Below are positions 1-64,000 of a DNA stretch of 64,000 nucleotides, in pieces. The stretch is from an uncultured Dehalococcoidia bacterium. Lineage in GTDB: Bacteria > Chloroflexota > Dehalococcoidia > Lucifugimonadales > GCA-2712585. Location of the stretch: positions 442,459 to 506,458 of the forward strand of contig OX638324.1 in assembly GCA_951812825.1 (NCBI GenBank), given 5' to 3'. The notes under the pieces were generated by a model. The model was not told the DNA's origin, searched no databases, and saw nothing but the letters and a program-made list of their open reading frames with translations. Numbering within the stretch: the first letter of the stretch is position 1; each line of letters opens with the position of its first letter. The translations under genes and the position numbers were made by a program.

Positions 1-1127
1 TTCAGCTCCTCCTTGTTAATGGCCAGCGCCAACGCCCGCCTCACCCGTACGTCGGTAAGCGGGTTGTTGGGATCGGATAGGTCCTCGCCTTCGGGGGTGG
101 CGTAGAACTGCCCGCCGATAACTCCCATGAGGTACCAACCGGGTCGCGTTGCCAGCACCTTGTCGAACCCGGCCTCTTCTATCTGCGGTACCAGACTCCA
201 CGGCATGTCCACAATGTGAACCTCGCCCGCCAACAGCATCGCAACCCTGGTGGCGTCCTCCTTGACCAGCAGGAACTCCAGCTCGTCCATCTCCGCCGTC
301 TTTCGCCAGTGGTCTTCCACCGCCTCATACAGATAGTGGCTGTTCACCTCCAACTCCTTGAAGGTGAATGCCCCAGTGCCTATGGGGTCCAACTGGTATC
401 CCTCGTCGCCAACCGCCTTCCAGTGGCCCCCGGAGATAATGTGAAAACCCACCCCGTCCAGCAGCCAGATCGGAATGGCCACGTCAGGAGCGTCCATGTT
501 CATGACTACCTCATAGTCACTGACGACCTCGAAGTTCTCGACGGGACCAACCCACCGCTTCCAGAAGAAAGCGCCGATGGCCTGGGAGTCATCAGCAACG
601 CCCGATTCATAAGTTGCGACTACGTCGTTGGCTGTGAACATATACTCGCTGGGCTGCCGGTTTCTATAGAAGGGTACGCCTTCCTGGAGCTTGAAAGTCC
701 ACGCCTTCGTGTCGAAGGTCCACTCCGTCGCGAGCCAGTCGTGGTGTATATCCAGCCTCTCCGGGTCCTCCCTGATAAGAAAGCCCAGCATCGGCTTCAG
801 CGGCGCCGCAGATGCCCGCGACGCCTTGACAGGCGAAGCTGTCTGCTGCGCCGGCGGTGTCATCGCAACCTTGAGACGCGGTTCCACAGGCTCTAAAGGC
901 GCCATGGTGGTAGGAGCAGCCGTCGGCGTAGCCGTTGGCGCGGGCGTCATCGCCGCCGTTGCCGGCATTGCCGTAGCCGCCGGAGCGGAAGTTGCGACTA
1001 CCGTTGGCTGGGGTGCCTCCTCCGTTTCATCGTCCCCACCGCAGGCAACGATGACGAGGCTCAGGAGGAGCAGCGCTCCAAGTACCCCCAACAGGAAATT
1101 ATAGGAGAATCTTCTGCGCTGCTTCAT
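1..1127 (-). CDS. ABC transporter substrate-binding lipoprotein, family 5 (peptide/nickel type); C-terminal part lies beyond the window edge
   Basis: Absent from the ORF track because it runs off the window. My translation starts at the ATG on the complement of 1125-1127, with a GGGGGTGA RBS upstream. It reads MKQRRRFSYNFLLGVLGALLLLSLVIVACGGDDE (lipobox), then a Pro/Thr/Ala linker, then ...HYLYEAVEDHWRK...DATRVAMLLAGEVHIVD... It is a paralog of 2534-4465 and 16186-17940. Confidence 0.8.
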   Translation of the reverse strand, partial: MKQRRRFSYNFLLGVLGALLLLSLVIVACGGDDETEEAPQPTVVATSAPAATAMPATAAMTPAPTATPTAAPTTMAPLEPVEPRLKVAMTPPAQQTASPVKASRASAAPLKPMLGFLIREDPERLDIHHDWLATEWTFDTKAWTFKLQEGVPFYRNRQPSEYMFTANDVVATYESGVADDSQAIGAFFWKRWVGPVENFEVVSDYEVVMNMDAPDVAIPIWLLDGVGFHIISGGHWKAVGDEGYQLDPIGTGAFTFKELEVNSHYLYEAVEDHWRKTAEMDELEFLLVKEDATRVAMLLAGEVHIVDMPWSLVPQIEEAGFDKVLATRPGWYLMGVIGGQFYATPEGEDLSDPNNPLTDVRVRRALALAINKEEL

Positions 1128-1339
1128 GGAAATCACCCCCAATGAATATGGACGGTCTTCCGACAGGAACCTTAACCTGCAGATTTCCGTATCCTAGGTG
1201 TCCTCCATGCCCATGTCAAGGCAAGGCACACACCGCGGAAACGACCGCGACGAATTGCGCCAGCGTTTGAAATTCATGCTACGCATTTAGCTCTGAAGCA
1301 GCTGGCAGTCTGACTGTCGCTGAGCGGCCTGACAATCCC

Positions 1340-2227
1340 CTACGGATAGTTCTTCAACCACCAACGTGCTATATCTATCCGACGTGCAAACCATACGTTG
1401 GGTTGCGATGTGGCGTATTCCAGAAACTGGCGCAGTCCGGCCGCCCGGGAGGGTTTGCCTATTATCCGGCAGTGCAGCCCCACAGACATCATCTTGGGGT
1501 GAGTCTCTCCCTCCCTGCGTAGAAGATCGAAAGTCCCGCGCGCTACGTGGTAGAAGTGCTCCGGCATTGTCATCCCGCCCCGCCAGAATTTGGTGTCGTT
1601 CACCTCCAGCGAGTACGGAATCACCAGCCACTTCTTGCCGTTCACGTTGGTGTAGTAGGGCAGATCGTCGTTGTAGGAGTTGCAGTCGTAGATGAAGCCG
1701 CCCTCCTCAACCACCAGCTCCCGCGTGTTGACGCTTGGCCCGTAGCGACAGTACCAGCCCAGAGGACGCTGGCCCGTGGTCCGTTCGATGGACTCCACAG
1801 CATTTCGGATGGCTTCCCGCTCCTCGTCACGGCTCATGCGGAAATACTCCTCCCACCTGTTCCCGTGGCCAAAGACCTCGTGCCCCCTCGCCGTTATCTC
1901 CCTGGCCACGTCCGGGTTGCGCTCCAGCGCCAGGGCGCAGCAATAGAAGGTAGCCTTAACGTTGAACTCGTCCAGGATGTTCATGATCCGCCAAACGCCC
2001 ACCCGGCTCCCATACTCGAAGAAAGACTCGTTGGCCAGGTCCCGCTCCCCCACCGGTACCGGCGAAGGCACCTCCCCCATCGACTCCCCCTGGGCGTCGC
2101 CGTCCAGCAGCGAATACTCGGAGCCTTCCTCGTAGTTGACCACCACCGAGACGGCAATTTTTGCGCCATTCGGCCACTGTATCACCGGGGGATTAGGTCC
2201 GTATCCAACAAAGTCTCTTTCTTCCAT
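1340..2227 (-). CDS. puuE: Polysaccharide-deacetylase-fold protein, PuuE-type allantoinase-like
   Basis: ORF 1340-2299. I prefer the internal ATG at 2227, which follows a GGAGAAG RBS. The translation MEERDFVGYGPNPP...WPNGAKIAVSVVVNYEEG...NVKATFYCCALALERNP...GHEVFGHG is typical of the PuuE/urate-catabolism deacetylase family. Confidence 0.7.
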   Translation of the reverse strand: MEERDFVGYGPNPPVIQWPNGAKIAVSVVVNYEEGSEYSLLDGDAQGESMGEVPSPVPVGERDLANESFFEYGSRVGVWRIMNILDEFNVKATFYCCALALERNPDVAREITARGHEVFGHGNRWEEYFRMSRDEEREAIRNAVESIERTTGQRPLGWYCRYGPSVNTRELVVEEGGFIYDCNSYNDDLPYYTNVNGKKWLVIPYSLEVNDTKFWRGGMTMPEHFYHVARGTFDLLRREGETHPKMMSVGLHCRIIGKPSRAAGLRQFLEYATSQPNVWFARRIDIARWWLKNYP

Positions 2228-2533
2228 CAGCGCTTCTCCTTTTCGTTTACCGACGGGTAGAGTATACAACAGCCCCGTCGGACCATAACTACGCCCCATG
2301 CATCCACCACTATTAGCCCTACTTTGGAATCTGATTTAAGTCATCCTAAGGGCGGATTAGAACGGAAACTGATACCCAAAGAAGCAAACTTCCCATACTA
2401 AATTGCCCGTGTCTCTACATTTGCCTTTTTGCGGTCGACAAATTAAACTAGCCCTTGCGCTCGACCCGGCATCCAAAATGCCCTATACCAGCCGCGGTTG
2501 AGCCTATGCAAACTTCTCAGTGAGGCGACTTCG

Positions 2534-4465
2534 ATGAGAATCCCCCCATCCACAAAGATCCTCCTACTGCTTGTGCTGGCCCTCTTGGCAACCGCGATAA
2601 TTGTTGCTTGCGGCGATGATGAGGCCACGGACGAGCCCGCCCCAACGGCGGCGCCCTCGACGCCCGCCCCCCAACCCACCCCGGCTGCGACGGCCATGCC
2701 CGCTACACCACAGCCCACGGCCATGCCCACTACACCACAGACCACAGCCATGCCCGCTACACCACAGCCCACGGCCATGCCGGCCACACCCGTCGCTACG
2801 GCAATGCCGGCTACACCTACCCGTCAGCGGTTTATTCCCACCGCAACTCCTGCGGCAACGCCGGTGCCCACGGCCATGGCTCCCAAAGTCCCCGTACAAT
2901 CCAGGCTCAGGGTTGCCATCCCTCCGCCCCAGTACCAGTCCCTGGCCATGTTCGACAGCGTAGAGGGAATCCTGCCCAACATGGAGCACGTTGTCGGCGT
3001 CGACTCCGAAACGGGAGTCGTCGACTTCAGCCGGCTCGCTGAGGAATGGAGCATGTCTCCCGACGGTACCGTCTGGAACTTTAAGTTTCGTCAGGGCATC
3101 CCCTTCCACACCGCTCCCGATTTTGATGGCGCGGAACTGACCGCCCTGGACATGATTGCCACCCTCCAGGTGCTGGGATCTGATCTCTCCAACCGGCCCA
3201 CAATCTGGACCAACTTTGGCGTCGATAACGCAAACTTCGATGCCGTCGGCCGGTATGAACTGAACTGGATGCTGAACGGGCCCGCCGCAGACATCGCCAA
3301 CTGGCTCAGCCCGCAAACCCCCTCCGGCGTCATCAGCTCCGCCTACTTCCGGCTCAAGGGCGAAGAGGGCTACCTCACCTATCCCGTAGGCACCGGCCCC
3401 TTCAAGTTCAGCGAGGTCACCTTCGGCCAGTACCTCCGCTATGAGCGCGTCGAAGACCACTGGCGGAAGACCCCCGAGTTCCCGGAACTCGAATACCTCT
3501 TCGGCCCTGAAGACGCCACCCGTCTCGCCATGCTTCTGGCCCAGGAAGTGCACATCGCAGACGTTCCCCGTTCCCTCCTTCCCGAAGCGGCACAGCGAGG
3601 ATTCGTCGTTGTCACCGGCTCCCGGCCCGGCATGACCGTCTTCGTCTTCATCGGCGGCCAGTACTACGACGGCGAAAGGACGTACCTTGCAGGCCCCAAG
3701 AAGGGCGAGATTGAACCCGTCGCCCCCGGATACGACCCCAACGACCCCTTCCGGGACGTTAGAGTCCGCAAGGCCCTCAATCTGGCCGTAAACAAGGAAG
3801 AGATAATCAACACCTTCTGGGCCGGCGCGGCCATTCCGCAGGCCCAGTTCAGCCTCACTCCCAACCACCCAGACCATAAGGACGAGTGGGTGCCCTATCC
3901 CTACGATCCCGACGAAGCCCGCCGCCTGCTGGCCGAGGCCGGTTATGCCGACGGCTTCGAGTTCGACTTCCAGACAGCCAAGGTCAGCGGCGTGCCGGAA
4001 GTCCCAGAAGTCGCCGAGGTCATCACCCAATACTGGTCAGAAGTCGGCCTCAAGCCCAAGCTGCTGGAGCTCGGCTCCTTCAGCCAGATCCGCTCCCTCT
4101 ACCGTGCGCGGGATATCGGACGCTACGCCTACCCCGTTCGCTACAGCATCAACAGGTTCGGTACCAACACCTGCTACCCCATGAGCAACGTGGCCGGCGG
4201 CTGCGGCTCTCCCCAGTGGGAGTACGACGATCTGGACCAGATCTTCATCAATCTGCGTAACGCCGTGCAGCCTGATGAAATTAGGCGCCTCACCCACGAG
4301 ATGGGAGACTACCTGTACAACAACTACATAATCATCCCCATCGCCTTCCTCTTTCCGCAGGCGGCCTACGACCCCAGTGTTATAGCCGATCCCGGCTTCA
4401 CCCGCTTCATGGTTGACCAGGGCCCGACGGAAGGACTGGAATACACAGTTCCCGTGTACCAGTAG
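2534..4465 (+). CDS. ABC transporter substrate-binding lipoprotein, family 5
   Basis: ORF 2498-4465. ATG at 2534 follows a GAGG RBS. It has a signal peptide and lipobox (LLATAIIVACGDDE), a PT-rich repeat linker, then the SBP_bac_5-like core (YLRYERVEDHWRKTPEF...DATRLAMLLAQEVHIADVP). Confidence 0.85.
   Translation: MRIPPSTKILLLLVLALLATAIIVACGDDEATDEPAPTAAPSTPAPQPTPAATAMPATPQPTAMPTTPQTTAMPATPQPTAMPATPVATAMPATPTRQRFIPTATPAATPVPTAMAPKVPVQSRLRVAIPPPQYQSLAMFDSVEGILPNMEHVVGVDSETGVVDFSRLAEEWSMSPDGTVWNFKFRQGIPFHTAPDFDGAELTALDMIATLQVLGSDLSNRPTIWTNFGVDNANFDAVGRYELNWMLNGPAADIANWLSPQTPSGVISSAYFRLKGEEGYLTYPVGTGPFKFSEVTFGQYLRYERVEDHWRKTPEFPELEYLFGPEDATRLAMLLAQEVHIADVPRSLLPEAAQRGFVVVTGSRPGMTVFVFIGGQYYDGERTYLAGPKKGEIEPVAPGYDPNDPFRDVRVRKALNLAVNKEEIINTFWAGAAIPQAQFSLTPNHPDHKDEWVPYPYDPDEARRLLAEAGYADGFEFDFQTAKVSGVPEVPEVAEVITQYWSEVGLKPKLLELGSFSQIRSLYRARDIGRYAYPVRYSINRFGTNTCYPMSNVAGGCGSPQWEYDDLDQIFINLRNAVQPDEIRRLTHEMGDYLYNNYIIIPIAFLFPQAAYDPSVIADPGFTRFMVDQGPTEGLEYTVPVYQ
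2690..2824 (+). repeat. Coding tandem repeat, 27-nt unit x5 (9-aa TAMPATPQP-like linker repeat)
   Basis: Read directly: ACGGCCATGCCCGCTACACCACAGCCC and four diverging copies in frame inside the SBP linker. Confidence 0.8.
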
Positions 4466-4493
4466 CGCAGACGCGCAACAGGCAACAAACCCA

Positions 4494-4528
4494 GAGGCCC
4501 CTTCCAGCGCGGAGGGGCCTCGCCTTTT
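4494..4528 (+). terminator. Rho-independent terminator candidate after the SBP gene
   Basis: GAGGCCCCT / AGGGGCCTC stem around a 10-nt loop, followed by GCCTTTTCC, about 30 nt after the stop at 4465. Confidence 0.55.
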
Positions 4529-4552
4529 CCACGAAGGGAGACCGTACGGCAG

Positions 4553-5965
4553 ATGAATGAGTCCTGGCAACAGTTATGCTTCCTCACCATCAGGGAAGCC
4601 GGCAACCTGTTTCGCAGCCGCAAGCTCTCGCCCATGGAGTTCACTCAAGCCCACCTTGACGCCATCGACCGGCTTGACCCAACCCTCCATACCTACGTGA
4701 CCCTTCTGCCCGAAAGCGCCTTAGCCCAGGCCCGCCGGGCCGAACAAGAGATGCTACATGGCGATTTTCACGGCCCCCTCCACGGCATTCCCTATGCCCT
4801 CAAGGACCTCTTCTACACCGCAGGCGTCACCACCGAGGCCCACTCGAAGGTCATGGAAGGATTCACCCCCAAGTTTGACGCCCACGCGGTAACGCAATTG
4901 CACCAGGCAGGGGCTGTGCTTCTGGGCAAACAAGCCATGGGTGAATTTGCCGTCGGAAGCCTGGAGACGGCCCTGTACGCTCGCCCAAGAAACCCGTGGA
5001 ACCTCGGCTACGACACCGGTGGTTCCAGCAGCGGCTCGGCGGCCTCCGTCGCCGCAGGACTCGCAATGGCCTCCCTCGGCACCGATACGGGCGGCAGCAT
5101 CCGCGGCCCCGCCGCCAACTGCGGCGTCGTTGGACTGAAGCCCACCTACGGCCGCGTCAGCCGTCACGGCATCGTTCCCCTAAGCTGGTCCCTCGACCAC
5201 TGCGGCCCCCTGACCCGCACCGTGGAGGACGCGGCTCTTGTCCTTCAAGCTATCGCAGGACACGATCCCCGCGATCCCACCGGCAGCACCGCGCCGGTCC
5301 CCGATTATGCCGCCGCCCTCACCGGCGAGGTCACTGGCCTCGCCATCGGAGTGCCCCGCAGCTTCTTCGCCGCAGGCGAAGTCGCCGCAGACCCACAGAT
5401 CCTGGACGCCTTCGACATAGCGATGCAGATATTCGAAGACTCAGGCGCTCAGATACGCGAGATAGATGTACCCTCCCTCCACTACTACCGCATGGCCCAT
5501 ACAACCATAATGCTGTCGGAGGCCTACTCCATCCACCGCAAAAACCTCGTCCAACGCCCCGACGACTACGCCCCATCCAGCTGGAACCATCTCGCCTCCG
5601 GGGCCGCATTCTCCGCCGCCGACTACATCCAAGCCCAGCGAATTCGTAGCCGCCTGAGGCACCAGTTCCACGCCGCATTGGACGATGTGCACGTCATCGC
5701 CCTCCCTTCAAGCCACAAGACCGCCTGGCCCATCGGAAACGGCGACGCTGTCGGCACCCTGGAGCCGCAAAACTTCCGGGCCTGCTTCGACATGACGGGA
5801 ATGCCCGCCGTCACCCTACCCTGCGGCTTCACCCGGGGAGGGCTGCCAATAGGCCTGCAGCTGGCGGGACGTCCCTTCGATGAAGCAACCGTCCTGCGCG
5901 CCGCCCGCGCCTACGAGCAACAGGCTGGATGGTTCCGCCACCGACCTTCACTCGTTGCTCAATAG
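4553..5965 (+). CDS. Amidase (amidase-signature family, GatA-like)
   Basis: 470-aa ORF with the amidase-signature core GYDTGGSSSGSAASVAAGLAMASLGTDTGGSIRGPAANCGVVGLKPTYGRVSRHG. Confidence 0.85.
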   Translation: MNESWQQLCFLTIREAGNLFRSRKLSPMEFTQAHLDAIDRLDPTLHTYVTLLPESALAQARRAEQEMLHGDFHGPLHGIPYALKDLFYTAGVTTEAHSKVMEGFTPKFDAHAVTQLHQAGAVLLGKQAMGEFAVGSLETALYARPRNPWNLGYDTGGSSSGSAASVAAGLAMASLGTDTGGSIRGPAANCGVVGLKPTYGRVSRHGIVPLSWSLDHCGPLTRTVEDAALVLQAIAGHDPRDPTGSTAPVPDYAAALTGEVTGLAIGVPRSFFAAGEVAADPQILDAFDIAMQIFEDSGAQIREIDVPSLHYYRMAHTTIMLSEAYSIHRKNLVQRPDDYAPSSWNHLASGAAFSAADYIQAQRIRSRLRHQFHAALDDVHVIALPSSHKTAWPIGNGDAVGTLEPQNFRACFDMTGMPAVTLPCGFTRGGLPIGLQLAGRPFDEATVLRAARAYEQQAGWFRHRPSLVAQ

Positions 5966-6026
5966 CGCAAATCGCACTTGTAAAAAGACAAAGGTCGTAA
6001 GCAACCAACTCTGTACAAGGTAAAAA

Positions 6027-6098
6027 AGCCAACGGTGGGAATCGAACCCACGACCTGCGGTTTACGAAACCGCTGCTCTGCCTCTGAGCTACGTTGGC
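6027..6098 (-). tRNA. tRNA-Thr (anticodon CGU), no encoded CCA
   Basis: Reverse complement GCCAACGTAGCTCAGAGGCAGAGCAGCGGTTTCGTAAACCGCAGGTCGTGGGTTCGATTCCCACCGTTGGCT folds as a cloverleaf. The anticodon loop is TTCGTAA and the T-loop is GGTTCGATTCC. Confidence 0.9.
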
Positions 6099-7621
6099 CC
6101 GCTGTCCGTCAACTGCGCCAGTTCCTCAATCTGGGAAACCAGCCAGTGGCTGATATCCTCCCGCCGAATGCTGTCGGCCATATCCGTGGCGCGCCGCTTT
6201 CTCTCCCCTTCACCCATTGTAATCGCCTGGTACATGGCCTGCATAGTGCCCTCTATGTCCGCCGGAGAAACCGTCAGCGCTCCGCTCTTCAACTGTTGGT
6301 GCGCGCCGGTAGTCTCCGAAAGTATCAGCACCCCGTCCCTGGAATTAACCAGCGGCCCTTCCTTTGCCACCAGGTTCATGCCGTCTATCACAGCGTTAAT
6401 CAGAAGCGCGTCGTAGACCTTCATACCCGCGATGGCCTGAGTATAGTTATTCTCGAAATAGGGCCTCACCGGCTGCCAGTCCGGCGTGCCGTACATGGAA
6501 TTGATGTCCCCGATTATCCGCCGGATGTCGTCCATATACCGCTGGTACTGACGGATGTGGGTGCGGGAAGGCACGAGGAACGCCATAAACGAGATCTCGC
6601 CGTGGAGCTCCGGGTATCGAGAGAGCAGCAGCTGGAACGCCCTGAACCCCCGGATCACGTTCTTGCTGGGCTCGGCCCTGTCCACCCGGATTATCGACTT
6701 CCCCTGCATCTCAGACCGCAGCCGGCGTTCGTAGTCCAGCGCCCGGGGTGAATTGGCGATTCGGATTATCTCGTCCACGTTGACCGAGATGGGATAAGCC
6801 CGAACGTGGCACGCCCTCCCGTCGTGATAGATGACCCGGTTGTTGTGGTCCACCTCATACTCCGGCAGAAACTCCTCGCAGCAATCCAGGAAATTCCGCA
6901 CGTCGTCTACGGACTGAAACCCAACCACGTCGGCGGCAATCAGGCTGCGACAGATCTGGTTTCTAATGTAGCTCGGCAACAGCTTCCAGTATCGGGCCGC
7001 CGGCCACGGAATGTGGGTGAAGTGCTGGATCGCTGCGTTGGGTAATCCCTCTCGAATGAACCCAGGCGCAAGGTACAAGTGATAGTCGTGGGTCATCACA
7101 ATGGGCGGCTTTTCGCTCTCAAGTCCCTCGTCTATCACCATGCCCGCCACGTTCTCGTTGACCGTCACGTACCCGTTGTTCCATGCGTCGTGCACGTTCG
7201 AGTCCACGTTGGGGCTGTAGGGGGAATTCCACATGTAATGTTGCAGGAACCACAGCAGGGGATTGCAGAATACGTTGTAGTACTTGTGGTATATCCGTCG
7301 AGCCGTGGAAACGTAGCGCACCTGCGCCCGCTGGCCCGGCAGCTTGGACCGAATCTTGGCCCCGCGGCTCTCCTCCGCCACCCTTCTGTCCCCCTCGCCC
7401 ATGGCCGTCGCGACCCACGTGAAATCCAGCATCCTGGTGAGAGAACTCAGGGCTGTGACTACCCCGCCGCTGCCCCTCCGGGCCTCAAGTCGCCCGTCGT
7501 ACCGTACGTAGTGCTCAACGGGGCCGCGGTTGCTTGCGAGAATTAGCGGTCGTTGCGAAAGCACAGAGCTGCAGAGTTCCTGCAACCGCCCCCACTGTCC
7601 TGCGTGCCTTCCTTCATCCAT
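6089..7621 (-). CDS. otsA: Glycosyltransferase family 20, trehalose-6-phosphate synthase-like
   Basis: 510-aa ORF with LILASNRGPVEH, YYNVFCNPLLWFLQHYMW, IVMTHDYHLYLAPGFIRE, FTHIPWP and NLVAKEGPLVN motifs typical of OtsA/GT20. Confidence 0.8.
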   Translation of the reverse strand: MDEGRHAGQWGRLQELCSSVLSQRPLILASNRGPVEHYVRYDGRLEARRGSGGVVTALSSLTRMLDFTWVATAMGEGDRRVAEESRGAKIRSKLPGQRAQVRYVSTARRIYHKYYNVFCNPLLWFLQHYMWNSPYSPNVDSNVHDAWNNGYVTVNENVAGMVIDEGLESEKPPIVMTHDYHLYLAPGFIREGLPNAAIQHFTHIPWPAARYWKLLPSYIRNQICRSLIAADVVGFQSVDDVRNFLDCCEEFLPEYEVDHNNRVIYHDGRACHVRAYPISVNVDEIIRIANSPRALDYERRLRSEMQGKSIIRVDRAEPSKNVIRGFRAFQLLLSRYPELHGEISFMAFLVPSRTHIRQYQRYMDDIRRIIGDINSMYGTPDWQPVRPYFENNYTQAIAGMKVYDALLINAVIDGMNLVAKEGPLVNSRDGVLILSETTGAHQQLKSGALTVSPADIEGTMQAMYQAITMGEGERKRRATDMADSIRREDISHWLVSQIEELAQLTDSGPT

Positions 7622-8107
7622 AGTGCATCGTAGCCCGGTAACCTTCTAGACTTCCCCGTCCGTCCATGCGCTGCAGGCGTCCTGAAAAGGCCTCATTTTC
7701 CGAACCTGCGAGGAAGCGCCAATCCAGCGCAATTTAGCACCTGCCTATAGGGTTGTCAACTTGAGACTTCTACTTATAAATGCCTTCGCCGCAACCTGTC
7801 GTCAGCGGTCCCTCGCCCCTTCCCTCCCTGCCTCCACTGACAACTTTTCCTTGCTCGCCTCTTACATTCCCTGATACCATCTCTACCATGAATTCATGCC
7901 TCAAGACCCGTGCCAATTGTCGGCCTCACAAACCATTCGATTGCCTGAAATTTTTTGGAACGAATCTCCACGCCTGAAACGAATAAATTCAGGCACAAAT
8001 TCGATTCCATTCGAAAACCCTAACGAATCAATTTCACGCCTGGCCCTCCCAATCGAATCCAGTCGAATCCCCACGCCTCACAACCCACGTCTTAGCCCAA
8101 CCTGCTG

Positions 8108-8137
8108 TTGACATGCTGAATTCGCTTTATGTATAAT
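8108..8137 (+). promoter_or_regulatory. Sigma70-type rRNA promoter candidate
   Basis: TTGACA (8108-8113), 18-nt spacer, TATAAT (8132-8137), about 80 nt upstream of the mature 16S 5' end. Confidence 0.65.
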
Positions 8138-8178
8138 GGGCGCAAGCCTCCACTGAGAGGCTCTATTACCCCTTAGCA

Positions 8179-8205
8179 CCTTAACAGTTGGATAGTGGAA
8201 GGAAG
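8179..8205 (+). other. 5' half of the 16S precursor processing stem
   Basis: CCTTAAC-AG-TTGGATAGTGGAAGGAAG is complementary to 9881-9907 (7 bp plus an 18-bp perfect pairing). It brackets the 16S like an RNase III stem. Confidence 0.7.
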
Positions 8206-8213
8206 TAAGGTAA

Positions 8214-9730
<1,517 letters not shown>

Positions 9731-9880
9731 GGGAGTTCCAATCCGCTTAACAACCGGATTCACTCCTAGGTCGGTCGGTGGGCGCCCTGCCCGCTGCCTA
9801 GGTCGAGCCAGGCTCCCGAAGCAGTAATCAGGGCCCTGTGAAAACCCACCGTGTACTCGGAAACAATCACAACATAATTG

Positions 9881-9907
9881 CTTCCTTCCACTATCCAAAG
9901 GTTAAGG
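9881..9907 (+). other. 3' half of the 16S precursor processing stem
   Basis: CTTCCTTCCACTATCCAA-AG-GTTAAGG, complementary to 8179-8205. Confidence 0.7.
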
Positions 9908-9913
9908 ACACTA

Positions 9914-9947
9914 AAGAAGCCGGGCATCCCCCGGCTTCTTCCTTTTT
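9914..9947 (+). terminator. Rho-independent terminator directly after the 16S gene
   Basis: AAGAAGCCGGG-CATCC-CCCGGCTTCTT hairpin followed by CCTTTTT. Confidence 0.75.
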
Positions 9948-10176
9948 GCGAACAACTCAATTCCTATGTGATGCTACGGCTTCAGGACAGGTTAATCTCG
10001 CAGTTGGTGGAAGATATTATGAAAGCGATGGACACTAGAGAATTTCTTAAACAGCTTTCCGTAGATGCCTTACAAGTAAGGGCATTCTTCTCTGAACGAT
10101 GATCAGACCGGACTTGCTCCACAATCTCGTCCCACGATCGCGCCAAGAAACCGTAGACGAATCTCGCAGACAAGAA

Positions 10177-10293
10177 TCATGGAGGCAACGGGTTACTTTG
10201 GGATGCCGCACCCTTCTCAACCAGCGTTGGACAATACGCTACCCAATGCTCTTCGTCCCGTTCCACTACTACCCGAAAATAATAAGTCTTCAT
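10177..10293 (-). pseudogene. HicB-like antitoxin N-terminal remnant
   Basis: My translation is MKTYYFRVVVERDEEHWVAYCPTLVEKGAASQSNPLPP*. The first ~30 aa match the HicB/UPF0150 pattern (y.f.v..e.de..w.a.cP.L...ga). The expected T.eEA...i.e... helix is missing because of an early stop or frame loss. Confidence 0.4.
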
Positions 10294-10406
10294 TGCTCGT
10301 CTCTCACATTATCGCGCTTTCTCATCGCAACAGGCCCAACCGCCTGAGATCGTCCTAGGTCCACTTTGCTTGCACTTGCAACATCAGCCTCAGTCTTCCA
10401 ACTCGA

Positions 10407-10577
10407 TTAAGTGTCACTTGAACGACGATATGTGACGGTCACGAATCTCCCGTCACTATGATGAAAATGCCGATGGCTGCCTCTCTGCCTAATCAACTCA
10501 AACCCATCTCTACGGAGACCCTGAATAATCCGGCGCGTGGCCAATGACCTCAACCGTGAGAAATCGATCTGGCTCAT
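10407..10577 (-). pseudogene. hicA: HicA-like toxin, apparently 3'-frameshifted
   Basis: 56-aa ORF, below the ORF-track cutoff: MSQIDFSRLRSLATRRIIQGLRRDGFELIRQRGSHRHFHHSDGRFVTVTYRRSSDT*. It has the HicA hallmark GF...RQ.GSH. The usual C-terminal ...GTL..IL.QAG tail appears only in another frame (LNRVGRLRLMLQ). Confidence 0.5.
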
Positions 10578-10805
10578 GCAACAAACTTAATTCAGACGCC
10601 TCCATGGTTCAAACACGCCAACTCCACCCTCATTCAACCACGCTTTTTCGTCCACAATCGCCTTATTCCCTCAAAACCCATCTCCTAGCGTGTGCACGCA
10701 AAGGCTCCTGCCACACCCTAAAATAGTATATTAACAGTAGAGTCTCCCCCGCTTTCCCCATATCATTAGTCCCAACCACCCCAACCAAACACCAAGGAGG
10801 CATAC

Positions 10806-11240
10806 ATGGCCGAATACATTCCATCTCCCGCCCAGTGGGTCCGCGACCAGGTGGAACTCTACGAAAGCAGCGGCGGCACCCAGGGCACCACCCTCCGCGA
10901 CTCCGGTCTCCCCGTCATCATCGTCACAAACCGCGGCAACCGCTCCGGCGCCATCCGCAAGACCCCCCTCATGCGGGTTAAGGACGGCGACAGCTACGTC
11001 CTGATTGGCTCCCGCGGCGGCGCCCCCACCCACCCCCAATGGGTCCACAACCTCCGGGCCGACCCCAACGTCCAGATTCAGGACGAGACCCAAATCTATA
11101 AGATGAGAATCCGCGAGTTGTCGGAAGGCGAAGAAAGGGCCCGCCTCTGGACTCTAGCCGTGCAGGCCTTTCCTCCCTACGAGGAGTACCAGCAGAAGAC
11201 TCACCGCCTGATCCCCCTCTTCCTCGCGGAGCCGGTCTAG
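10806..11240 (+). CDS. Deazaflavin (F420)-dependent nitroreductase family protein (Ddn/DUF385-like)
   Basis: 144 aa, AGGAGG RBS. WVRDQVELYESSGGT...LPVIIVTNRGNRSGAIRKTPLM...GSRGGAPTHPQWVHNLRADPNV matches the family pattern. Confidence 0.75.
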   Translation: MAEYIPSPAQWVRDQVELYESSGGTQGTTLRDSGLPVIIVTNRGNRSGAIRKTPLMRVKDGDSYVLIGSRGGAPTHPQWVHNLRADPNVQIQDETQIYKMRIRELSEGEERARLWTLAVQAFPPYEEYQQKTHRLIPLFLAEPV

Positions 11241-11271
11241 CGACAGGGACGCGCCTGACACAGTAAATCGC

Positions 11272-11700
11272 TCAGCCCGTAAAACGCACTATCAGGGGCA
11301 CCACAATGGCCGTGGCTGACAGGGCCGCAATCACCCCCGTGAACAGCAGATAGCGCATGCCGTAGTTCGACATCAGTGCCGGGTCGTAATACCTGTCCAC
11401 ATCGTTGTCTCGGTACATATCCACAAGTCCCCGCAGCAGCATCTGCCGAGTCCGCCTTCCCAGCGCCAGTCCAGCCACAGCGATTACGTTAAGAGCCACC
11501 GTCATTACAATGAACACCGCCAATATGATGTCGTAGGTGGCCGCGTCCTCTTCATTCGCCGCCTCCGTGGCCACCCCGAAGTTGATCGCAAGCACTATAA
11601 GATTGAACACGATGGCAGTTAGCACAAATATCGTATCCGTGCGGCTGCTCTCCCTTAGCTCGCTGACTATGTGGTCGTGCACCTGACTCAACATTTCCAT
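11272..11700 (-). CDS. Hypothetical integral membrane protein
   Basis: ORF 11272-11772. I prefer the ATG at 11700, which follows a GAAGGGAGGG RBS. It has four hydrophobic segments and I recognise no family. Confidence 0.5.
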   Translation of the reverse strand: MEMLSQVHDHIVSELRESSRTDTIFVLTAIVFNLIVLAINFGVATEAANEEDAATYDIILAVFIVMTVALNVIAVAGLALGRRTRQMLLRGLVDMYRDNDVDRYYDPALMSNYGMRYLLFTGVIAALSATAIVVPLIVRFTG

Positions 11701-11925
11701 CCCTCCCTTCATTCGTTGACGAAATCTGACGCGCCCTGGCCATCCTCCACAGCCTGTTTCGAAAGCCAGCAATCTCCGACGACCAGGTCTTCTCGATTCG
11801 GGACGCCGTGACGGAGCAGGAGGACAGGCTACCAGACGGAATCACGTCATTCAAGGCCATATCCTGTAATGCAATACGGGTACAGGCGGCGATAATCTTC
11901 TTGCACGCTAAGTACGAATTATCGG

Positions 11926-12360
11926 CTAGGACTTTTGAAACAGGCTCTCTATCCTCTCCCGTAGCTGCTCTTCCTGCTCCATCATTTCCGGCGTCATCAT
12001 TTCGATAAAGTCCGCCTCCTCGTACACTGGCCGAATCTCCACCTCGCTGGGTCCCGACATCGGGTTAGGGCACCGTTTGATCCATTCCACCGCCTCATCC
12101 ATCTCCTTCACCTGCCACACCCAGTATCCGGCGATCAGATCCTCGGTATTGCCGAAGGGTCCGTCATCGACAGTCCGGCCTGTCCCGTCGAACGCAACCC
12201 GCTTGCCCTGCGACGTGGGCTTCAAGCCCTCTCCCGCCAGTAGTATGCCGGCCTCGTCAAGCTCCTGGTTGTATCGGCCCATCGCCTCTATGAGTTCCAT
12301 TGAAGGCATCACGCCAGCTTCGCTTTCCTTCGTAGCCTTAATCAGAATCATCACGCGCAT
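11926..12360 (-). CDS. YciI-like / DGPF-domain protein
   Basis: 144 aa: MRVMILIKATKESEAG...ILLAGEGLKP...VDDGPF...LIAGYWVWQVKEMDEAVEWIKRCP, the typical YCII-related pattern. Confidence 0.6.
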   Translation of the reverse strand: MRVMILIKATKESEAGVMPSMELIEAMGRYNQELDEAGILLAGEGLKPTSQGKRVAFDGTGRTVDDGPFGNTEDLIAGYWVWQVKEMDEAVEWIKRCPNPMSGPSEVEIRPVYEEADFIEMMTPEMMEQEEQLRERIESLFQKS

Positions 12361-12623
12361 GGTTGTCTCCTCTACAGCTAATGGTTATCCAAATGACTTT
12401 CCCGCTATACAAGGGCAATGATACTAGATTTAGTGCCGATGATGCCCTCGTAGAAATGTTTGCAAAGGCAAAGCGACCAGCATGATGGATAAGCGATAGC
12501 CTTCCCCGCAACCCATCTTTGGTCACACAAGGAACACCTTACCCTAGCCTTCACGGCTCTTGGACAGGTAAACTAGAATCAATGGCCCTATACGCCCCCA
12601 CAATCAACCGACAGGTAGCATAA

Positions 12624-13007
12624 ATGACCCCTTTGGAAGTATATTGGGCACGGTGCATCGCCAGAAGCAAGCGAGTCTGGTGCTTACTCAAGGAAGTAGA
12701 CACCGAAAGCGTAAACACCAGCGGGGTATACGTCATCTGGCATGGAGGGCATGTGCCCCGGGTCATCTACATCGGCCAGGGCGACATTGCCGGTCGCATT
12801 AACCATCACCGAAGCTCCAGCCGTATTCTTCAATATGAGTCTAAGGGACTCCTTATGGTAACCTGGGCGACCATCCCTGAGTCCCAACGAAAAGGTGTCG
12901 AGAAATTCCTTGTGGACGCCTACGAACCCCTTCGAGGCGATGATGAAGCGATTCAGCCCATCCCCGTAAATCTTCCGTGGGAAACGCCGCCCGTCGCCCC
13001 TCAGTAG
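12624..13007 (+). CDS. GIY-YIG-like domain protein (hypothetical)
   Basis: GVYVIWHGGHVPRVIYIGQGDIAGRINHHRSS resembles the GIY...YIG...R..H motif. An antisense ORF (12684-13118) overlaps it, so coding status is uncertain. Confidence 0.35.
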   Translation: MTPLEVYWARCIARSKRVWCLLKEVDTESVNTSGVYVIWHGGHVPRVIYIGQGDIAGRINHHRSSSRILQYESKGLLMVTWATIPESQRKGVEKFLVDAYEPLRGDDEAIQPIPVNLPWETPPVAPQ

Positions 13008-13581
13008 TCGCGTCCGGACCTTCACAAGCTCCAGGCTCTCACACTGGAACTTTGACCTTCTCCTAGGCTCCTGCGTTTGCTCCTTGCTTCTCCCCATTCT
13101 GTGATATAATCGCACCATTGGCGGTACACTGAGTTTCCGCGGTTGCTCCTAGGCTCCTTAGCTCACCCCTTCGGTTCCTCGTAAGCTTCCTTACGAACCT
13201 CCTTGGGCCCATTGCGCCTTCTGAATGGTGCCCCAACTTGCCTGTCAACCATCTGATGAAGGGAGGTCACACAAGCTACGAGGACAGGACTCTCTCCTGA
13301 ATGGGGCTAATGCAACCCTTCACAATCGGCCCTGACGACCTGTCGTACCACGTTCGCATGGGCCACGAAAGCGAGCTCAAGCACTGTCCAAAATACCGTC
13401 AGGCAAAGCGCGTCCGGCACATCCAGGCGCCGATGACGCCTGTCCCGTCTACCGTAGCTACTGCTTCAGACAACATCGTACACCGGTAACCACAGCTGGA
13501 CACTGTAACCCAGTTTAGCGAAGGGATGACCATTGCTGGCCCCCTTTCGCAACATACAACCGCAAAATTAGGAGAAGAACA

Positions 13582-13899
13582 ATGAGACTATGGCCATTCG
13601 GCAATGGAGTCCGCAAACTTTCGAAAGAGTTGCGCAAAGAGTTACTCGAGAAATTCAACATTAATTCCGATGATGCCGCAGAAATGCGCTACGCAGACAA
13701 GCGAGGCAAGATCAGTAGCGGTCCCGTCGACCTGATATGCATTTTCAATCCGTCCCTCCTCTCCGACGCGGAGCTTTCATCCGCCAACTACAAAAAACTG
13801 ATGGACCTCAATAAGGGCCTGCTCTTCACGGGCCACGTCATCAAGGGCACCGAATTCTCTGGAGCCGTGTTCATGCTCCACGACCAGCGCGCCGTATAG
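13582..13899 (+). CDS. Hypothetical protein
   Basis: 105-aa ORF with a GGAG-type RBS (AGGAGAAGAACA ATG). No recognisable motif. Confidence 0.3.
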   Translation: MRLWPFGNGVRKLSKELRKELLEKFNINSDDAAEMRYADKRGKISSGPVDLICIFNPSLLSDAELSSANYKKLMDLNKGLLFTGHVIKGTEFSGAVFMLHDQRAV

Positions 13900-14141
13900 C
13901 GTCATCACGAATCCCCGCGCCTACGTAGTTGCCTGAGGGCCTTACCAAGGCGCAATTCCACTCGGCGCTCTATTTAAGAGGCGGGACGTAGCGCCCACCT
14001 CTCTAAGAGAAGCTGTGTCAGAGGCCGGCTCTCGTGAAATGGGCATTTTCAATTCGACGGGATTGAATCGGTCCAAAATCGCGCCTGGACCCTCAAATGG
14101 CAACAGGCCATGCCTGAATGCTTAAGTCCCTGAAGTAAGGG

Positions 14142-14585
14142 CTACATCCCATTCTTTACGCGCTCCCACGAAGCTACTGGCCCCGGAACAACCACGAAGG
14201 ATGGATGTGGCTCAGGAACCTGGTCCTGGTCAAGCAGCCTCAGTCTCTCCGGGTCGCGACGTTCCAGCTTGGCCGCCAGGTGCGAATGCTCATATCGCAG
14301 TTGGCCTTCGGTAACCTCAATAGCCGGCACCCGCACCGCAGAAGATTCAATCTTGCTTCGGTTGAACCGATATCCCCTCCTGCACCCTTCATCCCACACC
14401 GCTCGCAAGTAGCATCCCATCGCGTCCAGACGCGCCGGATGAGTGCAAAAACGCTCAAGCTGAGGGTGGTTGCCATAGCCTCGAATGTGACCGCCGATAA
14501 CCTTCTGCGCCAGAAGCCCTTCCCTCCAGAGCGCCACAAGCCCTTTCGCATCCAGATATCTCGGATGTAGTGACCACAACCGCAT
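14142..14585 (-). CDS. Pyrimidine dimer DNA glycosylase family protein (DenV/endonuclease V-like)
   Basis: MRLWSLHPRYLDAKGLVALWREGLLAQKVIGG...GYGNHPQLERF is the conserved N-terminal signature of this family. Confidence 0.75.
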   Translation of the reverse strand: MRLWSLHPRYLDAKGLVALWREGLLAQKVIGGHIRGYGNHPQLERFCTHPARLDAMGCYLRAVWDEGCRRGYRFNRSKIESSAVRVPAIEVTEGQLRYEHSHLAAKLERRDPERLRLLDQDQVPEPHPSFVVVPGPVASWERVKNGM

Positions 14586-14668
14586 TAGCAGACTCTCCAG
14601 AACCGGCGCCTCGGTTTGGGATTCCCAGCCCCCCGACCCTCAGGAATTATGGCATAATTAGATCTACG

Positions 14669-15835
14669 ATGCTTCGACCAAAACAGCCCGGCTCCTTACC
14701 GTACATCGTAGCCGCGACGCTATTTCTGCTGTTCCTGATAGGAGCCTGCGGCAAAGATGACACCAAACCCTCTGATTCCCCAACGACTCCTCCCTCCTCA
14801 ACCGCTGCGCCAACCAAGTCCGACGCCACCGCTTCCCTGCCAACTAGCGAAACACCCGAAGCTGAGGGCATCGTCAGCCTCCCCCACGACGAAGGCGCTC
14901 ACCTCTCTCTAATAGAATGGTGGTACTTCAATGGCCACTTGGATACGGAAGACGGGCGCACCTTCAGCTACCACTTCGTCACCTTCCAGTCCATGTTGGA
15001 CTCAGGGCTGACCCCTAGATTGATGCAGCTCAGCTGGGCAGACCACGACGGGGGAATACATCTGGTCAAGGAGCAGGCCGCCTTTCCACAGGTAGAGGCG
15101 ACTTCAGGAGAATTTGACCTCGCCGTCGGCGACTGGCGTATGAACGGCGACGGCAAGTCCTTCGACCTATCCTTCACCATCGGCGACTACGCCGTGGACC
15201 TGCAGGGAGAATCCACAAAGCCCCCAGCCCTCCACTATGAGACCGGCTATGTTGACCTCGGCGTCGCCGGCAAGTCCTACTACTACTCCCATACCGACGT
15301 TGAGACCTCCGGAACGGTATCGGTCAATGGCGTCTCCCAACCGGTAACCGGCATTGCCTGGATGGACCACCAGTGGGGCGACTTTACCACCGCGGGAATC
15401 GGCTGGGACTGGTTCAGTCTGAACCTCGACGACGGCTCCGACTTGAAAATCTCGATGGTCTGGGAATTAGATGGAGGCAAACACATAGAGACCTATGGCA
15501 CCTACGTCCCTCCAGACGGCCAATCAACGGTGCACCTGTCCGGTGACGACATTTCCGTGGAATCCACCGATGCGTGGACCAGCCCCGACACGGGAGGCGA
15601 ATACCCCATGGGCTGGAATCTGCAGGTCGGTTCCCTTGGCCTAGACCTCATGTTGACTCCGGTAATCAGGGAAGCGGAGTACGCTGAATCCGGCTTCGTC
15701 CCGGTGATCTACTGGGAAGGCGCGGTAGCAGCGGAGGGCGCGAGAAACGGAAGCCCTCTATCTGGCAGGGGCTTTGTAGAAATGGTCGGATACGTACCAG
15801 GTGCACTGGCCAACCCCGCCACCCCCAACCCATAG
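14669..15835 (+). CDS. Secreted lipoprotein, CrtC/AttH-like (lipocalin-like hydratase/hydrolase fold)
   Basis: ORF 14570-15835. The internal ATG at 14669 gives a signal peptide and lipobox (LFLLFLIGACGKDD). HDEGAHLSLIEWWYFNGHL...SYHFVTFQ and WMDHQWGDF are typical of the CrtC/AttH family. Confidence 0.55.
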   Translation: MLRPKQPGSLPYIVAATLFLLFLIGACGKDDTKPSDSPTTPPSSTAAPTKSDATASLPTSETPEAEGIVSLPHDEGAHLSLIEWWYFNGHLDTEDGRTFSYHFVTFQSMLDSGLTPRLMQLSWADHDGGIHLVKEQAAFPQVEATSGEFDLAVGDWRMNGDGKSFDLSFTIGDYAVDLQGESTKPPALHYETGYVDLGVAGKSYYYSHTDVETSGTVSVNGVSQPVTGIAWMDHQWGDFTTAGIGWDWFSLNLDDGSDLKISMVWELDGGKHIETYGTYVPPDGQSTVHLSGDDISVESTDAWTSPDTGGEYPMGWNLQVGSLGLDLMLTPVIREAEYAESGFVPVIYWEGAVAAEGARNGSPLSGRGFVEMVGYVPGALANPATPNP

Positions 15836-16185
15836 CCCTCAACAGTCGAAGGGCGCTCATCTTAGGACACCCGTAACTAGGCCCTGCTCCCAAGACTTAA
15901 GATCCTCAACATGAAGTCGCGGGCGTGGACCATCTCCGGAAATGCGTTGGTCGCACCGAATGCATGACCGACACGACAATGGAATGAAGAAGGCTGTTTT
16001 TCCTGGGCAAATGTGAGAGTGTTTATCTAACCATATTTCGTAAGCAACTAATATAACAATAAATATAATTCGTCGCAGCGACTCAGTTCTCGGAGTCCTT
16101 GACTAGAGTTGCCCTTGAGGTTAAGCTACATCCGCAAAGGACAAGGTTCGTCCAAGCTCGATTACTAAAATTTGAGAGGTGTGCG

Positions 16186-17940
16186 ATGTCCAGACTGCTA
16201 TGGTCCCATTTGAGGGGAGTCTCTTACCTCTTGGGTGCGCTGGTCCTCCTGACTCTGTTCATCGCAGCCTGCGGGGACGACGACACGCCCGAACCGACTC
16301 CGGCTGCGGCCACGCCCGCTCCCACGGCTGCCCCCGCACCGGCCACCCCGGCGCCCACGGCTATGCCAACTCCGACCCCAACGCCCACCATGGCTCCGGA
16401 ACCGCAGCCTGTTGTGGACAAAGTGGTAGTAGCGATTACCCCACCCTCCCCCCAGAACACCCTGTTTCATAAGGTCTGGGTTGAGGGAAGCGGACCACTA
16501 AGAGGAATGTACGAGACCCTCATCGGCTTCAACCGATTCACTCGAGAATACGAGGCCACTCGACTGGCTACCGACTGGAGCGTGTCCCCGGACGGGACCA
16601 AGTGGACCTATATACTGCGACAGGGCATACCCTTCCACAACGGTACCGAGTTTACCGCCCAGGACGTGGTGTTCACTTGGGAACAGTACGCAAACAGTAT
16701 GCTCTCCGGCTCCGCCCTCATGATGGAGGTCATCGACGGTGAGGATAGCTTCAGCATCCCAAACCCCCATGAAATCACGTGGAACCTCAACAGGCCGGAG
16801 GCGACTATTGGCATCTGGACCTCCGATATGTTCCAGTGGCTCAACTACAGCAAAGACCATTGGGACGCGGTAGGTGAGGAGGGGTACGCAGCCGATCCCA
16901 TCGGGACGGGCCCCTTCCGCTTTGTAAGTTTTGGAGAGAACAGCCACATCGCCTTTGAGCGTGTGGAGGACCATTGGCGACAGACGCCGGAGATGAATGA
17001 AATCGAATTCCGCTATATGAAGGAAGACGCGACCCGCGTAGCGGCGCTATTGGCTAAAGAGGTCCACATGTCCGATATTCCCAGGAATCTATTGCCTCAG
17101 ATAAGAGAAGAGGGATATTCGGAAGTTTTCAGCACCGTGCCCGGCTTCATTGTCTTCATGATGTTCGGAGGACAGTATTACTACCAGCCGCCCGGTTGGG
17201 AGGAGAAGTTCGACCCCACCTCTCCACTCACAAAAGCTGGAGTAAGAAAGTCTCTCAGTCTGGCCATCGATCGGAATGAGATCAACGATGTCTTCTTCGA
17301 AGGAAATGCGGACTACGCCACGGGTTTCAAGATTCACCCGACGGACGCGGCCTTCAACGACAGATGGACGGTGGACCCCTTCGATCCCGAGCAAGCCAGG
17401 CAGTTACTGGCCGAGGCGGGATATCCAAATGGCTTCGAACTTGAGGTTGTGGCCAGCAAGAAGCCCGGACTCTCCGAGGGGCCGGAAATCTCCGAGACCA
17501 TCGCCCAGTACTGGAGGGACATCGGAGTCAACGTAGAACTCAGGGAGATTGAATACGCCGAGATGCTCAGCATGGGGCGCACGTGGGACCTGCAGAGGCA
17601 CGCCCGCCTGGAGATGCACGGTTTCTTCTCCTACGAGATGTCCCTGACCAACAACCTGAAGGTCTCCGCGACTGAGGATAGGGCCCGCGGCGGAATGTTT
17701 GCCCACGAGGTAACAGACGGCCTGGTGCGAGAAATTGAAGTCACCGTAGACCCGGCCGAGAGGCTGCGACTATTCCGCCAACTCGGCGACTTCCTCTACG
17801 ACGAGCACGCCATCTTGCCCCTCTACTGGGTCCTGCCCGTCGCTGCCTACGACGACGGAGTAATCGCAAAGTATGAGTCGGACTTCTCCAACCAGGGGCC
17901 CACTCGACACTGGGAATACGCCGAACTGGTTAAGAATTAG
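16186..17940 (+). CDS. ABC transporter substrate-binding lipoprotein, family 5
   Basis: ORF 16099-17940. ATG at 16186 follows a GAGAGG RBS. It has a lipobox (LTLFIAACGDDD), a PT-rich linker, and HIAFERVEDHWRQTPEM...DATRVAALLAKEVHMSDIP. It is a paralog of the other two SBPs. Confidence 0.85.
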   Translation: MSRLLWSHLRGVSYLLGALVLLTLFIAACGDDDTPEPTPAAATPAPTAAPAPATPAPTAMPTPTPTPTMAPEPQPVVDKVVVAITPPSPQNTLFHKVWVEGSGPLRGMYETLIGFNRFTREYEATRLATDWSVSPDGTKWTYILRQGIPFHNGTEFTAQDVVFTWEQYANSMLSGSALMMEVIDGEDSFSIPNPHEITWNLNRPEATIGIWTSDMFQWLNYSKDHWDAVGEEGYAADPIGTGPFRFVSFGENSHIAFERVEDHWRQTPEMNEIEFRYMKEDATRVAALLAKEVHMSDIPRNLLPQIREEGYSEVFSTVPGFIVFMMFGGQYYYQPPGWEEKFDPTSPLTKAGVRKSLSLAIDRNEINDVFFEGNADYATGFKIHPTDAAFNDRWTVDPFDPEQARQLLAEAGYPNGFELEVVASKKPGLSEGPEISETIAQYWRDIGVNVELREIEYAEMLSMGRTWDLQRHARLEMHGFFSYEMSLTNNLKVSATEDRARGGMFAHEVTDGLVREIEVTVDPAERLRLFRQLGDFLYDEHAILPLYWVLPVAAYDDGVIAKYESDFSNQGPTRHWEYAELVKN

Positions 17941-17962
17941 ACCACAATAAAGAGGTGCAGAG

Positions 17963-19108
17963 ATGCGTAACGGATTCAAGATAATTGATGCTGACGGTCA
18001 CTTCTACGAGCCGCCGGACATCTGGGACAAGTATATGGTTGGCGAGGAGTGCTACGACCAGCGGCCCAGGGTGGCCAAGGTCCACGGAAGGGCGATCCTC
18101 CAGTACACCGACGGTCAGATAGCCGTAGGGGGCAACAGAGAGAAAAGCTCTCAAATACTCACCCAGAAATTTGCCAACGGCTACAACAACTGGTGGAGTG
18201 CAGAAAGCCGCCTCAGAGACATGGACGAACAGGGATGGGATATCCAGGTCATGCTCGCCACCAACGCCGCAGTATCCGCCGCCTATAACCGGGAGCCCCA
18301 CGTCTACGCCGCTATGTGCCGCGCCTATAACAACTGGGCAAACGAGTACTGTAGCGCAGCCCCTGAACGCCTCAAGTTCTGCGCCCAGGTGCCCGGTGAG
18401 CTGCTGGATGAGATGGTTGTCGAGATGAGGCGCGCCGTTGTTGAGAAAGGGGCTGTGTCCATTTTCCTTCCCCAGGCCATTGCCGACAAGATGTGGCACC
18501 ATCCCGACTACGACCCTATTTGGCAGACGGCGTCGGACTTGGAAGTGCCCTTGGCCATCCACGGCATGGACAGCGCCACAGGCAAACCCCTTCTGGGCGT
18601 CCGCTATAACAATGTGAAAGGAGGCGCTCGATCCGTGGGAACCCTGATAGGCTTCCCCTTCGAGAACATGCTGGCCCTGGCTCACTTCATGCTTAGCGGC
18701 ATCCTGGACCGGTACCCCACACTACGCCTGCTTGTCTTGGAATCCAACTCGGGTTGGCTGCCCTTCTTCCTGAACCGGCTGGACAAGGCCACGGAGGGAC
18801 GCCAGGGCCTGGCTTTCCACGACGACCCCTTGGACGCCTCACCCCGGGACTACTTCCTGCGACAGTGCGCCATAGCCGCTGACGCTGACGAGACCACCAT
18901 AAAATACGTGGTGGACGACATTGGCAACGACAACATAGTCTTCAACACCGATTACCCCCACGCCGACGCGCCGGCCCCCCACGAACCCCTGGAGGAAATG
19001 ATGGCGCAGCCGCTGTCCCATGAGAGTAAGGAGAAGATCCTTTGGGACAACTCCGTGAAGATCTACGGGGATAGACTAATTGCAGGCCACCCCCTGGCTG
19101 CGGCCTAG
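17963..19108 (+). CDS. Amidohydrolase-2 family protein (ACMSD-like metal-dependent hydrolase/decarboxylase)
   Basis: 381 aa: FKIIDADGHFYEPPDIWDKY..., ...FNTDYPHAD near the C-terminus. It starts 23 nt after the SBP stop. Confidence 0.75.
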   Translation: MRNGFKIIDADGHFYEPPDIWDKYMVGEECYDQRPRVAKVHGRAILQYTDGQIAVGGNREKSSQILTQKFANGYNNWWSAESRLRDMDEQGWDIQVMLATNAAVSAAYNREPHVYAAMCRAYNNWANEYCSAAPERLKFCAQVPGELLDEMVVEMRRAVVEKGAVSIFLPQAIADKMWHHPDYDPIWQTASDLEVPLAIHGMDSATGKPLLGVRYNNVKGGARSVGTLIGFPFENMLALAHFMLSGILDRYPTLRLLVLESNSGWLPFFLNRLDKATEGRQGLAFHDDPLDASPRDYFLRQCAIAADADETTIKYVVDDIGNDNIVFNTDYPHADAPAPHEPLEEMMAQPLSHESKEKILWDNSVKIYGDRLIAGHPLAAA

Positions 19109-19131
19109 ATAGAAGGGACCAGACTATTGGT

Positions 19132-19161
19132 AAAGGCCTGAGACTTTGGTCTCAGGCCTTT
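19132..19161. terminator. Bidirectional hairpin terminator between convergent genes
   Basis: AAAGGCCTGAGAC-TTTG-GTCTCAGGCCTTT, a perfect 13-bp stem flanked by A and T runs. Confidence 0.75.
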
Positions 19162-19267
19162 ACTCTTTTGATACCCCTCTGCGAATGAGGTCGCCCACAA
19201 CATTCGCGGGCAGTCGCACGGCATTGCAGAGAACGTAAATCAAGGGAGATAGGATTAATCAGCCTGC

Positions 19268-19819
19268 CTAGAGGGTTATCTCAAAGGTGATGCCGAACGC
19301 GTGCTGGAAGTCGACAAGGCGGTTCAGCTTCCACCCGCCTCTCCGATCAATGGGATCAGACATGCTCCCATGCTCCTTCAGGTCCTGATTGGTCTCGTCA
19401 TCCGTGATGATGACCATCTTGGACCCCGGTTCGTACAGGGGCAGCCGGTCTGAGTGCCAGGTGCCCTTGTGGAGCATATAGCCTCTTGTACCGTCGATCA
19501 GGAAGGCGCGCACGTCCTCGGGCTTGGGAATAGCGTTGTCGTCCTCCTGGGGAGTGGGAGCGGCCACAGCCACCACTGCCGGAGAGCCCGAAATGGGTAT
19601 GAACGCCTGCGTAACGTGGAAATGCTGCTCCAGACCGGTCAATCGGAGTCCCTTGTAGGGAAGTAGGGCAGTGCCAACTCTGACCTTCCCACCCTGGAAA
19701 TTCACCGGGGAGGAGGTCGCTTGACTTGCGGACATCTCCTCCACATCCAGCAGTTCTCCAAAGGGGCTGAAGGCCTCTTTGCTCAGCGGCTCCGCCTTTA
19801 TCGAATGAATCGTTGCCAT
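19268..19819 (-). CDS. Ureidoglycolate lyase family protein (AllA-like)
   Basis: PLSKEAFSPFGELL, LEQHFHVTQAFIPISG..AVVAVA and RAFLIDGTRGYMLHKGTWH line up with the E. coli AllA pattern (PLSQEAFSAYGDVI / LERHPLGTQAFIPMKG / RAF..G.QGVNYHRNVWH). Confidence 0.65.
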   Translation of the reverse strand: MATIHSIKAEPLSKEAFSPFGELLDVEEMSASQATSSPVNFQGGKVRVGTALLPYKGLRLTGLEQHFHVTQAFIPISGSPAVVAVAAPTPQEDDNAIPKPEDVRAFLIDGTRGYMLHKGTWHSDRLPLYEPGSKMVIITDDETNQDLKEHGSMSDPIDRRGGWKLNRLVDFQHAFGITFEITL

Positions 19820-19864
19820 TCTTCTCTCCTTCGTTTGGCGATCTAAATCTGCTTGTGAATCACG

Positions 19865-20968
19865 CTAATTCACACTCACCTTACGTCCAAGAGCGGAGGA
19901 TCGCTCTATGGAAGCAAGCAATTCATGGTTAGCAACGGCGTCGTCGAAATTAGGATGAACGGGTCCGCCGTTCCTGATGGCTGCGGCAAAGCGCCTGAAC
20001 ATCTGGGCAGTGTTAAAAGGCTCAACCTTGGTCAAACCCTCAGGCGCCCAGGTAAGCCCCTTGGGAATCTCCAGCGGTGCGAGGGCCTCTTCACTATCTC
20101 TCGCGCCTTCCAGCCTTATGGAAGCGGCAAGTTGAGGCAATGTGTTCGCCGAGGCCACTAGAGTTCCCTCTGTACCGTAGACTTCCAGCGTCCATCCGGT
20201 GCCGTGCCAGATCCCCCTTGATACGTGGGCCGACACGGCCGCTCCGTTGCTGAGCGTTCCGGCAACCAACACGGTGTCCGGGGCCGTAACCTCTAGCACT
20301 TCACCCGTGCCCTCCACTTTTCTACTGGTCAGCTGAGTCGAAACCTGCGCCGACAGTTGGGAGAACTCGGCAACGCAGTGTGATATCACGTCGAGGGTGT
20401 GCCCTCCGGGGATGGAAAGAACGTGAGCGCCCAGATTCCCATCCACCTCCCATGCCAGCCGGGGATGAACATTAGGGGTGCTGGACACGCAGGCCTTCAT
20501 CCTTACGCTCAACATGTCGCCCACGTACCCCTCATCTATCAGCTCCTTAAGTCGGAGCAGCACGGGGTTGTTTCGCAGTTGGAGGCCCACCATATGCACA
20601 ACTCCTCTCTCGCGTGCCTTGGCAGCCATCTCTTCCGCCTCGGCAACGGTCACGCCCAGGGGCCACTCGCAATACACGTGCTTTCCGGCCTCAAGCGCAG
20701 CCATCACCATGTCGTGATGTAGCGGCACCCTCACGCACACCGATACCGCCTCCACGTCGGGATGGGCAACCATCTCCCGATAATCGTGGAAGGCCATTGG
20801 TACGCCGAAATGCTCCGCCGCCTCCACAGCCGTCTCCTTTCTGCTGGTGCAGAGGCCCACGACCCGGTACTCCGGCAGTTCCAGAAGCGCAGGGATATGG
20901 ACAACCCCGCCCCATCCCGCATGGATATTGGCTCCTATGACAGCAATGTTCACTTTCTGGGAATCCAT
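19865..20968 (-). CDS. Gfo/Idh/MocA family NAD(P)-dependent oxidoreductase
   Basis: N-terminal Rossmann segment VNIAVIGANIHAGWGG..., HVYCEWPL motif, 367 aa. Confidence 0.8.
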   Translation of the reverse strand: MDSQKVNIAVIGANIHAGWGGVVHIPALLELPEYRVVGLCTSRKETAVEAAEHFGVPMAFHDYREMVAHPDVEAVSVCVRVPLHHDMVMAALEAGKHVYCEWPLGVTVAEAEEMAAKARERGVVHMVGLQLRNNPVLLRLKELIDEGYVGDMLSVRMKACVSSTPNVHPRLAWEVDGNLGAHVLSIPGGHTLDVISHCVAEFSQLSAQVSTQLTSRKVEGTGEVLEVTAPDTVLVAGTLSNGAAVSAHVSRGIWHGTGWTLEVYGTEGTLVASANTLPQLAASIRLEGARDSEEALAPLEIPKGLTWAPEGLTKVEPFNTAQMFRRFAAAIRNGGPVHPNFDDAVANHELLASIERSSALGRKVSVN

Positions 20969-21139
20969 AATTGCCTCCTGGTCCCTTGATGGTCCGTGCC
21001 TTCCGGTCGATTATAGGCGAATCCATCCCCCGCTAACCACCGCCGGCCCCAGAGCACAAGGCATTGAAGAGCCTGGCGGCCTCTACCTTGACTCTATTTC
21101 GACCCCAAGACTAGAATCAACCAAGTTTTTCGGGCAGAA

Positions 21140-22333
21140 ATGGGGGATGTAATGAATCTGATTGTAAGAAACGTACGAATGATTGACGGAACCGGAGCGG
21201 ATCCTGTTCCGAAGGTGAACGTGGTAGTGGAAAACAGCCGCATCAGCTGGATAGGCGAAGGCATCGTTGCCCCCTCAAACCACCCCCATTTCGAGGACAT
21301 CAACGCTGAAGACCTTACGCTCGTCCCCGGCACTTTCGATTGCCACGAACATTTCGCCGGCGACGGCGGACAGCACGGCGTCCGAGCTATGAACACCGAT
21401 CCTCCGGAGGTGCTCCTGGCAAAGGCGGCTGGCAACGCTCGTCGCGCACTGATGACCGGCCAGACCTCCGCCAGGGACGTTGGTTCGCCCCGCGGCATAA
21501 GCATCACCCTGGCCAGGTCCGTTGCCGCTGGCGCCCTTCCCGGCCCACGCATCGTAGCCTCCGGCGAGTGGCTCCAGTATCCGACAACGTGGGGGCAGTC
21601 CAAGATTGAGACTGTCAACTCGCCGGAGGACATGCGTAGAGCCATATTGGCCAGAATCGCCCAGGGCGCAGGGGTAATCAAGATAGGAGCAACCGGCTCC
21701 AGCACGGACGGCAGCGATCCCGGGACCATGGGGCGGGAGGTGGCGCAGATGGTTATGGATTTCGTCCACGGCAAAGGGCTAAAGGTGGCCGCCCACTGCA
21801 CCGGCTTTATGGGCACGCGAGAAGTTGTGGAGGCGGGCATCGACTCCGTTGAGCACGGCACCCACATCGACGAAGAGACGGCCCGGATGATGGCAGAAAA
21901 GGGCACTATCCTGGTGCCCACTCTATCCTGGAGAGACTACCTGTTCAGAGCATCCAAGCGATGGGGCATGGCCAAGAAGCAAATCGACTCGTCCGAGGCC
22001 GTCCGGGAGTGGCACAAGGCCAGCTACCAGCGCTGCATCGCCGCCGGCGTCAAGATTGCCGCGGGCACCGACGCGGGCGGTGGGGATCCCATGCGTCACG
22101 GTAACATCGTTCGAGAGCTTGAAGTTATGGTCGATTGGGGCCTAAGCCCGATGGAAGCCCTGAAGGCCGCAACTTCAACGGCGGCGGAACTGGTTGGCAC
22201 ATCCGACCACGTGGGCACCATCGAGGTCGGGAAGCTCGCCGACTTTGCCCTCATCGACGGCGATCCTCTCTCCAACATCGGAGATATGAGAAACGTCTGG
22301 GCCGTCTATCAGGGCGGCAGGCAAGTACGCTAG
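21140..22333 (+). CDS. Amidohydrolase family protein (metal-dependent, imidazolonepropionase/prolidase-like)
   Basis: LIVRNVRMIDGTGADP...TFDCHEHF...AAHC...VEHGTH...AGTDAG. An alternative ATG at 21152 follows GGGGGA. Confidence 0.8.
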   Translation: MGDVMNLIVRNVRMIDGTGADPVPKVNVVVENSRISWIGEGIVAPSNHPHFEDINAEDLTLVPGTFDCHEHFAGDGGQHGVRAMNTDPPEVLLAKAAGNARRALMTGQTSARDVGSPRGISITLARSVAAGALPGPRIVASGEWLQYPTTWGQSKIETVNSPEDMRRAILARIAQGAGVIKIGATGSSTDGSDPGTMGREVAQMVMDFVHGKGLKVAAHCTGFMGTREVVEAGIDSVEHGTHIDEETARMMAEKGTILVPTLSWRDYLFRASKRWGMAKKQIDSSEAVREWHKASYQRCIAAGVKIAAGTDAGGGDPMRHGNIVRELEVMVDWGLSPMEALKAATSTAAELVGTSDHVGTIEVGKLADFALIDGDPLSNIGDMRNVWAVYQGGRQVR

Positions 22334-22348
22334 AACCGCAGCCGACTT

Positions 22349-23281
22349 CTACTCGCTGATGGCAGCCAGGGCTTTGGTCTGGTCAACAATATCCAGCCCG
22401 ACCATTTCGCTCCAGGCTGCCAGGAGTCGCCTTACCATTGGCCCCGGCATCTCATCGCCAATGGGGCGCCAGTCTATCCTGGAGATGGGCAGCATTGAGT
22501 GGCTGGTGCCCGTCATAAAGGCCTCGTCGGCAGTGTAGGCGTCGAAGGGCTGTATGTCCTCTTCAATGCAAGGGATTCCCAATTGCTTGGCCAGGAGAAT
22601 AACCGTGTCCCTGGACAGCCCTTGCAGGATGCTTGTGTCTGTAGGAGTCCTCAGAACTCCATCCGTAACTATGAAGAAATTGGAACCGGTTCCCTCCGAT
22701 ATATTCCCATAGTGGTCCAATAGAAGTGGCCAAGCCTCCGGGTCAGCTTCAACCACTTCCAACTGAGCCATGGTGAGGTTCAATCGGCTGCGGTGTTTGG
22801 CCTTGTTGTCTATCGTGTCCGGATGGTAGTTTCGGGTCTTGGGTATAATCGCGTGAATACCCTCTTCATGTAGCTGGGCGTACCGTCTGAAGGGCGGAAA
22901 GTAGACGTTGATGTACACCGTCGGCGGCACGTCATCAATTACAGATGTGGTGCGTCCCGTAGTGTTGCCCAACGCCACGCCCCTGGTGATGGTCTGGGCT
23001 ACTGACCAGTCACTGTTGCCCCGGAGATGCTCATTCCTCCTCACAACCTCCAGCGTAATCTCTGCCATCTCCTCTTTCGTCATGCGTGGATCGATGCGAA
23101 CGTACTTGAGGGAGCGGTACAGCCGATCCAGATGGGCTTCCAGGCGGAAGATCTTGCCATTGAAGGTCCGCTCAACGTCGTAGACTGAGTCCCCTCCAAA
23201 GCCGCGGTCGCTGATGGAAACCATACATTGGCTGACGGGTAGAAACTCTCCGTTTAGGTAAGCAATCAATTCCTGGGACAT
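22349..23281 (-). CDS. Aminotransferase class IV (branched-chain/D-amino-acid aminotransferase family)
   Basis: 310 aa: NGEFLP...DRGFGGDSVYDVERTFNGKIFRLEAHLDRLYRSL..., ...GTGSNFFIV.DGVLRTP...ILQGLSRDTV. Confidence 0.8.
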   Translation of the reverse strand: MSQELIAYLNGEFLPVSQCMVSISDRGFGGDSVYDVERTFNGKIFRLEAHLDRLYRSLKYVRIDPRMTKEEMAEITLEVVRRNEHLRGNSDWSVAQTITRGVALGNTTGRTTSVIDDVPPTVYINVYFPPFRRYAQLHEEGIHAIIPKTRNYHPDTIDNKAKHRSRLNLTMAQLEVVEADPEAWPLLLDHYGNISEGTGSNFFIVTDGVLRTPTDTSILQGLSRDTVILLAKQLGIPCIEEDIQPFDAYTADEAFMTGTSHSMLPISRIDWRPIGDEMPGPMVRRLLAAWSEMVGLDIVDQTKALAAISE

Positions 23282-23349
23282 CTCACCACCTCCTCTTTCC
23301 GCTGATAGTTGGCATTATACTGAACTAGACTCGTAAGTGGAAGCTCAGG

Positions 23350-25218
23350 CTATTTCGTCTCTTCCTTGTCGCTCCCCAGTTTTTCCTCAGCGTCACCCTC
23401 CAAGGGTTCCTCGGCATCCTCAGTTCCTGACCCGAGAATGTCGGTGATGGCATCCTCCAAAATCCACTGAATTCGAAAGCTGAACAACCCCACCAGCAGG
23501 GCCGGAGATATCAGCAGTACCAGGGAAAGCGGAATCGACAAAGTATCCAGCGTAAGCAATCGAATCACTAGGGGAAGCGCAAGCAGGAACAACACAGACA
23601 TCAACACTGTTGCGAGTCCATATTCAACCATCGTCCTGAACGTGCGCGATCGCTCGTGGGCCTCCGCCGTATCTCCCCTTTCGCTCGAGCCTTCGGCGGC
23701 CAGAAGGGAAATGGTACCCAACGAACGCCAGATGACCAATGCGGAAGGAATACTCAGGCCTATCACTACTCCTACTATGATCATTCCGGCCACTCCCGTT
23801 GGTACGGACAGCAACTCACTCACCGCATCCGGCGCTATGTAGACCACTCCCGTGCCCGCAACGCTGAGGAACCCCATTATGGCCGCGTTTATGAATATAG
23901 TCTGTCGTACGCTGCGGAAACGATCCCCGCTGTCTCCTCTAAGAGACAACGCAGACCAGAATGCATCTACACCCAGCTGCACCGAGAGTACTATCCAGGT
24001 CAACGGCGCGGGTGTAAAGCGGTCCACCCAGTTGGCCACTTTAGAGGCGCTTCTGCTTGTAATAGGCGCCAATACCGAAGTGATCGCGGTGGCAATCGAT
24101 ATGACCGCTCCCAGAGGAGAAAATCCCGCCACGTCACCGGGACCGAGGCGGCCTATGGCCAGGGAGAATTCCCCCATCTGCGGCATGGTCATTCCCACCT
24201 GCAGGGCTTCGCTGAACCTTCGACCCGCCAATATTGAACCGATCGTGTTGGCAGCGATTTTTCCCAGCATGAACACCGCCACAACTATCAGCGCAGGTAC
24301 GATGTAATCATCCAGAGTACGGTAATCGATGAGCATCCCGATGGATAGGAAGAACAGCGCCCCGAACATGTCTCGCACTGGAGCGATCATACGGGTAACC
24401 CGCCCGGAGGCTTCCGTATCCCCGATGATAACCCCAACCAGAAAGGCTCCGGCTGCGGGCGAAAGCCCGAGCAGGGTGGCGCACAGTGCCAGCAGAAAGC
24501 AGGAGCCTAGACTCCAAAGCAGCAGGGTCTCGTCCGACTGTAACCGGGACAACACTCGCATTAGCCTGTCGCCCAGCATGGCGCCAATTACCAGCCCCAC
24601 CACGCAGAAGATGGCCAGCTTGCCGGCCAGAATTCCGGCGTCGGCAAAGCTCGCCGTTCCGGTGGTCGCTAGGCCCGCCAGAACGGTCAGCAATATCACC
24701 GCAGCGAAGTCTTCAACCAGAAGAATGCCTACAATCGTCTGTCCCCAGCCCGTGTTGAGATTCCCCCCGTCGCGCAGACTCTTCAGCAGAATCGCCGAGC
24801 TGCTGATAGCGATTGCTCCACCCAAATAGAGCGCGTGACTCTGGTCCAATCCGGGCAGAAAACTGGCTATCCACACTCCAAACAAGGTGAGTACAGATAT
24901 TTCAATAGCCCCGATCACCAACACCCGCCCACCTATCTTCCTGATGCGCTTCCACCCCAACTCCAGGCCAATGCTGAATAGCAATAGGATCAAACCAAGT
25001 TCCGCCAACAGGCCAATAGTGTCCAGATTACTGATAAGCGGGGTAGGCAGCGTGAACGGACCCATCAACATACCGGCAAGCAGGTAACCCAGGACCGGCG
25101 GCTGCCAGATAAGCCTTGCGAAAATAAGCCCCGCAGCGGCAACCACCATAGCCACTGTGAAGTCTTTCAGTAGCGAAGCGGTGCCCTCAGAAATACCGGC
25201 GGGGAAAATTGTAAGCAA
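23350..25218 (-). CDS. Cation:proton antiporter (CPA2/Kef-type Na+/H+ exchanger family)
   Basis: 622-aa polytopic membrane protein with Na_H_exchanger-like helices (LGYLLAGMLMGP..., GLELG...). TTG start as in the ORF track, so the start is uncertain. Confidence 0.7.
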   Translation of the reverse strand: MLTIFPAGISEGTASLLKDFTVAMVVAAAGLIFARLIWQPPVLGYLLAGMLMGPFTLPTPLISNLDTIGLLAELGLILLLFSIGLELGWKRIRKIGGRVLVIGAIEISVLTLFGVWIASFLPGLDQSHALYLGGAIAISSSAILLKSLRDGGNLNTGWGQTIVGILLVEDFAAVILLTVLAGLATTGTASFADAGILAGKLAIFCVVGLVIGAMLGDRLMRVLSRLQSDETLLLWSLGSCFLLALCATLLGLSPAAGAFLVGVIIGDTEASGRVTRMIAPVRDMFGALFFLSIGMLIDYRTLDDYIVPALIVVAVFMLGKIAANTIGSILAGRRFSEALQVGMTMPQMGEFSLAIGRLGPGDVAGFSPLGAVISIATAITSVLAPITSRSASKVANWVDRFTPAPLTWIVLSVQLGVDAFWSALSLRGDSGDRFRSVRQTIFINAAIMGFLSVAGTGVVYIAPDAVSELLSVPTGVAGMIIVGVVIGLSIPSALVIWRSLGTISLLAAEGSSERGDTAEAHERSRTFRTMVEYGLATVLMSVLFLLALPLVIRLLTLDTLSIPLSLVLLISPALLVGLFSFRIQWILEDAITDILGSGTEDAEEPLEGDAEEKLGSDKEETK

Positions 25219-25628
25219 GGATTCTATTGCGTACCTCCTGAGAAGCGCCTCATCGGCGAGCTCAGGCTAGTAATATCAATTACGCTTGGGCAGTCCCAGG
25301 CGTCATGACTGCTCAATTTAGGCCAATTGTTATATTCTCTCACTCCATCCATCCCCGCTGCCAGAAGAATAGACCTGAAATTTCCGTAGAGATTGAAGAC
25401 ACGTTCCATAGCAATGGGAGCAATCTGCAAGTTGCCCCGTTTCACAATCGGTCAATCATGGGACGAAACGGACCAACCCCATAGCTTATTTAGGACCCGT
25501 AATAGCTCCAAACAAAAAAAGTGGGCCTATGTTTCCTTCACGACGGACTTTCTGGTTGGAAGTTTTCCGCTGTATTGTCAAAAAGGATATGGTGGGTTTG
25601 CTTCTTTACGGGAAGCGGGCTTTCTAGG

Positions 25629-27599
25629 TTAGCCGGCTTCCAATTTTGCCAGTTTGCCTCCGACGCTCTCAGACGCCAACGACAACCTCTCCCATTCCTC
25701 CCAAAGGGACTTAGTCTCCTCTTTGAGCAAGCGGTACTCCTCTCCGGACGTGGTGATCTTGGAGGGATCGTCAAACAGGTCCGGATTGGAAAACATTGCC
25801 TCCAATTCCCCGATGCGGGCCTCGTAGTCGGTTAGGGAAAGAGTTACGCGCTCTAACTGCCGGGCCAGCTTGTTGGCTTCCTTTGTAAGGGAGCGTCGCA
25901 GCTGTTCTTCTGCTCCAATTCTGCGTCCTCTGCGCCGCCCATACGGAGCTTTCTTGGAGGCGTTCGAGACTCTCCTGGTGACGGCTGTCTTGTTTGCCCT
26001 CATTTGCTTACTGTAGAGATAGCTGTCGTAGTCCCCGGGAAAAACCCTGATCTCGCCGCCGTCCACCTCGATGATCTTGTTGGCAACCTGGCGCATTAGC
26101 GTTCGATCGTGAGTGGTGAAACAGATAGTGCCGCGATAATCGCCGAGGGCATCCGCGAGAACTTCCCTGGAAGTGATGTCAAGGTGGTTTGTAGGCTCAT
26201 CCATCAAAAGCAGATTGCTCGGCTGCACCAGTTGCTTGGCCAATGCGACTCTCGCTTTTTCACCGCCGGACAGCACGGAAATAGACTTGCGGACATCGTC
26301 TCCGCTGAACAGGAAGCCACCGAGGGTGTTGCGGAGATTCTGCTCGGATTCCTTTGGCGCCGACTGCTGCAACTCCTCAATGATGGTATTGCCTGGGTTG
26401 AGCAGCTCAAGCACATGCTGGGCATAATAGGTGATGATGACGTTATGACCGGTCTTTCTCTTACCATTTTCTGGTGTGATGACGCCTGCAAGCATTTTCA
26501 AGAGAGTCGTTTTGCCCGCGCCGTTTGGGCCAAGCAGCGCAACGCGGTCGCCCCGCGCAAATGCGAGGTTCAGGTCTCTGTAGACCACATTGTCGCCGTA
26601 GGCCTTGCTCACATTGGTCAACGATATGACCTCGGAACCGCTGCGGGGCGGCTCCGGGAATGAATAGCGGACCTTCCTGGTAGCTCGTGGCAACCTGACG
26701 ATCTGCATTTTCTCAAGCTGCTTAATGCGGCTCTGAACCTGGCTGGCCTTCTTTGCCTTGTAGCGAAAACGATCGATGAACCGCATCTGCCTCTTGATCT
26801 CCCGTTCCTGCCGGGCTGCGGCCGCCTGCTTCACCTCAAGGGTCTGGTCCCGGGCAACCAGGTAATCGTCATAGTTGCCCCTTTGAAGAACCGTTTCATC
26901 CGGTTCAATGGCGATCACCCTGGTCGCGACCTGGTTGAGGAAGGCTCGGTCGTGAGACGTGACAATTACGCCGCCATCGAAAGAGGTCAGGTACTTCTCG
27001 AACCACAGGTTTGCCTCAAGGTCAAGGTGGTTTGTTGGCTCGTCCAGAAGCAAGAGGTTCGGTTTCCTGAACAGAATCTTTGCCAGGTTTGCCCTCATGG
27101 CCCACCCTCCGCTGAACTCGCTCATGGGTCTAAAATAGTCTTCCTTATTGAAGCCAAGCCCGGAGAGGATCTCCTTGGCTTCATGTTCACGATAGCCGCC
27201 ACCCGCTGCTTCCAACGCCATGTCAAGTTCGCCGATTCGGTTCAATAGAAGGTCCTGTTCCCAAGAATCTGACACCGATGATAGAGCCTCGTGGGCGGCG
27301 GAGATTTCGTACACTAGAGCATTTTCTTCGGTGCTCGCTTCCAGCACCTCCTGGAGCAGTGGCTTATTTGTCTGCAAGCCGGGCTCCTGCTTGAGATATC
27401 CCATGGTGACGTTTCGATGCTTGGAGACAATGCCGGTTTCCGTCTCCATTTCCCCTGCAAGGATGTCTAGGAGCGTTGTCTTCCCTGAGCCATTCGCGCC
27501 TATAAGCGCAATGCGGTCCCCGTCAACTACCCCGAAGGAGAGTTCGCTGAACAGAGTCCCGTTTGGATAAGACTTGCTGATGTCGGATGCGAAGAGCAT
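25629..27599 (-). CDS. ABC-F family ATPase (Uup/YheS-like, two ABC domains plus C-terminal coiled coil)
   Basis: Two Walker A sites ([18 protein letters not shown]), two LSGG signatures, an inter-domain linker and no TM segments. Confidence 0.9.
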
Positions 27600-27972
27600 A
27601 TCGTCTGGACCTGGTTCCTATTCTATCCGCAAGATGCCATAGAAGAAATACGGATACATAGTGCAGTATTCCTCATTTGACCAACTTGAGAGCGTCGAAG
27701 ATTGGCGTCATATCCATGGGATTCACTTGACCCAACCCCCCTGTTGCTTGAACCGTGAGGAGACGACTCAAAGTGAGACAATATCATTCAGACCAGTCTC
27801 TTGACAGGCAGATAAAAAAGCTGGGAGTATTCACTGCACCTCTGTTGGGGTTCGACCTGATCTCCAGCAGTCGCAAATGTCGAAGCCGCGGAACTGGGTC
27901 AGATTCTTGTGAGACCCAATCTTTGGTTGCCCGACGCAAATCTGCAAATTTTATCCATCGCCGGCTGAGCAA

Positions 27973-29733
27973 TTGTCGCGGCTGGCTTGTAGGACGGAAG
28001 AAAGCCAGACTTTGGCATCAGAGAACGAAGGCGTCAGATACGAGCCGGATGAGAAGCCCCCATTCTGGGTAGCCTTGGGCGCAGGTCTGCAGGCGGCCAT
28101 GATCATCGTCGCGCCCGTGGTGCTGACCGTGGTCATAGTGGCCCGGATCGCCGATCAGCCCGAAAGTTATATCACCTGGGGCGTCTTCGCGGCGCTTCTT
28201 GTGAGCGGCATTACCACGGTGATGCAAGCGGTGCGGGTGGGCCGCGTTGGTGCGGGGCACGTCCTGATTATGGGCACGTCCGGGGCATTCATCGCCGTGT
28301 GCGTGGCGGCGCTGATGGAGGCCGGCCCAGCCACGATGGCGAGCCTCATCCTGGTGTCCTCGCTGATCCAGTTTCTGCTTGCCGCCCGGCTTTCGCTGCT
28401 GCGCCGAATATTCACTCCCGTGGTGTCGGGCACCGTGATAATGCTTATAGCCGCCACGGTAATGCCCGTCATTTTCGACACCCTTCATCAGGGGCCTGAG
28501 GGCGTTTCCAGCGCGGCGGCGCCGGTCTCGGCTCTTGCGACGCTGGTTGTAGTGGCGGTGCTGGTGCTGCGGGGCCCGCCGGCGTGGCGGCTGTGGTCGC
28601 CCGTCATCGGCATCATAATAGGCAGTGCAGTGGCAGCGCCCTTCGGGCTGTATGACGTTCAGGGGATTCTGGACGCGGCCTGGATAAGCGCACCCCTCGG
28701 CTCGTGGCCGGGGCTCGACATTACACCCGGCGTCGAGTTCTGGGCGCTTCTCCCCGCCTTTGTCGTTGTAACCCTCGTCGGAGCCATCGAGACGATCGGC
28801 GACGGCGTAGCCATTCAGCGAGTGTCGCGGCGCAAGCCCCGGGCAACGGACTTCCGGGTGGTGCAAGGGGCGCTCAACGCGGACGGGGTGGGCAATTTCC
28901 TATCGGGCGTCGGGGGGACCCTGCCGAACACCACCTATTCGTCCAGCATCTCCCTCGCCGAGGTCACCGGCATCGGAGCGCGGCGGGTGGGTATCATCAT
29001 CGGCATTATCTTCCTTGCGGTCGCCTTCTTCCCCAAATTCACTGCCCTGCTGATTGCCATCCCGCCTCCCGTAGCTGCCGCGTACCTGACGGTCCTGATA
29101 GGCATGCTGTTCCTGCAAGGGATGAAGATTGTCATCCAGGACGGCGTTGATCACAGAAAAGCCATAGTTGCGGGACTGGCCTTCTGGATCGGCACCGGAT
29201 TCCAGAACGGATGGATATTCCCGGACCTGCTGGGCGAGGGGTTTCTGGGCGTGCTCCTGGGCAACGGCATGACCTCCGGCGCCCTGGTCGCGGTCATCAT
29301 GATGGTGTTCCTGGAACTGACGGGACCCCGGCGAAAACAGTTGCGAGTTCCGCTGGATATGGACGCGCTGCCGCAACTGAGTGATTTCCTTAGCGGCTTT
29401 GCTAAACGTGCAGGGTGGAACGCAACGTCGTCGCAGCGTCTGGTATTGGTGGGAGAGGAAACCCTGACCAGCATGCTATTGGATGAAGCAGACGAGCCGA
29501 AACGGCTGATCGTCAGCGCCAGGGTCGGAGCTGGTGGGGCGGAGCTGGAGTTCGTGTCAGCGGCTGGAGAGGAGAACCTGGAGGACCGGCTTGCCTACCT
29601 GGGTGAGAAACCGGACACGGACGACGGCGAGGAAATATCTTTCCACCTGCTGCGCCACTACGCGTCCTCGGTACGTCACCAGAAATACCACGATGTAGAT
29701 ATAGTCACGGTGCAGGTTGAAGCGTCAAGATAA
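27973..29733 (+). CDS. NCS2 (xanthine/uracil permease) family transporter with ~130-aa C-terminal cytoplasmic extension
   Basis: NTTYSSSISLAEVTGIGARRVG and IPPPVAAAYLTVLIGMLFLQG match NCS2 motifs. The C-terminal LDMDALPQLSDFLSGFAKRAGWN...LVLVGEETLTSML...LEFVS resembles an RsbW/SpoIIAB-type (GHKL-like) domain. TTG start. Confidence 0.75.
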   Translation: MSRLACRTEESQTLASENEGVRYEPDEKPPFWVALGAGLQAAMIIVAPVVLTVVIVARIADQPESYITWGVFAALLVSGITTVMQAVRVGRVGAGHVLIMGTSGAFIAVCVAALMEAGPATMASLILVSSLIQFLLAARLSLLRRIFTPVVSGTVIMLIAATVMPVIFDTLHQGPEGVSSAAAPVSALATLVVVAVLVLRGPPAWRLWSPVIGIIIGSAVAAPFGLYDVQGILDAAWISAPLGSWPGLDITPGVEFWALLPAFVVVTLVGAIETIGDGVAIQRVSRRKPRATDFRVVQGALNADGVGNFLSGVGGTLPNTTYSSSISLAEVTGIGARRVGIIIGIIFLAVAFFPKFTALLIAIPPPVAAAYLTVLIGMLFLQGMKIVIQDGVDHRKAIVAGLAFWIGTGFQNGWIFPDLLGEGFLGVLLGNGMTSGALVAVIMMVFLELTGPRRKQLRVPLDMDALPQLSDFLSGFAKRAGWNATSSQRLVLVGEETLTSMLLDEADEPKRLIVSARVGAGGAELEFVSAAGEENLEDRLAYLGEKPDTDDGEEISFHLLRHYASSVRHQKYHDVDIVTVQVEASR

Positions 29734-30133
29734 CCTTCCCCACGAAATCTCAAAAGATCTCGAGCGACACAGTAAACGTGCCGACATCCTTAACGAACTT
29801 GGACTTTGCGGGCGTCTTACTGGCGACGTCGTGACACTGAATTCGTCCCGCTTGCGCAGCTTGGCAAACTCCTCGCAAATGCGCGTCTCGTCAATCTTCA
29901 ACCCCCGCGGACAGGGGGCGGCCCTTATTGATCCGCTACCAATATCAGGTCCAACCGGTATGTTGGGATTGTGGAATAACGTGACAATTAGAAAATAATC
30001 AACGCGAAACACCCACTAGCCACATCATCGGAAACGAACTCAAAGAAATCTAACTAGACAAGGCCTTAGCCACCGAATGCCACGTCCAAAGCCCGATGGA
30101 TTCCGTGCCTGAGAGAAATGGGCCAACGTATCC

Positions 30134-31399
30134 TGAGGTGGACCCGGAAAATCGGACAGGTAGCCAAGTGAGAGTCCTGCTCCTGGACTAGAGGCAGTAG
30201 AAGCTGTCGAGAAGGAGTGGGAGATGAGAAAAGGAAGAAGGAAACACAGCGAAGCCTTCAAGGCGAAGGTGGCCCTGGAGGCGGTGAGAGGGGAGGAGAC
30301 GGTGGCGGAGTTGGCGGCCCGGTACGAAGTGCACCCGGGGCAGATACAGGCAGGGAAGCAGGCGCTGATAGCGCGGCTGTACCAGGAGATAGGGCAGCTT
30401 TAGGTGGAGCGGGAATTTCTTGGCGGAGAGGTCCGGTCCATGAGTAGGGAGCGACGGCGGAAGATGGTGGACCAGGAACATCACACACTGTCCATAGTGC
30501 GGCAGTGCGCCCTCCTTGGGGTGAGCAGATCCAGCCTCTACTATCGGCCCAAAGGTGCTTCTGCGAAGGAGTTGTCCCTGATGAAGGAGATGGGACCGTC
30601 AGTACCTTGTGACTCCCTTCTACGGATCGAGACGAATGAAGGCTGGACTGAACCGACAAGGTATCCGGGTGAGCCGCAAACGAGTACAGAGGTTGATGGG
30701 ACTCATGGGGTTACAGGCCCTCTACCGGCGCCCTCGCACCAGCCGACGGGCGAAGGGGGAGCGGATCTATCCCTATCTGTTGAGGGATATCAAGGTCACG
30801 AAGCCCAATCTGGTCTGGGTGGCGGACATCACCTACATCCCCATGGCTCGTGGCTTCCTATACCTGGCGGCGGTGATGGACTACTACAGCCGCTACGTGT
30901 TGGCTTGGCGATTGTCCAATACCCTGGAGGCCGACTTCTGCGTTGAGGCGTTGACGGATGCATTGGAGCAAGGGAAGCCACAGATGTTCAACACCCACCA
31001 GGGCAGTCAGTTCACAAGCTTCGAGTTCATCCGGGTCCTACAGCAGCGTGGAGTGAATATCAGCATGGACGGGAAGGGAAGGTACCAGGACAACATCCTG
31101 GCGGAGCGGCTGTGGAGGACGGTGAAGTACGAGGAGGTGCATCTGAAAGCCTATGCTAACGGCGCCATCGCCAGGAGGGAGCTTAGTGTCTACTTCCGCT
31201 TCTACACCAACCAGAGGCCCCATCAGGCCCTGGGCTACCGCACCCCCGCGGCGCTGTTCCACACAGACCGGACGGCGCCGGAGAAGGAATCAAAGGAGAT
31301 GAGGTGCTCTATACGACCGATGTTTGTATCATGTGCAGGAGCGACGGGACCCTTACTTAAGTCTACCCTCACTCTGTCCATCTAATGGGGTCTACCTCA
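30134..31399 (+). mobile_element. IS3-family insertion sequence, copy A (1266 bp)
   Basis: TG...CA termini. IRL is TGAGGTGGACCCGGAAAATCGGACAG. The reverse complement of IRR is TGAGGTAGACCCCATTAGATGGACAG. The internal transposase frames are orfA-like and rve/DDE-like. Confidence 0.85.
30224..31385 (+). pseudogene. IS3-family transposase (OrfA/OrfB), disrupted
   Basis: OrfA is MRKGRRKHSEAFKAKVALEAVRGEETVAELAARYEVHPGQIQAGKQALIARLYQEIGQL followed by TAG (30401-30403). The same frame continues VEREFL...HTLSIVRQCALLGVSRSSLYYRP...LMKEM. A +1 shift near 30590 is then needed to reach DRQYLVTPFYGSRRM...VWVADITYI...YSRYVLAW (integrase core). Confidence 0.7.
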
Positions 31400-31579
31400 G
31401 AAAACCGCCTTGGCAAGCTTCTATTGGGCGAGTGGATCAGCGAGGCCGAATTCAACCATGAACTAGTGCATCTGCACTAACTCAGCCAAGCAATTGAGAA
31501 GGAGGTTGGCAAGACACCCGAAATTCTGAGACAATCCCTCCTTCACCGCTAGGTTTTTTCTATCTTAGGAGTGAGGTCG

Positions 31580-32359
31580 ATGGGTTACCGAGGCGCTCTG
31601 TCGGCATCCTTCATTTTGCAGTGGAAGCAGCTTCTCCCGAATTGGGGAAGCCTCTCTATATTCCTCATCTTTGTGCCTTATATGGCAATTGTGGGCTGGA
31701 TAGTTGGCAGGGCCTCGGACCCGGCTGTTCTGACCTTTGTAACCTTCGGCGCCATATTTTTCACCATCTGGCACCTAACAAGCTATCGAGCCGGGCATGC
31801 TCTTCAGAATGAATTCATGAACCAGACCGTTGATACAATGCTGATTGCCCCGACTCCCCTTTCAGTAATTGTACTGGGGAGGGTTCTCGCAATCGTAGCA
31901 GTCGCAGCCATCTCGACGCCAATCTCCTTCTTTGTTTTTGTTATGGTGGCCGATGGGCTCCCCCAGATTTCCAGTCCACTGATCTTTGCAGCATCTGTCC
32001 TCTTGGTCGTATTGGCGCTAATCACTGTCAGCTTCTTCTTCTCCCCGCTCTACGTGCTGAGCGGCGGTGGCAGGGGCTACGTGAACGCGGTGGCCCCTTT
32101 CGGGGTGGTATTCAGCGGATTTCTTTATCCGATAGACATTCTGCCGGCCTATCTGGTACCAATAGCCTGGATTTTCCCTACGTCCTGGGGTATGGACGCC
32201 GTAGTGCTGACCAGTCGGGGCGGCGGACTCACATCGGGAGTGCTCTTTGACTGGGCTATGGCTGGAGGTCTTTCGCTGGTTTGGCTATTCGCAACCCTGT
32301 GGATGTTCAGGGTCGTGGAGAACAGGGTGAGAAGCTCAGGAATATTGGGAAGAATATGA
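31580..32359 (+). CDS. ABC-2 type transporter permease
   Basis: ORF 31571-32359. ATG at 31580 follows an AGGAG RBS. It has six hydrophobic helices and is a paralog of 34967-35746 and 38951-39733. Confidence 0.75.
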   Translation: MGYRGALSASFILQWKQLLPNWGSLSIFLIFVPYMAIVGWIVGRASDPAVLTFVTFGAIFFTIWHLTSYRAGHALQNEFMNQTVDTMLIAPTPLSVIVLGRVLAIVAVAAISTPISFFVFVMVADGLPQISSPLIFAASVLLVVLALITVSFFFSPLYVLSGGGRGYVNAVAPFGVVFSGFLYPIDILPAYLVPIAWIFPTSWGMDAVVLTSRGGGLTSGVLFDWAMAGGLSLVWLFATLWMFRVVENRVRSSGILGRI

Positions 32360-33156
32360 TAGTGTCGGCGCTTTCAAACATGTGGCTCCAGACCTACCTG
32401 GGTTATAAAGCGCGATTCTACTGGTCATCTCCAACCGCATATATCCTCAACGCCGCGATGGTGCCGGTGTTCATGATGCTCGGGTTTGGGTTTCTGGCCG
32501 CCTTTGCAGTTGACGCTGATCTTACTCGCCACATCGTTGTCGGAATGTCCGTGAATGGAGCCGTGTTGTACCTGGTTAATGAGGTCACGCTGGGCTTTCA
32601 AGGCGAGAAGTGGACGGGCAACCTGACGACAATCTTCTTGCCCGCAGGGAACCGGATTGTCCATTACTTTGGGCGGGGCGTGGTACATTATCCACACGCC
32701 TTCTTCACCATTGCAGTAGGCTTGCTAGCTGGCGTCCTCATCCTGCACATCGACTTCTCCAACGCCAACTGGGGCCTACTGCTGGTGTCGGCGTTCTTAA
32801 CCGTATCCTCCATCACAATGTTCATGCTGCTAATGGGCGACCTAGTCCTGCTGCTCAAGAGTTATCAAAATCTGTACATGGCCTCTCTGGGCGTGATTGT
32901 TGGCCTGACTGGTGTGGTGGTGCCAGTTTCGGATTTGCCGTTGGCATTTGAGGCCATCGCACACATGCTTCCCATCTCACACGGGCTAGTGGCCTTTAGG
33001 GATTCTCTGGCTGGCGCCGGCTTTAGCGACGTAGTTGGCAACCTGCTTCTAGAGGCTGCCGTTGCCGCCGGCTATGCTCTGGCGGGCTATGTTGGCTTTG
33101 TGTTAGTGGAACGTCAACTGAAAATTCGGGGTACAATGGAGCAGCAGGACATTTAG
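32356..33156 (+). CDS. ABC-2 type transporter permease
   Basis: ATGA start/stop overlap with the upstream permease (32356-32359). It is a paralog of 34168-34965 and 38159-38950. Confidence 0.75.
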   Translation: MIVSALSNMWLQTYLGYKARFYWSSPTAYILNAAMVPVFMMLGFGFLAAFAVDADLTRHIVVGMSVNGAVLYLVNEVTLGFQGEKWTGNLTTIFLPAGNRIVHYFGRGVVHYPHAFFTIAVGLLAGVLILHIDFSNANWGLLLVSAFLTVSSITMFMLLMGDLVLLLKSYQNLYMASLGVIVGLTGVVVPVSDLPLAFEAIAHMLPISHGLVAFRDSLAGAGFSDVVGNLLLEAAVAAGYALAGYVGFVLVERQLKIRGTMEQQDI

Positions 33157-33198
33157 CCCGCATGAGGGGAAGTTGGTCGGCTTGAAAGGATTTGCGGT

Positions 33199-34155
33199 TT
33201 GAACGCCATAGAGTGTGAAAATCTGAGACGTGTCTACACGTCCCGTAGTTTGCTGGGTCAGTCTCGCTCCACCGTAGCTCTGGACGCCCTAGACCTCAGT
33301 GTGTCCCGGGGACAGGTCTTCGGCATCCTGGGGCCGAACGGCGCCGGCAAGACCACTGCCATCCGCATTCTCGCCACACTGCTTATTCCAACCAGTGGTC
33401 AGGCCAGCGTATTGGGATTTGACGTTGTGCAGCAGTCCAATGAGGTACGTAAACGGATAGGTCTTGTACTAGGCGGAGAGCGCGGGCTTTACGGCAGGCT
33501 TTCCGGGAGGGACAACCTGCGATATTTCGCTGCCCTCAATCAGATGAACCGCGGCGATGCACGTCGACGCATCTCCGAACTCTTGGAACTGGTTGGGCTG
33601 ACAGATCAGCCCAAGACCTTGGTGGAAGAGTATTCCAGGGGGATGAAGCAGAGACTCCATCTGGCCAGAGGCCTTCTCATGGATCCTGAAGTCCTGTTCC
33701 TAGACGAACCCACCATAGGCCTGGACCCTGTAGGAGCCCACGAAATCCGCCAGATGGTTCCCACTTTGGCCCGAGGCGGAACGACGGTGCTTCTGACCAC
33801 CCACTACATGTTCGAGGCCGATACCCTCTGCGATTCCATAGCCATCATCAACAAGGGAAGGCTCGCCGCACTGGGAACTCCAGCTGAAATCAAGGGCAGA
33901 TTCAGCAGGATCAAGATTACTCAGATTACTCTCAAGACACCTGCACCAGGCCTGAGGGATGAAATCGAGGCCCTCGAGGATGTACAGCGGGTTACCGAGG
34001 GAACTGAAGACGCCATGCAGCAGATGGTCGTTCACGGCCCGCCTGACTTAGATCTAAATGAATTTCTTCAGGACAAAGTTCCCGATGGAGAGATCGTGAG
34101 CTACTTAGTTAGAGATCCCACCCTAGAAGAGGCGTACATGAGCATCCTGAACTAG
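33199..34155 (+). CDS. ABC transporter ATP-binding protein (DrrA-like, ABC-2 subfamily)
   Basis: Walker [10 protein letters not shown], signature YSRGMKQRL, Walker B LFLDEPT, plus a C-terminal extension. TTG start. Confidence 0.9.
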   Translation: MNAIECENLRRVYTSRSLLGQSRSTVALDALDLSVSRGQVFGILGPNGAGKTTAIRILATLLIPTSGQASVLGFDVVQQSNEVRKRIGLVLGGERGLYGRLSGRDNLRYFAALNQMNRGDARRRISELLELVGLTDQPKTLVEEYSRGMKQRLHLARGLLMDPEVLFLDEPTIGLDPVGAHEIRQMVPTLARGGTTVLLTTHYMFEADTLCDSIAIINKGRLAALGTPAEIKGRFSRIKITQITLKTPAPGLRDEIEALEDVQRVTEGTEDAMQQMVVHGPPDLDLNEFLQDKVPDGEIVSYLVRDPTLEEAYMSILN

Positions 34156-34167
34156 GGGAACGCTGAC

Positions 34168-34965
34168 TCAACCCAGGATGCCCTCAAGGGTTCCTTGCCT
34201 TTTTGACCTTTTCTCGATTGCCCTGAAAATAAGGTATCCACATATCCCGTTGGCAGCTGCTATCAGTGCTTCCAGCACAAGCTCGTGACTTGCCGAGGAG
34301 AAAGCGGCTCCGTCAAGAGCAAACCTAAAGGCAAACAGCCCATGAGTGACCGGTAGACCTAGTCCAATCTGTTTTAGAACTACCGGAAGTTGGTCCACTG
34401 GCAAAATAGCCCCTGTCAATCCCAGGGTGAGTCCATTGGCGGCAGGGCCAATGATAAACCAGTCCCTGAAGGCGATGGCAAAAGTTCCCACCAGCATGGC
34501 GAATAGTACGCAGGAAACTGTGGTTACCAACACAGACGCTAAGGCCAATGCCCAGTTGATTCCGTGAAAGTCGAATCCCAGAAACACTGCAGCCGCCAGC
34601 AGCGAGCTCCCCAATGCCAGAAGGCCGTTGGGGAAATGGAAGATTCCCCGACTGAGGTAAACCAAGAGGCGGTTGCCAGGTGAGGCAAAATTCGCTGACA
34701 GCGTACCGAAGGCCCGGTCGTAGAACATTGTTTGAATGACTCCGCCCTGAGTGACTAATGCTATTGAGTAGACGCTGACGCCAATGATGTGAGACCTGGC
34801 TGCCTCGGGTCCTTGAGCGTATTGCCCCACTATCGCAAAGATCGCCATTAGAAACACGGGACCGAGAAATACATTTGAGACGTACCCCATGGGGTTGAGC
34901 CAAAGAAACAGCCCCCTATAGGAGAGCCAGCATTGAATTATGAAGTTCCTGAGATGCCCTGTCAT
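34168..34965 (-). CDS. ABC-2 type transporter permease
   Basis: ORF 34168-35040. The ATG at 34965 lies 1 nt after the upstream permease stop (34967). Polytopic membrane protein. Confidence 0.75.
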   Translation of the reverse strand: MTGHLRNFIIQCWLSYRGLFLWLNPMGYVSNVFLGPVFLMAIFAIVGQYAQGPEAARSHIIGVSVYSIALVTQGGVIQTMFYDRAFGTLSANFASPGNRLLVYLSRGIFHFPNGLLALGSSLLAAAVFLGFDFHGINWALALASVLVTTVSCVLFAMLVGTFAIAFRDWFIIGPAANGLTLGLTGAILPVDQLPVVLKQIGLGLPVTHGLFAFRFALDGAAFSSASHELVLEALIAAANGICGYLIFRAIEKRSKRQGTLEGILG

Positions 34966-34966
34966 T

Positions 34967-35746
34967 TTAGAACCTGCCCAGACTACCCGTAATTCGGACT
35001 CTTTCCTCCAACTTCTTGAACAGGAAGTAGGCGATGCCAAGGTATACGAGGGTCAAGCCGGCCGACGCACCCCAATTCAAAGCGTAGTCCAGAGAGGAGC
35101 CGCTTCCTCCCACTGAATCCACAACGGCTCTCATGGCCCACGATGTTGGAAGGCACAGGGCTGCCTGTTGCACGCCTTGAGGGAGCAAAGAGATTGGATG
35201 GAGAAATCCACTGAGCAGCACGCCAAGAGGAGTAATGGCGTTAAAGAAACCGGGCCTTCCACCTGCAATCACATAAAATGGAGCGAATATAAAGCCGCAT
35301 ACCAGGAGTGAGATTACTGCGACAACCAGGGAGGCGAGTAGAAGAACCAATTCCGATACGTCAAGGAGGCGTTGAGCTACTAGCACTACGGCTAGGAAGG
35401 CTACGGTCGCGGCCAGGAAACCGCCCACCAGAAAGCTCAAGGCCTTGCTCATCATCGCGATGATGAGCGGAGTTGGTGACAACAGGTTCTGCTCCAGAGT
35501 CCCGTCGAATATCTCTATGGCGACAAGCCATCCCATCCGCTGAATGAGTCCGTTCCAGAGGGTCACAAGGGCAGCCCCTATGGAGACATACGCTAGAACT
35601 TCGGGATTCTCTCCGACTTTGGCGACCCACGCGATAAGCGCCACCATGGGTACCGATTGCAGAACTACCGGAATGTAGTCCTTGGTCGCGTAAATGATCT
35701 TCCATTGAAGAGTGACAATTGTCCATTGTGCGTGAACAGCATTCAT
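34967..35746 (-). CDS. ABC-2 type transporter permease
   Basis: 259 aa, GGAG RBS before the ATG at 35746. First gene of a permease pair with no adjacent ATPase on its own strand. Confidence 0.75.
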   Translation of the reverse strand: MNAVHAQWTIVTLQWKIIYATKDYIPVVLQSVPMVALIAWVAKVGENPEVLAYVSIGAALVTLWNGLIQRMGWLVAIEIFDGTLEQNLLSPTPLIIAMMSKALSFLVGGFLAATVAFLAVVLVAQRLLDVSELVLLLASLVVAVISLLVCGFIFAPFYVIAGGRPGFFNAITPLGVLLSGFLHPISLLPQGVQQAALCLPTSWAMRAVVDSVGGSGSSLDYALNWGASAGLTLVYLGIAYFLFKKLEERVRITGSLGRF

Positions 35747-36189
35747 GACCGCTCCAATATATCACTATAGGGCCGGACCAGAGCAGCGGTGGCATTCTTG
35801 CCTACTCTCCGAGGCAAGTGCGGGAATACTGACTTCCCATGCTCATCTTCGCGGTGCCTTACTGGCTCGGACTCCATACCGAACTAGGCTTCACCAGAAT
35901 CAAGGTCCCCAAGAGTCTACCCGCCAACTGCTAGGGGCGGGCATCAGATCTAATCGGTTTCACCAGAGCGATGCCGGTTTGACTTGCCCGTGCTAGGCCA
36001 ATCAAGACGTTCAAGCTTCCGTTTAATCCTGAGAGCCTTTCAGCCAAGAACAAGTTTCGTTCAAGTTGAACGGACTCGATTGAAATCGTTAAACGAGATT
36101 TGCCCTACCTGGAGTCTTGTCGTGCTACGAGATGTGTATGAGAGTTGCTGTTTAAGGAAGATCCAAAGGTCGCTGGGGTAGAGGCTCCT

Positions 36190-36918
36190 TCAGCAATTCA
36201 GTAGTGCATGCAGTGCAATCTCAATTTGCTCGACGAATGACGCCTCGTGTCGAAGCTCCCTATCGATGTCTTTCCTACGAGGGCTGTCGCTGACGACGTG
36301 TATGCCGGCCGCTTGCACTCCCATTCGTTCGGCCACTGCGTACAGACAGGCAGTCTCAAGATCGATGGCGTAGTAACCCTCTCTGGCGAAGGCTTCCATC
36401 ATGGCATCGTTCTCAAGCATAAGACTATCGATGCTTATCATTGGACCTAAAGAGAATTCGGCGCTGTACGAATCCAGGGTTTTGCAAAGTCTTGAGTTGA
36501 GCGATTCCGATGAACAGGATAAGCCCTTGTCCGGGGAGTAGCTTCGAGTGCAGCCATCCAAACCGCATGCAGTTGGTGGTACCAGATAGCTGCCCACGCC
36601 CAACTCATCAGCGACTCCCCCCACATAGCCACAAGCTATGATTCTCTTCACTCCCAATAGCGCCGCGACTTCTGTGTACATTGCCACAATCGGTGCCCCG
36701 AAGAGCGGGTGACAGAAGGTGAGTGCTTTGCCCTTGAAGAGCCCTCTAAAAAACACCCCCGCTGGCTCAATGCTCTCAAAGAGGGCATTGAATTGGTCTT
36801 CCTGAAAGAGGTCTGGGTTTCCGAACAGCATAAGCATATCCGGCTCTAACGTTAGACTATCGTCACCCTTAGATAGCCAATTCACGGCAACCTGCCTGAT
36901 GTGTTCCTGCCAATCCAT
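36190..36918 (-). CDS. Nucleoside phosphorylase/nucleosidase-fold protein (PNP_UDP_1 / MTAN-like)
   Basis: FGAPIVAMYTEVAALLGVKRIIACGYVGGVADELGVGSYLVP and GPMISIDSL...YAIDLETACLYAVAERMGVQAAGIHVVSDSP align by eye with the E. coli Pfs segments [32 protein letters not shown] and GLIVSGDAF...AVEMEATAIAHVC...VVVRAISDVA. Confidence 0.5.
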   Translation of the reverse strand: MDWQEHIRQVAVNWLSKGDDSLTLEPDMLMLFGNPDLFQEDQFNALFESIEPAGVFFRGLFKGKALTFCHPLFGAPIVAMYTEVAALLGVKRIIACGYVGGVADELGVGSYLVPPTACGLDGCTRSYSPDKGLSCSSESLNSRLCKTLDSYSAEFSLGPMISIDSLMLENDAMMEAFAREGYYAIDLETACLYAVAERMGVQAAGIHVVSDSPRRKDIDRELRHEASFVEQIEIALHALLNC

Positions 36919-37125
36919 TCTTTTACCTAACCTTTACAAGCGATAAATCGAATTCTCCGGCCATTGCACGCCGATGTATAGACAGTGGGTTCTACCGGGA
37001 TTTCTCGAACCGCGTTCTTGAAGCCTATCTCACACGGGAGCTTTCCACAATTGATGGGCGAGATCCGATGAGGGAATGAGATTGACCAGACACAGTGCCC
37101 GAGGGCCTCGATTACGTATTGCGGA

Positions 37126-38148
37126 CTAGGCCGCTGCTCCCTTGGATCCCCTGCGAAGTATCGCGAGATAGCACTCCTCCAAGGTTGGATCTCTATGTGA
37201 GGGCGGCCCGGTTGCCACTTCTGAGAGCAGCTCCATGATTGGCTCATCGATATTCTCGTCGGAGTTGTCTATCTTGCTAAGGTGAATCGTTAGCCGATCG
37301 ATGCGTGGGTCGACGCCTTCAATATTGCGGTGGGGCTCTACTCTCAATACGCCATCCATCAAGGTCAGTTTGTCCAAAAGCGACTCGGATGGTGCCGATA
37401 CGCCAATTTCCATTATGGTTACGCCGCTTGCACTCCGCTTAATCTCGTCGGGCGTTCCCATGGCCATGAGCTTCCTGTTGATTATCGTCACGCGGTCGCA
37501 GATTTGCTCGGCTTCCGGCATATTGTGGGTGGTCACTAGAATTGTGACACCGGTGGATGCGAGTTCCGGGATCATCTTCCTGAAATCCAGGGCCGCCTCG
37601 GGGTCCAGGCCTATGGTGGGCTCATCCAGGAATATCACCGATGGTTCAGTGAGGAGTCCCCTTGCCAGGTGCAATCGCTGCTTCATTCCCCTGGAGTATT
37701 GCGACACGGGAGAATCGGCCCTGTCACTGAGTCCAAGCATTGACAGGTACTTGTTTGCCCGCTTCTTCGCCTCACTGGGTCTTAGCTGATTGAGACCGGC
37801 GAAGTAAAGGAGATTCTCCAGGCCTGTGAGTCTTCCGTACAGTCCCCTCTCTCCTCCCAAGACGAGGCCAATCCTCTGCCTGACTTTGTGGGCATCCTTG
37901 ACGACGTCCATCCCCAGGATCCGAGCTTCGCCTGATGTGGGAGTCAAAAGAGTGGAGAGGATTCTGACCACCGTGGTCTTTCCCGCCCCGTTTGGTCCGA
38001 GAAGTCCGAAGACGATTCCCTTGGGCACCTGGAGGTTCAGTCCTTCAATGGCGACTTTGCTCTGTATTCGTCCAAAGAGCTTACGGGAGCTGTAGACTCT
38101 TCTAAGGTCAACGCATTCTATGGGGAATTCCGTTACAGATGTTGCCAT
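37126..38148 (-). CDS. ABC transporter ATP-binding protein (DrrA-like, ABC-2 subfamily)
   Basis: Walker [10 protein letters not shown], signature YSRGMKQRL, Walker B IFLDEPT. Paralog of 33199-34155. Confidence 0.9.
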   Translation of the reverse strand: MATSVTEFPIECVDLRRVYSSRKLFGRIQSKVAIEGLNLQVPKGIVFGLLGPNGAGKTTVVRILSTLLTPTSGEARILGMDVVKDAHKVRQRIGLVLGGERGLYGRLTGLENLLYFAGLNQLRPSEAKKRANKYLSMLGLSDRADSPVSQYSRGMKQRLHLARGLLTEPSVIFLDEPTIGLDPEAALDFRKMIPELASTGVTILVTTHNMPEAEQICDRVTIINRKLMAMGTPDEIKRSASGVTIMEIGVSAPSESLLDKLTLMDGVLRVEPHRNIEGVDPRIDRLTIHLSKIDNSDENIDEPIMELLSEVATGPPSHRDPTLEECYLAILRRGSKGAAA

Positions 38149-38158
38149 GAGATTCCTC

Positions 38159-38950
38159 CTATGCCTCCTCCGTCATCTTGCCGCGCCGGCGCATCTGAAT
38201 TTCCATGAAGTGAAACATGAGGTAGCCGAAGACGGCGTAAACGAGGGCCACTAGCCCCTCCAATACCAAATTGCCATAGGGCACCGCGCCACCGCTGGCC
38301 GCCGCCCTTATGGACTCCAGTCCGTGGGTTAGGGGAAGGGCGTAACTGAGAAATTCGAGCTTCCACGGCAACAGGGCAATGGGGACTATCACGCCGGTGA
38401 GGGCCATCAGGAAGCCGTGGGCGACGACGGACAGGCTGATCCATTCGCGCATGATGATGGAAAAATTGGCGACAAAGAGGGCGAAGCAGGCGGTGGACGC
38501 CAGAATTGCCGCCACCGAAAGGGCCAATGCCGTCCAGTTGGCGTTGGACAGGTCCAGTCCCAAGAGGGCCCAAGCCCAGACTAATGCCGCTACGAAGCTC
38601 ATCAATCCGTTGGGAAGGTGGGCGAAGGCCCTGCTGAAATATAGGTATGGCCGGTTGATTGGCGACGCCATGGCTAGATGAAGGGTACCGAGGACTCTCT
38701 CGTAGTAGAAGCACTGGATGATGCCGCTGGTTAAGGTGGCCCCTATCCAGTAGCAGGACATCCCCAGAATGTAGGCTTCAATTTCCTGCGGGCTGCTCTG
38801 TACGAATTTTCCAAGGAGGGCGAACAGGGAGACCATCAGGAGAGGTCTGACTATTATGTTGGAGATGTAGGAGGTCCACGTCAACCAGCCAAACAGGGCC
38901 TTGTAGGACAGATACGAAACTCGCCATGTGCCAACCATAAGTTGCGACAT
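38159..38950 (-). CDS. ABC-2 type transporter permease
   Basis: 263 aa. Its ATG at 38950 directly abuts the upstream stop (38951-38953). Confidence 0.75.
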   Translation of the reverse strand: MSQLMVGTWRVSYLSYKALFGWLTWTSYISNIIVRPLLMVSLFALLGKFVQSSPQEIEAYILGMSCYWIGATLTSGIIQCFYYERVLGTLHLAMASPINRPYLYFSRAFAHLPNGLMSFVAALVWAWALLGLDLSNANWTALALSVAAILASTACFALFVANFSIIMREWISLSVVAHGFLMALTGVIVPIALLPWKLEFLSYALPLTHGLESIRAAASGGAVPYGNLVLEGLVALVYAVFGYLMFHFMEIQMRRRGKMTEEA

Positions 38951-39733
38951 CTACTGATCACTTCCCAGGGAAGCCATCTTACGGACCCGCCGTTCGATAA
39001 TCCCGAACAGAACCCAGGTGGCAAGTATATAGATGACGGTGATGGCCAGAGCCACCGCCCAGTGACCGGTGATCTGCCAAATGGAGTCATCAACTCTGGT
39101 CGATTCGTAGAGCGCAATCATTCCCCAGGAGGTGGGGAGGACTCTGGAGAGGGCCTCAAGCCCCACCGGAAAGATGTCGATTGGGTAGAGGAAGCCGCTC
39201 AAGACGATTCCGCCGAGGCTGAAACCGTTCAGAAAGCCGCCTCTTCCCCCCATCAACACCATTATGGGAGAAAAGATGAAGCAGCATACCATGACGCCTA
39301 TCGTAGTAATGACCAGGGAGATGAATACCAGAAGGACGTTTCCTAGTTCAGGAACACCGGAGTTAACGAGTACTCCTACGCCAAGCATCAGTCCGGCTCC
39401 AAGAATGCTCAGGAGCAGGAGTGAGAAGGACTTTCCCAAAGTGATCAGCGTGAGGGATGTCTTCGAAACGATGGCCAGATCCAGGGTGCCCATCAAGAGT
39501 TCACCGCTGACGGACCATCCAATTCTGAAGAAAGCCTGGTTCCAGACGATAAAGAGAAATACCCCTGCGAGCACATACGTTACGGTAGTGACGTCGGGCC
39601 CGCGACTGCCAATCCAGGAGAACATCAAGACGATTGGCAGAGATCCCAGCAGCAACGACACGAGGACGCTTGTGCTGAAAGCATTTTTCCATTCAGCCTT
39701 GGCTGCTGCTGTTAAAGCGTAGAGTATTCCCAT
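38951..39733 (-). CDS. ABC-2 type transporter permease (start codon abuts IS copy B)
   Basis: ORF 38951-39748. The ATG at 39731-39733 is the first base triplet outside the IS end (39734). The 5 extra N-terminal codons in the ORF track are IS sequence. Confidence 0.7.
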   Translation of the reverse strand: MGILYALTAAAKAEWKNAFSTSVLVSLLLGSLPIVLMFSWIGSRGPDVTTVTYVLAGVFLFIVWNQAFFRIGWSVSGELLMGTLDLAIVSKTSLTLITLGKSFSLLLLSILGAGLMLGVGVLVNSGVPELGNVLLVFISLVITTIGVMVCCFIFSPIMVLMGGRGGFLNGFSLGGIVLSGFLYPIDIFPVGLEALSRVLPTSWGMIALYESTRVDDSIWQITGHWAVALAITVIYILATWVLFGIIERRVRKMASLGSDQ

Positions 39734-40999
39734 TGAGGTAGACCCCATTAGATGGACAGAGTGAGGGTAGACTTAAGTAAGGGTCCCGTCGCTCCTGCAC
39801 ATGATACAAACATCGGTCGTATAGAGCACCTCATCTCCTTTGATTCCTTCTCCGGCGCCGTCCGGTCTGTGTGGAACAGCGCCGCGGGGGTGCGGTAGCC
39901 CAGGGCCTGATGGGGCCTCTGGTTGGTGTAGAAGCGGAAGTAGACACTAAGCTCCCTCCTGGCGATGGCGCCGTTAGCATAGGCTTTCAGATGCACCTCC
40001 TCGTACTTCACCGTCCTCCACAGCCGCTCCGCCAGGATGTTGTCCTGGTACCTTCCCTTCCCGTCCATGCTGATATTCACTCCACGCTGCTGTAGGACCC
40101 GGATGAACTCGAAGCTTGTGAACTGACTGCCCTGGTGGGTGTTGAACATCTGTGGCTTCCCTTGCTCCAATGCATCCGTCAACGCCTCAACGCAGAAGTC
40201 GGCCTCCAGGGTATTGGACAATCGCCAAGCCAACACGTAGCGGCTGTAGTAGTCCATCACCGCCGCCAGGTATAGGAAGCCACGAGCCATGGGGATGTAG
40301 GTGATGTCCGCCACCCAGACCAGATTGGGCTTCGTGACCTTGATATCCCTCAACAGATAGGGATAGATCCGCTCCCCCTTCGCCCGTCGGCTGGTGCGAG
40401 GGCGCCGGTAGAGGGCCTGTAACCCCATGAGTCCCATCAACCTCTGTACTCGTTTGCGGCTCACCCGGATACCTTGTCGGTTCAGTCCAGCCTTCATTCG
40501 TCTCGATCCGTAGAAGGGAGTCACAAGGTACTGACGGTCCCATCTCCTTCATCAGGGACAACTCCTTCGCAGAAGCACCTTTGGGCCGATAGTAGAGGCT
40601 GGATCTGCTCACCCCAAGGAGGGCGCACTGCCGCACTATGGACAGTGTGTGATGTTCCTGGTCCACCATCTTCCGCCGTCGCTCCCTACTCATGGACCGG
40701 ACCTCTCCGCCAAGAAATTCCCGCTCCACCTAAAGCTGCCCTATCTCCTGGTACAGCCGCGCTATCAGCGCCTGCTTCCCTGCCTGTATCTGCCCCGGGT
40801 GCACTTCGTACCGGGCCGCCAACTCCGCCACCGTCTCCTCCCCTCTCACCGCCTCCAGGGCCACCTTCGCCTTGAAGGCTTCGCTGTGTTTCCTTCTTCC
40901 TTTTCTCATCTCCCACTCCTTCTCGACAGCTTCTACTGCCTCTAGTCCAGGAGCAGGACTCTCACTTGGCTACCTGTCCGATTTTCCGGGTCCACCTCA
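39734..40999 (-). mobile_element. IS3-family insertion sequence, copy B (inverted, apparently identical to copy A)
   Basis: It mirrors 30134-31399. The 258-, 180-, 133-, 98-, 76- and 74-aa ORF-track translations are identical, and so is the shared part of a seventh pair that diverges only outside the IS end. Confidence 0.85.
39748..40909 (-). pseudogene. IS3-family transposase (OrfA/OrfB), same lesions as copy A
   Basis: Mirror of 30224-31385, with the same in-frame TAG and the same +1 frame break. Confidence 0.7.
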
Positions 41000-41353
41000 G
41001 GTTTCGACTGTCCAGCCGCCATTTTCCCGCAGAAGTCTTGTCGCTTCAACGCCGGTCCGGATAGGCAGCTGAAACTTGTCTACGTAGCTCTCGAGGTATT
41101 CAGCGAACTCGGATCGGGTGGGAAACAGGGACGTGTGAACTGGAAATGGCATTCCAGGGAGTGAACTGAGGTGTTTGCCGGTGTGCAATCTCGGACTGTC
41201 GTAGACTTGTCCCCACATCCATCCGGCATGCTCTCCCCGTTCGAGTACGACGTTGGAGATGCGCCGCGCGGCCAACTGCTGAGAGACTGCAAGCCCGCCT
41301 GGCCCTCCTCCCACGATGGCGATCCCGAAACGCTCAACCGGCAATTCGTACAA
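41000..41353 (-). pseudogene. Flavin-containing monooxygenase (FMO/CzcO-like) N-terminal fragment, truncated by IS copy B
   Basis: MYELPVERFGIAIVGGGPGGLAVSQQLAARR...HTGKHLSSLPGMPFP... is an FAD GxGxxG fold. The reading frame runs to the exact IS junction, and the IS terminal TGA supplies the stop. Confidence 0.75.
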
Positions 41354-41471
41354 ACTGCCTCACTCCACTCGCACGCCTCATCGCGCGGCCCCTGAGGTGA
41401 GGCCCGTAAGCAACCGGCGCCCGACAAAGCCCACTAACGCCATCGCCGCCTTCCGGGACTTGTTCTACAAC

Positions 41472-43133
41472 CTAGATGGTCAACTCTCTGATAATCTCCG
41501 CGCCGTGGTCGTCCCCGTCGGGCACACCCAGCAGGTTGTCCTTGAACTGGATGTCCCTCACCGCTTGAGCCAACTTAGCTTCGAGGCGCCTGGAAGACCA
41601 GCCCTTTGCCATTATCTGGACAAGAGGAGGATGAAGACGGCCGGACCGTCTCTTCTCCTCGTACTCGATATTCAGGCGGGCCAACTGGTCGTCGATGGCC
41701 CGTCCCAGGCGAATCGCCGACTCATCAGCCACCGGGAGTCGTTTGAGCTCCAATTGCAAGTTGTAACGGGAGGTCTCAGGGTGTCCCACAGCACGATAAT
41801 ACTCTATGCCAATTCCCACCGAACTCTGCGCAGCTTCTACAGCCTGTATCAGCTGTGATACGTGGAGCTTTTCCCCCTCCAGGTTCACCATGTCCCGGCC
41901 CTTTCGCATGAACTCGAGCAGGGGCGTCCTGCCATGGAACCCCGCCACTCTTACTATGTCGTTGATGTCGTACCTGTAGAGGCCATTGGGAGAGGTGAGC
42001 ACAATATAGTAGCTTTCACCGTTTTCCAATTGGCTCACGGTCAGGACGTGAGGGCGGGTACTCTCTATGTCGCCCTCCGGAATAAATTCGTAGAAGTTGG
42101 CGGCAACGGCCAGGATTCCTCTGCAACCCTCGTCTTCAGTAGGGAGGGTGACATAGGCCTCGCTGGAAAGGTATCCGATGTCTCGGAACGGCGTCTCGGT
42201 GCGAAACCAAGGTCTTAGCCTGTCCACCGTCGACCCGACGCTGCCGCCCTTCCAACAGCCCACCAAAGCCAGGTCAGGCCAGTATTCTTTGGGCCGCAGC
42301 GAACCCGTTCCGGCCACGATGCTTTCCAGTTCCCGCGCCCGCTTAGGATTTGGTTTCAGGAATGGGCTGATTTGCCGCCGCACCTCCGAAGATATGTCGA
42401 AATCTTTCGAGACGGCACCGTCGTGAATGTCCTCATATAACCGGTCATGGTGGTTGTCCGCAGTCATTGCCAGCCGCAGTATCGTGCTGGGATTGGGCGT
42501 CGCAATCAAGGAAAGCCTTTGTTCTATGGCAAACCGCATTATGGCATAGTACTTCGCTTCGAAATCCTTGATAGCAAACACAGGGTACGGAACGGCGTAA
42601 CGACGCCGCAAGACCCAAGACGCATTCTTGTATATGTAGCCTGAAGCTGATCCGAAGGGAATGCCACCGTCTGTGCATCCTTCCACGGCAGGGCTGACGA
42701 TTACCAATGCTTTGTGATCGAGAGTCTTGGGATGGTCCACCAGGCACCGGTAAAGCCAGAGTCGCGACAGGCTCTTGGCCGTATCTCCGACGGACCGGTT
42801 TACTGGAATGAACTTCGGCTGGCCGGCTGACCCGCTCGTCAATGCAAACAGGTATGGGTCTTCGCTGGTCAGGACGCGCCGTTCACCCTCCTTGAGCCGA
42901 TCCACCCATGGACGAAAGTCCTCATAGTCCCCGACAGGCACACCGTCTCGGTAGTCCTGTACCGAGTTCATCCTCGAAAATCCATGCTGCCGACCATATG
43001 CCGTATCCTGGTTGGATTTCAGGATACGTTGAAGGAGGTCGCGTTGGACTTCCTCTGGATGCTTCGTCGTGTGCTCAAATCTTCGCCAAGACCAGCGCCC
43101 CTTGAGAGCCAACAATTGTGAGACCGCAGACAT
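41472..43133 (-). CDS. GH3-family protein (ANL-superfamily acyl-acid amido synthetase-like)
   Basis: 553 aa: FEHTTKHPEEVQRDLLQRIL...NSVQDYRDGVPVGDYEDFRPWVDR...LFALTSGSAGQPKFIPV, the conserved bacterial GH3 N-terminus with its adenylation P-loop-like TSGS..G.PK. Confidence 0.75.
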   Translation of the reverse strand: MSAVSQLLALKGRWSWRRFEHTTKHPEEVQRDLLQRILKSNQDTAYGRQHGFSRMNSVQDYRDGVPVGDYEDFRPWVDRLKEGERRVLTSEDPYLFALTSGSAGQPKFIPVNRSVGDTAKSLSRLWLYRCLVDHPKTLDHKALVIVSPAVEGCTDGGIPFGSASGYIYKNASWVLRRRYAVPYPVFAIKDFEAKYYAIMRFAIEQRLSLIATPNPSTILRLAMTADNHHDRLYEDIHDGAVSKDFDISSEVRRQISPFLKPNPKRARELESIVAGTGSLRPKEYWPDLALVGCWKGGSVGSTVDRLRPWFRTETPFRDIGYLSSEAYVTLPTEDEGCRGILAVAANFYEFIPEGDIESTRPHVLTVSQLENGESYYIVLTSPNGLYRYDINDIVRVAGFHGRTPLLEFMRKGRDMVNLEGEKLHVSQLIQAVEAAQSSVGIGIEYYRAVGHPETSRYNLQLELKRLPVADESAIRLGRAIDDQLARLNIEYEEKRRSGRLHPPLVQIMAKGWSSRRLEAKLAQAVRDIQFKDNLLGVPDGDDHGAEIIRELTI

Positions 43134-43135
43134 GA

Positions 43136-45004
43136 TTAACCCTGGACACCCACTCTTACGATGTCATCGGCAAGCCTTTCCAGGGCCTCGTCGTCGACTT
43201 TAACCCCGAGACCTTCGCCTAGGAGAAGGTCCCCTCTTCCCTCGTAACCGAACATAACAGGCTCCGGGGAGATATCTTCGCTCAACAGGTGAGTCCCAAA
43301 CGAACCCTCTACATACTTGACCCCCGGCAGGTGGGCGGCAAGATGCCGACCGGCCGCCGAAAGCAAAGATGTCTCCCCCACCTGGGCTCCCACCTGCACT
43401 TGAATGCCCGCGTCTAATCCGACTTTTGCTATATGGTTTGACGCCAGGAGTCCCCCGCACTTCGAGACCCGAATGTTGAATGCATCGCAAGCTTCCATTC
43501 GGATGAGGCTGTCGGCGTCATTTAGTGTGACCAGGGATTCGTCTGCAATCACTGTGACGCCGGTTTCGTGACGGACCCGAAGCATTCCTTCCAAATCAGA
43601 GGCGGGAACCGGTTGCTCGACCGCTCTGATGTCATATGCTCTTAACCGTTTCAGCGCCGAGACGGCTTCGGAGGCGGTCCAGGCGCCGTTGGCGTCCACC
43701 CTTATCTCTACCCGGTCGCCTGCGGCTTTTCTAACAGCTTCCAGGCGTTGCATATCATCATCGAGGCCGACCTTCACCTTCAGGGTCCTAAACTTAGCCC
43801 GTACATAGCGTGCTGCCGTTTCTCCTGCTGTTTCCGGGTCCGTGGCGTCTATTACGCCTGTGTAAACCACGTGCCCTCGAGCCGGAGCCAGCCAATTAGA
43901 GATGGATTCGCCAGAGCGTTTGAACGTCCAGTCCAGTAGGGCCAACTCTAACGCACACAAGGTCGCATTCCAGGCGACCACATCGGAGCTGGACGCATTG
44001 AGCGACGCACAGCCCTCTATGAAAGACTGTATCTGTTCCAGGGCCTCTGCCCCCGACTCAAGGTTCAGTTTCATGGCCTTAGGTCCCAGCTTGGACCGGA
44101 GCATCTCAACCATCCTGGGAACGTCTTCACCTGTTACGTACGGCCTGGGCAACGCCTCTCCATACCCCGTTAGCCCATCACTTCCCATTAGTCGCACAAT
44201 CACCGAGTCGCTGTTTGACCGGCTCTTCTTGGAGTGGACGAAGGTCTGGGTAAAGGGTATGTGCAGAGGTAGAATTGCTAAAGTGTCAATCCCGCTGGGC
44301 TCAGGCTTCAGTGTCGAATGCGAGCCGCGTGGGAAATACCGGTTCAAAACAACGTTCTCCGCAAACGTCTTCCTTGCGATTCGCTCAAATTCATCAGGTT
44401 GGAATCTGAAATATGAGACATAGCTTAGGATTGTCTGCTTACCTTCTTCTGCGTGCTTGATATCCACTTCCCCATGCAACTTAAACCATTGCACCGCCCC
44501 AGACGAAAGACCGTAGTGGCCGGTCATTGCATTGGCCATACTGTCGCTGACTCTGGAAAGAAAGAACTCAAAGGCGACGGTTTCCAGTAATATTGACAAT
44601 CCCAAATCCTTCAAAGTCCCGTACGGGACTTTGGATGAGCTAAAACGCCGTCGAACCTCGTCTGCTTCAGCGGAGAGCCGAAGTATGTCCTGTTGGGAAA
44701 ACCCCAGCCCTCGGGCTAGGTCGATAAGCATATCTGGATGGGATTTCTCGCTCTCCTCCAATCCCATCTCTTCCAGCAAGTTCTCTTTCACCAAGTTCGA
44801 AGGGCCCCGCGGAACTATGGAATACAGAAACGATAGAATCTGGACTGAGTTAAGGTGCGTGACGATAAAACTCCGGAAAAATGCTCGCACCTCGTCCGGG
44901 ATCATCTCGCCGGACAACAGCGCCTGAACCCGTTTGTCAGCCAGAGCTTCAGACGTGGTTCGTTCGATGAACTCTTTGACATTATCTTCAACCGACATGC
45001 CCAC
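43136..45004 (-). CDS. Fusion protein: N-terminal heme-oxygenase-like (iron-containing redox enzyme family) domain plus C-terminal enolase-superfamily MLE-subgroup domain
   Basis: N-terminal ~230 aa carry LLEEMGLEESEKSHPDML and KLHGEVDIKHAEEG (HO-like/PF14518-type pattern). The C-terminal domain carries LKVKVG (KxK), RVDANGAW, VEQPV, IADES and NIRVSKCGG. The stop lies 2 nt before the GH3 ATG. Confidence 0.7.
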   Translation of the reverse strand: MGMSVEDNVKEFIERTTSEALADKRVQALLSGEMIPDEVRAFFRSFIVTHLNSVQILSFLYSIVPRGPSNLVKENLLEEMGLEESEKSHPDMLIDLARGLGFSQQDILRLSAEADEVRRRFSSSKVPYGTLKDLGLSILLETVAFEFFLSRVSDSMANAMTGHYGLSSGAVQWFKLHGEVDIKHAEEGKQTILSYVSYFRFQPDEFERIARKTFAENVVLNRYFPRGSHSTLKPEPSGIDTLAILPLHIPFTQTFVHSKKSRSNSDSVIVRLMGSDGLTGYGEALPRPYVTGEDVPRMVEMLRSKLGPKAMKLNLESGAEALEQIQSFIEGCASLNASSSDVVAWNATLCALELALLDWTFKRSGESISNWLAPARGHVVYTGVIDATDPETAGETAARYVRAKFRTLKVKVGLDDDMQRLEAVRKAAGDRVEIRVDANGAWTASEAVSALKRLRAYDIRAVEQPVPASDLEGMLRVRHETGVTVIADESLVTLNDADSLIRMEACDAFNIRVSKCGGLLASNHIAKVGLDAGIQVQVGAQVGETSLLSAAGRHLAAHLPGVKYVEGSFGTHLLSEDISPEPVMFGYEGRGDLLLGEGLGVKVDDEALERLADDIVRVGVQG

Positions 45005-45093
45005 CCCTTCGAAAGTTGTCGTTGCGGCTGGATGCCCTGGTGGCGTTTAGGGCTTCATCCTGATGGAAGTATACACCCCTTTTCTAGGTTACC

Positions 45094-45801
45094 TTAGGAC
45101 CTGGACGCGGCGTCAGGGTCACCCATTCGCCTGTTTCCGGGGCGGGGCCTTCCGACAGAATAAACGTGAGGCGGTCCGGCTCTCCCTTCATTCATACGCA
45201 CCCCCAGGTGAACACCGCCCAGGGCTGCCAAGTCATTGAGGTTTGACTCAATCTCGCACCGTGCGGCAGGCAGGTCGTCGAATGACTCCGGGCAAGGTAG
45301 TATCTTGACAAGATGCTTGAGATTGGCCTGATCACCGAGGAATGAGCCGCGCCGAGCGTTACGAAGTATCTCGGCGGTCTTGAGTATACCAGAGAACCGA
45401 TCGACAAACACCCGCCAATCGTCTACCGGCTCACGGAACCAGCCATCCCACTGAAACCCGTTGTCTCACCCCAAGACAGAACCGCCGAAAATAGGCTCGC
45501 ACCCCTCGGGCCGAGCGTAATCGTTTGACATAAGCCTACCGGCCAGGCCGTACCAGGTCGGGTTGTGTGAGGCGGGTAGCCCATCACTAGGACAGAGTGC
45601 CAGGGCTCCCCAGCGTGTGGCATAGGTTTGTTGATCGCCAGGAACTATATACCAGTCATCGCCACATACATTAGTCCACCCCGGGCGTGACTGGTTAAGA
45701 CAATTATCAGGTCTTGGTTTTGAGGTCAACCACCTCCTTAGGGGCCGCAAGCCTTTAATGGGGAGAAAGCCTTTTTTGATTGCTGGTTCCCTCGATGACA
45801 A
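45094..45801 (-). pseudogene. Hypothetical ORF interrupted by one in-frame TGA (45466-45468)
   Basis: ORF-track entries 45466-45801 and 45094-45411 are in the same frame. My translation across the gap reads ...IFGGSVLG*DNGFQWDGWFREPVDDWRVFVDRF... No family recognised. Confidence 0.3.
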
Positions 45802-45960
45802 TCTGGTAGCTGGAGTTGGCCAGCCGGTCGAGGGCGCTGTTGCCGAGGGTGGGATCGTCGAAGAGACTGAGCCATTCCTCCACGGCCCTATTGGATGTGA
45901 TGACGAAACTGGAGACCCGGTGACGGCTGATTATGAGTTGGTACAGATCAGCCGACTGCT
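45755..45960 (-). pseudogene. istB: IS21-family IstB helper ATPase, C-terminal fragment
   Basis: ...ADLYQLIISRHRVSSFVITSNRAVEEWLSLFDDPTLGNSALDRLANSSYQIVIEG matches the IstB C-terminus (LF.LI..RYE..S.I.TSN....EW...F.D..L..A.LDRL.H.S..I.I.G). The N-terminal two-thirds are absent. Confidence 0.7.
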
Positions 45961-45966
45961 GGGATG

Positions 45967-47232
45967 TAAGGCGATGGAGGCCATCATCGAGTCGGTGGAC
46001 GAATTCTACAGCGAAAATCTGGCCCAAGAGGTTATGAAAGGGTTGAGGGAGGCAGCGTCAAGAGGCTTTTGGATGGCTCCCTATGTGCCTTTCGGATATC
46101 GGCGAGTGTATGTGCGTGACGGTGCGAAAAAGAGGCCAAGGCTTGAGGTGGACGAGGATAAGGCCGCCGTGGTCCGGCGCATTTTCAGGTTGACCCTTCA
46201 GGGGAGAAGCCCAGTTGAAATCATCAGGATTCTTAACGATGAAGGGATAGCTAGCCCCAGAGAAAAACTCTGGCTCAAGACCACCGTGCAAAAGGTCTTG
46301 GTCAATGAGTCCTACACAGGGACCCTCATTTGGGGCCGCTCATCCAAGGATGGGACTCCGCACGTGCGAGTGAACGGTGCCTTTCCGGCACTCGTCACCA
46401 TGCGTGATTTCCGTCAGGTAGCAGAAGTGCTACAATCTCGTGCACCCAATAGGATACATCCCAGAAGGGCTACTAGCCCCTATCTCCTCAGCGGTCTTGC
46501 CAAATGCGAGCCCTGCCGGAAGGCACTCACCGCCGCAGAGGCGAAGAGCGGAAAATACAGCTATTACGTATGCCAGTCTTTATTGAAGAGAGGACGAAGG
46601 TCCTGCAACACTCCGAGGCTTAATGCCAAGTACTTTGAAGGCTTAATCGTCGGAAGCATACGAGACAACATTCTTACTGAGTCCAACATCACAGACTTGG
46701 TAAGGATAGCGAACGAGGAGATGGACGATGTGGCCAAGGATCAGCGGAAGGCACTCAGAACCATTCGGAGAGAGCTAGGAGACGTCAAACGCCGATTGGC
46801 GAGAATCTGGGAGGTGATAGAGACATCAAAATCGACCTCGACGATGCCGCAGAACGGTTGGCGGAACTCCGGGAAAGAAAGAAGAAACTCGAGGTTGCTG
46901 AAGAGGAGACCGAAAACAATCTGAAGCAAAGACGCGAAGCGTTGGAAAAGATGAAATCGGTAGCGACTTTCGCCAAAGAAATGAGGGAGTACCTTAAGAC
47001 AAGCGAACTGACTGAGACGCGGTCCTTCATCAGGTCCTTCGTGAACGATATAGAGGTGCGGCGCGGGAGGGCCATAATCCGCTACAGCATACCGACACCG
47101 GATGACAGCCCCATAGAGGTAGACGACACCATGCTCCTGGCACTAGGGAACGAAGTTCGCAGTATTGAACCCTTTGGTGGCGCATACGGGGTTCGAACCC
47201 GTGATCTCCGCCTTGAGAGGGCGGTGTCCTAG
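45967..47232 (+). pseudogene. Large serine recombinase, 5'-truncated and frameshifted
   Basis: It starts mid-domain (AIIESVDEFYSENLAQEVMKGL). The Recombinase domain (PFGYRRV...AAVVRRIF...GRSPVEIIRILNDEGI...W...VQKVLVNESYTGT) and zinc ribbon (LAKCEPCRKAL...YSYYVCQ) are present. The coiled-coil tail continues in another frame from ~46820 (ORF 46858-47232). Confidence 0.75.
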
Positions 47233-47251
47233 TCCACTAGACGAATGCGCC
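47175..47251 (-). tRNA. tRNA-Glu (anticodon CUC), CCA encoded
   Basis: The reverse complement is GGCGCATTCGTCTAGTGGACTAGGACACCGCCCTCTCAAGGCGGAGATCACGGGTTCGAACCCCGTATGCGCCACCA. Its architecture parallels E. coli tRNA-Glu and the anticodon loop is CTCTCAA. Confidence 0.9.
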
Positions 47252-47283
47252 AACTGCGTTCGCCATTTTATCACACCTTTCTC

Positions 47284-47311
47284 TTGTCTACAAAACCGGC
47301 TGTAGTATAAT
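47284..47311 (+). promoter_or_regulatory. Sigma70-type promoter candidate for tRNA-Gln
   Basis: TTGTCT (47284-47289), 16-nt spacer, TATAAT (47306-47311), 18 nt before the tRNA 5' end. Confidence 0.6.
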
Positions 47312-47329
47312 CTTAGTGGCCGACCACAC

Positions 47330-47403
47330 TGCCGAGTGGTGTAGTGGTAGCACTCGTGACTCTGGATCACGCAACCCTGGTTCGAATCCAGGCTCGGCAG
47401 CCA
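47330..47403 (+). tRNA. tRNA-Gln (anticodon CUG), CCA encoded; putative ICE attachment site
   Basis: TGCCGAGTGGTGTAGTGGTAGCACTCGTGACTCTGGATCACGCAACCCTGGTTCGAATCCAGGCTCGGCAGCCA, with a U1-A72 pair and anticodon loop CTCTGGA. Confidence 0.9.
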
Positions 47404-47476
47404 CCACACTCTCTTTCTTATGCCAATTTTGGCCATTTTACGGCTCTTGCACGCCTAGCAATCGCATTAGCCTGTC

Positions 47477-47505
47477 TTGATTTGTCAAAAGCAATCCGAT
47501 AGAAT
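47477..47505 (+). promoter_or_regulatory. Promoter candidate for the integrase gene
   Basis: TTGATT (47477-47482), 17-nt spacer, TAGAAT (47500-47505). Confidence 0.45.
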
Positions 47506-47514
47506 CCCATAACA

Positions 47515-47536
47515 AATGTGGTACCAATGTGGTACC
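47515..47536 (+). repeat. Tandem 11-bp direct repeat (AATGTGGTACC x2) between promoter and int start
   Basis: Read directly. Each unit contains the palindrome GGTACC. The position fits an arm-type, operator-like site. Confidence 0.6.
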
Positions 47537-47568
47537 ATTACGGACAAGAGGCGAGATAAGAAGAGAGT

Positions 47569-48723
47569 ATGGCAAGACTAACAGCAACAAAAGTAAAGTC
47601 GCTGAAGAGGCCCGGACGCTACGGAGATGGCGCCGGACTCTATTTGGTAGTGAGACCCAGCGGCTCAAAAGCTTGGGTACAACGCATCGTAATTGACGGC
47701 AAGCGCAAGGATATTGGTCTAGGTGGTTTCCCGGCTATCGGCCTCAAAGATGCCCGAGCAAAGGCTTTGGCCAACCGCAACAATGTTGCGACCGGCGGCA
47801 ATCCAGTGGCGGCAAAGCGCAAGGCGACACTGCCTACTTTTGACGAAATGTCCATGAAGTACCTTGCCACCAACGCTCCGCGCTGGAAGAATACAAAAAC
47901 CAGCCAGAATTTCAAGCAGACCTTAGAGCGATACGCCCTTCCCATGCTGGGAGGAATGCGAATAGACAGAATTCAACGCAGCCATGTCCTGGACGTCCTT
48001 GACCCGATATGGACGTCAAAGCCGTCTATGGCTCGCAAGCTAAGACAGAGGCTACGGGCTATCTTCGCTTACGCAATGGCTCACCACGGAGAAATCGTCT
48101 ACAATCCCGCTGGCGATGTTATCAACGCGGCCCTTCCTCCTGTCCCTTCCGTAAAAGCGCATTTTCGGGCCTTGCCCTATGAAGAAGTGGAAGAGGCCCT
48201 AAAAATCGTCGGTGATTCCCGCGCGTCAATTGTGGCAAGGTCCTGCCTCAGGTTCCTGGTTCTCACTGCAGTGCGCTCAGGCGAAGCTAGGAACGCGACA
48301 TGGAATGAAATTGATCTCAACGCTGCTACCTGGACAATTCCTGGCGAGCGCATGAAAGCAGGCCGCGAGCATCGAGTACCTCTATCTCAGCAAGCCCTAG
48401 AAGTGCTTCAGTTGGTAAGAATATTGGATGACAATAGCGGACTAGTTTTTCCTAGCCCGAAGCGACTTGGACGCCCGCTTTCCGATATGACTCTAACCAA
48501 GCTGCTCAGAGACAATGGCCTCTCCGAACGCTCGACAGTCCATGGATTCAGGACCAGCTTCAAGACGTGGTGTATGGAACGAACTAACGTAGGCTGGGCA
48601 GTCGGTGAGTCCGCGCTGGCTCATTCGCTAGGCAATAGTACCGAGCAAGCCTATGCTCGTTCGGATCTGTTTGAAAAGCGGCGGGCCTTGATGCAAGCTT
48701 GGGCAGATTACTTGCTCGGCTGA
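47569..48723 (+). CDS. int: Tyrosine-type site-specific integrase, P4-like (DUF4102 N-terminus)
   Basis: MARLTATKVKSLKRPGRYGDGAGLYLVVRPSGSKAWVQRIVIDGKR.DIGLG is the P4-integrase N-terminus. Catalytic R (LTAVRSGEAR), HxxR (HGFRTSFKTW) and Y (EQAYARSD) are present. Confidence 0.9.
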   Translation: MARLTATKVKSLKRPGRYGDGAGLYLVVRPSGSKAWVQRIVIDGKRKDIGLGGFPAIGLKDARAKALANRNNVATGGNPVAAKRKATLPTFDEMSMKYLATNAPRWKNTKTSQNFKQTLERYALPMLGGMRIDRIQRSHVLDVLDPIWTSKPSMARKLRQRLRAIFAYAMAHHGEIVYNPAGDVINAALPPVPSVKAHFRALPYEEVEEALKIVGDSRASIVARSCLRFLVLTAVRSGEARNATWNEIDLNAATWTIPGERMKAGREHRVPLSQQALEVLQLVRILDDNSGLVFPSPKRLGRPLSDMTLTKLLRDNGLSERSTVHGFRTSFKTWCMERTNVGWAVGESALAHSLGNSTEQAYARSDLFEKRRALMQAWADYLLG

Positions 48724-48757
48724 ACCGATTGCTGCCTAAAAAATTGCAAAGGCTCAA

Positions 48758-48991
48758 CTAGCCAACCTGACTCCCCGCTACTGGTCGCGATTCGATCCAG
48801 GCCATGATGTCACTTGCCTTCCACCTCACGGCGCCGGGACCAATCTTCACAGGCCGTGGAAGATCACTTATTTCCATTAACCGATAGATTGAAGATCGAC
48901 TCAATCCGGTAATTTTCTCGACCTCTCGCCGTCTCAATAGTCTGTCTTGCAAAACTCCCTCCTCCTCATTGGTTAAGTTATTGCAGCGCAT
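48758..48991 (-). CDS. alpA: AlpA-family HTH regulator / excisionase-like protein
   Basis: LLRRREVEKITGLSRSSIYRLMEISDLPRPVKIGPGAVRWKASDIMAWIESRP. The start is uncertain. A TTG at 48952 preceded by GGAGGAGGGAG is a good alternative. Confidence 0.8.
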   Translation of the reverse strand: MRCNNLTNEEEGVLQDRLLRRREVEKITGLSRSSIYRLMEISDLPRPVKIGPGAVRWKASDIMAWIESRPVAGSQVG

Positions 48992-49765
48992 AGTTTGGCT
49001 TTCGGAAACAATCACTACACGGACCCCACAATTGGCAGAGGCTAGCCCGGATGGAAGAAAACATCTCTCCGAGACCGGGCGATGCCTGGGTTGGAGATGG
49101 AGCAAGTTCCCGTCTTCTGTACGCTGTGGATTTTGCCTTTGGTTCCATGCCTGAATTCTGAGGAGTCGGGTGATGAATTGTCATGGCTTGTGAGGGGGCC
49201 TCGCGTGAGAGGCCCCTCACCCGGTGTTTGCATTTATCGGCCTGATTTACGGATATTCCCGTACACCGTAATTGCAAGCTTGGATTAAGAGCCGTTTCTG
49301 TGCCAATTCGCTCCAGAATAGGACAATAATTGGTCCTCCAAGAGCGGTCGTTGACAGCACTGTGTGGTAAGGGATCATTCCCCCGTTTAGGGTCATTTTG
49401 GACGAGCTATCATCGTTAACTTGGCGTCAACGAGAGCAGGATTTGCTCCAAGGGAGTAATCGATTCAAGGGACAAGGCCTTGCTCGGAGACTTGGATGCC
49501 CCTACGGGATATAGACTATTAGGCAGGCCAACTCATGAGGGGCATGTCAAGAACGAGACCCGTGCGCAGGTGACGGGAATAAGGGGACAGCAATAATGGT
49601 TGACGCGAATCACCAATGGCGGAGAAGGCCACGTAGGTTGAGATTCCGTGTCCTAAACCGCCCGTAGGGGAGTTGGGCGAATGCCATTGCGGTGAATTGC
49701 GCCGCGGTTACTCTCGTGCCGTGGCTCTCCTGGAGACAGTTGTTGCAACGTAGGTTGCGGCGAAT

Positions 49766-50130
49766 ATCAATTCCGAGAGCCACCACGCAATGACACGTCG
49801 TCGCTGAAGCGTTTGAACAGTTCGGTGCGGTCGGCGATGAGGTCGGCCAAAGCCCGACCCAAGGCTTTGTCGTGCTCTATGCGGGCATTTCGAAGGTCAG
49901 AGTTGGCCATGGCGTTCTGGTATGCCTCATCCTAGACAACTTTCTTTGTCAGTTCTTCGGCAATCACCCTCTGAATCTTGTCCTGGTCCTTCCACTCGAT
50001 GTTGACGAAGCAGTCGTTGAACTCTCGGATGATGTTGGAGAGTCTGTCCAATTCGGGTTCAGGTTTTTGTCCGCCTCCACCGTCGGGGTCGGGATCAATC
50101 TCTGAGTCTTCGTCGGCAAGATGGATCTCC
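49766..50130 (-). pseudogene. hsdR: Type I restriction enzyme HsdR C-terminal remnant with in-frame TAG
   Basis: My translation is ...LDRLSNIIREFNDCFVNIEWKDQDKIQRVIAEELTKKVV*DEAYQNAMANSDLRNARIEHDKALGRALADLIADRTELFKRFSDD..., which matches the conserved HsdR C-terminal (DUF3387-type) region. Only ~120 codons are left, with a TAG at 49932-49934. Confidence 0.65.
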
Positions 50131-50182
50131 TACACCGCCTGTTTTTCAACGCGATAACTGTCCTTACTCGTGGCGGCGGTGT

Positions 50183-51100
50183 TTACCAACCACCTGCTGC
50201 CGACCTCCGACGGCTCAACCCCGGCGCACGGGCGGACATCACTTGCAGGTCTAGGATGGAGGATTCCCGTTCAGGCACGGCTATCACCACCACCTTGGCC
50301 AGCCGCCCCTTCCATAAGACGGGCCGGGCTACAACGGCGTGACCGTCTTGATTGACATACTGAGTCCCGCCACGGCGCATGGCGACATCCGCCAGTGATC
50401 TGGGGGAAGGAGGTCTACCCCACCTGGGCACGTCTCCCGTCTCCCCACTGAGGGCAGGGGAGTCGGGCGTGCCCATACCTCTGGTCCTTTTCACAACCGT
50501 AGCCCTCAGGGAGGGAGGCCCCGTCCAGCCGGCTGGGTCTCCCCTCTCCGTGCTTTCGTACAAGACCACCATCAGGGGCGGGTGGCGCACAACCTCCGCC
50601 AACCTCATGGCCACCGAGGCGTAGGAGCACCGGTACATTCTCTGGAGGGTCAGCACGTCCAGTCCCGACGCACGGGCCATCGCCATGAAGACCCCCGGCT
50701 GCATTAACACCGCCGCGGCGAACCGGTCCCCGTCGTCACATATCTTGCGCGTCGAATAGGAACTGCCGTACAGATCGAACAGGGCTTCGTGAACGATCTC
50801 GTAAACCTCGTGGAGCACCGTGCAGTCCCGGGCACCTGCCCACAGATCCTTGCGGTAGTGGATATGGTGCCCACCGCCGGGAGCGCTGTAGTGGATGCCT
50901 TTCATACTCTCCAGGTGTCTGCCCGTCACGTGTCCGAAGCCCGCCCGCCTCAGCAGAAGGGACAGCTCCTCCATGGTGGGACGGCACGACACCCCAAAGT
51001 AGTCCACGAAGGCCGCGGCCATCCACCCGGGATTGAGGGTCCGGCGGAGATGGACCCCTTCCAACAACAATCGACAGAAGCCGTAGAGTGTTCCCTTCAC
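50183..51100 (-). CDS. ImmA/IrrE-family metallopeptidase-like protein (atypical metal motif)
   Basis: TVLHEVYEIVHEALF...GDRFAAAVLMQPGVF...GLDVLTLQRMYRCSYASVAMRLAEV follows the ImmA/IrrE layout, but HExxH is replaced by HEVYE..H. A GTGA overlap couples it to the upstream XRE gene. Confidence 0.6.
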   Translation of the reverse strand: MKGTLYGFCRLLLEGVHLRRTLNPGWMAAAFVDYFGVSCRPTMEELSLLLRRAGFGHVTGRHLESMKGIHYSAPGGGHHIHYRKDLWAGARDCTVLHEVYEIVHEALFDLYGSSYSTRKICDDGDRFAAAVLMQPGVFMAMARASGLDVLTLQRMYRCSYASVAMRLAEVVRHPPLMVVLYESTERGDPAGWTGPPSLRATVVKRTRGMGTPDSPALSGETGDVPRWGRPPSPRSLADVAMRRGGTQYVNQDGHAVVARPVLWKGRLAKVVVIAVPERESSILDLQVMSARAPGLSRRRSAAGGW

Positions 51101-51537
51101 TGGAGCAGCCTCCTGTTGGTGAACCGCTCGTACATCTCAACGATGAACCGCTTGGCGTTCAGGGAGAGGGGGCCGTCGGGCCTAGTGCCTACCCGGAAGA
51201 CCGGGTCCGCCAGCACGTACTTGTAGGCCCTTTCCACCTCCAACGCCTCGTTGCTGTTGGGATCGGGTTTGGGGCCGTACCCGGCCCGCCTCAGCAGCTG
51301 GCGCAGGTCCACGTTGTATGTTTCCGCCAGCCCTCTGAGGACCTTTCGGCCAGGCCTGCGGTCGCCCCTCTCCAACTGGGACAGATAAGAGCTGGAGATG
51401 CCCGTCCTGCGGGTGATGTCCCTGAGGCTCAGTTCTCCTCTCAGTCTCTTGAGCAGGGGACCTATCTCCTCGTTGCTCTCTGCTTCGCTGACTCTCTCAG
51501 GACTGAGGTTGCCGTTGAACTCTTCCATCTCTTGCAC
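51097..51537 (-). CDS. XRE-family HTH transcriptional regulator (ImmR-like partner of ImmA)
   Basis: LLKRLRGELSLRDITRRTGISSSYLSQLERGDRRPGRKVLRGLAETYNV is a classic HTH_3 pattern. Confidence 0.85.
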   Translation of the reverse strand: MQEMEEFNGNLSPERVSEAESNEEIGPLLKRLRGELSLRDITRRTGISSSYLSQLERGDRRPGRKVLRGLAETYNVDLRQLLRRAGYGPKPDPNSNEALEVERAYKYVLADPVFRVGTRPDGPLSLNAKRFIVEMYERFTNRRLLQ

Positions 51538-51647
51538 CCCCTTCAGTCGTGGACACCACTATCGGTTTACTTGTCGCTCCGGGCCCATTCTTGGCCAACA
51601 GTTGGCTCTTAGTTGTTGGTTTATTGTTACACCATAGTAAGTGATTG

Positions 51648-51683
51648 TCAAGATATAGCCTGTTTCTTAGGATATATCCTTGA
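51648..51683. promoter_or_regulatory. Operator-like inverted repeat in the divergent regulatory region
   Basis: TCAAGATATA (51648-51657) faces TATATCCTTGA (51673-51683). It includes the perfect palindrome GGATATATCC (51670-51679) and lies in an AT-rich stretch between divergent HTH genes. Confidence 0.4.
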
Positions 51684-51804
51684 TTTATCCCCTCAGTATA
51701 GATACACTGATGCATACAGAACTTATCTTTCCTTTTTAGAAATACATATCGGCTTCACCCCTCGTGGCCATGCCGCCAAGGGCAAGACGAACTACCCATC
51801 GTGA

Positions 51805-52035
51805 ATGAAAAAGAACATGAAGCAAGAACTCACCGAAGAACAGGATAGGAGACGGCTCAAAGGGCTGAGGATCCTGGCCCGCATTGTCGTGCGCCATCGC
51901 CTCGCCCATCCCAAGATGTACGTCGACGGCGCAAATGAGGATGGGGCCTCTTTGGTCTCCAGAGACAGTGTGTCTGACGTTGAGCAAAAAACTGGCAAGG
52001 AGCAGAAAGGTGAAGCGCAGAAGACCCTCCTATAG
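51805..52035 (+). CDS. Hypothetical small basic protein
   Basis: 76-aa ORF and first + strand ORF after the regulatory region. No motif recognised. It overlaps the next gene start by 26 nt. Confidence 0.3.
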   Translation: MKKNMKQELTEEQDRRRLKGLRILARIVVRHRLAHPKMYVDGANEDGASLVSRDSVSDVEQKTGKEQKGEAQKTLL

Positions 52036-52249
52036 GGTGAAGCTCGTTCGTGATAAGGTCTGGAAGATTATGCACCGACGCAACATCTCCCAGAACGAGT
52101 TGGCCAAGCTTTCCGGCATGTCCTCGGGTTACCTCTCCCTGCTGATGAGGGGGCTGCGCAGTCCATCGCCGGGGCGACGCAGACAACTGATGAGGGCCCT
52201 GGGAGTAACCAGGTTCGATGACCTGTTCATGCTGGAGACGGTCTCATGA
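52010..52249 (+). CDS. Small HTH (XRE-like) DNA-binding protein
   Basis: I prefer the GTG at 52010, 7 nt after AAGGAG. The core is NISQNELAKLSGMSSGYLSLLMRG. ATGA overlap with the next gene. Confidence 0.6.
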   Translation: MKRRRPSYRVKLVRDKVWKIMHRRNISQNELAKLSGMSSGYLSLLMRGLRSPSPGRRRQLMRALGVTRFDDLFMLETVS

Positions 52250-52578
52250 AGAGCGGCCTCCTACCATCTCACTTAATCGTCGACGACGGGCTGATACCCA
52301 CAGATTTCCCCCAGAGGCTGAACGCCTTCAAAGAAAGGACGGGACTATCCTGGGACGCTCTGGCGGGATGCCTGGGCGTGGACCCCCGACAGCTTCAGCG
52401 TTGGAGGAAGGGCACCAAGCCCAGCGGAGACGGGCTATGCGCCCTCATCCTGCTTGCCGCTCGCATACCCGGCGGCCTTCACACTCTGATGGAAGTCCAC
52501 GTTCTCCCACCGTCCGGGGTGTATCAACCGCCCCTGGCCTCTGGATTCGGAATGAGCGACGAAGGGGAGGAGGCGTAG
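52246..52578 (+). CDS. HTH-like protein, tandem paralog 1
   Basis: FPQRLNAFKERTGLSWDALAGCLGVDPRQLQRWRKGTKPSGDGLCALILLA parallels the next ORF. Confidence 0.6.
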   Translation: MKSGLLPSHLIVDDGLIPTDFPQRLNAFKERTGLSWDALAGCLGVDPRQLQRWRKGTKPSGDGLCALILLAARIPGGLHTLMEVHVLPPSGVYQPPLASGFGMSDEGEEA

Positions 52579-52582
52579 AGGA

Positions 52583-52876
52583 ATGGGAGTTCAGCGAAAG
52601 ATACACAGGCCCGTGCAGTTCGATTTCCCTGAAGATTTTTCCGAAAGGCTTGAACGGTTCAAGGAGGAGAGCGGGCTGAGCTGGAAGGCACTTGCACGCC
52701 TTATGGGTGTGAAGCCCTACCGGGTCTGGAAATGGCGCCAGGGCACCCGTCCCAGTTCGGCCCATCTCTTCCTTCTCCTGACCTTAGCTGACGCCATGGG
52801 ACTAAGGGAGGATATCCTGATGCGACCAGTCAAAGACCTGCCCGCGGGGGTCAACTCGGAGGAGCTGCGCCGGTGA
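52583..52876 (+). CDS. HTH-like protein, tandem paralog 2
   Basis: FPEDFSERLERFKEESGLSWKALARLMGVKPYRVWKWRQGTRPSSAHLFLLLTLA has the same F(P)..F..RL..FKE..GLSW.ALA...GV.P....WR.GT.PS pattern as 52246-52578. Confidence 0.6.
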   Translation: MGVQRKIHRPVQFDFPEDFSERLERFKEESGLSWKALARLMGVKPYRVWKWRQGTRPSSAHLFLLLTLADAMGLREDILMRPVKDLPAGVNSEELRR

Positions 52877-53602
52877 GGCGGTTCACGGTCATCAGCCTGG
52901 GCGGGGGCGTCATGGTCGCAGAGGGGACCTTCGATGCGGTCTCCGACTGTTCCATCTCCGCCGACACCCACTGGGAGCCTCCCAGCATATAGGAGCATCT
53001 GGCGTGGTTGAAACACAAACCCTCCTTCTCTCCCCACGTTGTGGACAATAGTCTTAGTCTTCGGCAGAACGTGATGGACCTCACCAACCACTTGGACTCA
53101 ACCAACTACAAGATCAGGCCCATTAGAAGGAAGATTCGCGAATTGTTGAGCCTGAGGTTTAGACAACATGTCTCCTCTGCCACTTTAGTGGAACTATGGC
53201 TCGGCATCTCGACCGACGAGGCCCGCCGGATTAGGAACTCCAGGGACCGGTGGATCGTAATTCGCTACCCGCTCATCGAGGTAGGCATGTCCCAGTAGGG
53301 ATTGAATGGAATGGTGGAAGGCGCATTACGACAGGCCCTTGGAACGCTCGGTCTGGGTGGGCTGTCCCTTCCAGTCCCGCCCAAAGTGGGTGGAGACCAA
53401 GTGGCGGCGGCTTGGGCTGTTCGCCGAATCGGTGGAGATTGGTGAGAGGCTGCAGGGAGGGTCAGCCTACGTGAGGGCACCCTATCTTCATCCCCTGCGC
53501 ATCCCCCTAGCCGGGGCTGTGTCCAAAGATGAGGCCAGCCTGGAATCGGTGGAATCGCAGGACAGTTTCGGTATCGAGTGTGAGGGTCACTGCGGCGTCT
53601 GA
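52873..53602 (+). pseudogene. Phage/ICE-type PAPS-reductase-like protein, decayed (in-frame TAG plus frameshift)
   Basis: My translation is VRRFTVISLGGGVMVAEG...CSISADTHWEPPSI*EHLAWL...DSTNYKIRPIRRKI...WLGISTDEARR...RYPLIEVGMSQ*. The second frame gives EWWKAHYDRPLERSVWVGCPFQS. It matches the family pattern S.GGGVQS / FADT.WEP...YEHL.WL / C...YKI.PI / GIS.DE..R / YPL / CP, with a TAG at 52990-52992 and a frame change near 53298. Confidence 0.55.
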
Positions 53603-53663
53603 CTAGAAGTATGATTGTCAACCTACTTCCAATCTCTGCCTTCATTCAGTCTATGTCAACAGT

Positions 53664-54437
53664 TCAACGCCTGATGACGCCCTGCAAATCACGTCCCGAT
53701 GCATTCCTATTGAGGGCGGAGTCCAGTATGTCGAAGGGCTGACGGGCTCGCATCGTGTCTTTCCAGAGAGTCATCTCCCCGTTAGCCTGCTCCTCCTGCA
53801 CGAGCAGGGCGTGGGCCACAAGGCCGGACATCTGAAGCGGCCAGTCGGACCTTGAACTACGGAAAGCGGGTCCGCCGATGACGTTCTTCAAGGGCTTGTT
53901 CCTGATCCGCCGACCGTCCTCCCATTGCTCGTATTTGCTGGGCATGGGATTGAACGTCCTTAGCCGCCAGTAGGTCCTGGAGACCAATCCTTCCTCGCCG
54001 GGGCGGAATATGAGAAAGGCGTGGCGATTTTCCATGGCCACGGATACATTGATGCGATTGAGCAGCCGGTTGAGGCCGACCCGCCTGTAGTCACCACAGT
54101 CCGGCTTGTACAGACAGACGTTTATCACTTCGACGCCACCCATAGCCCGTGCGGCTTCCTCGATACGGCGCAAGCCCCCGGCAATGATCCTTTCTCCCCA
54201 TACTGCAGCGGGCATCCAGCTTTGCGTCCAACTGCGGTTATTCAAACTGACATTCCCACTCAGCAACTCCGAGGGACGAAGATGCCATTCGCAGGGAATT
54301 CCGTGGCGGCGCCACAGCTCTTGTCGCCAATCGCGGATTACTCGAAGGAAATCGTTCCACACCTCGGCATTCACGCCCAGGGCTGTTCGGACGTGGCGCC
54401 TCCGGCTCTCGGCCTCATGAACATAGTAGAGTCTCAT
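53664..54437 (-). CDS. DUF3800-like protein
   Basis: 257 aa, AGGAGAG RBS. The N-terminal LYYVHEAES and C-terminal LQMSGLVAHAL loosely resemble the DUF3800 yiDEsG / LQlADlvA motifs. It is the last gene of the transfer operon. Confidence 0.4.
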   Translation of the reverse strand: MRLYYVHEAESRRRHVRTALGVNAEVWNDFLRVIRDWRQELWRRHGIPCEWHLRPSELLSGNVSLNNRSWTQSWMPAAVWGERIIAGGLRRIEEAARAMGGVEVINVCLYKPDCGDYRRVGLNRLLNRINVSVAMENRHAFLIFRPGEEGLVSRTYWRLRTFNPMPSKYEQWEDGRRIRNKPLKNVIGGPAFRSSRSDWPLQMSGLVAHALLVQEEQANGEMTLWKDTMRARQPFDILDSALNRNASGRDLQGVIRR

Positions 54438-56115
54438 GTATTGTTCTCTCCTTTTTGTTTCGAGATATTCGTGCCTTGGGAATCGGGGCCACGAGTTCCC
54501 ACTGCCCGGGCCTGCGCCACACGCGTCCCAGAGGGCCCCTCCTCTCCACCAGACCCACGTGGGATACCAGCAGTGGCACGGAGACTCCTTTTTGTTCCAT
54601 CTCCTTCATTGCCACACGCAGAAAACCGGTGGCCGCCGATTCCTCGTTGAAGACCACAAATACGTGGGGCGCGGAGCCGTGGTCATCGGCGGGACGGTGT
54701 GTTCCGTAGTAGTTCATATAGGGAGCCAGGCGCACCACCATGGTGATTGGGCGTACAGCCCTCCGCTCCATCTCCAGGAAGAAGGGCCAGTCGACGTTTC
54801 CCTTCCGCAGTAGGCCGAAGGCATCGGGATGGATGGATCGCATGCCGCTGGGGAACCGGAAATAGCGAGAGGCCCTGATGGGCGGGTCCAGCTGTACCGT
54901 CTCCCATCCCAGGTCGCGGGCCTGCCCGGTAAGAGCGGCAAGGAAACCGTGGACGGCAGAAGTATGGTCCACGTGTCGCAGCAGCTGCCGGCTGCGCCTG
55001 CCTGTGACGTTGCGCCAGTGTAGGGGACAATCCTCATTCAGCGGTGAAACACTCCAGCTATTCTTCGCAATCCCCACGGAGGTCCGGTCCCGGCGGGCCA
55101 GTACAGCCAGGCCGGTATCGGAAAGGGCCAGGCGTCCCCCCGACGCCGAAGTGCGAACCACCAAGCCGAAGTCCTTAAGGGAAGAAACCACTTGGGACGC
55201 CCGCGGGCGGGATACCCCCATCAGGCCTGCCAGGTCGCTGAGGTTAAGCCATGGCCAACCGGAGAGCAGGTCCAAGGTGCGCTTCTCCGCGGGCCTGAGC
55301 AGCGCCGGCAGCAGGAAGTCCGGAACGTCCTCCTCCAGGCCGTACTTGTTCAGATCCCGGGGAAAGGAGATTCGAGAGAGAGGCCGCTCCACGGGAAGCA
55401 CCCCGCCGGGGGGCAGCCGGTCGATGGCCGCTCCCAAGTCGATGGCGCCTCTGACGGAGGGCATCTGCCAAACGGAGTGGTAAGTGGCTCCCAAAGCCGC
55501 CTCCCGCTCCAACGCAAGGAGCGCCGACACGGGGGTGAGGGACAGCAGCCTGCGGGCGTACCGCAGCCGAATCTCGTCGGGCATTAACATGAGGACTGTG
55601 CCCGGCAATGGTATTCGTGTAAGTCTCCACACCCGCTTTGCGAAGCCCGTCCTGCCAGAGGTGGGTCCCAGTCGGAATATGCCGACGGTCCTTCCCCCGG
55701 GAAGGTCGATTGCAGCATCCAAGGGCATGGCCCGATACCATCGGAAGCCGATGGGATGGGCCACGTTGGACAGGGCGGTGGCCAGCCGGTAGAGGACGCC
55801 AAGGGAGTCTAGCCGGTCCAGCAGGACTCGCCGCCAACGGGTGGAGACGGGGTGGCTACGCAGCAGTTTGTCCATATCCTTGTTGCCGGCACTGGCCAGT
55901 AGGCGCAATCCCCTTGCGGTGAGGTGGTACCTCCGCGTCAGGGGTGTCAGTTCCGTGGCATGGGGTAGAGATCCCACGAGACCTGATCCCACCAGCCTTC
56001 CCATGGACCTGTAGACGGCTCCCCTGGACCAGCCGGAGATAGCCGCAGCCTCCAGCCGGTCGAGGAAGGGCATACGGGCCAGAAGTCCCATTATCCGGGC
56101 ATCCGGGGGCTTCAC
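54415..56115 (-). CDS. Replication-relaxation (Replic_Relax) family protein with two winged-HTH segments
   Basis: ARMPFLDRLEAAAISGWSRGAVYRSMGRLVGSGLV and LNLSDLAGLMGVSRPRASQVVSSLKDFGLVVR are wHTH-like. The C-terminal HVDHTSAVHGFL...IHPDAFGLL....WPFFLEMERR fits Replic_Relax. The GTG start overlaps the T4CP stop (GTGA). Confidence 0.65.
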   Translation of the reverse strand: MKPPDARIMGLLARMPFLDRLEAAAISGWSRGAVYRSMGRLVGSGLVGSLPHATELTPLTRRYHLTARGLRLLASAGNKDMDKLLRSHPVSTRWRRVLLDRLDSLGVLYRLATALSNVAHPIGFRWYRAMPLDAAIDLPGGRTVGIFRLGPTSGRTGFAKRVWRLTRIPLPGTVLMLMPDEIRLRYARRLLSLTPVSALLALEREAALGATYHSVWQMPSVRGAIDLGAAIDRLPPGGVLPVERPLSRISFPRDLNKYGLEEDVPDFLLPALLRPAEKRTLDLLSGWPWLNLSDLAGLMGVSRPRASQVVSSLKDFGLVVRTSASGGRLALSDTGLAVLARRDRTSVGIAKNSWSVSPLNEDCPLHWRNVTGRRSRQLLRHVDHTSAVHGFLAALTGQARDLGWETVQLDPPIRASRYFRFPSGMRSIHPDAFGLLRKGNVDWPFFLEMERRAVRPITMVVRLAPYMNYYGTHRPADDHGSAPHVFVVFNEESAATGFLRVAMKEMEQKGVSVPLLVSHVGLVERRGPLGRVWRRPGQWELVAPIPKARISRNKKERTIHETLLCS

Positions 56116-58688
56116 TCCTCACGCTCCTTCGCAGCTGGCCCTTCAGGGGATGCTCCAGGTTTCTGGTCACGCTTGGTCCGCACCTTCTGGCGACTAGGTT
56201 TAGGTGGCTCGACCTCCTTCTTCGCTTTCTTCCCGCCGACAAGCTGCTTCATCTCCCGGCGGTATTTCTCCGCCAGGCTGCGCAGGCCGGACTCCCTCTC
56301 CGATATCTCCCCGGACGTCACAAGATAGCCCAGAGCTGCGGCGCGGATGCGGGCCGCTACTTCTGGGTCTCCCTGATCGGGCTTTCTCGTCATCATGGAG
56401 AAGGTTGGAAGGCGCTCCTTCCCCACCGTGGCTCTCACGTAGCAGTGGTGGACGGGGAGCGACACCATGTCCTCCTCAGTGATCCGGTCCTTTCCCAATT
56501 CCCACACAAGCTGTCTTGCGTCGGAACCCGCCACCTGGAACACGGCCAAACATCCCACGTTGGCCAGCAGGGTGTCCCGCATGGTGGTATAGAGGTCGTC
56601 CAGCTTGGCCAGGCTCTGGGTGGCCAGGATGAAGCTGGCTCCAAACTTGCCCAATTCAGAGAGCATGGACTCGTAGTCGACGCCCGGCATGGACTGCATC
56701 TCATCTACCACGACGAGGGCGCCGCGCCTCTTCTCGAGGGGCATTCTGCCCTGTTCCCTGATTACTGAGTCGACCAGATTGAGCAGGGAGGCACCCACCA
56801 GGGCCGCCACGTCCCTGCCGACGACGCCCTGGGAGGTGGACACCAGCAGGATGCCCCCATCAAGAATCGTCTCCCTCAGGTCTATGGTGGAACGGGACTG
56901 TCCCAATATCGCCCTCGCCCTCACAGAGGAGGCGTAGTAGGAGAGGCGGGTCTGGACCGGGGCGAGAGAGTCGGCCTTGTAGTCGCGGCTCCAGCCGTAG
57001 AAGGTGTTCGCCCACCACTCCAGGATGTAGGGGTCGTCGACCTTGTCGAGGACAGTGGTCCGGAAGACGGGGTTGGAAAGGACTTTCAGGCCGTCCAAGA
57101 TTGTGTACTGTTCGGCGGACTCCATCTGCTTGTTGGCCTCGTGCAGGGTCTTGACGGTAAACTCCAGGATGGACTGCATCCTGGGGCCCCACTGGTCCCA
57201 AAGGCCTTTCGCCACCCGCACCACCGAGTCGGCGGTGCGGTCCCTGTCGGAGAAGATCCGGGTGTCAATCAAATTGATGCCCGGCGCTCCCCGCTCGTCA
57301 GCCAGGTCGATGAGCTTCACTTTATTGACGAGAGACTCGGGCACCTGCTCCAGCAGGCCGTTGACCAGGTCTGCGTGGGGATCCACCACGATGATGGCGT
57401 CGCCGTCCCTACCCGCCGCCTTTTGCCGCATCTTGTGAGATACCAGATGGTGCATGAGGGTGGACTTGCCCATGCGGGTGCGCGCTATGTAGAGGTGATG
57501 CCTTCGGAGGAGGTCATCAGGGAAGTGAATCATTCTTGGCGTACCGGAGGTGGTGTCGCCAACGTGGGCGCCGCCACTCACGCTGCCAGCCGTGGGCAGC
57601 AGCATCTTTGCCCCGGAACGGGCCACGAGGGGCGTCTCGTCCTTTGCTCCCGGCGGGTGCCACAGGGCGGCAGCCTCCCTCACACCAATGACACTGCGGC
57701 CGCCGAAGAATCCGGGACGCGAGGGATGCAGGTCCTCCGGGTTGGGAACCATGGGTTGCATCCTTCCCACCCTGAATCTGGCTCCCGCCGGATTGTCGTA
57801 GTGTCGGTAGGCCGCCGCCACCTGTTCCAGCAGATGCTTGGCCCTCAGGGGACGGGTGCCCCTGGGCAGCATGGCGGTGACCTGCACCTCGGCGTCGAAG
57901 GCCATCCGGGCCACTTTCTCCCGTATCAGCAGAGGATCGTATACCCGGTTGCGGGACTTCCTCCACCAGTGCCATATCCAGCCTCCCACGGCCAGTCCGA
58001 GGGCTGATCCTGCGCCAAGGAGGGCAGCTTTCCATATCTCGCCGCTCTGAACCCAGAGATAGCCCCGTATGGCAATAAGGGCTCCAATGCCAAGAACCGC
58101 CATCGTTACGCCGTCCATCCGCAGGAGTCCGGCCTGCTGGGCGGACTCGCTGGATTGAGGAACCGGATTACGATGGGCTTTCTCCATGTACCCCTGGGAC
58201 CAGTCGGGTCCCAGGGAATTAAGTTTCAGCCTGGCCACAATCCGCTCTCCCTCCTGCAGTTCTGACAGGGCAGCCAGTAGGGCCATCATAGGGTCCGAGC
58301 CAGGGTCCAGCAGGTCGTCGTCCCGGAATGTGCGCAGGGACACGTACTCGGGCCCTGAGGCCCTGAGGGTCATGCCCCAGGCTTCTTCTCCCTCGCCCAG
58401 GCGTAGGGGGTCGTTCTTGGGTGACACCTCAGCTATTCTGGCCTGGGGATATCGCACGGCTATCTGGCCGCGCACCACCCGGTCGTCGATACAACGGGCC
58501 ATAAGGGACACGCCGTCCGCGCTGCCGGCCAGCTCCAGGGAGAAGGGCTCCGGCACGGCGATGGACCCCAGCAGGTTCTCCACCCCCAGAAGCGTGCGCT
58601 CCCCCGTACGAGGCGGCGTCACCTCCAACAACCCGGGTCTTTTCGGTTCGGGATCTCCAAAGAGCATCTTCTTCAACTTCAATTTCAT
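56112..58688 (-). CDS. Type IV secretion coupling protein-like ATPase (VirD4/TraG/TraD class, FtsK/HerA superfamily)
   Basis: 858 aa, AAGGAGGG RBS. Two TM helices lie around residues 200-240. Walker A is ARTRMGKST and Walker B is LVVVDEMQS. The tail FGASFILATQSLAKL is T4CP-like. Confidence 0.8.
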   Translation of the reverse strand: MKLKLKKMLFGDPEPKRPGLLEVTPPRTGERTLLGVENLLGSIAVPEPFSLELAGSADGVSLMARCIDDRVVRGQIAVRYPQARIAEVSPKNDPLRLGEGEEAWGMTLRASGPEYVSLRTFRDDDLLDPGSDPMMALLAALSELQEGERIVARLKLNSLGPDWSQGYMEKAHRNPVPQSSESAQQAGLLRMDGVTMAVLGIGALIAIRGYLWVQSGEIWKAALLGAGSALGLAVGGWIWHWWRKSRNRVYDPLLIREKVARMAFDAEVQVTAMLPRGTRPLRAKHLLEQVAAAYRHYDNPAGARFRVGRMQPMVPNPEDLHPSRPGFFGGRSVIGVREAAALWHPPGAKDETPLVARSGAKMLLPTAGSVSGGAHVGDTTSGTPRMIHFPDDLLRRHHLYIARTRMGKSTLMHHLVSHKMRQKAAGRDGDAIIVVDPHADLVNGLLEQVPESLVNKVKLIDLADERGAPGINLIDTRIFSDRDRTADSVVRVAKGLWDQWGPRMQSILEFTVKTLHEANKQMESAEQYTILDGLKVLSNPVFRTTVLDKVDDPYILEWWANTFYGWSRDYKADSLAPVQTRLSYYASSVRARAILGQSRSTIDLRETILDGGILLVSTSQGVVGRDVAALVGASLLNLVDSVIREQGRMPLEKRRGALVVVDEMQSMPGVDYESMLSELGKFGASFILATQSLAKLDDLYTTMRDTLLANVGCLAVFQVAGSDARQLVWELGKDRITEEDMVSLPVHHCYVRATVGKERLPTFSMMTRKPDQGDPEVAARIRAAALGYLVTSGEISERESGLRSLAEKYRREMKQLVGGKKAKKEVEPPKPSRQKVRTKRDQKPGASPEGPAAKEREE

Positions 58689-58747
58689 TTTTCTTCCCTC
58701 CTTTTGATTGCTTCAGTTATCCACGGTTCCGAATTGATCGGCATCCA

Positions 58748-61057
58748 TCACGCCTTGCGATGACTTCCCGGCCTCCACTCGATAACCTCCGTTTCTTCCG
58801 GAGTGGCCTCGATGCGTATGGGGAACCGGTTGCCCAGGGCCAGCAGGAGCCCGTCCCCCCTGGGGCAGGACAGCAACCATCGCTGAAGCTCCTCCGGCAG
58901 GTCGAAGGCATCGCCTACGGTGCCCACCGCCGCCGCGTCCTGCTGCAACAGCAGCTTGAAGGCGGCGTTTTGCAGCAGCGCCCTTCCGCTGTGGCCCGTG
59001 ATGGCTCTCGAGGTGTCCTCGGAGAGCAGGTCCTGCACGTCCTGGGTGATGAACTGGAGTCCCAGCCGATGTTTTCTAGCCCGCTTGGCCATGGAGACCA
59101 TGAAGGCGGCTCCCTCCGGGTGTTGCATGATGCTCCATACCTCATCCACCACCAGCAGGCGGGGCTTGGGGTCCTGGGCAGCGGCGGCCCACACAGTCTC
59201 GGTGCAGACCATGGCCGCAGCGGGACGCAATTCCGGCTCCAGCAGCCTCAGGTCGAAGACTGTGACCAGGGCCTCGTTGCCCAGCAGGTCGTCCCCTTCG
59301 TCGGAGAGGAGATGTCGGAGGCTACCGGTGGCGAAGGGCCTCAGCAGGTGGGCCAGGCCAGGATCGCCGTTCTCGTCCTCCTGAAGGTAGGTGTAGAAAT
59401 CCCGGAAGCCGGTACGCTTCCTGGGTGTGGAATAGTAGCCCGCCAGGGCGTGGTCGAGGGACGCTCTCCTATCCGCGGAGAGCTTCTCGCCAACCATCAC
59501 CTCAATGAGCCTCCTCAGGCTGCCTATGCGCTGCAGCATCTCCTCGGAGTCTCCCTTGTCGATGACGAAGGGGTTCATGCCCTGGCCCGGCACTCCGGGG
59601 GACAACACCCGGCCTCCCGCCGCTCGGGCCATGTCCGCGTACTCCCCTTCGGGGTCAATGACGTAGGCCGTTACGCCCCTGCAAATGCCCCTCAGCACTC
59701 CGAGCTTGGTCGAAAAACTCTTACCGGAGCCCGACCGGGCCAGCACCGCGGTGTTGGCGTTGAGGTGAGTGCCGTCCCAGGGGTCGTAGACCACTGGTGC
59801 ACAGGCCCTCATGTCTATGCCGTACAACGTTCCGCTTCGCGTATCCATATCAGGAGGCGAGAAGGGGAAGATCCTCATCAGCGACGAGGTGTCCAAAGTC
59901 CTCCACACTCCCACGGCGTTCAGGGCCAGGGGCAGCGTGGACATCAACCCCTCCCGCTGCCTGAAGGAGAGGTTGTCGAGTTTCCCCAGGGTGGCGGCGA
60001 AGTGGGCCTTCGCCCTCTGGGTCATCTCCCTAAGGGTCTTTTCGTCCTTTGCGTGGAGGGTGACGGAGAGAGAGGCGTGGAATAGCCGCTCCCTCCCCCG
60101 CTGCACCTGGTCCCTGAGCCGTGTCACGTCCTCCAGGGCAATCTCCGCTTCGGGGGACATGCTCCGTCCCCGCTTGAAGGACAAAGACTGGGCCGACTCG
60201 AAGCGCACCTTCTGCCACTCCAGGGTCCTTGCCGCCTGGTCAGTGGGTATGGCCCCCAGGTGGATGGAGAGGTCCATGGGCGCTCCCGCCGCCATCAGTC
60301 CCTGTAGAAAGCCGGGGGAGAGGGACCGGGGCCACTTCCCCAGTTGTAGGGAACGGACCAGAGTCTCACCCACCCGTACATGGTGACGATGCATCTCCAC
60401 CTCCACCTGGAGGTCCTCATCCATAGTTGAGGGAGAGCCGCCAAGGGCGGTGGATACGAAGAACATCTTCAGCTGTCTGCCCGTCAGGTGGTGTACGGAT
60501 AGCCCCGTCCTGGACAGAAGGCCCCGCAGTTCGTCAACCCGGGGGAACTCACACACGGCGTAGAAGCGCCGGTCCAAGATGCCGTCCCGGCTCTCCAGCT
60601 CCTTGAGCAACCGCCTCAAGGATTCCGACGCCGCCTCCGTCTGCGCGGTAAGATTCGCCGGCTGGGCATATTTCAGCTTTCTTCGTAGTTGTCCCAACCT
60701 TGGCTGATGCTGCCTGATAAGCAGCTGTACCGGGAAGTCCAAGGCGTTCAGGGCTCCGGCAAAGGACCCCAGCTTCGGCTCGTCAATCTCCAGCCCCATC
60801 ACCTCGCACACACCCACCTTCACCCCGTCCAACCTGACGGGCCCGTCCTTCTCCAGGTGGGACAGCATGTAGAACAGGGGCAGGTCGGGAGGCGGCTTGG
60901 GCGCCGGCGTGTCAGCAATTTCTGCACCGTCGGCGGTGCCGGAAGGGTCTGCCTCTCGTTCTGAAGTACTCCGGCCTACGCAATTCCAAACAAGCTCAAA
61001 TAGCTTTTTCAATGATCTAGTCTCCTCTTTGGTTTCAGGGACTTTGGAAGGAAACAA
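58748..61057 (-). CDS. virB4: VirB4/TrsE-like conjugative T4SS ATPase
   Basis: Walker A ARSGSGKSF, Walker B LLVVDEVWS, HRLGLQFITQDVQDLL. The start is uncertain (TTG at 61057 or ATG at 60868). Confidence 0.85.
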   Translation of the reverse strand: MFPSKVPETKEETRSLKKLFELVWNCVGRSTSEREADPSGTADGAEIADTPAPKPPPDLPLFYMLSHLEKDGPVRLDGVKVGVCEVMGLEIDEPKLGSFAGALNALDFPVQLLIRQHQPRLGQLRRKLKYAQPANLTAQTEAASESLRRLLKELESRDGILDRRFYAVCEFPRVDELRGLLSRTGLSVHHLTGRQLKMFFVSTALGGSPSTMDEDLQVEVEMHRHHVRVGETLVRSLQLGKWPRSLSPGFLQGLMAAGAPMDLSIHLGAIPTDQAARTLEWQKVRFESAQSLSFKRGRSMSPEAEIALEDVTRLRDQVQRGRERLFHASLSVTLHAKDEKTLREMTQRAKAHFAATLGKLDNLSFRQREGLMSTLPLALNAVGVWRTLDTSSLMRIFPFSPPDMDTRSGTLYGIDMRACAPVVYDPWDGTHLNANTAVLARSGSGKSFSTKLGVLRGICRGVTAYVIDPEGEYADMARAAGGRVLSPGVPGQGMNPFVIDKGDSEEMLQRIGSLRRLIEVMVGEKLSADRRASLDHALAGYYSTPRKRTGFRDFYTYLQEDENGDPGLAHLLRPFATGSLRHLLSDEGDDLLGNEALVTVFDLRLLEPELRPAAAMVCTETVWAAAAQDPKPRLLVVDEVWSIMQHPEGAAFMVSMAKRARKHRLGLQFITQDVQDLLSEDTSRAITGHSGRALLQNAAFKLLLQQDAAAVGTVGDAFDLPEELQRWLLSCPRGDGLLLALGNRFPIRIEATPEETEVIEWRPGSHRKA

Positions 61058-61379
61058 GGCCTCCCAGCAGCAGCGTGACCACTGCCTTTGCCGAGAGCAC
61101 CAGGACCAGCCCCACCACCGCCATGATCACGGCGGTCCTGGCGCCGCCCCCGTCGCTTCCCTCGCCGCCCTCGGCCATCAGCATGAATCCCGCCCAGACG
61201 ATGGCGAAGAGGCAGAGGCCCGCGGCGGCATAGGTCATGGCCGTGAGAATCTGGTCGAAGGCCTCGGCCATATCCTCGAAGGCCGCCAGCTTCTCCTGCG
61301 CGTCCGCGCCCGTCGTGACCAGCGCGACGCCGGCCAAGAGGATTGCCGCAATGCCCCGTCTCACCAGGGCCACTCCCAT
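61035..61379 (-). CDS. Small secreted two-TM protein, VirB2/TrbC pilin-like
   Basis: ORF 61035-61397. ATG at 61379 follows GGAG. It has a signal peptide (MGVALVRRGIAAILLAGVALVTTGADA) and then two hydrophobic helices separated by a Gly/charged loop. Confidence 0.5.
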   Translation of the reverse strand: MGVALVRRGIAAILLAGVALVTTGADAQEKLAAFEDMAEAFDQILTAMTYAAAGLCLFAIVWAGFMLMAEGGEGSDGGGARTAVIMAVVGLVLVLSAKAVVTLLLGGLVSFQSP

Positions 61380-63118
61380 CCCAGCTCCTCGAACCACTGG
61401 CCCACCTCACCGCTGTCCGCGGGCCTCTGCTCCGATAGGGGTAGTTCAGTGATCCTGTCTGGGAGTATCAGCACCCCATAGGGTTCGTCGGACGCTATGC
61501 CGGTTGCCATGTCCAGGGTTTCCGTTCGGCTGCGAATGGCTGGTGCTCTCCGCTCCACATCCGCCTTCACGTGCTCGGGGTGAATGATGGGGATAGTCAC
61601 GCTCTTGAGAATCTCCTGGCTGGGAATAGACAGGGTGGCGGAGATGGTGTGCTCCGTGGTGGTGCCGTCGCCGTGCTCCACCTCCACCTTCTTGCTGACG
61701 GTCTGGCTCGTGCCGGGACGGGTGAGGGTCACCGTCGTCGCGCGTTGTTCCGTGCGCTCCGCATGGTGGGTGAGCCGGGTCAGGGGCGGCAGCGGTATGC
61801 TGAGGCTTGTCTCCGTCTCCACAACGATGAACACGGGAAAGACGGCCTTTGCCGCGTCCACGTCCAATCGGAATGAAGTCTCCCCGTTGGGGACCAGGGG
61901 TACGGCGGTGCGAGAGCCCTTGGTCACGGCGGAGACGACTCCGGTGACAGCTGTCACATCGGCGTCCATGAGGGACATCTCTCCCACGCTCACGTGGCCC
62001 GCCACCGCGGGAAGGGCTATCAGCTTCTTCACCCTATCCTCGCACTCCGACTCCACCACCCCTTCGATGGCGCCGGGAGTCCATCCCAGGGAAATCAGAC
62101 TCAGGTCACAGATCTCCCCCTCGGCCTTGGGCAGGGGATGAGGAATCTGGTCATTGGCAATAGAAAAGGCTCCCGCCTGTCCGAGGCTGTCCTCCCAGGA
62201 GAAGGTGAAAGAGGGAAAAGATCCCTCCAGGGGCAGCTCGTAGGCGACCCCCTCCCCCTCCACCAGCTGGGTCGCAGCCCAGGAGACGAGCTCCGTTCCG
62301 AACCGTCCCCCGTAGGCCTGTATGCTTATGTGCAGGTCCGTGGCTGCCCTGAGGGCAACGACGGCTTTGTCGCCGGTGACGGTCAGCCCCTCCAAGTATA
62401 GGCGCCGTCCCGGCACGGGGTCGAAAACTTCGAACTCTATCTCCTCCCGCCAGTCCTCGTCGGCCAGAGTTGGCTGAGGCAGTGCGACGGCTGTTGCCGC
62501 TAGGACAGCGGCAAGCACTGCCGCCCACAGCCTTGGAAATCTCTTGACACGGTCCTTCTTGTACTCCGAGTCTTTGTTGTTGGTATCCTCCGGCGATTGC
62601 CGGCGGTCCTTGCCAAACCACCGGTGGGGTCGGAAGGGCATCCGCCCGTTTTTCCGGTCGCCACTGCTCCTCTTCCTGCGCGGTATCCGGCGACGCGCCG
62701 ATTCCATCATTCCGCCCAGCCGACGAGCATTGCGCCTCGCCCGCATGGCCAGCAGGATCAGTGGTCCGGGGCTGTCTTTCGCCGTCTCCACCCGCACGGG
62801 CGGCTCGCTGCGAAGCAGCTGAGACACTGGCCCCACGTAGCGCCTCGGTCCCAACCGGTACCTCAGCAGGTCGGCGACCACCAGGGGCAGCCGCCGACCT
62901 GCTATCTTTCCCACCACCATGGCAATGCCGAAGAGGCCGAACAGGACGGATAGTCCCATCCTCACCCCCGAAGGCCCCACGGGGGCGTAGCGGTATACGC
63001 CGTAAGAGAGGGCGCATACCGCCACCATCGCCACTATCTGCGGAAAGGTGAACCAGAGCAGCACCCGGTCCTCCGCCTCCACGTGGGTGGGTACTTCGTG
63101 TTCTCTCATATTCTCCAC
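61361..63118 (-). CDS. PrgI-family (VirB3-like) conjugal transfer protein with long C-terminal extracellular extension
   Basis: GGAGGTGGAG RBS. The N-terminus VPTHVEAEDRVLLWFTFPQIVAMVAVCAL..., with a second TM, matches the PrgI pattern. It is followed by a basic linker, a third TM (LWAAVLAAVLAATAVAL) and a ~390-aa beta-rich domain. Confidence 0.6.
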   Translation of the reverse strand: MENMREHEVPTHVEAEDRVLLWFTFPQIVAMVAVCALSYGVYRYAPVGPSGVRMGLSVLFGLFGIAMVVGKIAGRRLPLVVADLLRYRLGPRRYVGPVSQLLRSEPPVRVETAKDSPGPLILLAMRARRNARRLGGMMESARRRIPRRKRSSGDRKNGRMPFRPHRWFGKDRRQSPEDTNNKDSEYKKDRVKRFPRLWAAVLAAVLAATAVALPQPTLADEDWREEIEFEVFDPVPGRRLYLEGLTVTGDKAVVALRAATDLHISIQAYGGRFGTELVSWAATQLVEGEGVAYELPLEGSFPSFTFSWEDSLGQAGAFSIANDQIPHPLPKAEGEICDLSLISLGWTPGAIEGVVESECEDRVKKLIALPAVAGHVSVGEMSLMDADVTAVTGVVSAVTKGSRTAVPLVPNGETSFRLDVDAAKAVFPVFIVVETETSLSIPLPPLTRLTHHAERTEQRATTVTLTRPGTSQTVSKKVEVEHGDGTTTEHTISATLSIPSQEILKSVTIPIIHPEHVKADVERRAPAIRSRTETLDMATGIASDEPYGVLILPDRITELPLSEQRPADSGEVGQWFEELGWEWPW

Positions 63119-63121
63119 CTC

Positions 63122-63445
63122 CTAGCTCTTGGGTCCGTCGGTCGGGGGATCTGTGGGTGATCCGGGGTTGTAGCTGCTCTCCGTGGGGTCCGGGATGTCG
63201 ATGTCCACGGGGGATCCCACCACCGCGTCCATCACCAGCTCCACCACGCCATAGGCCACCATGGCCAGGATGATGCCCGCCAGGGCCGTCATCATGGCGC
63301 TCTTTCCCTTCTCCATCTGGTGGGGCGCACCGGAGGCCGTCAGGTACATGTAGGCCCCGTAGACGAAGAAGCCCACCCCCACGGCCCCCACTATCCCCAG
63401 CATGATCCCCACCAGGTTCGATATGGTCTGTGTCAGGTCTTCCAT
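63122..63445 (-). CDS. Small two-TM protein, second VirB2/TrbC pilin-like candidate
   Basis: ORF 63122-63520. ATG at 63445 follows GAGAGGAG. The sequence is MEDLTQTISNLVGIMLGIVGAVGVGFFVYGAYMYLTASG...MTALAGIILAMVAYGVVELV with a Pro/Asp-rich tail. Confidence 0.5.
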   Translation of the reverse strand: MEDLTQTISNLVGIMLGIVGAVGVGFFVYGAYMYLTASGAPHQMEKGKSAMMTALAGIILAMVAYGVVELVMDAVVGSPVDIDIPDPTESSYNPGSPTDPPTDGPKS

Positions 63446-63600
63446 TTCTTCTTTTTCTCCTCTCTCTAGGATTGTCTGGTCGTCGTTCGTGGTCCTTGTA
63501 TTTGTGTCCTCTATTTGCACATCTCTTCACCGCCTTGCTTTCGTTCCGTTGAGGCGAGCCGTTGCTCGCTTCTTGTGTTTCATCGTGGTAGTTGCGAGGT

Positions 63601-64000
63601 CTATTCGCTGCTGCTCCGGGGAGTGGCTACCCCAGCACTACTGCTAGCTCCGCCTGAAGGGGTGGCCATCTCCGCCATGGACCTGATGCCGCTCGCAGCA
63701 GTGGACAACCCCGCGCTGGCGGCGGCTCCCGCCGCCATGCCCGCTGGTCCTCCACCAAGTCCTCCCGCCACCATGCCGATGGTCTTCGCCGACCTGATCA
63801 TGGTCCCCGGCAGGTTCAACCCGAAGTAGAGGGTGCTCACCCACGCGTCGAAGGTGCCCACGTTGCCCAGCAGCGAGGGAATCCTGGTGGCCATGTACAC
63901 GAAAGCCACCGACAGCAGCAGCTTCCACACCAGGTCCTGCACGGGTTCGTAGGCCTGGATCGCCGCCACCTCCTGCAGGAAGCCGAAGCCCAGGGCCAAC
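63601..64000 (-). CDS. Membrane protein C-terminus, VirB6/TrbL-like (5' part beyond window)
   Basis: The frame is open to the window edge. It has hydrophobic helices followed by a Gly/Ala/Ser-rich tail (GGLGGGPAGMAAGAAASAG...), as in TrbL/VirB6 C-termini. Confidence 0.4.
   Translation of the reverse strand, partial: LALGFGFLQEVAAIQAYEPVQDLVWKLLLSVAFVYMATRIPSLLGNVGTFDAWVSTLYFGLNLPGTMIRSAKTIGMVAGGLGGGPAGMAAGAAASAGLSTAASGIRSMAEMATPSGGASSSAGVATPRSSSE

Follow-up and report, generated by a model that had tools for sequence, protein, structure and literature searches.

Identical, inactivated IS3-family copies around an ABC-2 exporter module in an uncultured Dehalococcoidia bacterium: a plausible immobilised relic of a compound-transposon-like unit

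Within the window, as we call the whole 64-kb stretch of DNA analysed here, which lies in a 2.47-Mb contig of an uncultured Dehalococcoidia bacterium, two inverted copies of one insertion sequence (IS) enclose a nine-gene ABC-2 exporter module, and both copies carry the same inactivating lesions. With about even confidence we favour the explanation that an IS3-family unit resembling a compound transposon has become immobilised and persists here as a relic. Its two arms are the following:

30134 to 31399, plus strand: IS copy 1, IS3 family, 1266 bp, with IRL at 30134 and IRR at 31399
39734 to 40999, minus strand: IS copy 2, with IRR at 39734 and IRL at 40999, the exact mirror of copy 1

Over their full length the two arms match each other's reverse complement without a single mismatch, where both this identity and the linkage across the repeats are those of the assembly consensus, and the mirror rule x+y=71133 given by the initial annotation is true for both of them. 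Its description of the IRL ends (the 5' side of the transposase) as pointing outward and of the IRR ends as facing the cargo was likewise borne out by the terminal repeats. The perfect repeat comprises 1268 nt, as the exact match extends 2 nt past the IRL ends (CC in both); a figure of 1273 nt results from tolerant extension, in which the outer bases agree at 5 of 7 positions. Elements belonging to the IS3 family carry terminal inverted repeats of the form 5'-TG...CA-3' and are 1.2-1.55 kb long (PMC6211511), and both features are found here, with TGAGGTGGACCC...GGGTCTACCTCA over 1266 bp. The inverted repeats behind the TG...CA termini are imperfect, TGAGGT(G/A)GACCC...GGACAG, and the end sequence is also given as TGAGGTRGACCC. 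The orfB remnant retains HTH_21, rve and rve_3 domains (PF00665 rve at 71 bits), and the conceptually repaired OrfAB reaches 291.7 bits against NF033516 transpos_IS3 (cut-off 160), so that the homologous rve (DDE) core of the family is present on the repaired reading frame. Two copies of one IS with usable outer ends thus surround passenger DNA, which is the architecture of a compound transposon. The outer IRL 27-mer is the same as in IS relatives of Dehalococcoidia metagenome-assembled genomes (MAGs).

The cargo between the arms (31400-39733, 8,334 bp) contains nine genes:

31580 to 32359, plus strand: ABC-2 permease A1, PF01061 at 29.4 bits, intact and colinear with the related locus L003
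32299 to 33156, plus strand: ABC-2 permease B1, PF01061 at 28.5 bits
33199 to 34155, plus strand: DrrA-like ABC ATPase 1, PF00005; PF13732 DrrA1-3_C below threshold at 23.5 bits (cut-off 27.4)
34168 to 34965, minus strand: ABC-2 permease B2, PF01061 at 36.4 bits; the A2/B2 pair is without an ATPase of its own
34967 to 35746, minus strand: ABC-2 permease A2, PF01061 at 20.8 and PF12698 at 25.7 bits, both under the cut-off
36190 to 36918, minus strand: divergent nucleoside-phosphorylase-fold protein (PNP_UDP_1), PF01048 at 78 bits
37126 to 38148, minus strand: DrrA-like ABC ATPase 2, PF00005, motifs present
38159 to 38950, minus strand: ABC-2 permease B3, PF01061 at 44.8 bits
38951 to 39733, minus strand: ABC-2 permease A3, PF01061 at 22.7 and PF12698 at 31.3 bits, both under the cut-off

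The profile matches agree with the initial annotation, which had read three ABC-2 pairs, two DrrA-like ATPases and a nucleoside-phosphorylase fold into the 8.3 kb. The gathering score of PF01061 (26.9 bits; the cut-off of PF12698 is 31.6) is passed by four of the six permeases, namely A1, B1, B2 and B3. Both ATPases score 100-105 bits with PF00005 and have the Walker A, signature, Walker B and H-loop motifs, so that ABC2_membrane permeases are accompanied by cognate ABC_tran ATPases with intact motifs. The module consists of two complete sets of permease A, permease B and DrrA-like ATPase, a third A/B pair and the PNP-fold enzyme. It resembles DrrAB and the mycobacterial DrrABC type, as each set pairs one DrrA-like ATPase with two ABC-2 membrane subunits that differ from each other. 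Unlike these systems, it combines three paralogous A/B pairs with two ATPases and also contains a PNP-fold gene, and its scores stay under the curated cut-offs, so that there is no equivalog-level match to DrrA or DrrB: the best NCBIfam match of the ATPases, TIGR01188 drrA, gives 266.8 bits (cut-off 312.45), and TIGR00025 of the DrrB family gives 22.9 bits (cut-off 146.9). For the PNP-fold protein every NCBIfam match is under its cut-off; its best PDB relatives are UP/DeoD PNP (E 1e-13), and its homologues at 64-80% identity (L004, L006, L014-L017) occur without ABC-2 linkage and hence carry no synteny information. Neither the PNP protein nor the permeases correspond to a PADLOC defence model. 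From the PLSDB plasmids the cargo is absent, with matches to generic ATPase motifs only, and its composition is like that of the flanks.

The initial annotation had proposed to look for the cargo without the IS at another locus, and L003 is such a locus: its positions 7184-15521 correspond to 39735-31399 of the window at 95.3% identity, with all nine genes and no IS. L003 (20.7 kb) shares no other similarity with the window, the flanks of the cargo, among them a HAD/methyltransferase flank in L003, being unrelated, and its homology to the cargo breaks at most 2 nt from both inner IS termini. Further members of the cluster are found on several other contigs at 92-98.5% identity. All nine cargo genes are intact, and the codon differences between them and L003 are 228 synonymous and 78 non-synonymous; the module genes are under purifying selection. 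The nine-gene module is an accessory block in a Chloroflexi/Dehalococcoidia-like lineage, and, judged by its sequence, a movable one. The direction of the change, L003 being ancestral versus the IS having been lost in L003, we infer from the majority of IS-free relatives.

Outside the arms, the unit, located between a xanthine/uracil permease gene and a flavin monooxygenase gene, borders on these two regions:

29734 to 30133, no strand assigned: left outer flank, 400 bp, without recognisable gene or homologue
41000 to 41353, minus strand: truncated flavin-containing monooxygenase (FMO), the N-terminal 118 of about 346 codons, cut by the IRL of IS copy 2

The left flank gave no Pfam match and no similarity to any locus fetched, and core synteny with the relative L019 stops at 29726; therefore, the IS unit is located in an accessory region. 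On the right side the FMO remnant matches positions 3-111 of 346 of NF040505 ArsO. Its relatives P0064 and P0070 run on beyond the truncation point (...GGWTVET), and the homology of L018 to the right flank ends exactly at 41000, where the FMO sequence of L018 goes past the insertion point. Among the loci retrieved there was neither another copy of the whole unit nor a complete empty site. Since the L003 homology stops at the inner IS ends and the right outer end truncates the FMO gene, the IS ends are real relocation breakpoints. The remainder of the FMO gene is absent from the whole window, including the far side of the unit, and joining the outer flanks in silico with 0-5 bases dropped restored no gene, the FMO frame staying open for only about 25 codons of the left flank. 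The block of HO/MLE, GH3 and truncated FMO genes is 94% identical in L018, where an IS630-type gene stands next to it, and the surroundings of the unit contain integrase and recombinase genes.

No target-site duplication (TSD) of 2-5 bp was found for any pairing of the four junctions, whether for the single IS, the composite, an inside-out unit or an inversion by recombination or replicative transposition. The single copies are bordered by TCC/GAA and ACC/ATG, and the composite lacks a direct repeat of 3-5 bp (GTATCC, unit, GGTTTC), so that no transposition footprint is left. Relatives of the IS have a TSD of 3 bp in 5 of 31 complete elements (L031, L035, L049, L071, L088) and of 4 bp in L012, where about 0.5 duplications are expected by chance among the 31. 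The junctions already contradict the assumption that two unrelated simple IS insertions hit a cluster which had always been resident at this locus, and we regard it as highly improbable: both insertions are intergenic or at a boundary and left the cargo genes unharmed, as it would require, but neither copy has a target duplication of its own, the outer flanks share no homology with those of the IS-free cargo in L003, and the truncated FMO gene should continue into the cargo, which it does not. A mosaic that arose by homologous recombination between dispersed IS copies is the chief rival and would lead to the IS-cargo-IS structure as well. Here, several IS copies would have existed in the genome, and the cargo would have come to lie between unrelated flanks through inversion, deletion or double crossover between copies, either inside the chromosome or with incoming DNA, and without any compound transposition. 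Four junctions that are orphans under every TSD pairing are what crossover between IS copies would leave, the surrounding region is itself a mosaic of mobile blocks (the L018 block, integrase, recombinase), and the 100% identity of the copies would likewise follow from recombination or gene conversion between them. However, this route would take a larger number of steps, no fewer than four IS insertions plus two rearrangements, no reciprocal junction was seen, and the window contains no further IS copy, either full or partial, so that we consider it rather unlikely.

The initial annotation had further suggested that the arrangement is able to move an efflux module. This is not supported, as the transposase genes are destroyed, which was deduced from alignment with the intact relatives L124, L126, L078 and L031 and from translations (coordinates are those of copy 1):

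30224 to 30403, plus strand: orfA remnant, 59 codons, with a premature TAG at 30401-30403 and a 66-nt in-frame deletion after about 30361
30404 to 31385, plus strand: orfB remnant, split over two frames

Besides the deletion and the stop codon, an extra A at about 30414-30415 joins the frames of orfA and orfB, and an extra G within 30592-30594 shifts the frame of the orfB remnant a second time. The fifth lesion hits the catalytic centre, where the DDE motif FNTDQGSQ has CAC (His) at 30996-30998 in place of GAC (Asp); five relatives have GAC or GAT for this second DDE aspartate within FN(T/N)DQGSQ, so that the triad is not intact here. In L124, L126 and L031 a 95-aa orfA is followed by orfB in the -1 frame, and it is this layout for programmed -1 frameshifting that the deletion, the TAG and the two extra bases have broken. 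Since both arms are identical pseudogenes and neither encodes a functional transposase, the unit cannot move by itself. The terminal inverted repeats still resemble those of intact relatives, and mobilisation in trans is therefore conceivable. No other rve gene of the same type and no other transposase source is present in the window. A scan of GTDB genomes with the IRL 27-mer returned relatives at 77-86% only, in five Dehalococcoidia and two Alphaproteobacteria MAGs, and a scan of JGI metagenomes for the IS returned at least 120 loci, the best about 74% identical; thus, neither other IS copies of the source genome nor an active master copy were found by these scans.

It seems decidedly unlikely, therefore, that the IS pair is an active compound transposon that moved recently as a unit and still keeps the efflux module mobile. 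The architecture is right, the arms are 100% identical with intact inverted-repeat ends, and the cargo is also known from a different context, its breakpoints coinciding with the IS ends. Against it are the five lesions shared by both copies, the lack of a TSD although relatives have 3-bp ones, the second half of the FMO gene missing from the far side, and the preference of IS3-family transposases, which work by copy-out-paste-in, for acting in cis (PMC6350997). Moreover, the right junction of truncated FMO and IRL is common to two other metagenome strains with 99% identity of the flank and is therefore not new. The conclusion of the initial annotation that near-perfect identity implies recent transposition is also unsafe, because a dead element cannot copy itself and because gene conversion or polishing yields 100% as well.

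The short-read assemblies of these two strains break 97 nt inside the IS, which shows that the repeat is hard for assemblers, and 3 of these 97 positions at the IS 5' end differ between strains, yet 0 of 1266 differ between the copies of the window. Both observations could point to an assembly or polishing artefact, in which a wrong path through the IS mixed cargo and flanks of different strains or consensus polishing homogenised the copies. But the window belongs to a 2.47-Mb contig, implying long reads that easily span 1.3 kb, no frameshifts occur elsewhere in the window, where all nine genes of the cargo as well as those of the flanks are intact, and the composition of the cargo fits that of the flanks, which makes an artefact very unlikely.

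Normally, the chemistry of the IS3 family pairs IRL with IRR. For the favoured relic of a compound-transposon-like unit, the most parsimonious history would have three steps. One IS copy would have been inserted at each side of the module with the IRR ends inward; IS, cargo and IS would then have transposed on the two outer IRL ends into an FMO gene of a variable region that borders tRNA-Glu/tRNA-Gln, with a transposase supplied in trans or active before the IS decayed; and a later loss of DNA beside the left IS would have removed the FMO remainder together with the target duplication. The deletion is invoked rather than observed, and the use of IRL with IRL is putative for this element. The complete identity of the arms may stem from a late copy in trans, gene conversion or consensus polishing. 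We think it unlikely, taken as one joint reading, that the arms are a MITE-like, non-autonomous IS3 derivative whose identity is maintained by gene conversion and which a related active IS mobilises in trans via IRL-IRL pairing, so that the pair would be a dedicated shuttle, and the source of the promoter or of translation coupling, for a lineage-specific triple DrrABC-like exporter and nucleoside-phosphorylase module moving from one accessory region of Dehalococcoidia genomes to another.

Tn10/IS10 and Tn5/IS50, classical compound transposons whose arms are inverted, are built from IS4-family elements of the cut-and-paste type; at least one of their transposases works, and they duplicate 9 bp of the target. 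They share with the unit the inverted copies of one IS around passenger genes and the equivalent outer ends (here IRL/IRL), whereas here the IS belongs to the copy-out-paste-in IS3 family, both copies are dead and there is no duplication. The megacircle of Burkholderia thailandensis is a 210-kb composite transposon with IS2-like elements of the IS3 family at both passenger ends and mobility via the chemistry of the IS ends; its model is of the IS26 type, with direct orientation, one active transposase and a one-IS circle that inserts beside an existing copy (PMC6350997). In contrast, the copies here are inverted and inactive, and the unit is known from assembled sequence alone. For ISApl1-mcr-1-ISApl1 (Tn6330) of the IS30 family, birth and demise of the composite are reported, with decay via loss of IS copies (PMC5821093). 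There, the same cargo likewise occurs with two IS in one genome and none in others and the vehicle decays after delivery, but in our case the IS copies persist and their transposase genes are destroyed.

The relocation also affects how the cargo is probably expressed. The ATG of A3 (39731-39733) directly adjoins the IRR end of IS copy 2, and therefore the native upstream region is lost. In the public gene call (P0271) A3 starts 5 codons inside the IS; all cluster members on the other contigs start A3 with MGILY, and the IS-derived extension occurs only in the record of the window. Having lost its own upstream region, the A3-B3-ATPase2-PNP-A2-B2 operon is probably expressed by read-through from IS copy 2; the orfB stop of this copy is 15 nt ahead of the A3 ATG. 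Promoter and terminator scans of the unit stayed at chance level, and Rfam gave no regulatory RNA in it. For annotation, it is of note that in one operon the first permease gene now depends on upstream sequence that stems from the IS.

The current understanding of transposition and of ABC-2 exporters is unchanged by these results. They give reason for caution, as one cannot conclude from two perfectly identical IS copies that transposition was recent or is still going on; here both copies are demonstrably dead. For uncultured Chloroflexi, the unit offers a clean natural case of an accessory transporter module that was moved between neighbourhoods and then fixed as its IS vehicle decayed.

A repeat search within 28-43 kb returned a single large inverted repeat, and direct comparison of 30134-31399 with the reverse complement of 39734-40999 gave 0 differences over 1266 bp each, which bears out the mirror-image copies described in the initial annotation. 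The identity runs two bases further (CC) on the outer side and ends immediately on the inner side; additional IS copies or fragments were not found in the 64-kb window. The element starts with TG, ends with CA and has imperfect terminal inverted repeats (TGAGGTGGACCC...GGACAG and TGAGGTAGACCC...GGACAG). Its 3' two-thirds encode HTH_21, rve and rve_3, the OrfAB product after conceptual repair matches the NCBIfam model transpos_IS3 with 291.7 bits (cut-off 160), and relatives on plasmids are annotated as IS3 family transposase. Reading direction confirms that IRL, the end on the transposase 5' side, faces outward at 30134 and 40999 and IRR inward at 31399 and 39734. Domain matches likewise confirm a cargo of three ABC-2 permease pairs, two DrrA-like ATPases and a nucleoside-phosphorylase-fold (PNP) gene, and the initial description was right on all factual points. 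Outside both IRL ends, 30127-30133 and 41000-41006 show a 5/7 mirror match (CGTATCC vs CGAAACC, adjacent CC included), which could be chance, target preference or a conversion tract slightly overrunning the IS end.

Components of the IS-flanked unit (A1-A3 and B1-B3, permeases)
30134-31399, + strand, IS copy 1
31580-34155, + strand, A1-B1-ATPase1 operon
39733-34168, - strand, A3-B3-ATPase2-PNP-A2-B2 operon
39734-40999, - strand, IS copy 2

In intact reference relatives from metagenomes (L124/L126, L078 and L031; 1321-1334 bp) orfA has 95 codons, orfB lies in the -1 frame and the motif FNTDQGSQFTS is present. In a multiple alignment with these relatives five lesions were read, all of which are shared by both copies.

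Lesions of the IS (positions in copy 1)
after about 30361, 66-nt in-frame deletion in orfA
30401-30403, AAG to TAG, stop in orfA
about 30414-30415, extra A, frameshift
30592-30594 (G run), extra G, frameshift
30996-30998, CAC (His) for GAC (Asp), second DDE residue

Frameshifts are absent from the nine cargo genes and from the genes of the flanks, so the lesions are not general assembly errors. The nearest genomic relatives of the IS, in five Dehalococcoidia MAGs (77-86% identity), are decayed or truncated themselves. Because the lesions are shared, either the element was duplicated after its death, for which its own transposase was not responsible, or the copies were homogenised by gene conversion or consensus polishing. 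For IS3-family transposases cis-preference and a mechanism of the copy-out-paste-in type have been reported (PMC6350997). The proposal that the unit is able to move is not supported, as both copies are pseudogenes with five lesions and the unit lacks a transposase and a footprint and ends in IRL on both sides; in its present state it is not an active transposon, whatever its route of origin.

At the left outer junction (J1, 30133|30134) the IS adjoins a 400-bp flank without a recognisable gene, on the downstream side of a conserved xanthine/uracil permease gene. The relative locus L019 is syntenic (84-86% identity, 17795-29726) up to the end of this gene, and the DNA to the right of the gene is therefore accessory. 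At the inner junctions (J2, 31399|31400; J3, 39733|39734) cargo homology to L003, a contig of another metagenome, starts and stops at most 2 nt from the IS inner termini, and at J3 the IS end is contiguous with the A3 ATG. The right outer flank (J4, 40999|41000) comprises the initial 118 codons of a flavin monooxygenase of the ArsO type (FMO; model positions 3-111 of 346). Its close homologues P0064 and P0070 extend beyond ...GGWTVET into GAARY...VVVATG. Similarity to locus L018, which is 94% identical across the HO-like/MR_MLE and GH3 genes upstream, breaks off precisely at 41000. The FMO remainder was not found anywhere in the window, and joining the outer flanks in silico did not restore the gene. 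Direct repeats of 2-5 bp were sought in all junction pairings (single IS, composite and inversion patterns), and none fit. Repeats of 3-4 bp are described for the IS3 family (PMC6211511), in agreement with IS relatives that are complete with both flanks, where 5/31 show a 3-bp and 1/31 a 4-bp duplication (chance expectation about 0.5). Since the relatives do show duplications, their absence at the window's junctions is meaningful.

Loci L001 and L002 from two other metagenomes (99.0% and 99.3% identity to the right flank) share the junction of truncated FMO and IRL, and both end 97 nt into the IS with 3 differences from the window there. The right junction, being common to both, is therefore older than the split between these strains. 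Two pseudogene copies of such age, evolving independently, would be expected to differ, but 0 differences were observed; possibly one copy was derived late from the other, or gene conversion or polishing removed the divergence. Near-perfect identity had been taken as a sign of recent transposition, which is not a safe conclusion, because a dead element cannot copy itself and the right junction predates strain divergence.

The 8,334 bp between the arms hold nine genes, arranged as two convergent operons. Each of the six membrane proteins has a match to ABC2_membrane (PF01061); four reach the gathering score, and A2 (20.8 bits) and A3 (22.7 bits) fall below it. Both ATPases match ABC_tran, retain Walker A, signature, Walker B and H-loop, and have drrA as top NCBIfam model (266.8 bits, under the cut-off of 312); the ninth protein belongs, as a divergent member, to PNP_UDP_1. 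The cargo thus resembles DrrAB(C)-type ABC-2 exporters, yet stays under equivalog thresholds. Identities are 31-33% among A-type permeases, 31-35% among B-type permeases, about 22% between A and B and 51% between the two ATPases, and the two ATPase genes make up inverted repeat I2 (131 nt, 72%); permeases and ATPases are old paralogues rather than recent duplicates. The cargo was not found on known plasmids and did not match known defence systems, nor did the PNP-fold protein (36190-36918, - strand) have a PADLOC match. Homologues of this protein in L004, L006 and L014-L017 (64-80% identity) are solitary, in highly variable neighbourhoods without adjoining ABC-2 genes, next to nSTAND, AbiEii, toxin-antitoxin, restriction-modification and transposase genes.

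The search for the cargo without IS at another locus succeeded in L003, where it is present entirely between unrelated flanks (7184-15521 vs window 39735-31399; 95.3% identity, 387 mismatches, 3 gaps). There it is bordered by TIR, CD-NTase_C and a further IS to one side and by a HAD hydrolase and methyltransferases to the other, and the rest of L003 (20.7 kb) showed no similarity to the window beyond the cargo. All 9/9 genes are intact and colinear, and codon differences are 228 synonymous vs 78 non-synonymous; judged from this pattern, the cargo is functional in both lineages. A 500-bp patch at about 37.7-38.2 kb (ATPase2 5' part/B3 3' end) is 86.8% identical to L003, against 92-98% elsewhere in the cargo, and may have arisen by recombination or gene conversion. 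Since L003 carries by the cargo a different IS-like element (4454-6024; 23-nt terminal inverted repeats, HTH/rve-like protein of 498 aa) as well as the C-terminal part of a methyltransferase (6409-6786), paralogous to the methyltransferase genes across the cargo, the cargo may be an insertion there too. The proteins of the window itself fall on an NCBI/ENA contig of 2,472,204 bp. Cargo-protein homologues (92-98.5% identity) lie on several further contigs (69,152, 24,450, 41,908, 5,494 and 3,386 bp, among others), and A3 starts with MGILY in all homologues on these. For the public A3 call P0271 (265 aa) an ATG within the IS was taken as the start (39734-39748, - strand; MGSTS|MGILY), giving a hybrid ORF over the IS boundary. 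Because this 5-codon IS-derived extension occurs only in the window's record, the IS-free cargo is suggested to be the common state and the IS-flanked one derived.

At three independent junctions an IS terminus falls within 2 nt of a homology breakpoint, and as this coincidence cannot be chance, the IS copies were the agents of the rearrangement that placed the module here. The shortest history would require four events, namely two IS insertions flanking the module, a transposition that brought the IS-cargo-IS block into the FMO gene, and an IS-adjacent deletion taking away the FMO remainder and the duplication. We regard such an origin by compound transposition, dependent on the IS ends, as an even bet. 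Homologous recombination between dispersed IS copies, which is rather improbable, explains the four 'orphan' junctions just as well and would also account for the sequence identity of the copies, but requires more events; misassembly, a pair of simple insertions and a transposon that is still active together take up most of the remainder. Of the compound transposon claimed initially, the inverted IS3 arms around an exporter cargo stand. The IS ends mark relocation breakpoints, but a target-site duplication flanking the unit is absent and the transposase is dead.

Elsewhere, the window contains a complete bacterial 16S rRNA gene (8215-9727, + strand, 1511 bits) and no 23S or 5S match, and the rRNA genes are therefore unlinked. 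By its IS relatives and protein names the organism probably belongs to Chloroflexota/Dehalococcoidia, and the 16S gene could serve for its placement. The region 45758-48723 is a hot spot for integrative elements.

Features of the integration hot spot
45758-46924, serine-recombinase gene, Resolvase catalytic domain missing
47175-47251, - strand, tRNA-Glu
47330-47403, + strand, tRNA-Gln
47569-48723, tyrosine integrase

Contig L004 has the same tRNA-Glu (94%) adjoining a full serine recombinase, and shares 64-67% identity with the window's island-type genes at 50.2-55.6 kb. The Haem_oxygenas_2/MR_MLE fusion, GH3 and monooxygenase fragment at 41354-45128 (94% identical to L018 6125-9903) look like a separately mobile, putative biosynthetic unit; in L018 the block adjoins an IS630-type (DDE_3) gene, and the ABC-F gene there is just 72% identical to that of the window.

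In its arrangement the unit is like compound transposons of the Tn10/Tn5 type, except that its arms belong to the IS3 family. For this family a composite that has direct repeats and a circular intermediate is already known (PMC6350997), and cargo with and without IS arms follows the pattern outlined for ISApl1-mcr-1 (PMC5821093). The unit is of local interest only. A consensus promoter scan was uninformative. With its native upstream region gone and the A3 ATG 15 nt past the stop of the orfB remnant, the A3 operon is likely to depend for its expression on transcription leaving IS copy 2.

Follow-up and report, generated by a model that had tools for sequence, protein, structure and literature searches.

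A widely conserved gene pair encoding an HDO-enolase fusion and a GH3 ligase as a candidate module for the synthesis of N-acyl amino acids

In the window, by which the whole analysed stretch of 64,000 nucleotides is meant, two adjacent genes encode a protein fusing a heme-oxygenase-like dimetal oxidase (HDO) domain with an enolase-superfamily domain and a GH3-family ligase, and this pair is real, widely conserved and unstudied. The original prediction assumed a three-gene pathway that also included a flavin monooxygenase (FMO) and had not been described before; our literature search indeed found no paper describing either the fusion or the gene trio, and the trio recurs in a sub-clade, but the conserved unit is the pair, the FMO being a clade-specific add-on that is broken in the window. 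Judging from sequence, we propose with about even confidence that the fusion and GH3 constitute one module that makes and tailors an N-acyl amino acid, which is most probably of the lipid-like lipoamino acid type. The locus contains the following features.

43136..44998, minus strand: fusion gene (HDO plus enolase-superfamily), from the open reading frame, Pfam PF14518 and PF13378, and a ribosome-binding site with ATG
44321..44998, minus strand: HDO domain, residues ~3-228, from the AF2 model, Foldseek and conserved residues
43139..44275, minus strand: MLE-subgroup enolase-superfamily domain (capping domain and TIM barrel), residues ~244-622, from PDB sequence matches and conserved residues
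41472..43133, minus strand: GH3-family acyl acid amido synthetase, 553 aa, from Pfam GH3, GH3_M and GH3_C and PDB matches
40997..41353, minus strand: N-terminal stub of a class-B flavin monooxygenase, ~120 aa, FAD-binding part, from Pfam Pyr_redox_3 and FMO-like and tblastn
39734..41001, minus strand: IS3-type insertion sequence of 1268 bp truncating the FMO gene, from rve, HTH_21 and rve_3 domains
40187-40729 and 39748-40524, minus strand: IS transposase open reading frames within 39734..41001
41000..45114, minus strand: block common to the window and the Dehalococcoidia MAG locus L001, from blastn
45758-46924, plus strand: truncated serine recombinase, from Pfam
47175-47251, minus strand: tRNA-Glu, from ARAGORN
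47330-47403, plus strand: tRNA-Gln, from ARAGORN
47569-48723, plus strand: tyrosine integrase, from Pfam

The fusion frame encodes 622 aa if begun at GTG 45004 and 620 aa from ATG 44998, the latter being probably the true start since it is preceded by a GAAGGGG ribosome-binding site and gives the length of 620 aa found in every homologue. Pfam places PF14518 (Haem_oxygenas_2) at residues 40-196 (E 2.7e-16) and MR_MLE_C at 395-607 (E 1.2e-47), with a weak MR_MLE_N match at 255-370, and the full-length AF2 model has a pLDDT of 88.9 and a pTM of 0.84. Pfam and AF2 agree with the predicted heme-oxygenase-like and MLE-subgroup enolase domains in a single open reading frame, accompanied by GH3 and FMO, and the hallmark motifs expected to be intact (EEMG..SHP, HGEVDIKHAEEG, KVKVG, RVDANGAW, VEQP, IADES and SKCGG) are all present, most of them at positions that are invariant or at least 90% conserved when 44 sequences are aligned. 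The same architecture is found in over 100 full-length homologues (44-100% identity), on contigs of up to 4.5 Mb. Membrane segments were detected neither in the fusion nor in the GH3 protein, an observation counting against a lipid reading.

The N-terminal domain was modelled by AF2 with a pLDDT of 90.9 and displays a heme-oxygenase-like all-helical fold, for which Foldseek against PDB returned CADD/CT610 as the best match (TM 0.71-0.76, E 1e-7), followed by PqqC, FlcD, HrmI, RohS, UndA and BesC. The predicted 3-His/3-carboxylate metal ligands E79, H89, E141 (or E146), H177, D181 and H184 are invariant or at least 90% conserved among 44 homologues and align to E81, H88, E142, H174, D178 and H181 of CADD; by modelled fold and this predicted ligand set the domain is a member of the HDO superfamily, as anticipated. 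Its family is small and separate (110 representatives at E<=1e-3 among 1.8 billion), being fused to an enolase-family protein or, in 5/5 split loci examined, encoded directly upstream of one, and the fusion architecture is not mentioned in a 2026 HDO review. The chemistry of CADD is defined by the sacrificial Tyr27 and Lys152 (PMC13108848). Assignment as a self-sacrificing p-aminobenzoate (pABA) synthase of the CADD type was rejected: Lys152 corresponds to Met156 in a variable, non-Lys column, no conserved Tyr occurs near residue 26 or in 20-30, and the NCBIfam model TIGR04305, with a cutoff of 200, gives 29 bits. CADD, the nearest HDO structure, does not act on a lipid, which also counts against the lipid reading.

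The C-terminal part has the capping domain and TIM barrel of the MLE subgroup with its D/E/D ligands, K-x-K of strand 2 and K of strand 6, the AF2 secondary structure being in agreement. The Mg2+ ligands D437, E463 and D488 (ends of strands 3, 4 and 5) are invariant in 52 relatives, as are the acid/base lysines K409 and K515; at K411 a single relative has Arg and the other 51 have Lys. The best PDB sequence matches are the dipeptide epimerase 3jva, the N-succinyl-Arg/Lys racemase-type 2p88 and YkfB 1jpm (E 1e-39 to 1e-36), so that dipeptides or N-acylated amino acids are the substrates of its closest relatives of known structure. The D-x-D that follows strand 8 in dipeptide epimerases reportedly binds the free alpha-ammonium group of the substrate, as Lukk et al. 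are said to have found in 2012. In the fusion the 'DLD' of dipeptide epimerase 3rit is aligned with E566-G567-S568. E566 never varies, G567 and S568 hardly do at HDO-linked loci, and stand-alone enolases have S, G, A or C at S568. The B. cereus enzyme 2p88 has E-L-T at the equivalent position; E-G-S in place of D-x-D would thus fit an N-acyl substrate lacking a free amine. No curated NCBIfam equivalog cutoff was reached by the domain. The rejected candidates comprise a dipeptide (L-Ala-D/L-Glu-type) epimerase (D-x-D absent; NF041118 103 vs 500, NF011708 65 vs 343), muconate cycloisomerase (TIGR02534 147 vs 335), DgcA (121 vs 400) and OSBS (100 vs 288 and 95 vs 201).

Membership of the ligase in the GH3 family is evident from three Pfam domains (E 6e-71, 3e-21 and 4e-8), best PDB matches to JAR1 and GH3.6/GH3.12, and nucleotide-binding motifs TSGSAGQPK, YLSSE and YRYDIND aligned with those of JAR1. 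GH3 enzymes form amides at the expense of ATP; to our knowledge none has a catabolic role, and OlsH is the sole characterised bacterial one. The OlsH (lyso-ornithine lipid synthetase) equivalog itself was rejected, NCBIfam NF052613 giving a partial match with 91 bits where 620 are required, and no OlsI-type gene lies beside GH3 in the window. This distance of GH3 from OlsH counts against the lipid reading, as does the failure of the enolase domain to reach any curated cutoff.

A functional linkage, which had been predicted and holds, is indicated by the position of GH3 immediately downstream of the HDO-enolase unit in 29/30 loci, counting only informative ones with enough flank. Adjacency of the fusion and GH3 is kept across phyla, GH3 identity follows fusion identity across clades (91, ~62, 45-50 and 31-36%), and dN/dS of 0.14-0.19 for both genes indicates purifying selection. 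HDO and enolase are encoded by separate neighbouring genes at a few loci (L022, L024, L087/L088 and L089), which is natural fission or fusion and no artefact. In a more distant clade the HDO is replaced: a stand-alone enolase and GH3 are accompanied by a membrane di-iron fatty-acid hydroxylase that precedes GH3 or is fused to it and has as its best curated match the ornithine-lipid head-group hydroxylase OlsE (E 3e-57, full length, below cutoff), and these enolases retain every catalytic residue together with E283, R287 and E566-G567. Thus the linkage withstands gene fusion, fission and replacement by a non-homologous oxygenase.

The GH3 ATG lies 2 nt past the stop of the fusion gene and the FMO stub begins 118 nt past GH3, the predicted spacings and truncation by the IS being confirmed in the window. 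Across 4118 bp the window and L001 share 88.5% DNA identity, both flanks being unrelated (blastn), and the homology ends at window position 41000, the exact IS edge; a second IS copy, inverted and 100% identical, occupies 30132-31399. With the intact 388-aa FMO of L001 as a tblastn query, the window covers only residues 1-123, ending at 41000, and the stub frame continues into the IS; the first ~120 residues with the FAD motif are kept, rather than both the FAD and NADPH domains. Intact FMO of 388 aa occurs in L001, L090 and L091, and it joins the module only in the Dehalococcoidia sub-clade of the window (three further genomes, where the trio co-occurs), together with a small membrane protein representing a fourth component in relatives and missing from the window. 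Loci of both architectures repeatedly carry this 4-TM protein, and in L063 it forms a single fused protein with the hydroxylase. FMO and the 4-TM protein were lost in the window owing to the IS insertion, hence the fusion and GH3 core alone is intact. The island-type upstream flank 45758..48723 (recombinase, tRNAs, integrase) has the same arrangement on the independent contig L093, and the module arrangement is repeated in an independent assembly. The view of the module as an accessory trait fits the island context of the window only, since the pair lies amid ordinary chromosomal genes in most genomes.

Gene neighbours were clustered by simple ORF calling and single-linkage BLAST over metagenomic loci that may be redundant, which also counts against the lipid reading. 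In most loci of the 45-49% clade an Aas-like protein combining MFS, PlsC acyltransferase and AMP-binding (adenylase) parts lies directly upstream, the Aas-like cluster comprising 16 loci in total; other neighbours include alpha/beta-hydrolases, an LpxL-like acyltransferase and a CDP-alcohol phosphatidyltransferase, and at L089 one operon encodes HDO, enolase and GH3 along with an ACP and a pair of ferritin-like di-iron proteins. In the window's Dehalococcoidia clade no acyltransferase or other lipid gene adjoins the module, the neighbours being instead ZnuA, PNPase and peptide ABC transporter genes. Taken together, the context makes a fatty-acyl, lipid-like N-acyl amino acid the probable product. 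The predicted oxidation, epimerisation and conjugation of a small molecule is kept as a proposal in its conjugation-deprotonation-oxidation logic, but the generic small molecule gives way to a lipid-like N-acyl amino acid.

The following scheme, including its substrate class, the sequence of its steps and a lipid as product, is inferred. GH3 would activate a carboxylic acid by adenylation, a fatty acid being the probable substrate, and form an amide with the alpha-amino group of an amino acid as OlsH does. The enolase domain would then hold the free carboxylate of the N-acyl amino acid via Mg2+, and its Lys pair would take the C-alpha proton; the outcome would be either epimerisation from L to D, as N-acyl/N-succinyl amino acid racemases perform it, or beta-elimination, for which a beta-hydroxyl would have to be present. 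The fused HDO would oxidise the same molecule, on its head group or acyl chain, using its dimetal centre and O2, and in the window's lineage FMO would provide further oxygenation, the small 4-TM protein being part of the set.

The same conjugation, C-alpha deprotonation and oxidation may be directed at a soluble non-lipid acid, for instance an aromatic or short-chain one joined to an amino acid, yielding a small natural product or signal; this reading, in essence that of the original prediction, we consider possible albeit rather doubtful. Plant GH3s, the best PDB matches, mostly use small acids (jasmonate, IAA, benzoates), lipid genes are lacking near the Dehalococcoidia loci, all three window proteins appear soluble, and L089 with its methyltransferase and extra di-iron enzymes resembles a small biosynthetic gene cluster; however, a soluble product poorly explains the OlsE-like membrane hydroxylase fused to GH3, the conserved 4-TM partner, and the Aas-like and acyltransferase neighbours. 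The acyltransferase neighbours and the OlsE-like hydroxylase, together with ACP and in place of ring-cleavage or beta-ketoadipate genes, also make improbable a catabolic route for recalcitrant cyclic or aromatic carboxylic acids, in which oxygenases would open or hydroxylate the substrate, a muconate-cycloisomerase-like domain lactonise it and GH3 activate the carboxylate. Such a route would suit the top NCBIfam match of the enolase domain (muconate/chloromuconate cycloisomerase subfamily), the name 'muconate cycloisomerase' given by JGI to one member, and Dehalococcoidia with many FMO and enolase paralogues, a class represented among the hosts, but 147 bits are far under the cutoff of 335 and no catabolic role is known for the ATP-consuming amide synthetases of the GH3 family.

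A folate-related route, with a CADD-like domain forming p-aminobenzoate and a GH3.12-like ligase joining glutamate to it, appears very unlikely: the N-terminal domain matches CADD most closely in both sequence and structure, TIGR04305 matches weakly and plant GH3.12 couples 4-substituted benzoates to Glu, but identity to CADD is only 15-17%, the sacrificial residues are not conserved, the model score is 29 vs 200, and both the enolase domain and the OlsE-like replacement are left without a role. Hardly any credence is given to an assembly or annotation artefact, or to unrelated neighbours gathered by mobile elements; the flanks of the block do contain an IS, a recombinase fragment, tRNAs and an integrase, yet the abundance of full-length homologues on long contigs, the agreement of an independent assembly, the pTM of the model, the adjacency across phyla and the low dN/dS all speak against it.

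Synthesis of a lipid-like N-acyl amino acid has its nearest precedent in ornithine lipids. OlsH is a GH3 making N-acyl-ornithine from a fatty acid and ATP (PMC12493201), the ornithine head group is hydroxylated by the di-iron enzyme OlsE (PMC12971839), and in the OlsH/OlsI/OlsE systems (Singulisphaera acidiphila OlsH) a bacterial GH3 adjoins a di-iron oxygenase or works together with one, as here (PMC12493201, PMC12971839). In related loci GH3 is fused to an OlsE-like hydroxylase, and the alpha/beta-hydrolase or PlsC-type acyltransferase found there are candidates for the O-acylation step, whereas no O-acyltransferase adjoins the module in the window clade. We know of no enolase-family partner or HDO in ornithine-lipid pathways. 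The NSAR (N-acylamino acid racemase) pathway, which reportedly proceeds by acylation, racemisation and deacylation (Sakai et al. are said to have described it in 2006), follows the same logic of N-acylation before alpha-proton abstraction by an enolase-superfamily enzyme, whose two-Lys pair and Mg2+ ligands are intact here; it differs in acylating by a GNAT with succinyl-CoA rather than by the proposed ATP-dependent GH3, in having a deacylase partner, and in that the racemase-like domain here reaches no curated cutoff and is fused to an oxygenase. With the HDOs CADD, UndA, BesC, HrmI, RohS, FlcD and SznF the N-terminal domain shares the fold and ligand pattern including the H-x3-D-x2-H helix, while its identity to any solved member is at most 17% and the sacrificial Tyr/Lys of CADD are missing. 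Plant GH3s (JAR1, GH3.6 and GH3.12) have the three-domain architecture and nucleotide-binding motifs in common with the window enzyme at low sequence similarity (E ~1e-29), and, unlike them, this bacterial GH3 subfamily is co-inherited with an enolase-family partner.

The module of the window is cut down to its universal core: the fusion of a heme-oxygenase-like dimetal oxidase (HDO) domain with an MLE-subgroup enolase domain and the adjacent GH3 ligase are intact, the flavin monooxygenase (FMO) gene is broken and no membrane partner is present, all this in an island-like, IS-rich region beside tRNA genes. The features are as follows (window coordinates).

43136-45004, minus strand: fusion ORF, 622 aa
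41472-43133, minus strand: GH3, 553 aa, all three GH3 domains (Pfam), beginning 2 nt past the fusion stop
118 nt downstream of GH3: FMO remnant, an ORF of 118 aa that retains just the FAD-binding N-terminal part of a class-B flavin monooxygenase (Pfam)
39734-41001: IS3-type element, 1268 bp, starting at 41001, the edge of homology to L001
30132-31399: second IS copy, inverted, 100% identical over 1268 bp
45758-48723: upstream flank with a serine-recombinase fragment devoid of the catalytic N-terminal domain, divergent tRNA-Glu(CTC) and tRNA-Gln(CTG), and a tyrosine integrase
48758-49105: AlpA/HTH_17-type ORF (call from L093, the matching contig)

Since an ATG at 44998 is preceded by a GAAGGGG ribosome-binding site and close homologues have a uniform length of 620 aa, this position is the likely start of the fusion gene. 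All motifs quoted in the original prediction are found in the window sequence, and scanning for promoters and terminators gave no signal exceeding shuffled background.

Comparison with L001, a locus from a Dehalococcoidia MAG, revealed 88.5% DNA identity across 4118 bp, confined to window positions 45114 to 41000. The homology thus ends at the IS edge, confirming the predicted truncation of FMO by this element. Residues 1-123 alone of the intact L001 FMO (388 aa) have a counterpart in the window; the remainder is absent from the whole 64 kb, as are any FA_hydroxylase (an OlsE-like membrane di-iron hydroxylase) and the sm protein (a small membrane protein family found with related modules), so that inversion between the IS copies does not explain the truncation. 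The independent metagenome contig L093 repeats the integrase, recombinase, fusion and GH3 and ends soon after the latter, as expected at a repeated IS; taken with L001, it demonstrates that the gene arrangement and the truncation are real. The inverted copies enclose a segment of ~8.3 kb carrying two paralogous ABC-2 exporter sets, each of two permeases and a DrrA-like ATPase, together with a PNP_UDP_1 phosphorylase-family gene, and this layout resembles a composite transposon; terminal inverted repeats of the IS were not found by repeat search. The listed ATG of the first ABC-2 permease (38951-39748) falls inside the final bases of the IS, which ends at 39734; probably, the real start lies further downstream or the 5′ end was changed by the insertion. 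The region 45758-48723, with the ORF at 48758-49105, has a genomic-island layout, and given this context a defence-system reading was checked and rejected with zero PADLOC hits. In most other genomes the module is surrounded by ordinary chromosomal genes.

Searching 5.8 billion proteins with the fusion gave 613 matches, and among the best 120 of them nearly all have ~620 aa and both Pfam domains, from 100% down to 44% identity; some homologues reside on contigs up to 4.5 Mb. Maintenance of the architecture over this range and its recurrence in L093 bear out the single two-domain ORF proposed originally. Source records bear the generic names “iron-containing redox enzyme family protein”, “enolase C-terminal domain-like protein” and “muconate cycloisomerase”, with hosts including Dehalococcoidia/Chloroflexota, Zixibacteria and Methylomirabilales. 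Both genes are under purifying selection: when the window, L001 and L090 are compared with one another, dN/dS is 0.15-0.19 (fusion) and 0.14-0.19 (GH3). The full-length model (pLDDT 88.9, pTM 0.84, just three linker residues below 50) suggests a defined arrangement of the two domains.

Pfam family PF14518 (Haem_oxygenas_2, “iron-containing redox enzyme”) matches fusion residues 40-196, and residues 1-232 are modelled as an all-helical bundle (pLDDT 90.9, pTM 0.89) with best PDB structure matches to CADD/CT610 (TM 0.71-0.76, E 1e-7), followed by PqqC, FlcD, HrmI, RohS, UndA and BesC. Judged from this predicted structure, the N-terminal domain is a member of the HDO superfamily. E79, H89, E141 (E146), H177, D181 and H184, invariant or at least 90% conserved among homologues, align with the ligands of CADD, including the H-x3-D-x2-H helix, so that the heme-oxygenase-like assignment holds for both fold and metal-binding residues. 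CADD is a pABA synthase that sacrifices its own Tyr27 and Lys152 (PMC13108848); neither is conserved in the fusion, and the pABA synthase reading was therefore rejected despite the structural match. The family formed by this HDO domain is small, with 110 representatives found among 1.8 billion at E<=1e-3, and includes many stand-alone proteins of 220-240 aa. A few full-length fusion homologues (P0099, P0112) have lost HDO ligands, e.g., H-x3-D-x2-H is changed to RHARPELPDAGEA, and keep the enolase catalytic residues; to judge by the residues, their oxygenase domain may be degenerate. A different HDO fusion is represented by P0154 (572 aa), with the same domain at the C-terminus (residues 358-563) after an unidentified N-terminal part of ~350 aa.

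The C-terminal half matches MR_MLE_C at residues 395-607 and, weakly, MR_MLE_N at 255-370. The enolase hallmarks noticed earlier proved to be intact, K409, D437, E463, D488 and K515 being invariant in 52 relatives and K411 nearly so (one Arg). Closest in sequence are dipeptide epimerases and an N-succinyl-Arg/Lys racemase-type protein (E ~1e-39), and the domain reaches none of the curated equivalog cutoffs for muconate cycloisomerase, DgcA, AEE or OSBS. Dipeptide epimerases bind the free ammonium of the dipeptide through a D-x-D motif. In the fusion, E566-G567-S568 replaces their D-L-D at the aligned position, which led to rejection of the dipeptide epimerase reading; as far as the alignment goes, the missing motif would fit a substrate with an acylated amino group. 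Racemases of the enolase superfamily are known to act on amino acids only once these are N-acylated, the logic of N-succinylamino acid racemase (NSAR).

Five home-made domain HMMs were mapped onto six-frame translations of 93 related loci, and gene adjacency was derived from the matches. Of the 30 loci with HDO, fused or split, that have at least ~350 nt of downstream sequence, 29 have GH3 as the following gene; the sole exception, L004, lies near prophage and transposase genes. Identity to the window GH3 drops alongside that of the fusion (91%, ~62%, 45-50%, 31-36%), implying that the pair is co-inherited. HDO and enolase are split, adjacent and co-directional, with GH3 following, in L022, L024 and L089, and the short contigs L087 and L088 show the same split as far as they extend. 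The proposed trio stood in part: FMO follows GH3 in L001 (87%), L090 (80%) and L091 (66%), where sm, lost from the window, is located just past FMO on the opposite strand, but not in L002, L007, L092 (61-62%), L003 or L005. Distant stand-alone enolase homologues (32-40% identity) very often adjoin GH3 of the same subfamily. In this second architecture a membrane FA_hydroxylase comes before GH3 and is fused to it in L074, L076 and L080; sm precedes GH3 as well and is fused to FA_hydroxylase in L063. The best curated match of FA_hydroxylase is OlsE, the ornithine-lipid head-group hydroxylase (3e-57, full-length, below cutoff). Thus, three kinds of enzyme are always combined in the module, namely GH3, a member of the enolase family and a dimetal oxygenase, the last of which has one of two unrelated folds. 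The sm family, uncharacterised and apparently four-TM (~150 aa), accompanies modules of both architectures, is covered by neither a Pfam nor an NCBIfam model, carries no annotation beyond “hypothetical” and shares the motif LF..RV..Q...LP....W.SG...Y...P..FH.VLA. Representative partners are listed below.

L012 6286-6729; L066 4989-5468; L001 14764-15297, minus strand: sm (20 loci in all)
L021 4563-7964: MFS, PlsC-type acyltransferase and AMP-binding tri-domain protein, ~1130 aa (cluster of 16 loci)
L089 1-6306 (Logan SRR22387835): co-directional methyltransferase, two ferritin-like di-iron proteins, acyl carrier protein, HDO, enolase and GH3

The tri-domain protein, similar to a fused LplT-Aas lysophospholipid recycling system, is encoded immediately ahead of the fusion gene in the majority of loci belonging to the 45-49% identity clade. 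Alpha/beta-hydrolases are recurrent neighbours, and an LpxL-like acyltransferase occurs together with a CDP-alcohol phosphatidyltransferase near modules. In L089, where HDO, enolase and GH3 come last among genes that overlap or nearly abut and the ferritin-like proteins give weak FA_desaturase_2/AurF-like matches, we may see the richest version of the pathway. No lipid genes adjoin the module in Dehalococcoidia clades, that of the window included.

Bacterial precedent is provided by OlsH, a GH3 joining a fatty acid to ornithine with formation of N-acyl-ornithine, by OlsI, an alpha/beta-hydrolase that O-acylates this product, and by the di-iron OlsE, which hydroxylates the ornithine head group in other bacteria (PMC12493201, PMC12971839). 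Combined with NSAR logic, it leads to the best-supported reading, one of three steps, in which GH3 would form an N-acyl amino acid, the enolase domain would remove its alpha-proton, resulting in epimerisation or in dehydration after beta-hydroxylation, and the fused HDO would oxidise the same molecule, with FMO contributing further, clade-specific oxygenation. That the product is a lipoamino acid appears about evenly balanced, as its fatty-acyl nature is deduced from gene context, which is weakest in the clade of the window; the same chemistry performed on a soluble small acid is rather unlikely, and the catabolic, folate and artefact readings have little probability left. As a possible though doubtful extension of the lipoamino-acid reading, the modules may represent a widespread unrecognised pathway whose products, oxygenated lipoamino acids in which the amino acid of the head group is D-configured or dehydro, would form a new class. 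The carriers of this pathway would be Dehalococcoidia, Binatia-like soil bacteria, Zixibacteria and marine/sediment lineages, its products could act as membrane lipids or signals, the soluble HDO would be interchangeable with the membrane OlsE-like hydroxylase, and the fusion would couple oxidation with C-alpha chemistry on a lipid-linked amino acid. If true, the chemistry would be new to the HDO and enolase superfamilies alike, and bacterial GH3 would gain a second function.

All parts of the module come from known superfamilies, and the literature searched, including the 2026 HDO review, contains no description of the HDO-enolase fusion, of GH3 paired with an enolase or of the trio. To our knowledge, neither an enolase fusion of any HDO nor an MLE-subgroup enzyme with a dedicated ATP-dependent N-acylating partner is known, and the module would show two superfamilies that have been studied intensively in a new reaction context, being of real value as an enzyme-discovery target. 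If its product is a lipoamino acid, membrane-lipid or signal diversity would be extended into poorly cultured phyla. Of the many bacterial GH3s, OlsH (2025) is the only one whose function is known, and the paper on it leaves the roles of the others open (PMC12493201); the module offers a second, sharply defined subfamily whose partners, an enzyme of the enolase family and a dimetal oxygenase, are fixed, which makes the question of function directly testable by co-expression. Among known systems, aminolipid synthesis by OlsH and OlsE comes closest.

Follow-up and report, generated by a model that had tools for sequence, protein, structure and literature searches.

The tRNA-Gln gene in the window (the whole 64,000-nucleotide stretch of DNA that was analyzed) carries at its 3′ end what we take, with a probability of about 80%, to be a real ICE that represents one member of a very large Dehalococcoidia family of such compact elements, in which the core is common and the integration modules have been swapped. 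The ICE-defining gene set claimed in an earlier note on this DNA—that is, an integrase adjoining the 3′ end of a tRNA gene, VirB4, a type IV coupling protein (T4CP), a relaxase, and other mating-pair-formation genes—was verified by HMM searches (Table 1). The far end of the element (attR) lies beyond the window, so that self-transmissibility is only inferred; the total size is probably about 22 kb.

Table 1. Features of the window, with strand and supporting evidence
Feature	Position	Strand	Evidence and remarks
16S gene	8215-9727		Rfam
Separate island, 17,056 bp	30122-47177		Inserted at CCA end of tRNA-Glu
Serine recombinase remnant of tRNA-Glu island	45974-47181		Residues 1-125 missing, frameshifted
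tRNA-Glu	47175-47251	-	Target of 17,056-bp island
tRNA-Gln(ctg)	47330-47403	+	ARAGORN and Rfam agree; 3′ end is integration site, tRNA-side junction
Junction region tRNA-Gln/int	47404-47568		Contains tandem 11-nt repeat
P4-type tyrosine integrase	47569-48723	+	384 aa; Arm-DNA-bind_3, Phage_int_M, Phage_integrase
AlpA-family small HTH protein	48758-49105	-	Phage_AlpA PF05930, E 7e-18
ImmA/CapP-like protein	50183-51100	-	305 aa; Peptidase_M78 19.7 bits (threshold 22); CapP E 2.5e-4
XRE-family repressor-like HTH	51097-51537	-	HTH_31 and HTH_3; CapH E 4e-5
Second XRE-family HTH gene	51884-52249	+	HTH_3 E 4e-8
Two tandem paralogous small HTH genes	52246-52578, 52583-52876	+	About 50% mutual identity
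Divergent DUF3800-family protein	53664-54437	-	257 aa; via homologues
Relaxase candidate, Replic_Relax (MOB_C)	54415-56115	-	PF13814 40 bits (threshold 25.3); two winged-HTH regions
T4CP	56112-58688	-	858 aa; TrwB_AAD_bind 37 bits, TraG-D_C 26.5 bits
VirB4-family ATPase	58748-61012	-	754 aa, TTG start at 61012; TraC_F_IV, AAA_10, P-loop_TraG
VirB2/TrbC-like pilin 2	61035-61397	-	TrbC 30.1 bits (threshold 27.9), T4SS_pilin 28.3 bits (threshold 26.6)
PrgI-like fusion protein	61361-63109	-	582 aa; PrgI profile, hhalign, AlphaFold model, fold search
T4SS pilin 1	63122-63520	-	T4SS_pilin PF18895 47.9 bits
VirB6/TrbL-like polytopic membrane protein	63601-64000, continues past window	-	C-terminal 132 codons; full-length relatives

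Integration Site and Integrase Module

As claimed earlier, the integrase ORF starts 165 nt past the CCA end of tRNA-Gln, and the same tRNA with an adjoining integrase is also found at four other loci (L082, L083, L084, and L086). The three Pfam domains of the integrase all exceed their gathering scores (Arm-DNA-bind_3, 72 bits; Phage_int_M, 76 bits; Phage_integrase, 72 bits), and its translation contains candidate catalytic motifs picked out by eye without an alignment (VRSGE, HGFRTSF, and AHS...AY); its Ka/Ks is 0.10–0.16. Between tRNA-Gln and the integrase gene, a tandem 11-nt repeat (ACAAATGTGGT / ACCAATGTGGT, positions 47512–47533) is a candidate arm-type integrase binding site. The element runs past the window, as the earlier note stated; neither attR nor any second, directly repeated copy of the tRNA-Gln 3′ end was detected within the window, in the 3.8 kb past its end as read from L085, or in those relatives whose sequence could be read.

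Independent metagenomes have near-identical copies (97.3–97.5%) of the element at this very site (L082, L083, and L085), with L085 aligning to positions 55929–64000 at 97.5% nucleotide identity. Between strains, identity is about equal for the element (97.3–97.5%) and the chromosome (97.9%), indicating vertical inheritance since these strains split and not recent transfer. The tRNA-Gln of two other genomes (L084 and L086) holds distinct variants; three different element variants, with different accessory regions, are found at the same tRNA-Gln in three genomes. All examined relatives were occupied at this site and no empty one was seen, in a sample biased by the choice of relatives through their element genes. 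This occupancy, the equal divergence of element and flank, and the failure to find attR in the sequences read are what an immobilized ICE would also show—that is, a fixed remnant, or an element mobilizable only by another one, with genes that look intact and are inherited with the chromosome—and recombinase decay does occur in this genome, in the tRNA-Glu island described below. We nevertheless regard immobilization as unlikely: all window ORFs of the element are full length, the core genes, the integrase included, have low Ka/Ks values, the three variants at one tRNA-Gln are more easily explained by repeated integration, and the family is multi-copy and has many tRNA targets.

A second island at the adjacent tRNA-Glu, missed in the earlier note, is distinct from the tRNA-Gln element but has the recombinase type that is typical of the ICE family. 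It is present in L090 and L091 and absent from L082 and L083, and contains two IS3-family copies; the core that it leaves where it meets the CCA end measures only about 6 bp (TGGCGC).

Regulatory and Accessory Genes

The AlpA-like gene reported to follow the integrase is confirmed, with the caveat that it lies on the minus strand; its product is likely an excision or regulatory factor. As for the XRE/ImmA pair that had been proposed, the XRE member is identified by HTH_31 and HTH_3 and its gene overlaps that of the 305-aa protein by 4 nt, whereas Peptidase_M78 scores below threshold in the latter, which may tentatively be viewed as an ImmA-like metallopeptidase. The second XRE-family gene is kept across the family, adjoining the relaxase module in most of 80 related loci, and the tandem small HTH genes belong to the family core (conserved in 77 of the 80 loci), their copy number differing between elements. 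The DUF3800 gene that was said to end the operon encodes a protein whose own sequence has no Pfam match, but 30 of its 36 homologues match DUF3800 (best E 1e-18); the gene is limited to a minority of the family (L003, L004, L050, L060, L062, and L072–L075) and is accessory.

Prophages and satellites, too, typically have a P4-type integrase, AlpA, and an XRE/ImmA-like switch beside a tRNA, a combination that would suit a prophage or phage-like island in place of a conjugative element. However, the conserved core is purely T4SS and relaxosome, and no capsid, terminase, portal, or tail domains were found in the element's window ORFs or in the 80 related loci; this explanation is therefore extremely improbable.

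The T4SS and Relaxosome Operon

The proposed minus-strand operon is borne out by Pfam and NCBIfam HMM searches, with the transcription order VirB6-like protein, pilin, 582-aa PrgI-like fusion, pilin, VirB4, T4CP, Replic_Relax, and DUF3800. Both ATPases were confirmed as VirB4 and T4CP by these searches, and a GTGA overlap of the kind described earlier joins the T4CP and relaxase genes. The GC content is 0.63 in the T4SS part versus 0.53–0.58 in the flank. The VirB6 part in the window is 94% identical to the L001/L002 protein, and full-length 327-aa versions in L001 and L085 match TrbL_3 and TrbL. Among NCBIfam models, the sole match of pilin 1 is the Mbov_0395 family, pilin-like proteins of Mycoplasma ICEs, at 35.7 bits (cut-off 40).

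The PrgI-like protein of the earlier note turned out to be a fusion, in which a weak likeness to PrgI is confined to the N-terminal 90 aa (E 0.003, profile positions 2–89 of 91) and scores below the curated threshold; an hhalign comparison with a genuine PrgI protein from a syntenic position returned E 1.8e-4. According to an AlphaFold model and a fold search, the protein comprises two membrane helices in a PrgI/VirB3-like hairpin, a disordered basic linker, one more transmembrane helix (the third), and about 300 aa of tandem Ig/FN3-like beta-sandwich domains. Across the family, the N-terminus is nearly invariant and the C-terminus about 55% identical.

The VirB4 sequence is identical to P0127 and has a Ka/Ks of about 0.10. 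The T4CP (Ka/Ks 0.15–0.24) contains candidate Walker A (RMGKST) and Walker B (VVVDEMQ) motifs, recognized by eye. The domain of the relaxase candidate (Ka/Ks 0.22–0.41), PF13814, is equated with MobC (PMC5357655), and Replic_Relax has been assigned to the PD-(D/E)XK fold (PMC3424549). Taken over the core genes including the integrase, Ka/Ks values are 0.1–0.4, and all of these genes are under purifying selection. No peptidoglycan hydrolase, VirB8 homologue, or oriT was detected.

The best NCBIfam model for VirB4 is CD1110-family VirB4 (224.6 bits against a cut-off of 325), its sole PDB sequence match is Thermoanaerobacter VirB4 (4AG5), and the nearest annotated operons are from Actinomycetota, Bacillota, and one Chloroflexota plasmid; thus, the T4SS is of the monoderm type. 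For formal membership in the suggested MPF-FATA class, scores fall short of the curated cut-offs, and the two VirB2-like pilins are atypical of that class. The description of the chromosome as Chloroflexota-like agrees with the 16S gene, which is 84.0–84.5% identical to its closest counterparts, from two Dehalococcoidia MAGs, and 79% to that of Thermomicrobium, with all others among 709 matching plasmid-collection records at 78% or less.

A Family of Related Elements

VirB4 homologue clusters number more than 1,379, the top 120 at 80–94% identity, and at least 566 copies are present in GTDB species genomes. All of the best 80 copies come from Dehalococcoidia MAGs, where a genome has several of them, in some cases five or more; gene order is kept in the core, which is conserved in 72–80 of the 80 loci, and conservation falls abruptly to zero at the recombinase/tRNA end. 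Most members have a large serine recombinase instead of a tyrosine integrase, and the tRNAs at the recombinase/tRNA end across the family are those for Val, Ala (three anticodons), Ile, and Gln. Homology between copies of different genomes stops exactly at the tRNA CCA end. The different tRNA targets, the several copies per genome, and the sharp homology ends support mobility of the family. That the element is one copy of so large a family had escaped the earlier note.

The T4SS might instead have been co-opted for a task beyond conjugation, such as the release or uptake of DNA or contact-dependent delivery. Such co-option has been put forward for Patescibacteria (PMC12102498), whose related, pilin-bearing T4SS resembles the present one in gene content (VirB4, VirB6, PrgI, and VirB2-like pilins in arrays, PF18895 and PF04956); the variable Ig-like surface domain would fit such a role as well. 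Yet 79–80 of the 80 loci have a relaxase and a T4CP, whose genes show translational coupling with those of the channel, and the cluster always occurs with a site-specific recombinase, ending at tRNA genes, so that we consider co-option highly unlikely.

Relation to Known Systems

Among 72,556 plasmid records, the best VirB4 match is on a linear plasmid of Embleya sp. NBC_00896 (NZ_CP108778.1, Streptomycetaceae), in the nearest annotated operon, which has the order found here (TrbL-like, PrgI-family with a C-terminal extension, small gene, VirB4, T4CP, and Replic_Relax) and related clusters in Streptomyces. However, identity between the VirB4 proteins is only 35% over 69% of the length, an NlpC/P60 cell-wall hydrolase absent from the Dehalococcoidia family is encoded in the operon, pilin genes were not recognized there, and the operon is plasmid-borne and not integrated. 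The operon is uncharacterized, its plasmid being typed by MOB-suite as "non-mobilizable." The Mbov_0395 and Mbov_0397 families of Mycoplasma ICEs, likewise minimal T4SSs, in wall-less cells, provide the second-best NCBIfam VirB4 model, with scores far below the cut-offs. These elements rely on a DDE transposase and are not known to be specific for tRNA genes when they integrate.

With the MPF-FATA systems of Bacillota (CD1110-family elements of Clostridioides and pCF10 PrgH/I/J), the element shares a monoderm-type VirB4, a PrgI/VirB3-like hairpin, a VirB6-like protein, and a T4CP, and its tRNA integration and XRE with an ImmA-like partner recall ICEBs1. It differs from those systems in that neither a VirB8-like protein (PrgL/TrsD) nor a VirB1-like hydrolase was detected and in the fusion of PrgI to an Ig-like ectodomain; it also has two VirB2-like pilins, a component reported to be missing from Gram-positive T4SSs (PMC12102498). 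The same unusual set, by gene content, of FATA-related VirB4, PrgI, VirB6, and VirB2-like pilins (the last recognized by PF18895 and PF04956 and in some cases arrayed) occurs in Patescibacteria (CPR), a lineage placed as the sister group of Chloroflexota (PMC12102498). Most Patescibacteria clusters have no relaxase and are regarded as co-opted (PMC12102498), whereas relaxase, T4CP, and recombinase are universal in the Dehalococcoidia family. Within the same class, the ssrA-specific genomic islands of Dehalococcoides mccartyi have a large serine recombinase of ~540 aa at the 3′ end of a tRNA-like gene (PMC3146451), a geometry shared by most family members and by the tRNA-Glu island, but they carry no conjugation genes and leave a 20-bp repeat (PMC3146451), compared with the core of about 6 bp in the tRNA-Glu island.

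Proposed Mechanism

Judging from domain content, the P4-type integrase, probably with AlpA-like help, would move the element in and out at the tRNA-Gln 3′ end, with induction controlled by the XRE repressor, its ImmA/CapP-like partner, and the three further HTH proteins. The MOB_C-type relaxase would nick a putative oriT, and T4CP would pass the DNA to a minimal monoderm-type channel formed by VirB4, VirB6, and the PrgI/VirB3-like hairpin of the 582-aa protein, whose Ig-like ectodomain, together with the two VirB2-like pilins, may form the surface or contact part. The family as a whole keeps the T4SS–relaxosome core while swapping the integration module (mostly a large serine recombinase, here a tyrosine integrase) and the tRNA target. 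Overall, these very numerous, strongly conserved, and compact elements constitute an apparently undescribed family of soil Dehalococcoidia.

Integration Site and Regulatory Genes

The claim, originally read from the sequence alone, that a P4-type tyrosine integrase gene adjoins tRNA-Gln was borne out by domain searches: the open reading frame starts 165 nt past the 3′ end of the tRNA, and its Arm-DNA-binding, central, and catalytic domains all score above the Pfam gathering thresholds. A site-specific recombinase is therefore present at one end of the element, adjoining the attachment site, as expected of an ICE. Reading the translation by eye for the R-H-R-H-Y residues yielded VRSGE, HGFRTSF, and AHS...AY as candidate catalytic motifs, and the Ka/Ks ratio of the integrase against relatives is 0.10–0.16. 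The AlpA-like gene described in the earlier note as following the integrase was also found, on the minus strand. With respect to the XRE/ImmA pair named in that note, the XRE protein is clear, whereas the ImmA label comes down to sub-threshold similarity of the 305-aa protein to M78 (19.7 bits vs. a threshold of 22) and similarity to CapP (E = 2.5e-4). In this protein, the canonical HEXXH motif was sought by eye in the translation and not seen, the sequence reading HEVYEIVHE.

Two non-coding stretches of ~0.8–0.95 kb inside the element carry short direct/inverted repeats, and are candidate regulatory or oriT regions; no oriT was identified in the element. Positions of these and other features are collected in the table.

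Features of the window. Coordinates are window positions; aa, amino acids
Feature	Position	Strand	Remarks
16S rRNA gene	8215-9727		complete, bacterial; Rfam
Island at tRNA-Glu	30122-47177		17,056 bp
IS3-family copy, left	30134-31399		~1.27 kb
IS3-family copy, right	39734-40999		~1.27 kb, inverted relative to left copy
Serine recombinase remnant	45974-47181		last gene of island
tRNA-Glu(ctc)	47175-47251	-	divergent to tRNA-Gln; ARAGORN and Rfam
tRNA-Gln(ctg)	47330-47403	+	ARAGORN and Rfam
Integrase	47569-48723	+	three P4-type integrase domains (Pfam)
AlpA	48758-49105	-	follows integrase
Non-coding stretch	49230-50183		candidate regulatory or oriT region
305-aa gene	50183-51100	-	sub-threshold M78 and CapP similarity
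XRE gene	51097-51537	-	4-nt overlap with 305-aa gene
Second XRE gene	51884-52249	+
Two small HTH genes	52246-52876	+	tandem paralogues
Non-coding stretch	52876-53664		candidate regulatory or oriT region
Pilin 2	61035-61397	-	TrbC/VirB2-like
582-aa gene	61361-63109	-	PrgI-like N-terminus
Pilin 1	63122-63520	-	T4SS_pilin

Predicted Transfer Operon

A single minus-strand string of genes encodes, in coordinate order, the 257-aa protein, Replic_Relax, T4CP, VirB4, a TrbC/VirB2-like pilin, the 582-aa protein, T4SS_pilin, and a VirB6/TrbL-like protein, only the C-terminal part of which precedes the window end. The gene calls proposed for this operon in the earlier note were confirmed by domain searches, with qualifications for the DUF3800 and PrgI-like labels, and one of the GTGA-type overlaps mentioned there was seen to join the T4CP and relaxase genes; furthermore, an RBS-like GGAGGTGG lies upstream of the 582-aa gene. 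A relaxase, a T4CP, VirB4, and further mating-pair-formation genes—the gene content that marks an ICE—are thus found in one element, with a GC content of 0.62–0.64 over the T4SS genes vs. 0.53–0.58 in the flank. The true start of VirB4 is a TTG at 61012, giving a 754-aa protein identical in sequence to the database VirB4 protein P0127.

The Replic_Relax protein matches PF13814 with 40 bits vs. 25.3, over profile positions 80–190 (the C-terminal half) only, and contains winged-HTH regions (MarR_2, 30.3 bits), a combination of PF13814 and HTH domains characteristic of MOB_C. PF13814 has been equated with MobC (PMC5357655), and Replic_Relax has been assigned to the PD-(D/E)XK fold (PMC3424549). 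On these domain matches, the window relaxase is predicted to be of the MOB_C/PD-(D/E)XK type. Of the two VirB2/T4SS-type pilins, pilin 1 scores 47.9 bits (PF18895) and is closest to the Mycoplasma ICE pilin-like family, and pilin 2 scores 30.1 and 28.3 bits.

The 257-aa protein had been labelled DUF3800. A direct call was dropped, with no match to PF12686 even at E up to 10, and the assignment was recovered through intermediates: phmmer found 251 homologues among 1.84 billion representatives searched, and DUF3800 was matched by 30 of the 36 aligned homologues (best E = 1e-18). The family consensus starts YIDES, the window protein reading YVHEAES, and homology identifies the latter as a divergent DUF3800 member.

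Measured against eight relatives, Ka/Ks is ~0.10 for VirB4, 0.15–0.24 for T4CP, 0.22–0.41 for the relaxase, and 0.22–0.39 for the 582-aa protein, for which one near-identical pair gave an uninformative 1.04.

The PrgI-Like Fusion Protein

The PrgI-like label holds for only the first ~90 residues of the 582-aa protein, and there below the gathering score: PF12666 was matched with 18.5 bits vs. 27 (E = 0.003) over profile positions 2–89 of 91, and the rest of the protein falls outside the label. With hhalign, the profile of the 582-aa family aligned with the syntenic, bona fide PrgI protein of Embleya over residues 5–74 (E = 1.8e-4, probability 49%). The AlphaFold model (mean pLDDT 64.7, but 80–92 in the ectodomain) has two helices forming a hairpin, followed by a linker that is basic and disordered, a third transmembrane helix, and tandem beta-sandwiches spanning ~300 residues; a fold search of the protein returned generic FN3, Ig, and macroglobulin-domain matches only. 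The hairpin is nearly invariant across the family and the ectodomain ~55% identical, a pattern in keeping with a channel contact that is conserved and a surface part that varies.

Relationship to Known T4SSs

Assignment of the system to the Firmicutes/Actinobacteria-type mating-pair-formation class, made in the earlier note, has evidence on both sides. In its favor, each of the nearest VirB4 genes among 72,556 plasmids comes from a monoderm phylum, with identities of ≤35%: Embleya and Streptomyces (34–35%), Geobacillus, Ca. Chlorohelix, a Chloroflexota phototroph (29.5%), and CD1110-type Bacillota plasmids. The sole PDB sequence match of VirB4 is the Thermoanaerobacter protein (E = 6e-27), and its second-best NCBIfam model is the Mycoplasma ICE VirB4. 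Against the assignment, the best NCBIfam model, conju_CD1110 (Bacillota), scores 224.6 bits, under its cut-off of 325, and neither a VirB8-like protein (PrgL/TrsD) nor a VirB1-like hydrolase, both looked for as marks of MPF-FATA, was matched by Pfam or NCBIfam in any core protein, including those encoded just beyond the window in their versions from the family locus L001 (203 and 287 aa) and the contig L085 (204 and 262 aa). Dehalococcoides cells are known to lack a peptidoglycan wall, and a missing hydrolase would fit a host of this kind. Furthermore, Gram-positive T4SSs have been said to be without VirB2 pilins (PMC12102498), whereas the element has two pilin genes above the Pfam gathering thresholds.

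Two known systems come close. The Embleya operon follows the gene order of the window, with a TrbL-like protein, a PrgI family protein (349 aa, 64.6 bits), a small gene, VirB4, T4CP, and Replic_Relax, but, unlike the Dehalococcoidia family, has an NlpC/P60 hydrolase next after the shared gene order. The T4SS of Patescibacteria likewise combines VirB4, VirB6, PrgI, and VirB2-like pilins, but its clusters, unlike the ICE family, are usually without a relaxase (PMC12102498). In composition, the window T4SS sits between the Gram-positive systems and the Patescibacteria system. That it serves a non-conjugative function is unlikely, since relaxase and T4CP are universal in the ICE family. A prophage was ruled out, no phage structural genes being found in the window part of the element or in the 80 related loci.

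Under the conjugative reading, excision would be carried out by the integrase and AlpA, and the XRE/ImmA-like pair, together with other HTH proteins, would govern induction. The MOB_C relaxase would nick at a putative oriT, and the DNA would pass through a minimal VirB4/VirB6/PrgI channel, with the pilins and the Ig-like stalk at the surface.

Host Lineage and the ICE Family

The lineage call from the linked 16S gene was upheld, the best matches being the 16S genes in two Dehalococcoidia MAG loci, L067 (84.5%) and L068 (84.0%); in 709 plasmid-collection records, the best full-length match was Thermomicrobium roseum (Chloroflexota) at 79%, with others at ≤78%. The Chloroflexi probe CFX1223, in what we take to be its sequence, matches exactly and GNSB941 with 2 mismatches, both serving as leads only. 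Next to the element, the chromosome shows synteny with a 1.17-Mb MAG contig (L084), at 80–87% identity. A Dehalococcoidia-like Chloroflexota host is well supported by these comparisons.

VirB4 has >1,379 homologous 90%-identity clusters, many on Mb-sized contigs, with the best 120 all 80–94% identical and one named member annotated as originating from a Chloroflexota MAG. A scan in which each GTDB species was represented by one genome gave at least 566 encoding stretches, the best match being 93%, and the best 80 all belong to long-read MAGs named 'Dehalococcoidia bacterium'. Among these 80, OZ244718.1 carries five copies, OZ240222.1 four, and several other genomes three. The copies in OZ244718.1 (L006, L008, L018, L056, and L067) illustrate that a chromosome can hold up to five or more, and copies can also be adjacent, as with L078 and L080, which lie ~21 kb from each other in head-to-head orientation. 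A number of assemblies terminate within copies (L004 and L010/L034), indicating that ICE copies are assembly breakpoints.

Mapping of synteny with tblastn and profiling of ORF conservation, all against all, in the 80 loci defined a universal core kept in 72–80 of them: a divergently transcribed protein of ~262–287 aa, a secreted protein of ~204 aa, VirB6, a pilin, the ~580-aa protein, a second pilin, VirB4, T4CP, relaxase, an XRE gene, and small HTH paralogues. The next gene after the core is a large serine recombinase in 63–64 loci, beyond which conservation drops sharply to zero; where ARAGORN detected a gene at this boundary, it was an opposite-strand tRNA gene with the 3′ end towards the element, the tRNAs being Val(gac), Val(cac), Ala(tgc), Ala(ggc), Ala(cgc), and Ile(gat). 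A tyrosine integrase with AlpA, as in the window, was found in L067; L015 and L055 have just the AlpA-like gene in common with it. Close copies in different genomes align over 19.3–21.3 kb, with the right edge exactly at the tRNA CCA end.

Across window positions 54415–61012, identity to L002 is 94% for VirB4, 74% for T4CP, and 52% for the relaxase, the corresponding values for L003 being 86%, 80%, and 79%. The modules are mosaic: those for the channel and the relaxosome have separate histories, indicating that family members recombine with one another.

Several variations were observed within the family. In serine-recombinase members (L005 17818–19689, L013, L039, L063, and others), the recombinase ORF reaches or passes the boundary, overlapping the tRNA 3′ end, so that its C-terminal tail and stop codon come from target DNA and would alter on excision; the tails vary between copies with different targets. 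In L067 (18979–20968) and L068 (20335–22259), the element is at a tRNA-Ala(tgc) directly downstream of a 16S rRNA gene, which means integration beside or within the rRNA operon spacer. One left-arm variant (L087 1–5200), present in ~36–47 of the 80 loci, encodes a Toprim primase, a Rad52/Rad22-like protein, a TSCPD-domain protein, SSB, and RadC, and reaches >10 kb upstream from the T4SS genes; a second, short variant ends after an XRE gene. L011 (OZ244722.1), which has the T4SS genes from the 204-aa protein through T4CP without the conserved relaxase, HTH genes, recombinase, or flanks, may be a truncated or relocated module. A tRNA-Ser(gct) within the left arm of L072 (2690–2766) could be the sign of a boundary or of a tandem insertion.

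Far End, Size, and Mobility

A 99% identical integrase homologue is present on two ENA scaffolds (L082 and L083), with identities of 97.3% to window 47178–58698 and 97.9% to the chromosome. Window 55929–64000 is matched at 97.5% by a JGI contig (L085) that continues 3,837 bp beyond, encoding the rest of VirB6 (327 aa), a secreted 204-aa protein, a divergently transcribed protein of 262 aa, a membrane protein of 80 aa, and a partial gene. The tRNA-Gln is also occupied by shorter variants in two other genomes, represented by L084 (integrase 88% identical) and L086/L087 (64%), the latter with a left arm of >10 kb containing primase, Rad52-like, SSB, and RadC genes.

A repeat of the tRNA-Gln 3′ end (GGTTCGAATCCAGGCTCGGCAGCCA), proposed in the earlier note as the mark of attR, was found neither in the window nor in L085, 3.8 kb past the window, nor in relatives, including 30.8 kb of the tRNA-Gln variant on L086 and L087. 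Searches for tRNA 3′-end repeats of ≥11–12 nt in 14 tRNA-bearing loci gave chance-sized matches only, and no tRNA-like remnants were seen at the left boundaries of family members. In the closest relative, L002, conservation stops ~5.8 kb past the point equivalent to window 64000. By analogy, the whole element would be ~22 kb, with the reservation that the non-conserved gene at the stopping point could be cargo.

Could this locus be a fixed copy, no longer mobile? The element has diverged as much as the chromosome, and none of the relatives showed an empty tRNA-Gln site, a survey that is biased because all of them were found through element genes; we consider such fixation improbable. Mobility of the ICE family is supported indirectly by the many tRNA targets, the several copies per genome, the sharp homology ends, and the purifying selection. 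The domains present, the organization of the operon, the conservation throughout the family, and the ends at tRNA genes are direct observations.

The Neighboring tRNA-Glu Island

A 17,056-bp segment exactly at the tRNA-Glu CCA end sets the window apart from L082/L083, which are 97.9% identical. The same left junction occurs in L090 and L091, contigs from other samples; absent from the former pair and present in the latter, the island is polymorphic in natural populations. Its repeated core is TGGCGC only (TGG in the window, a 1-nt difference), and such a short core fits a serine recombinase. The last gene of the island is homologous to the family serine recombinase in two segments (58% and 40% identity), but is a pseudogene: residues 1–125, with the catalytic domain, are missing, and the frame is shifted near 46829. 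The pseudogene reading frame passes the island boundary and continues on the strand antisense to tRNA-Glu.

No T4SS genes were found in the island, the cargo of which includes ABC transporter genes, a GH3-family gene, and an enolase-superfamily fusion. The two nearly identical IS3-family copies, with terminal repeats TGAGGTGGACCC / TGAGGTAGACCC, lack matching target duplications, and the left copy begins 12 bp inside the left junction; together, these features suggest later IS-mediated rearrangement.

Significance

ICEs and monoderm T4SSs are known kinds; new here are the phylum of the host, how large and how conserved the family is, the T4SS composition—pilins and a PrgI-Ig fusion, without hydrolase or VirB8—and the swapping between serine and tyrosine recombinase modules. 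To our knowledge, conjugation is uncharacterized in Chloroflexota. Full-text literature searches returned no paper linking Dehalococcoidia with conjugation and relaxase, and Chloroflexota are not mentioned in the classic ICE and T4SS surveys consulted. For Dehalococcoides genomic islands without conjugation genes, the transfer route was left open (PMC3146451).

A wider proposal, to which we give about one chance in four, is that the Dehalococcoidia ICEs form an unrecognized branch of monoderm conjugation systems equipped with pili, related to the co-opted Patescibacteria T4SS but still conjugative, with VirB2-like pilins and the PrgI-Ig fusion in place of the hydrolase/VirB8 scaffold. On this proposal, soil Dehalococcoidia would exchange genes mainly by way of these ICEs, which would also be possible helpers for the non-conjugative serine-recombinase islands of the class. 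The window provides a concrete candidate: a compact ~20-kb element under strong purifying selection, with hundreds of copies in long-read Dehalococcoidia genomes. With serine vs. tyrosine recombinases and many tRNA targets, the ICE family is a natural experiment in module swapping.
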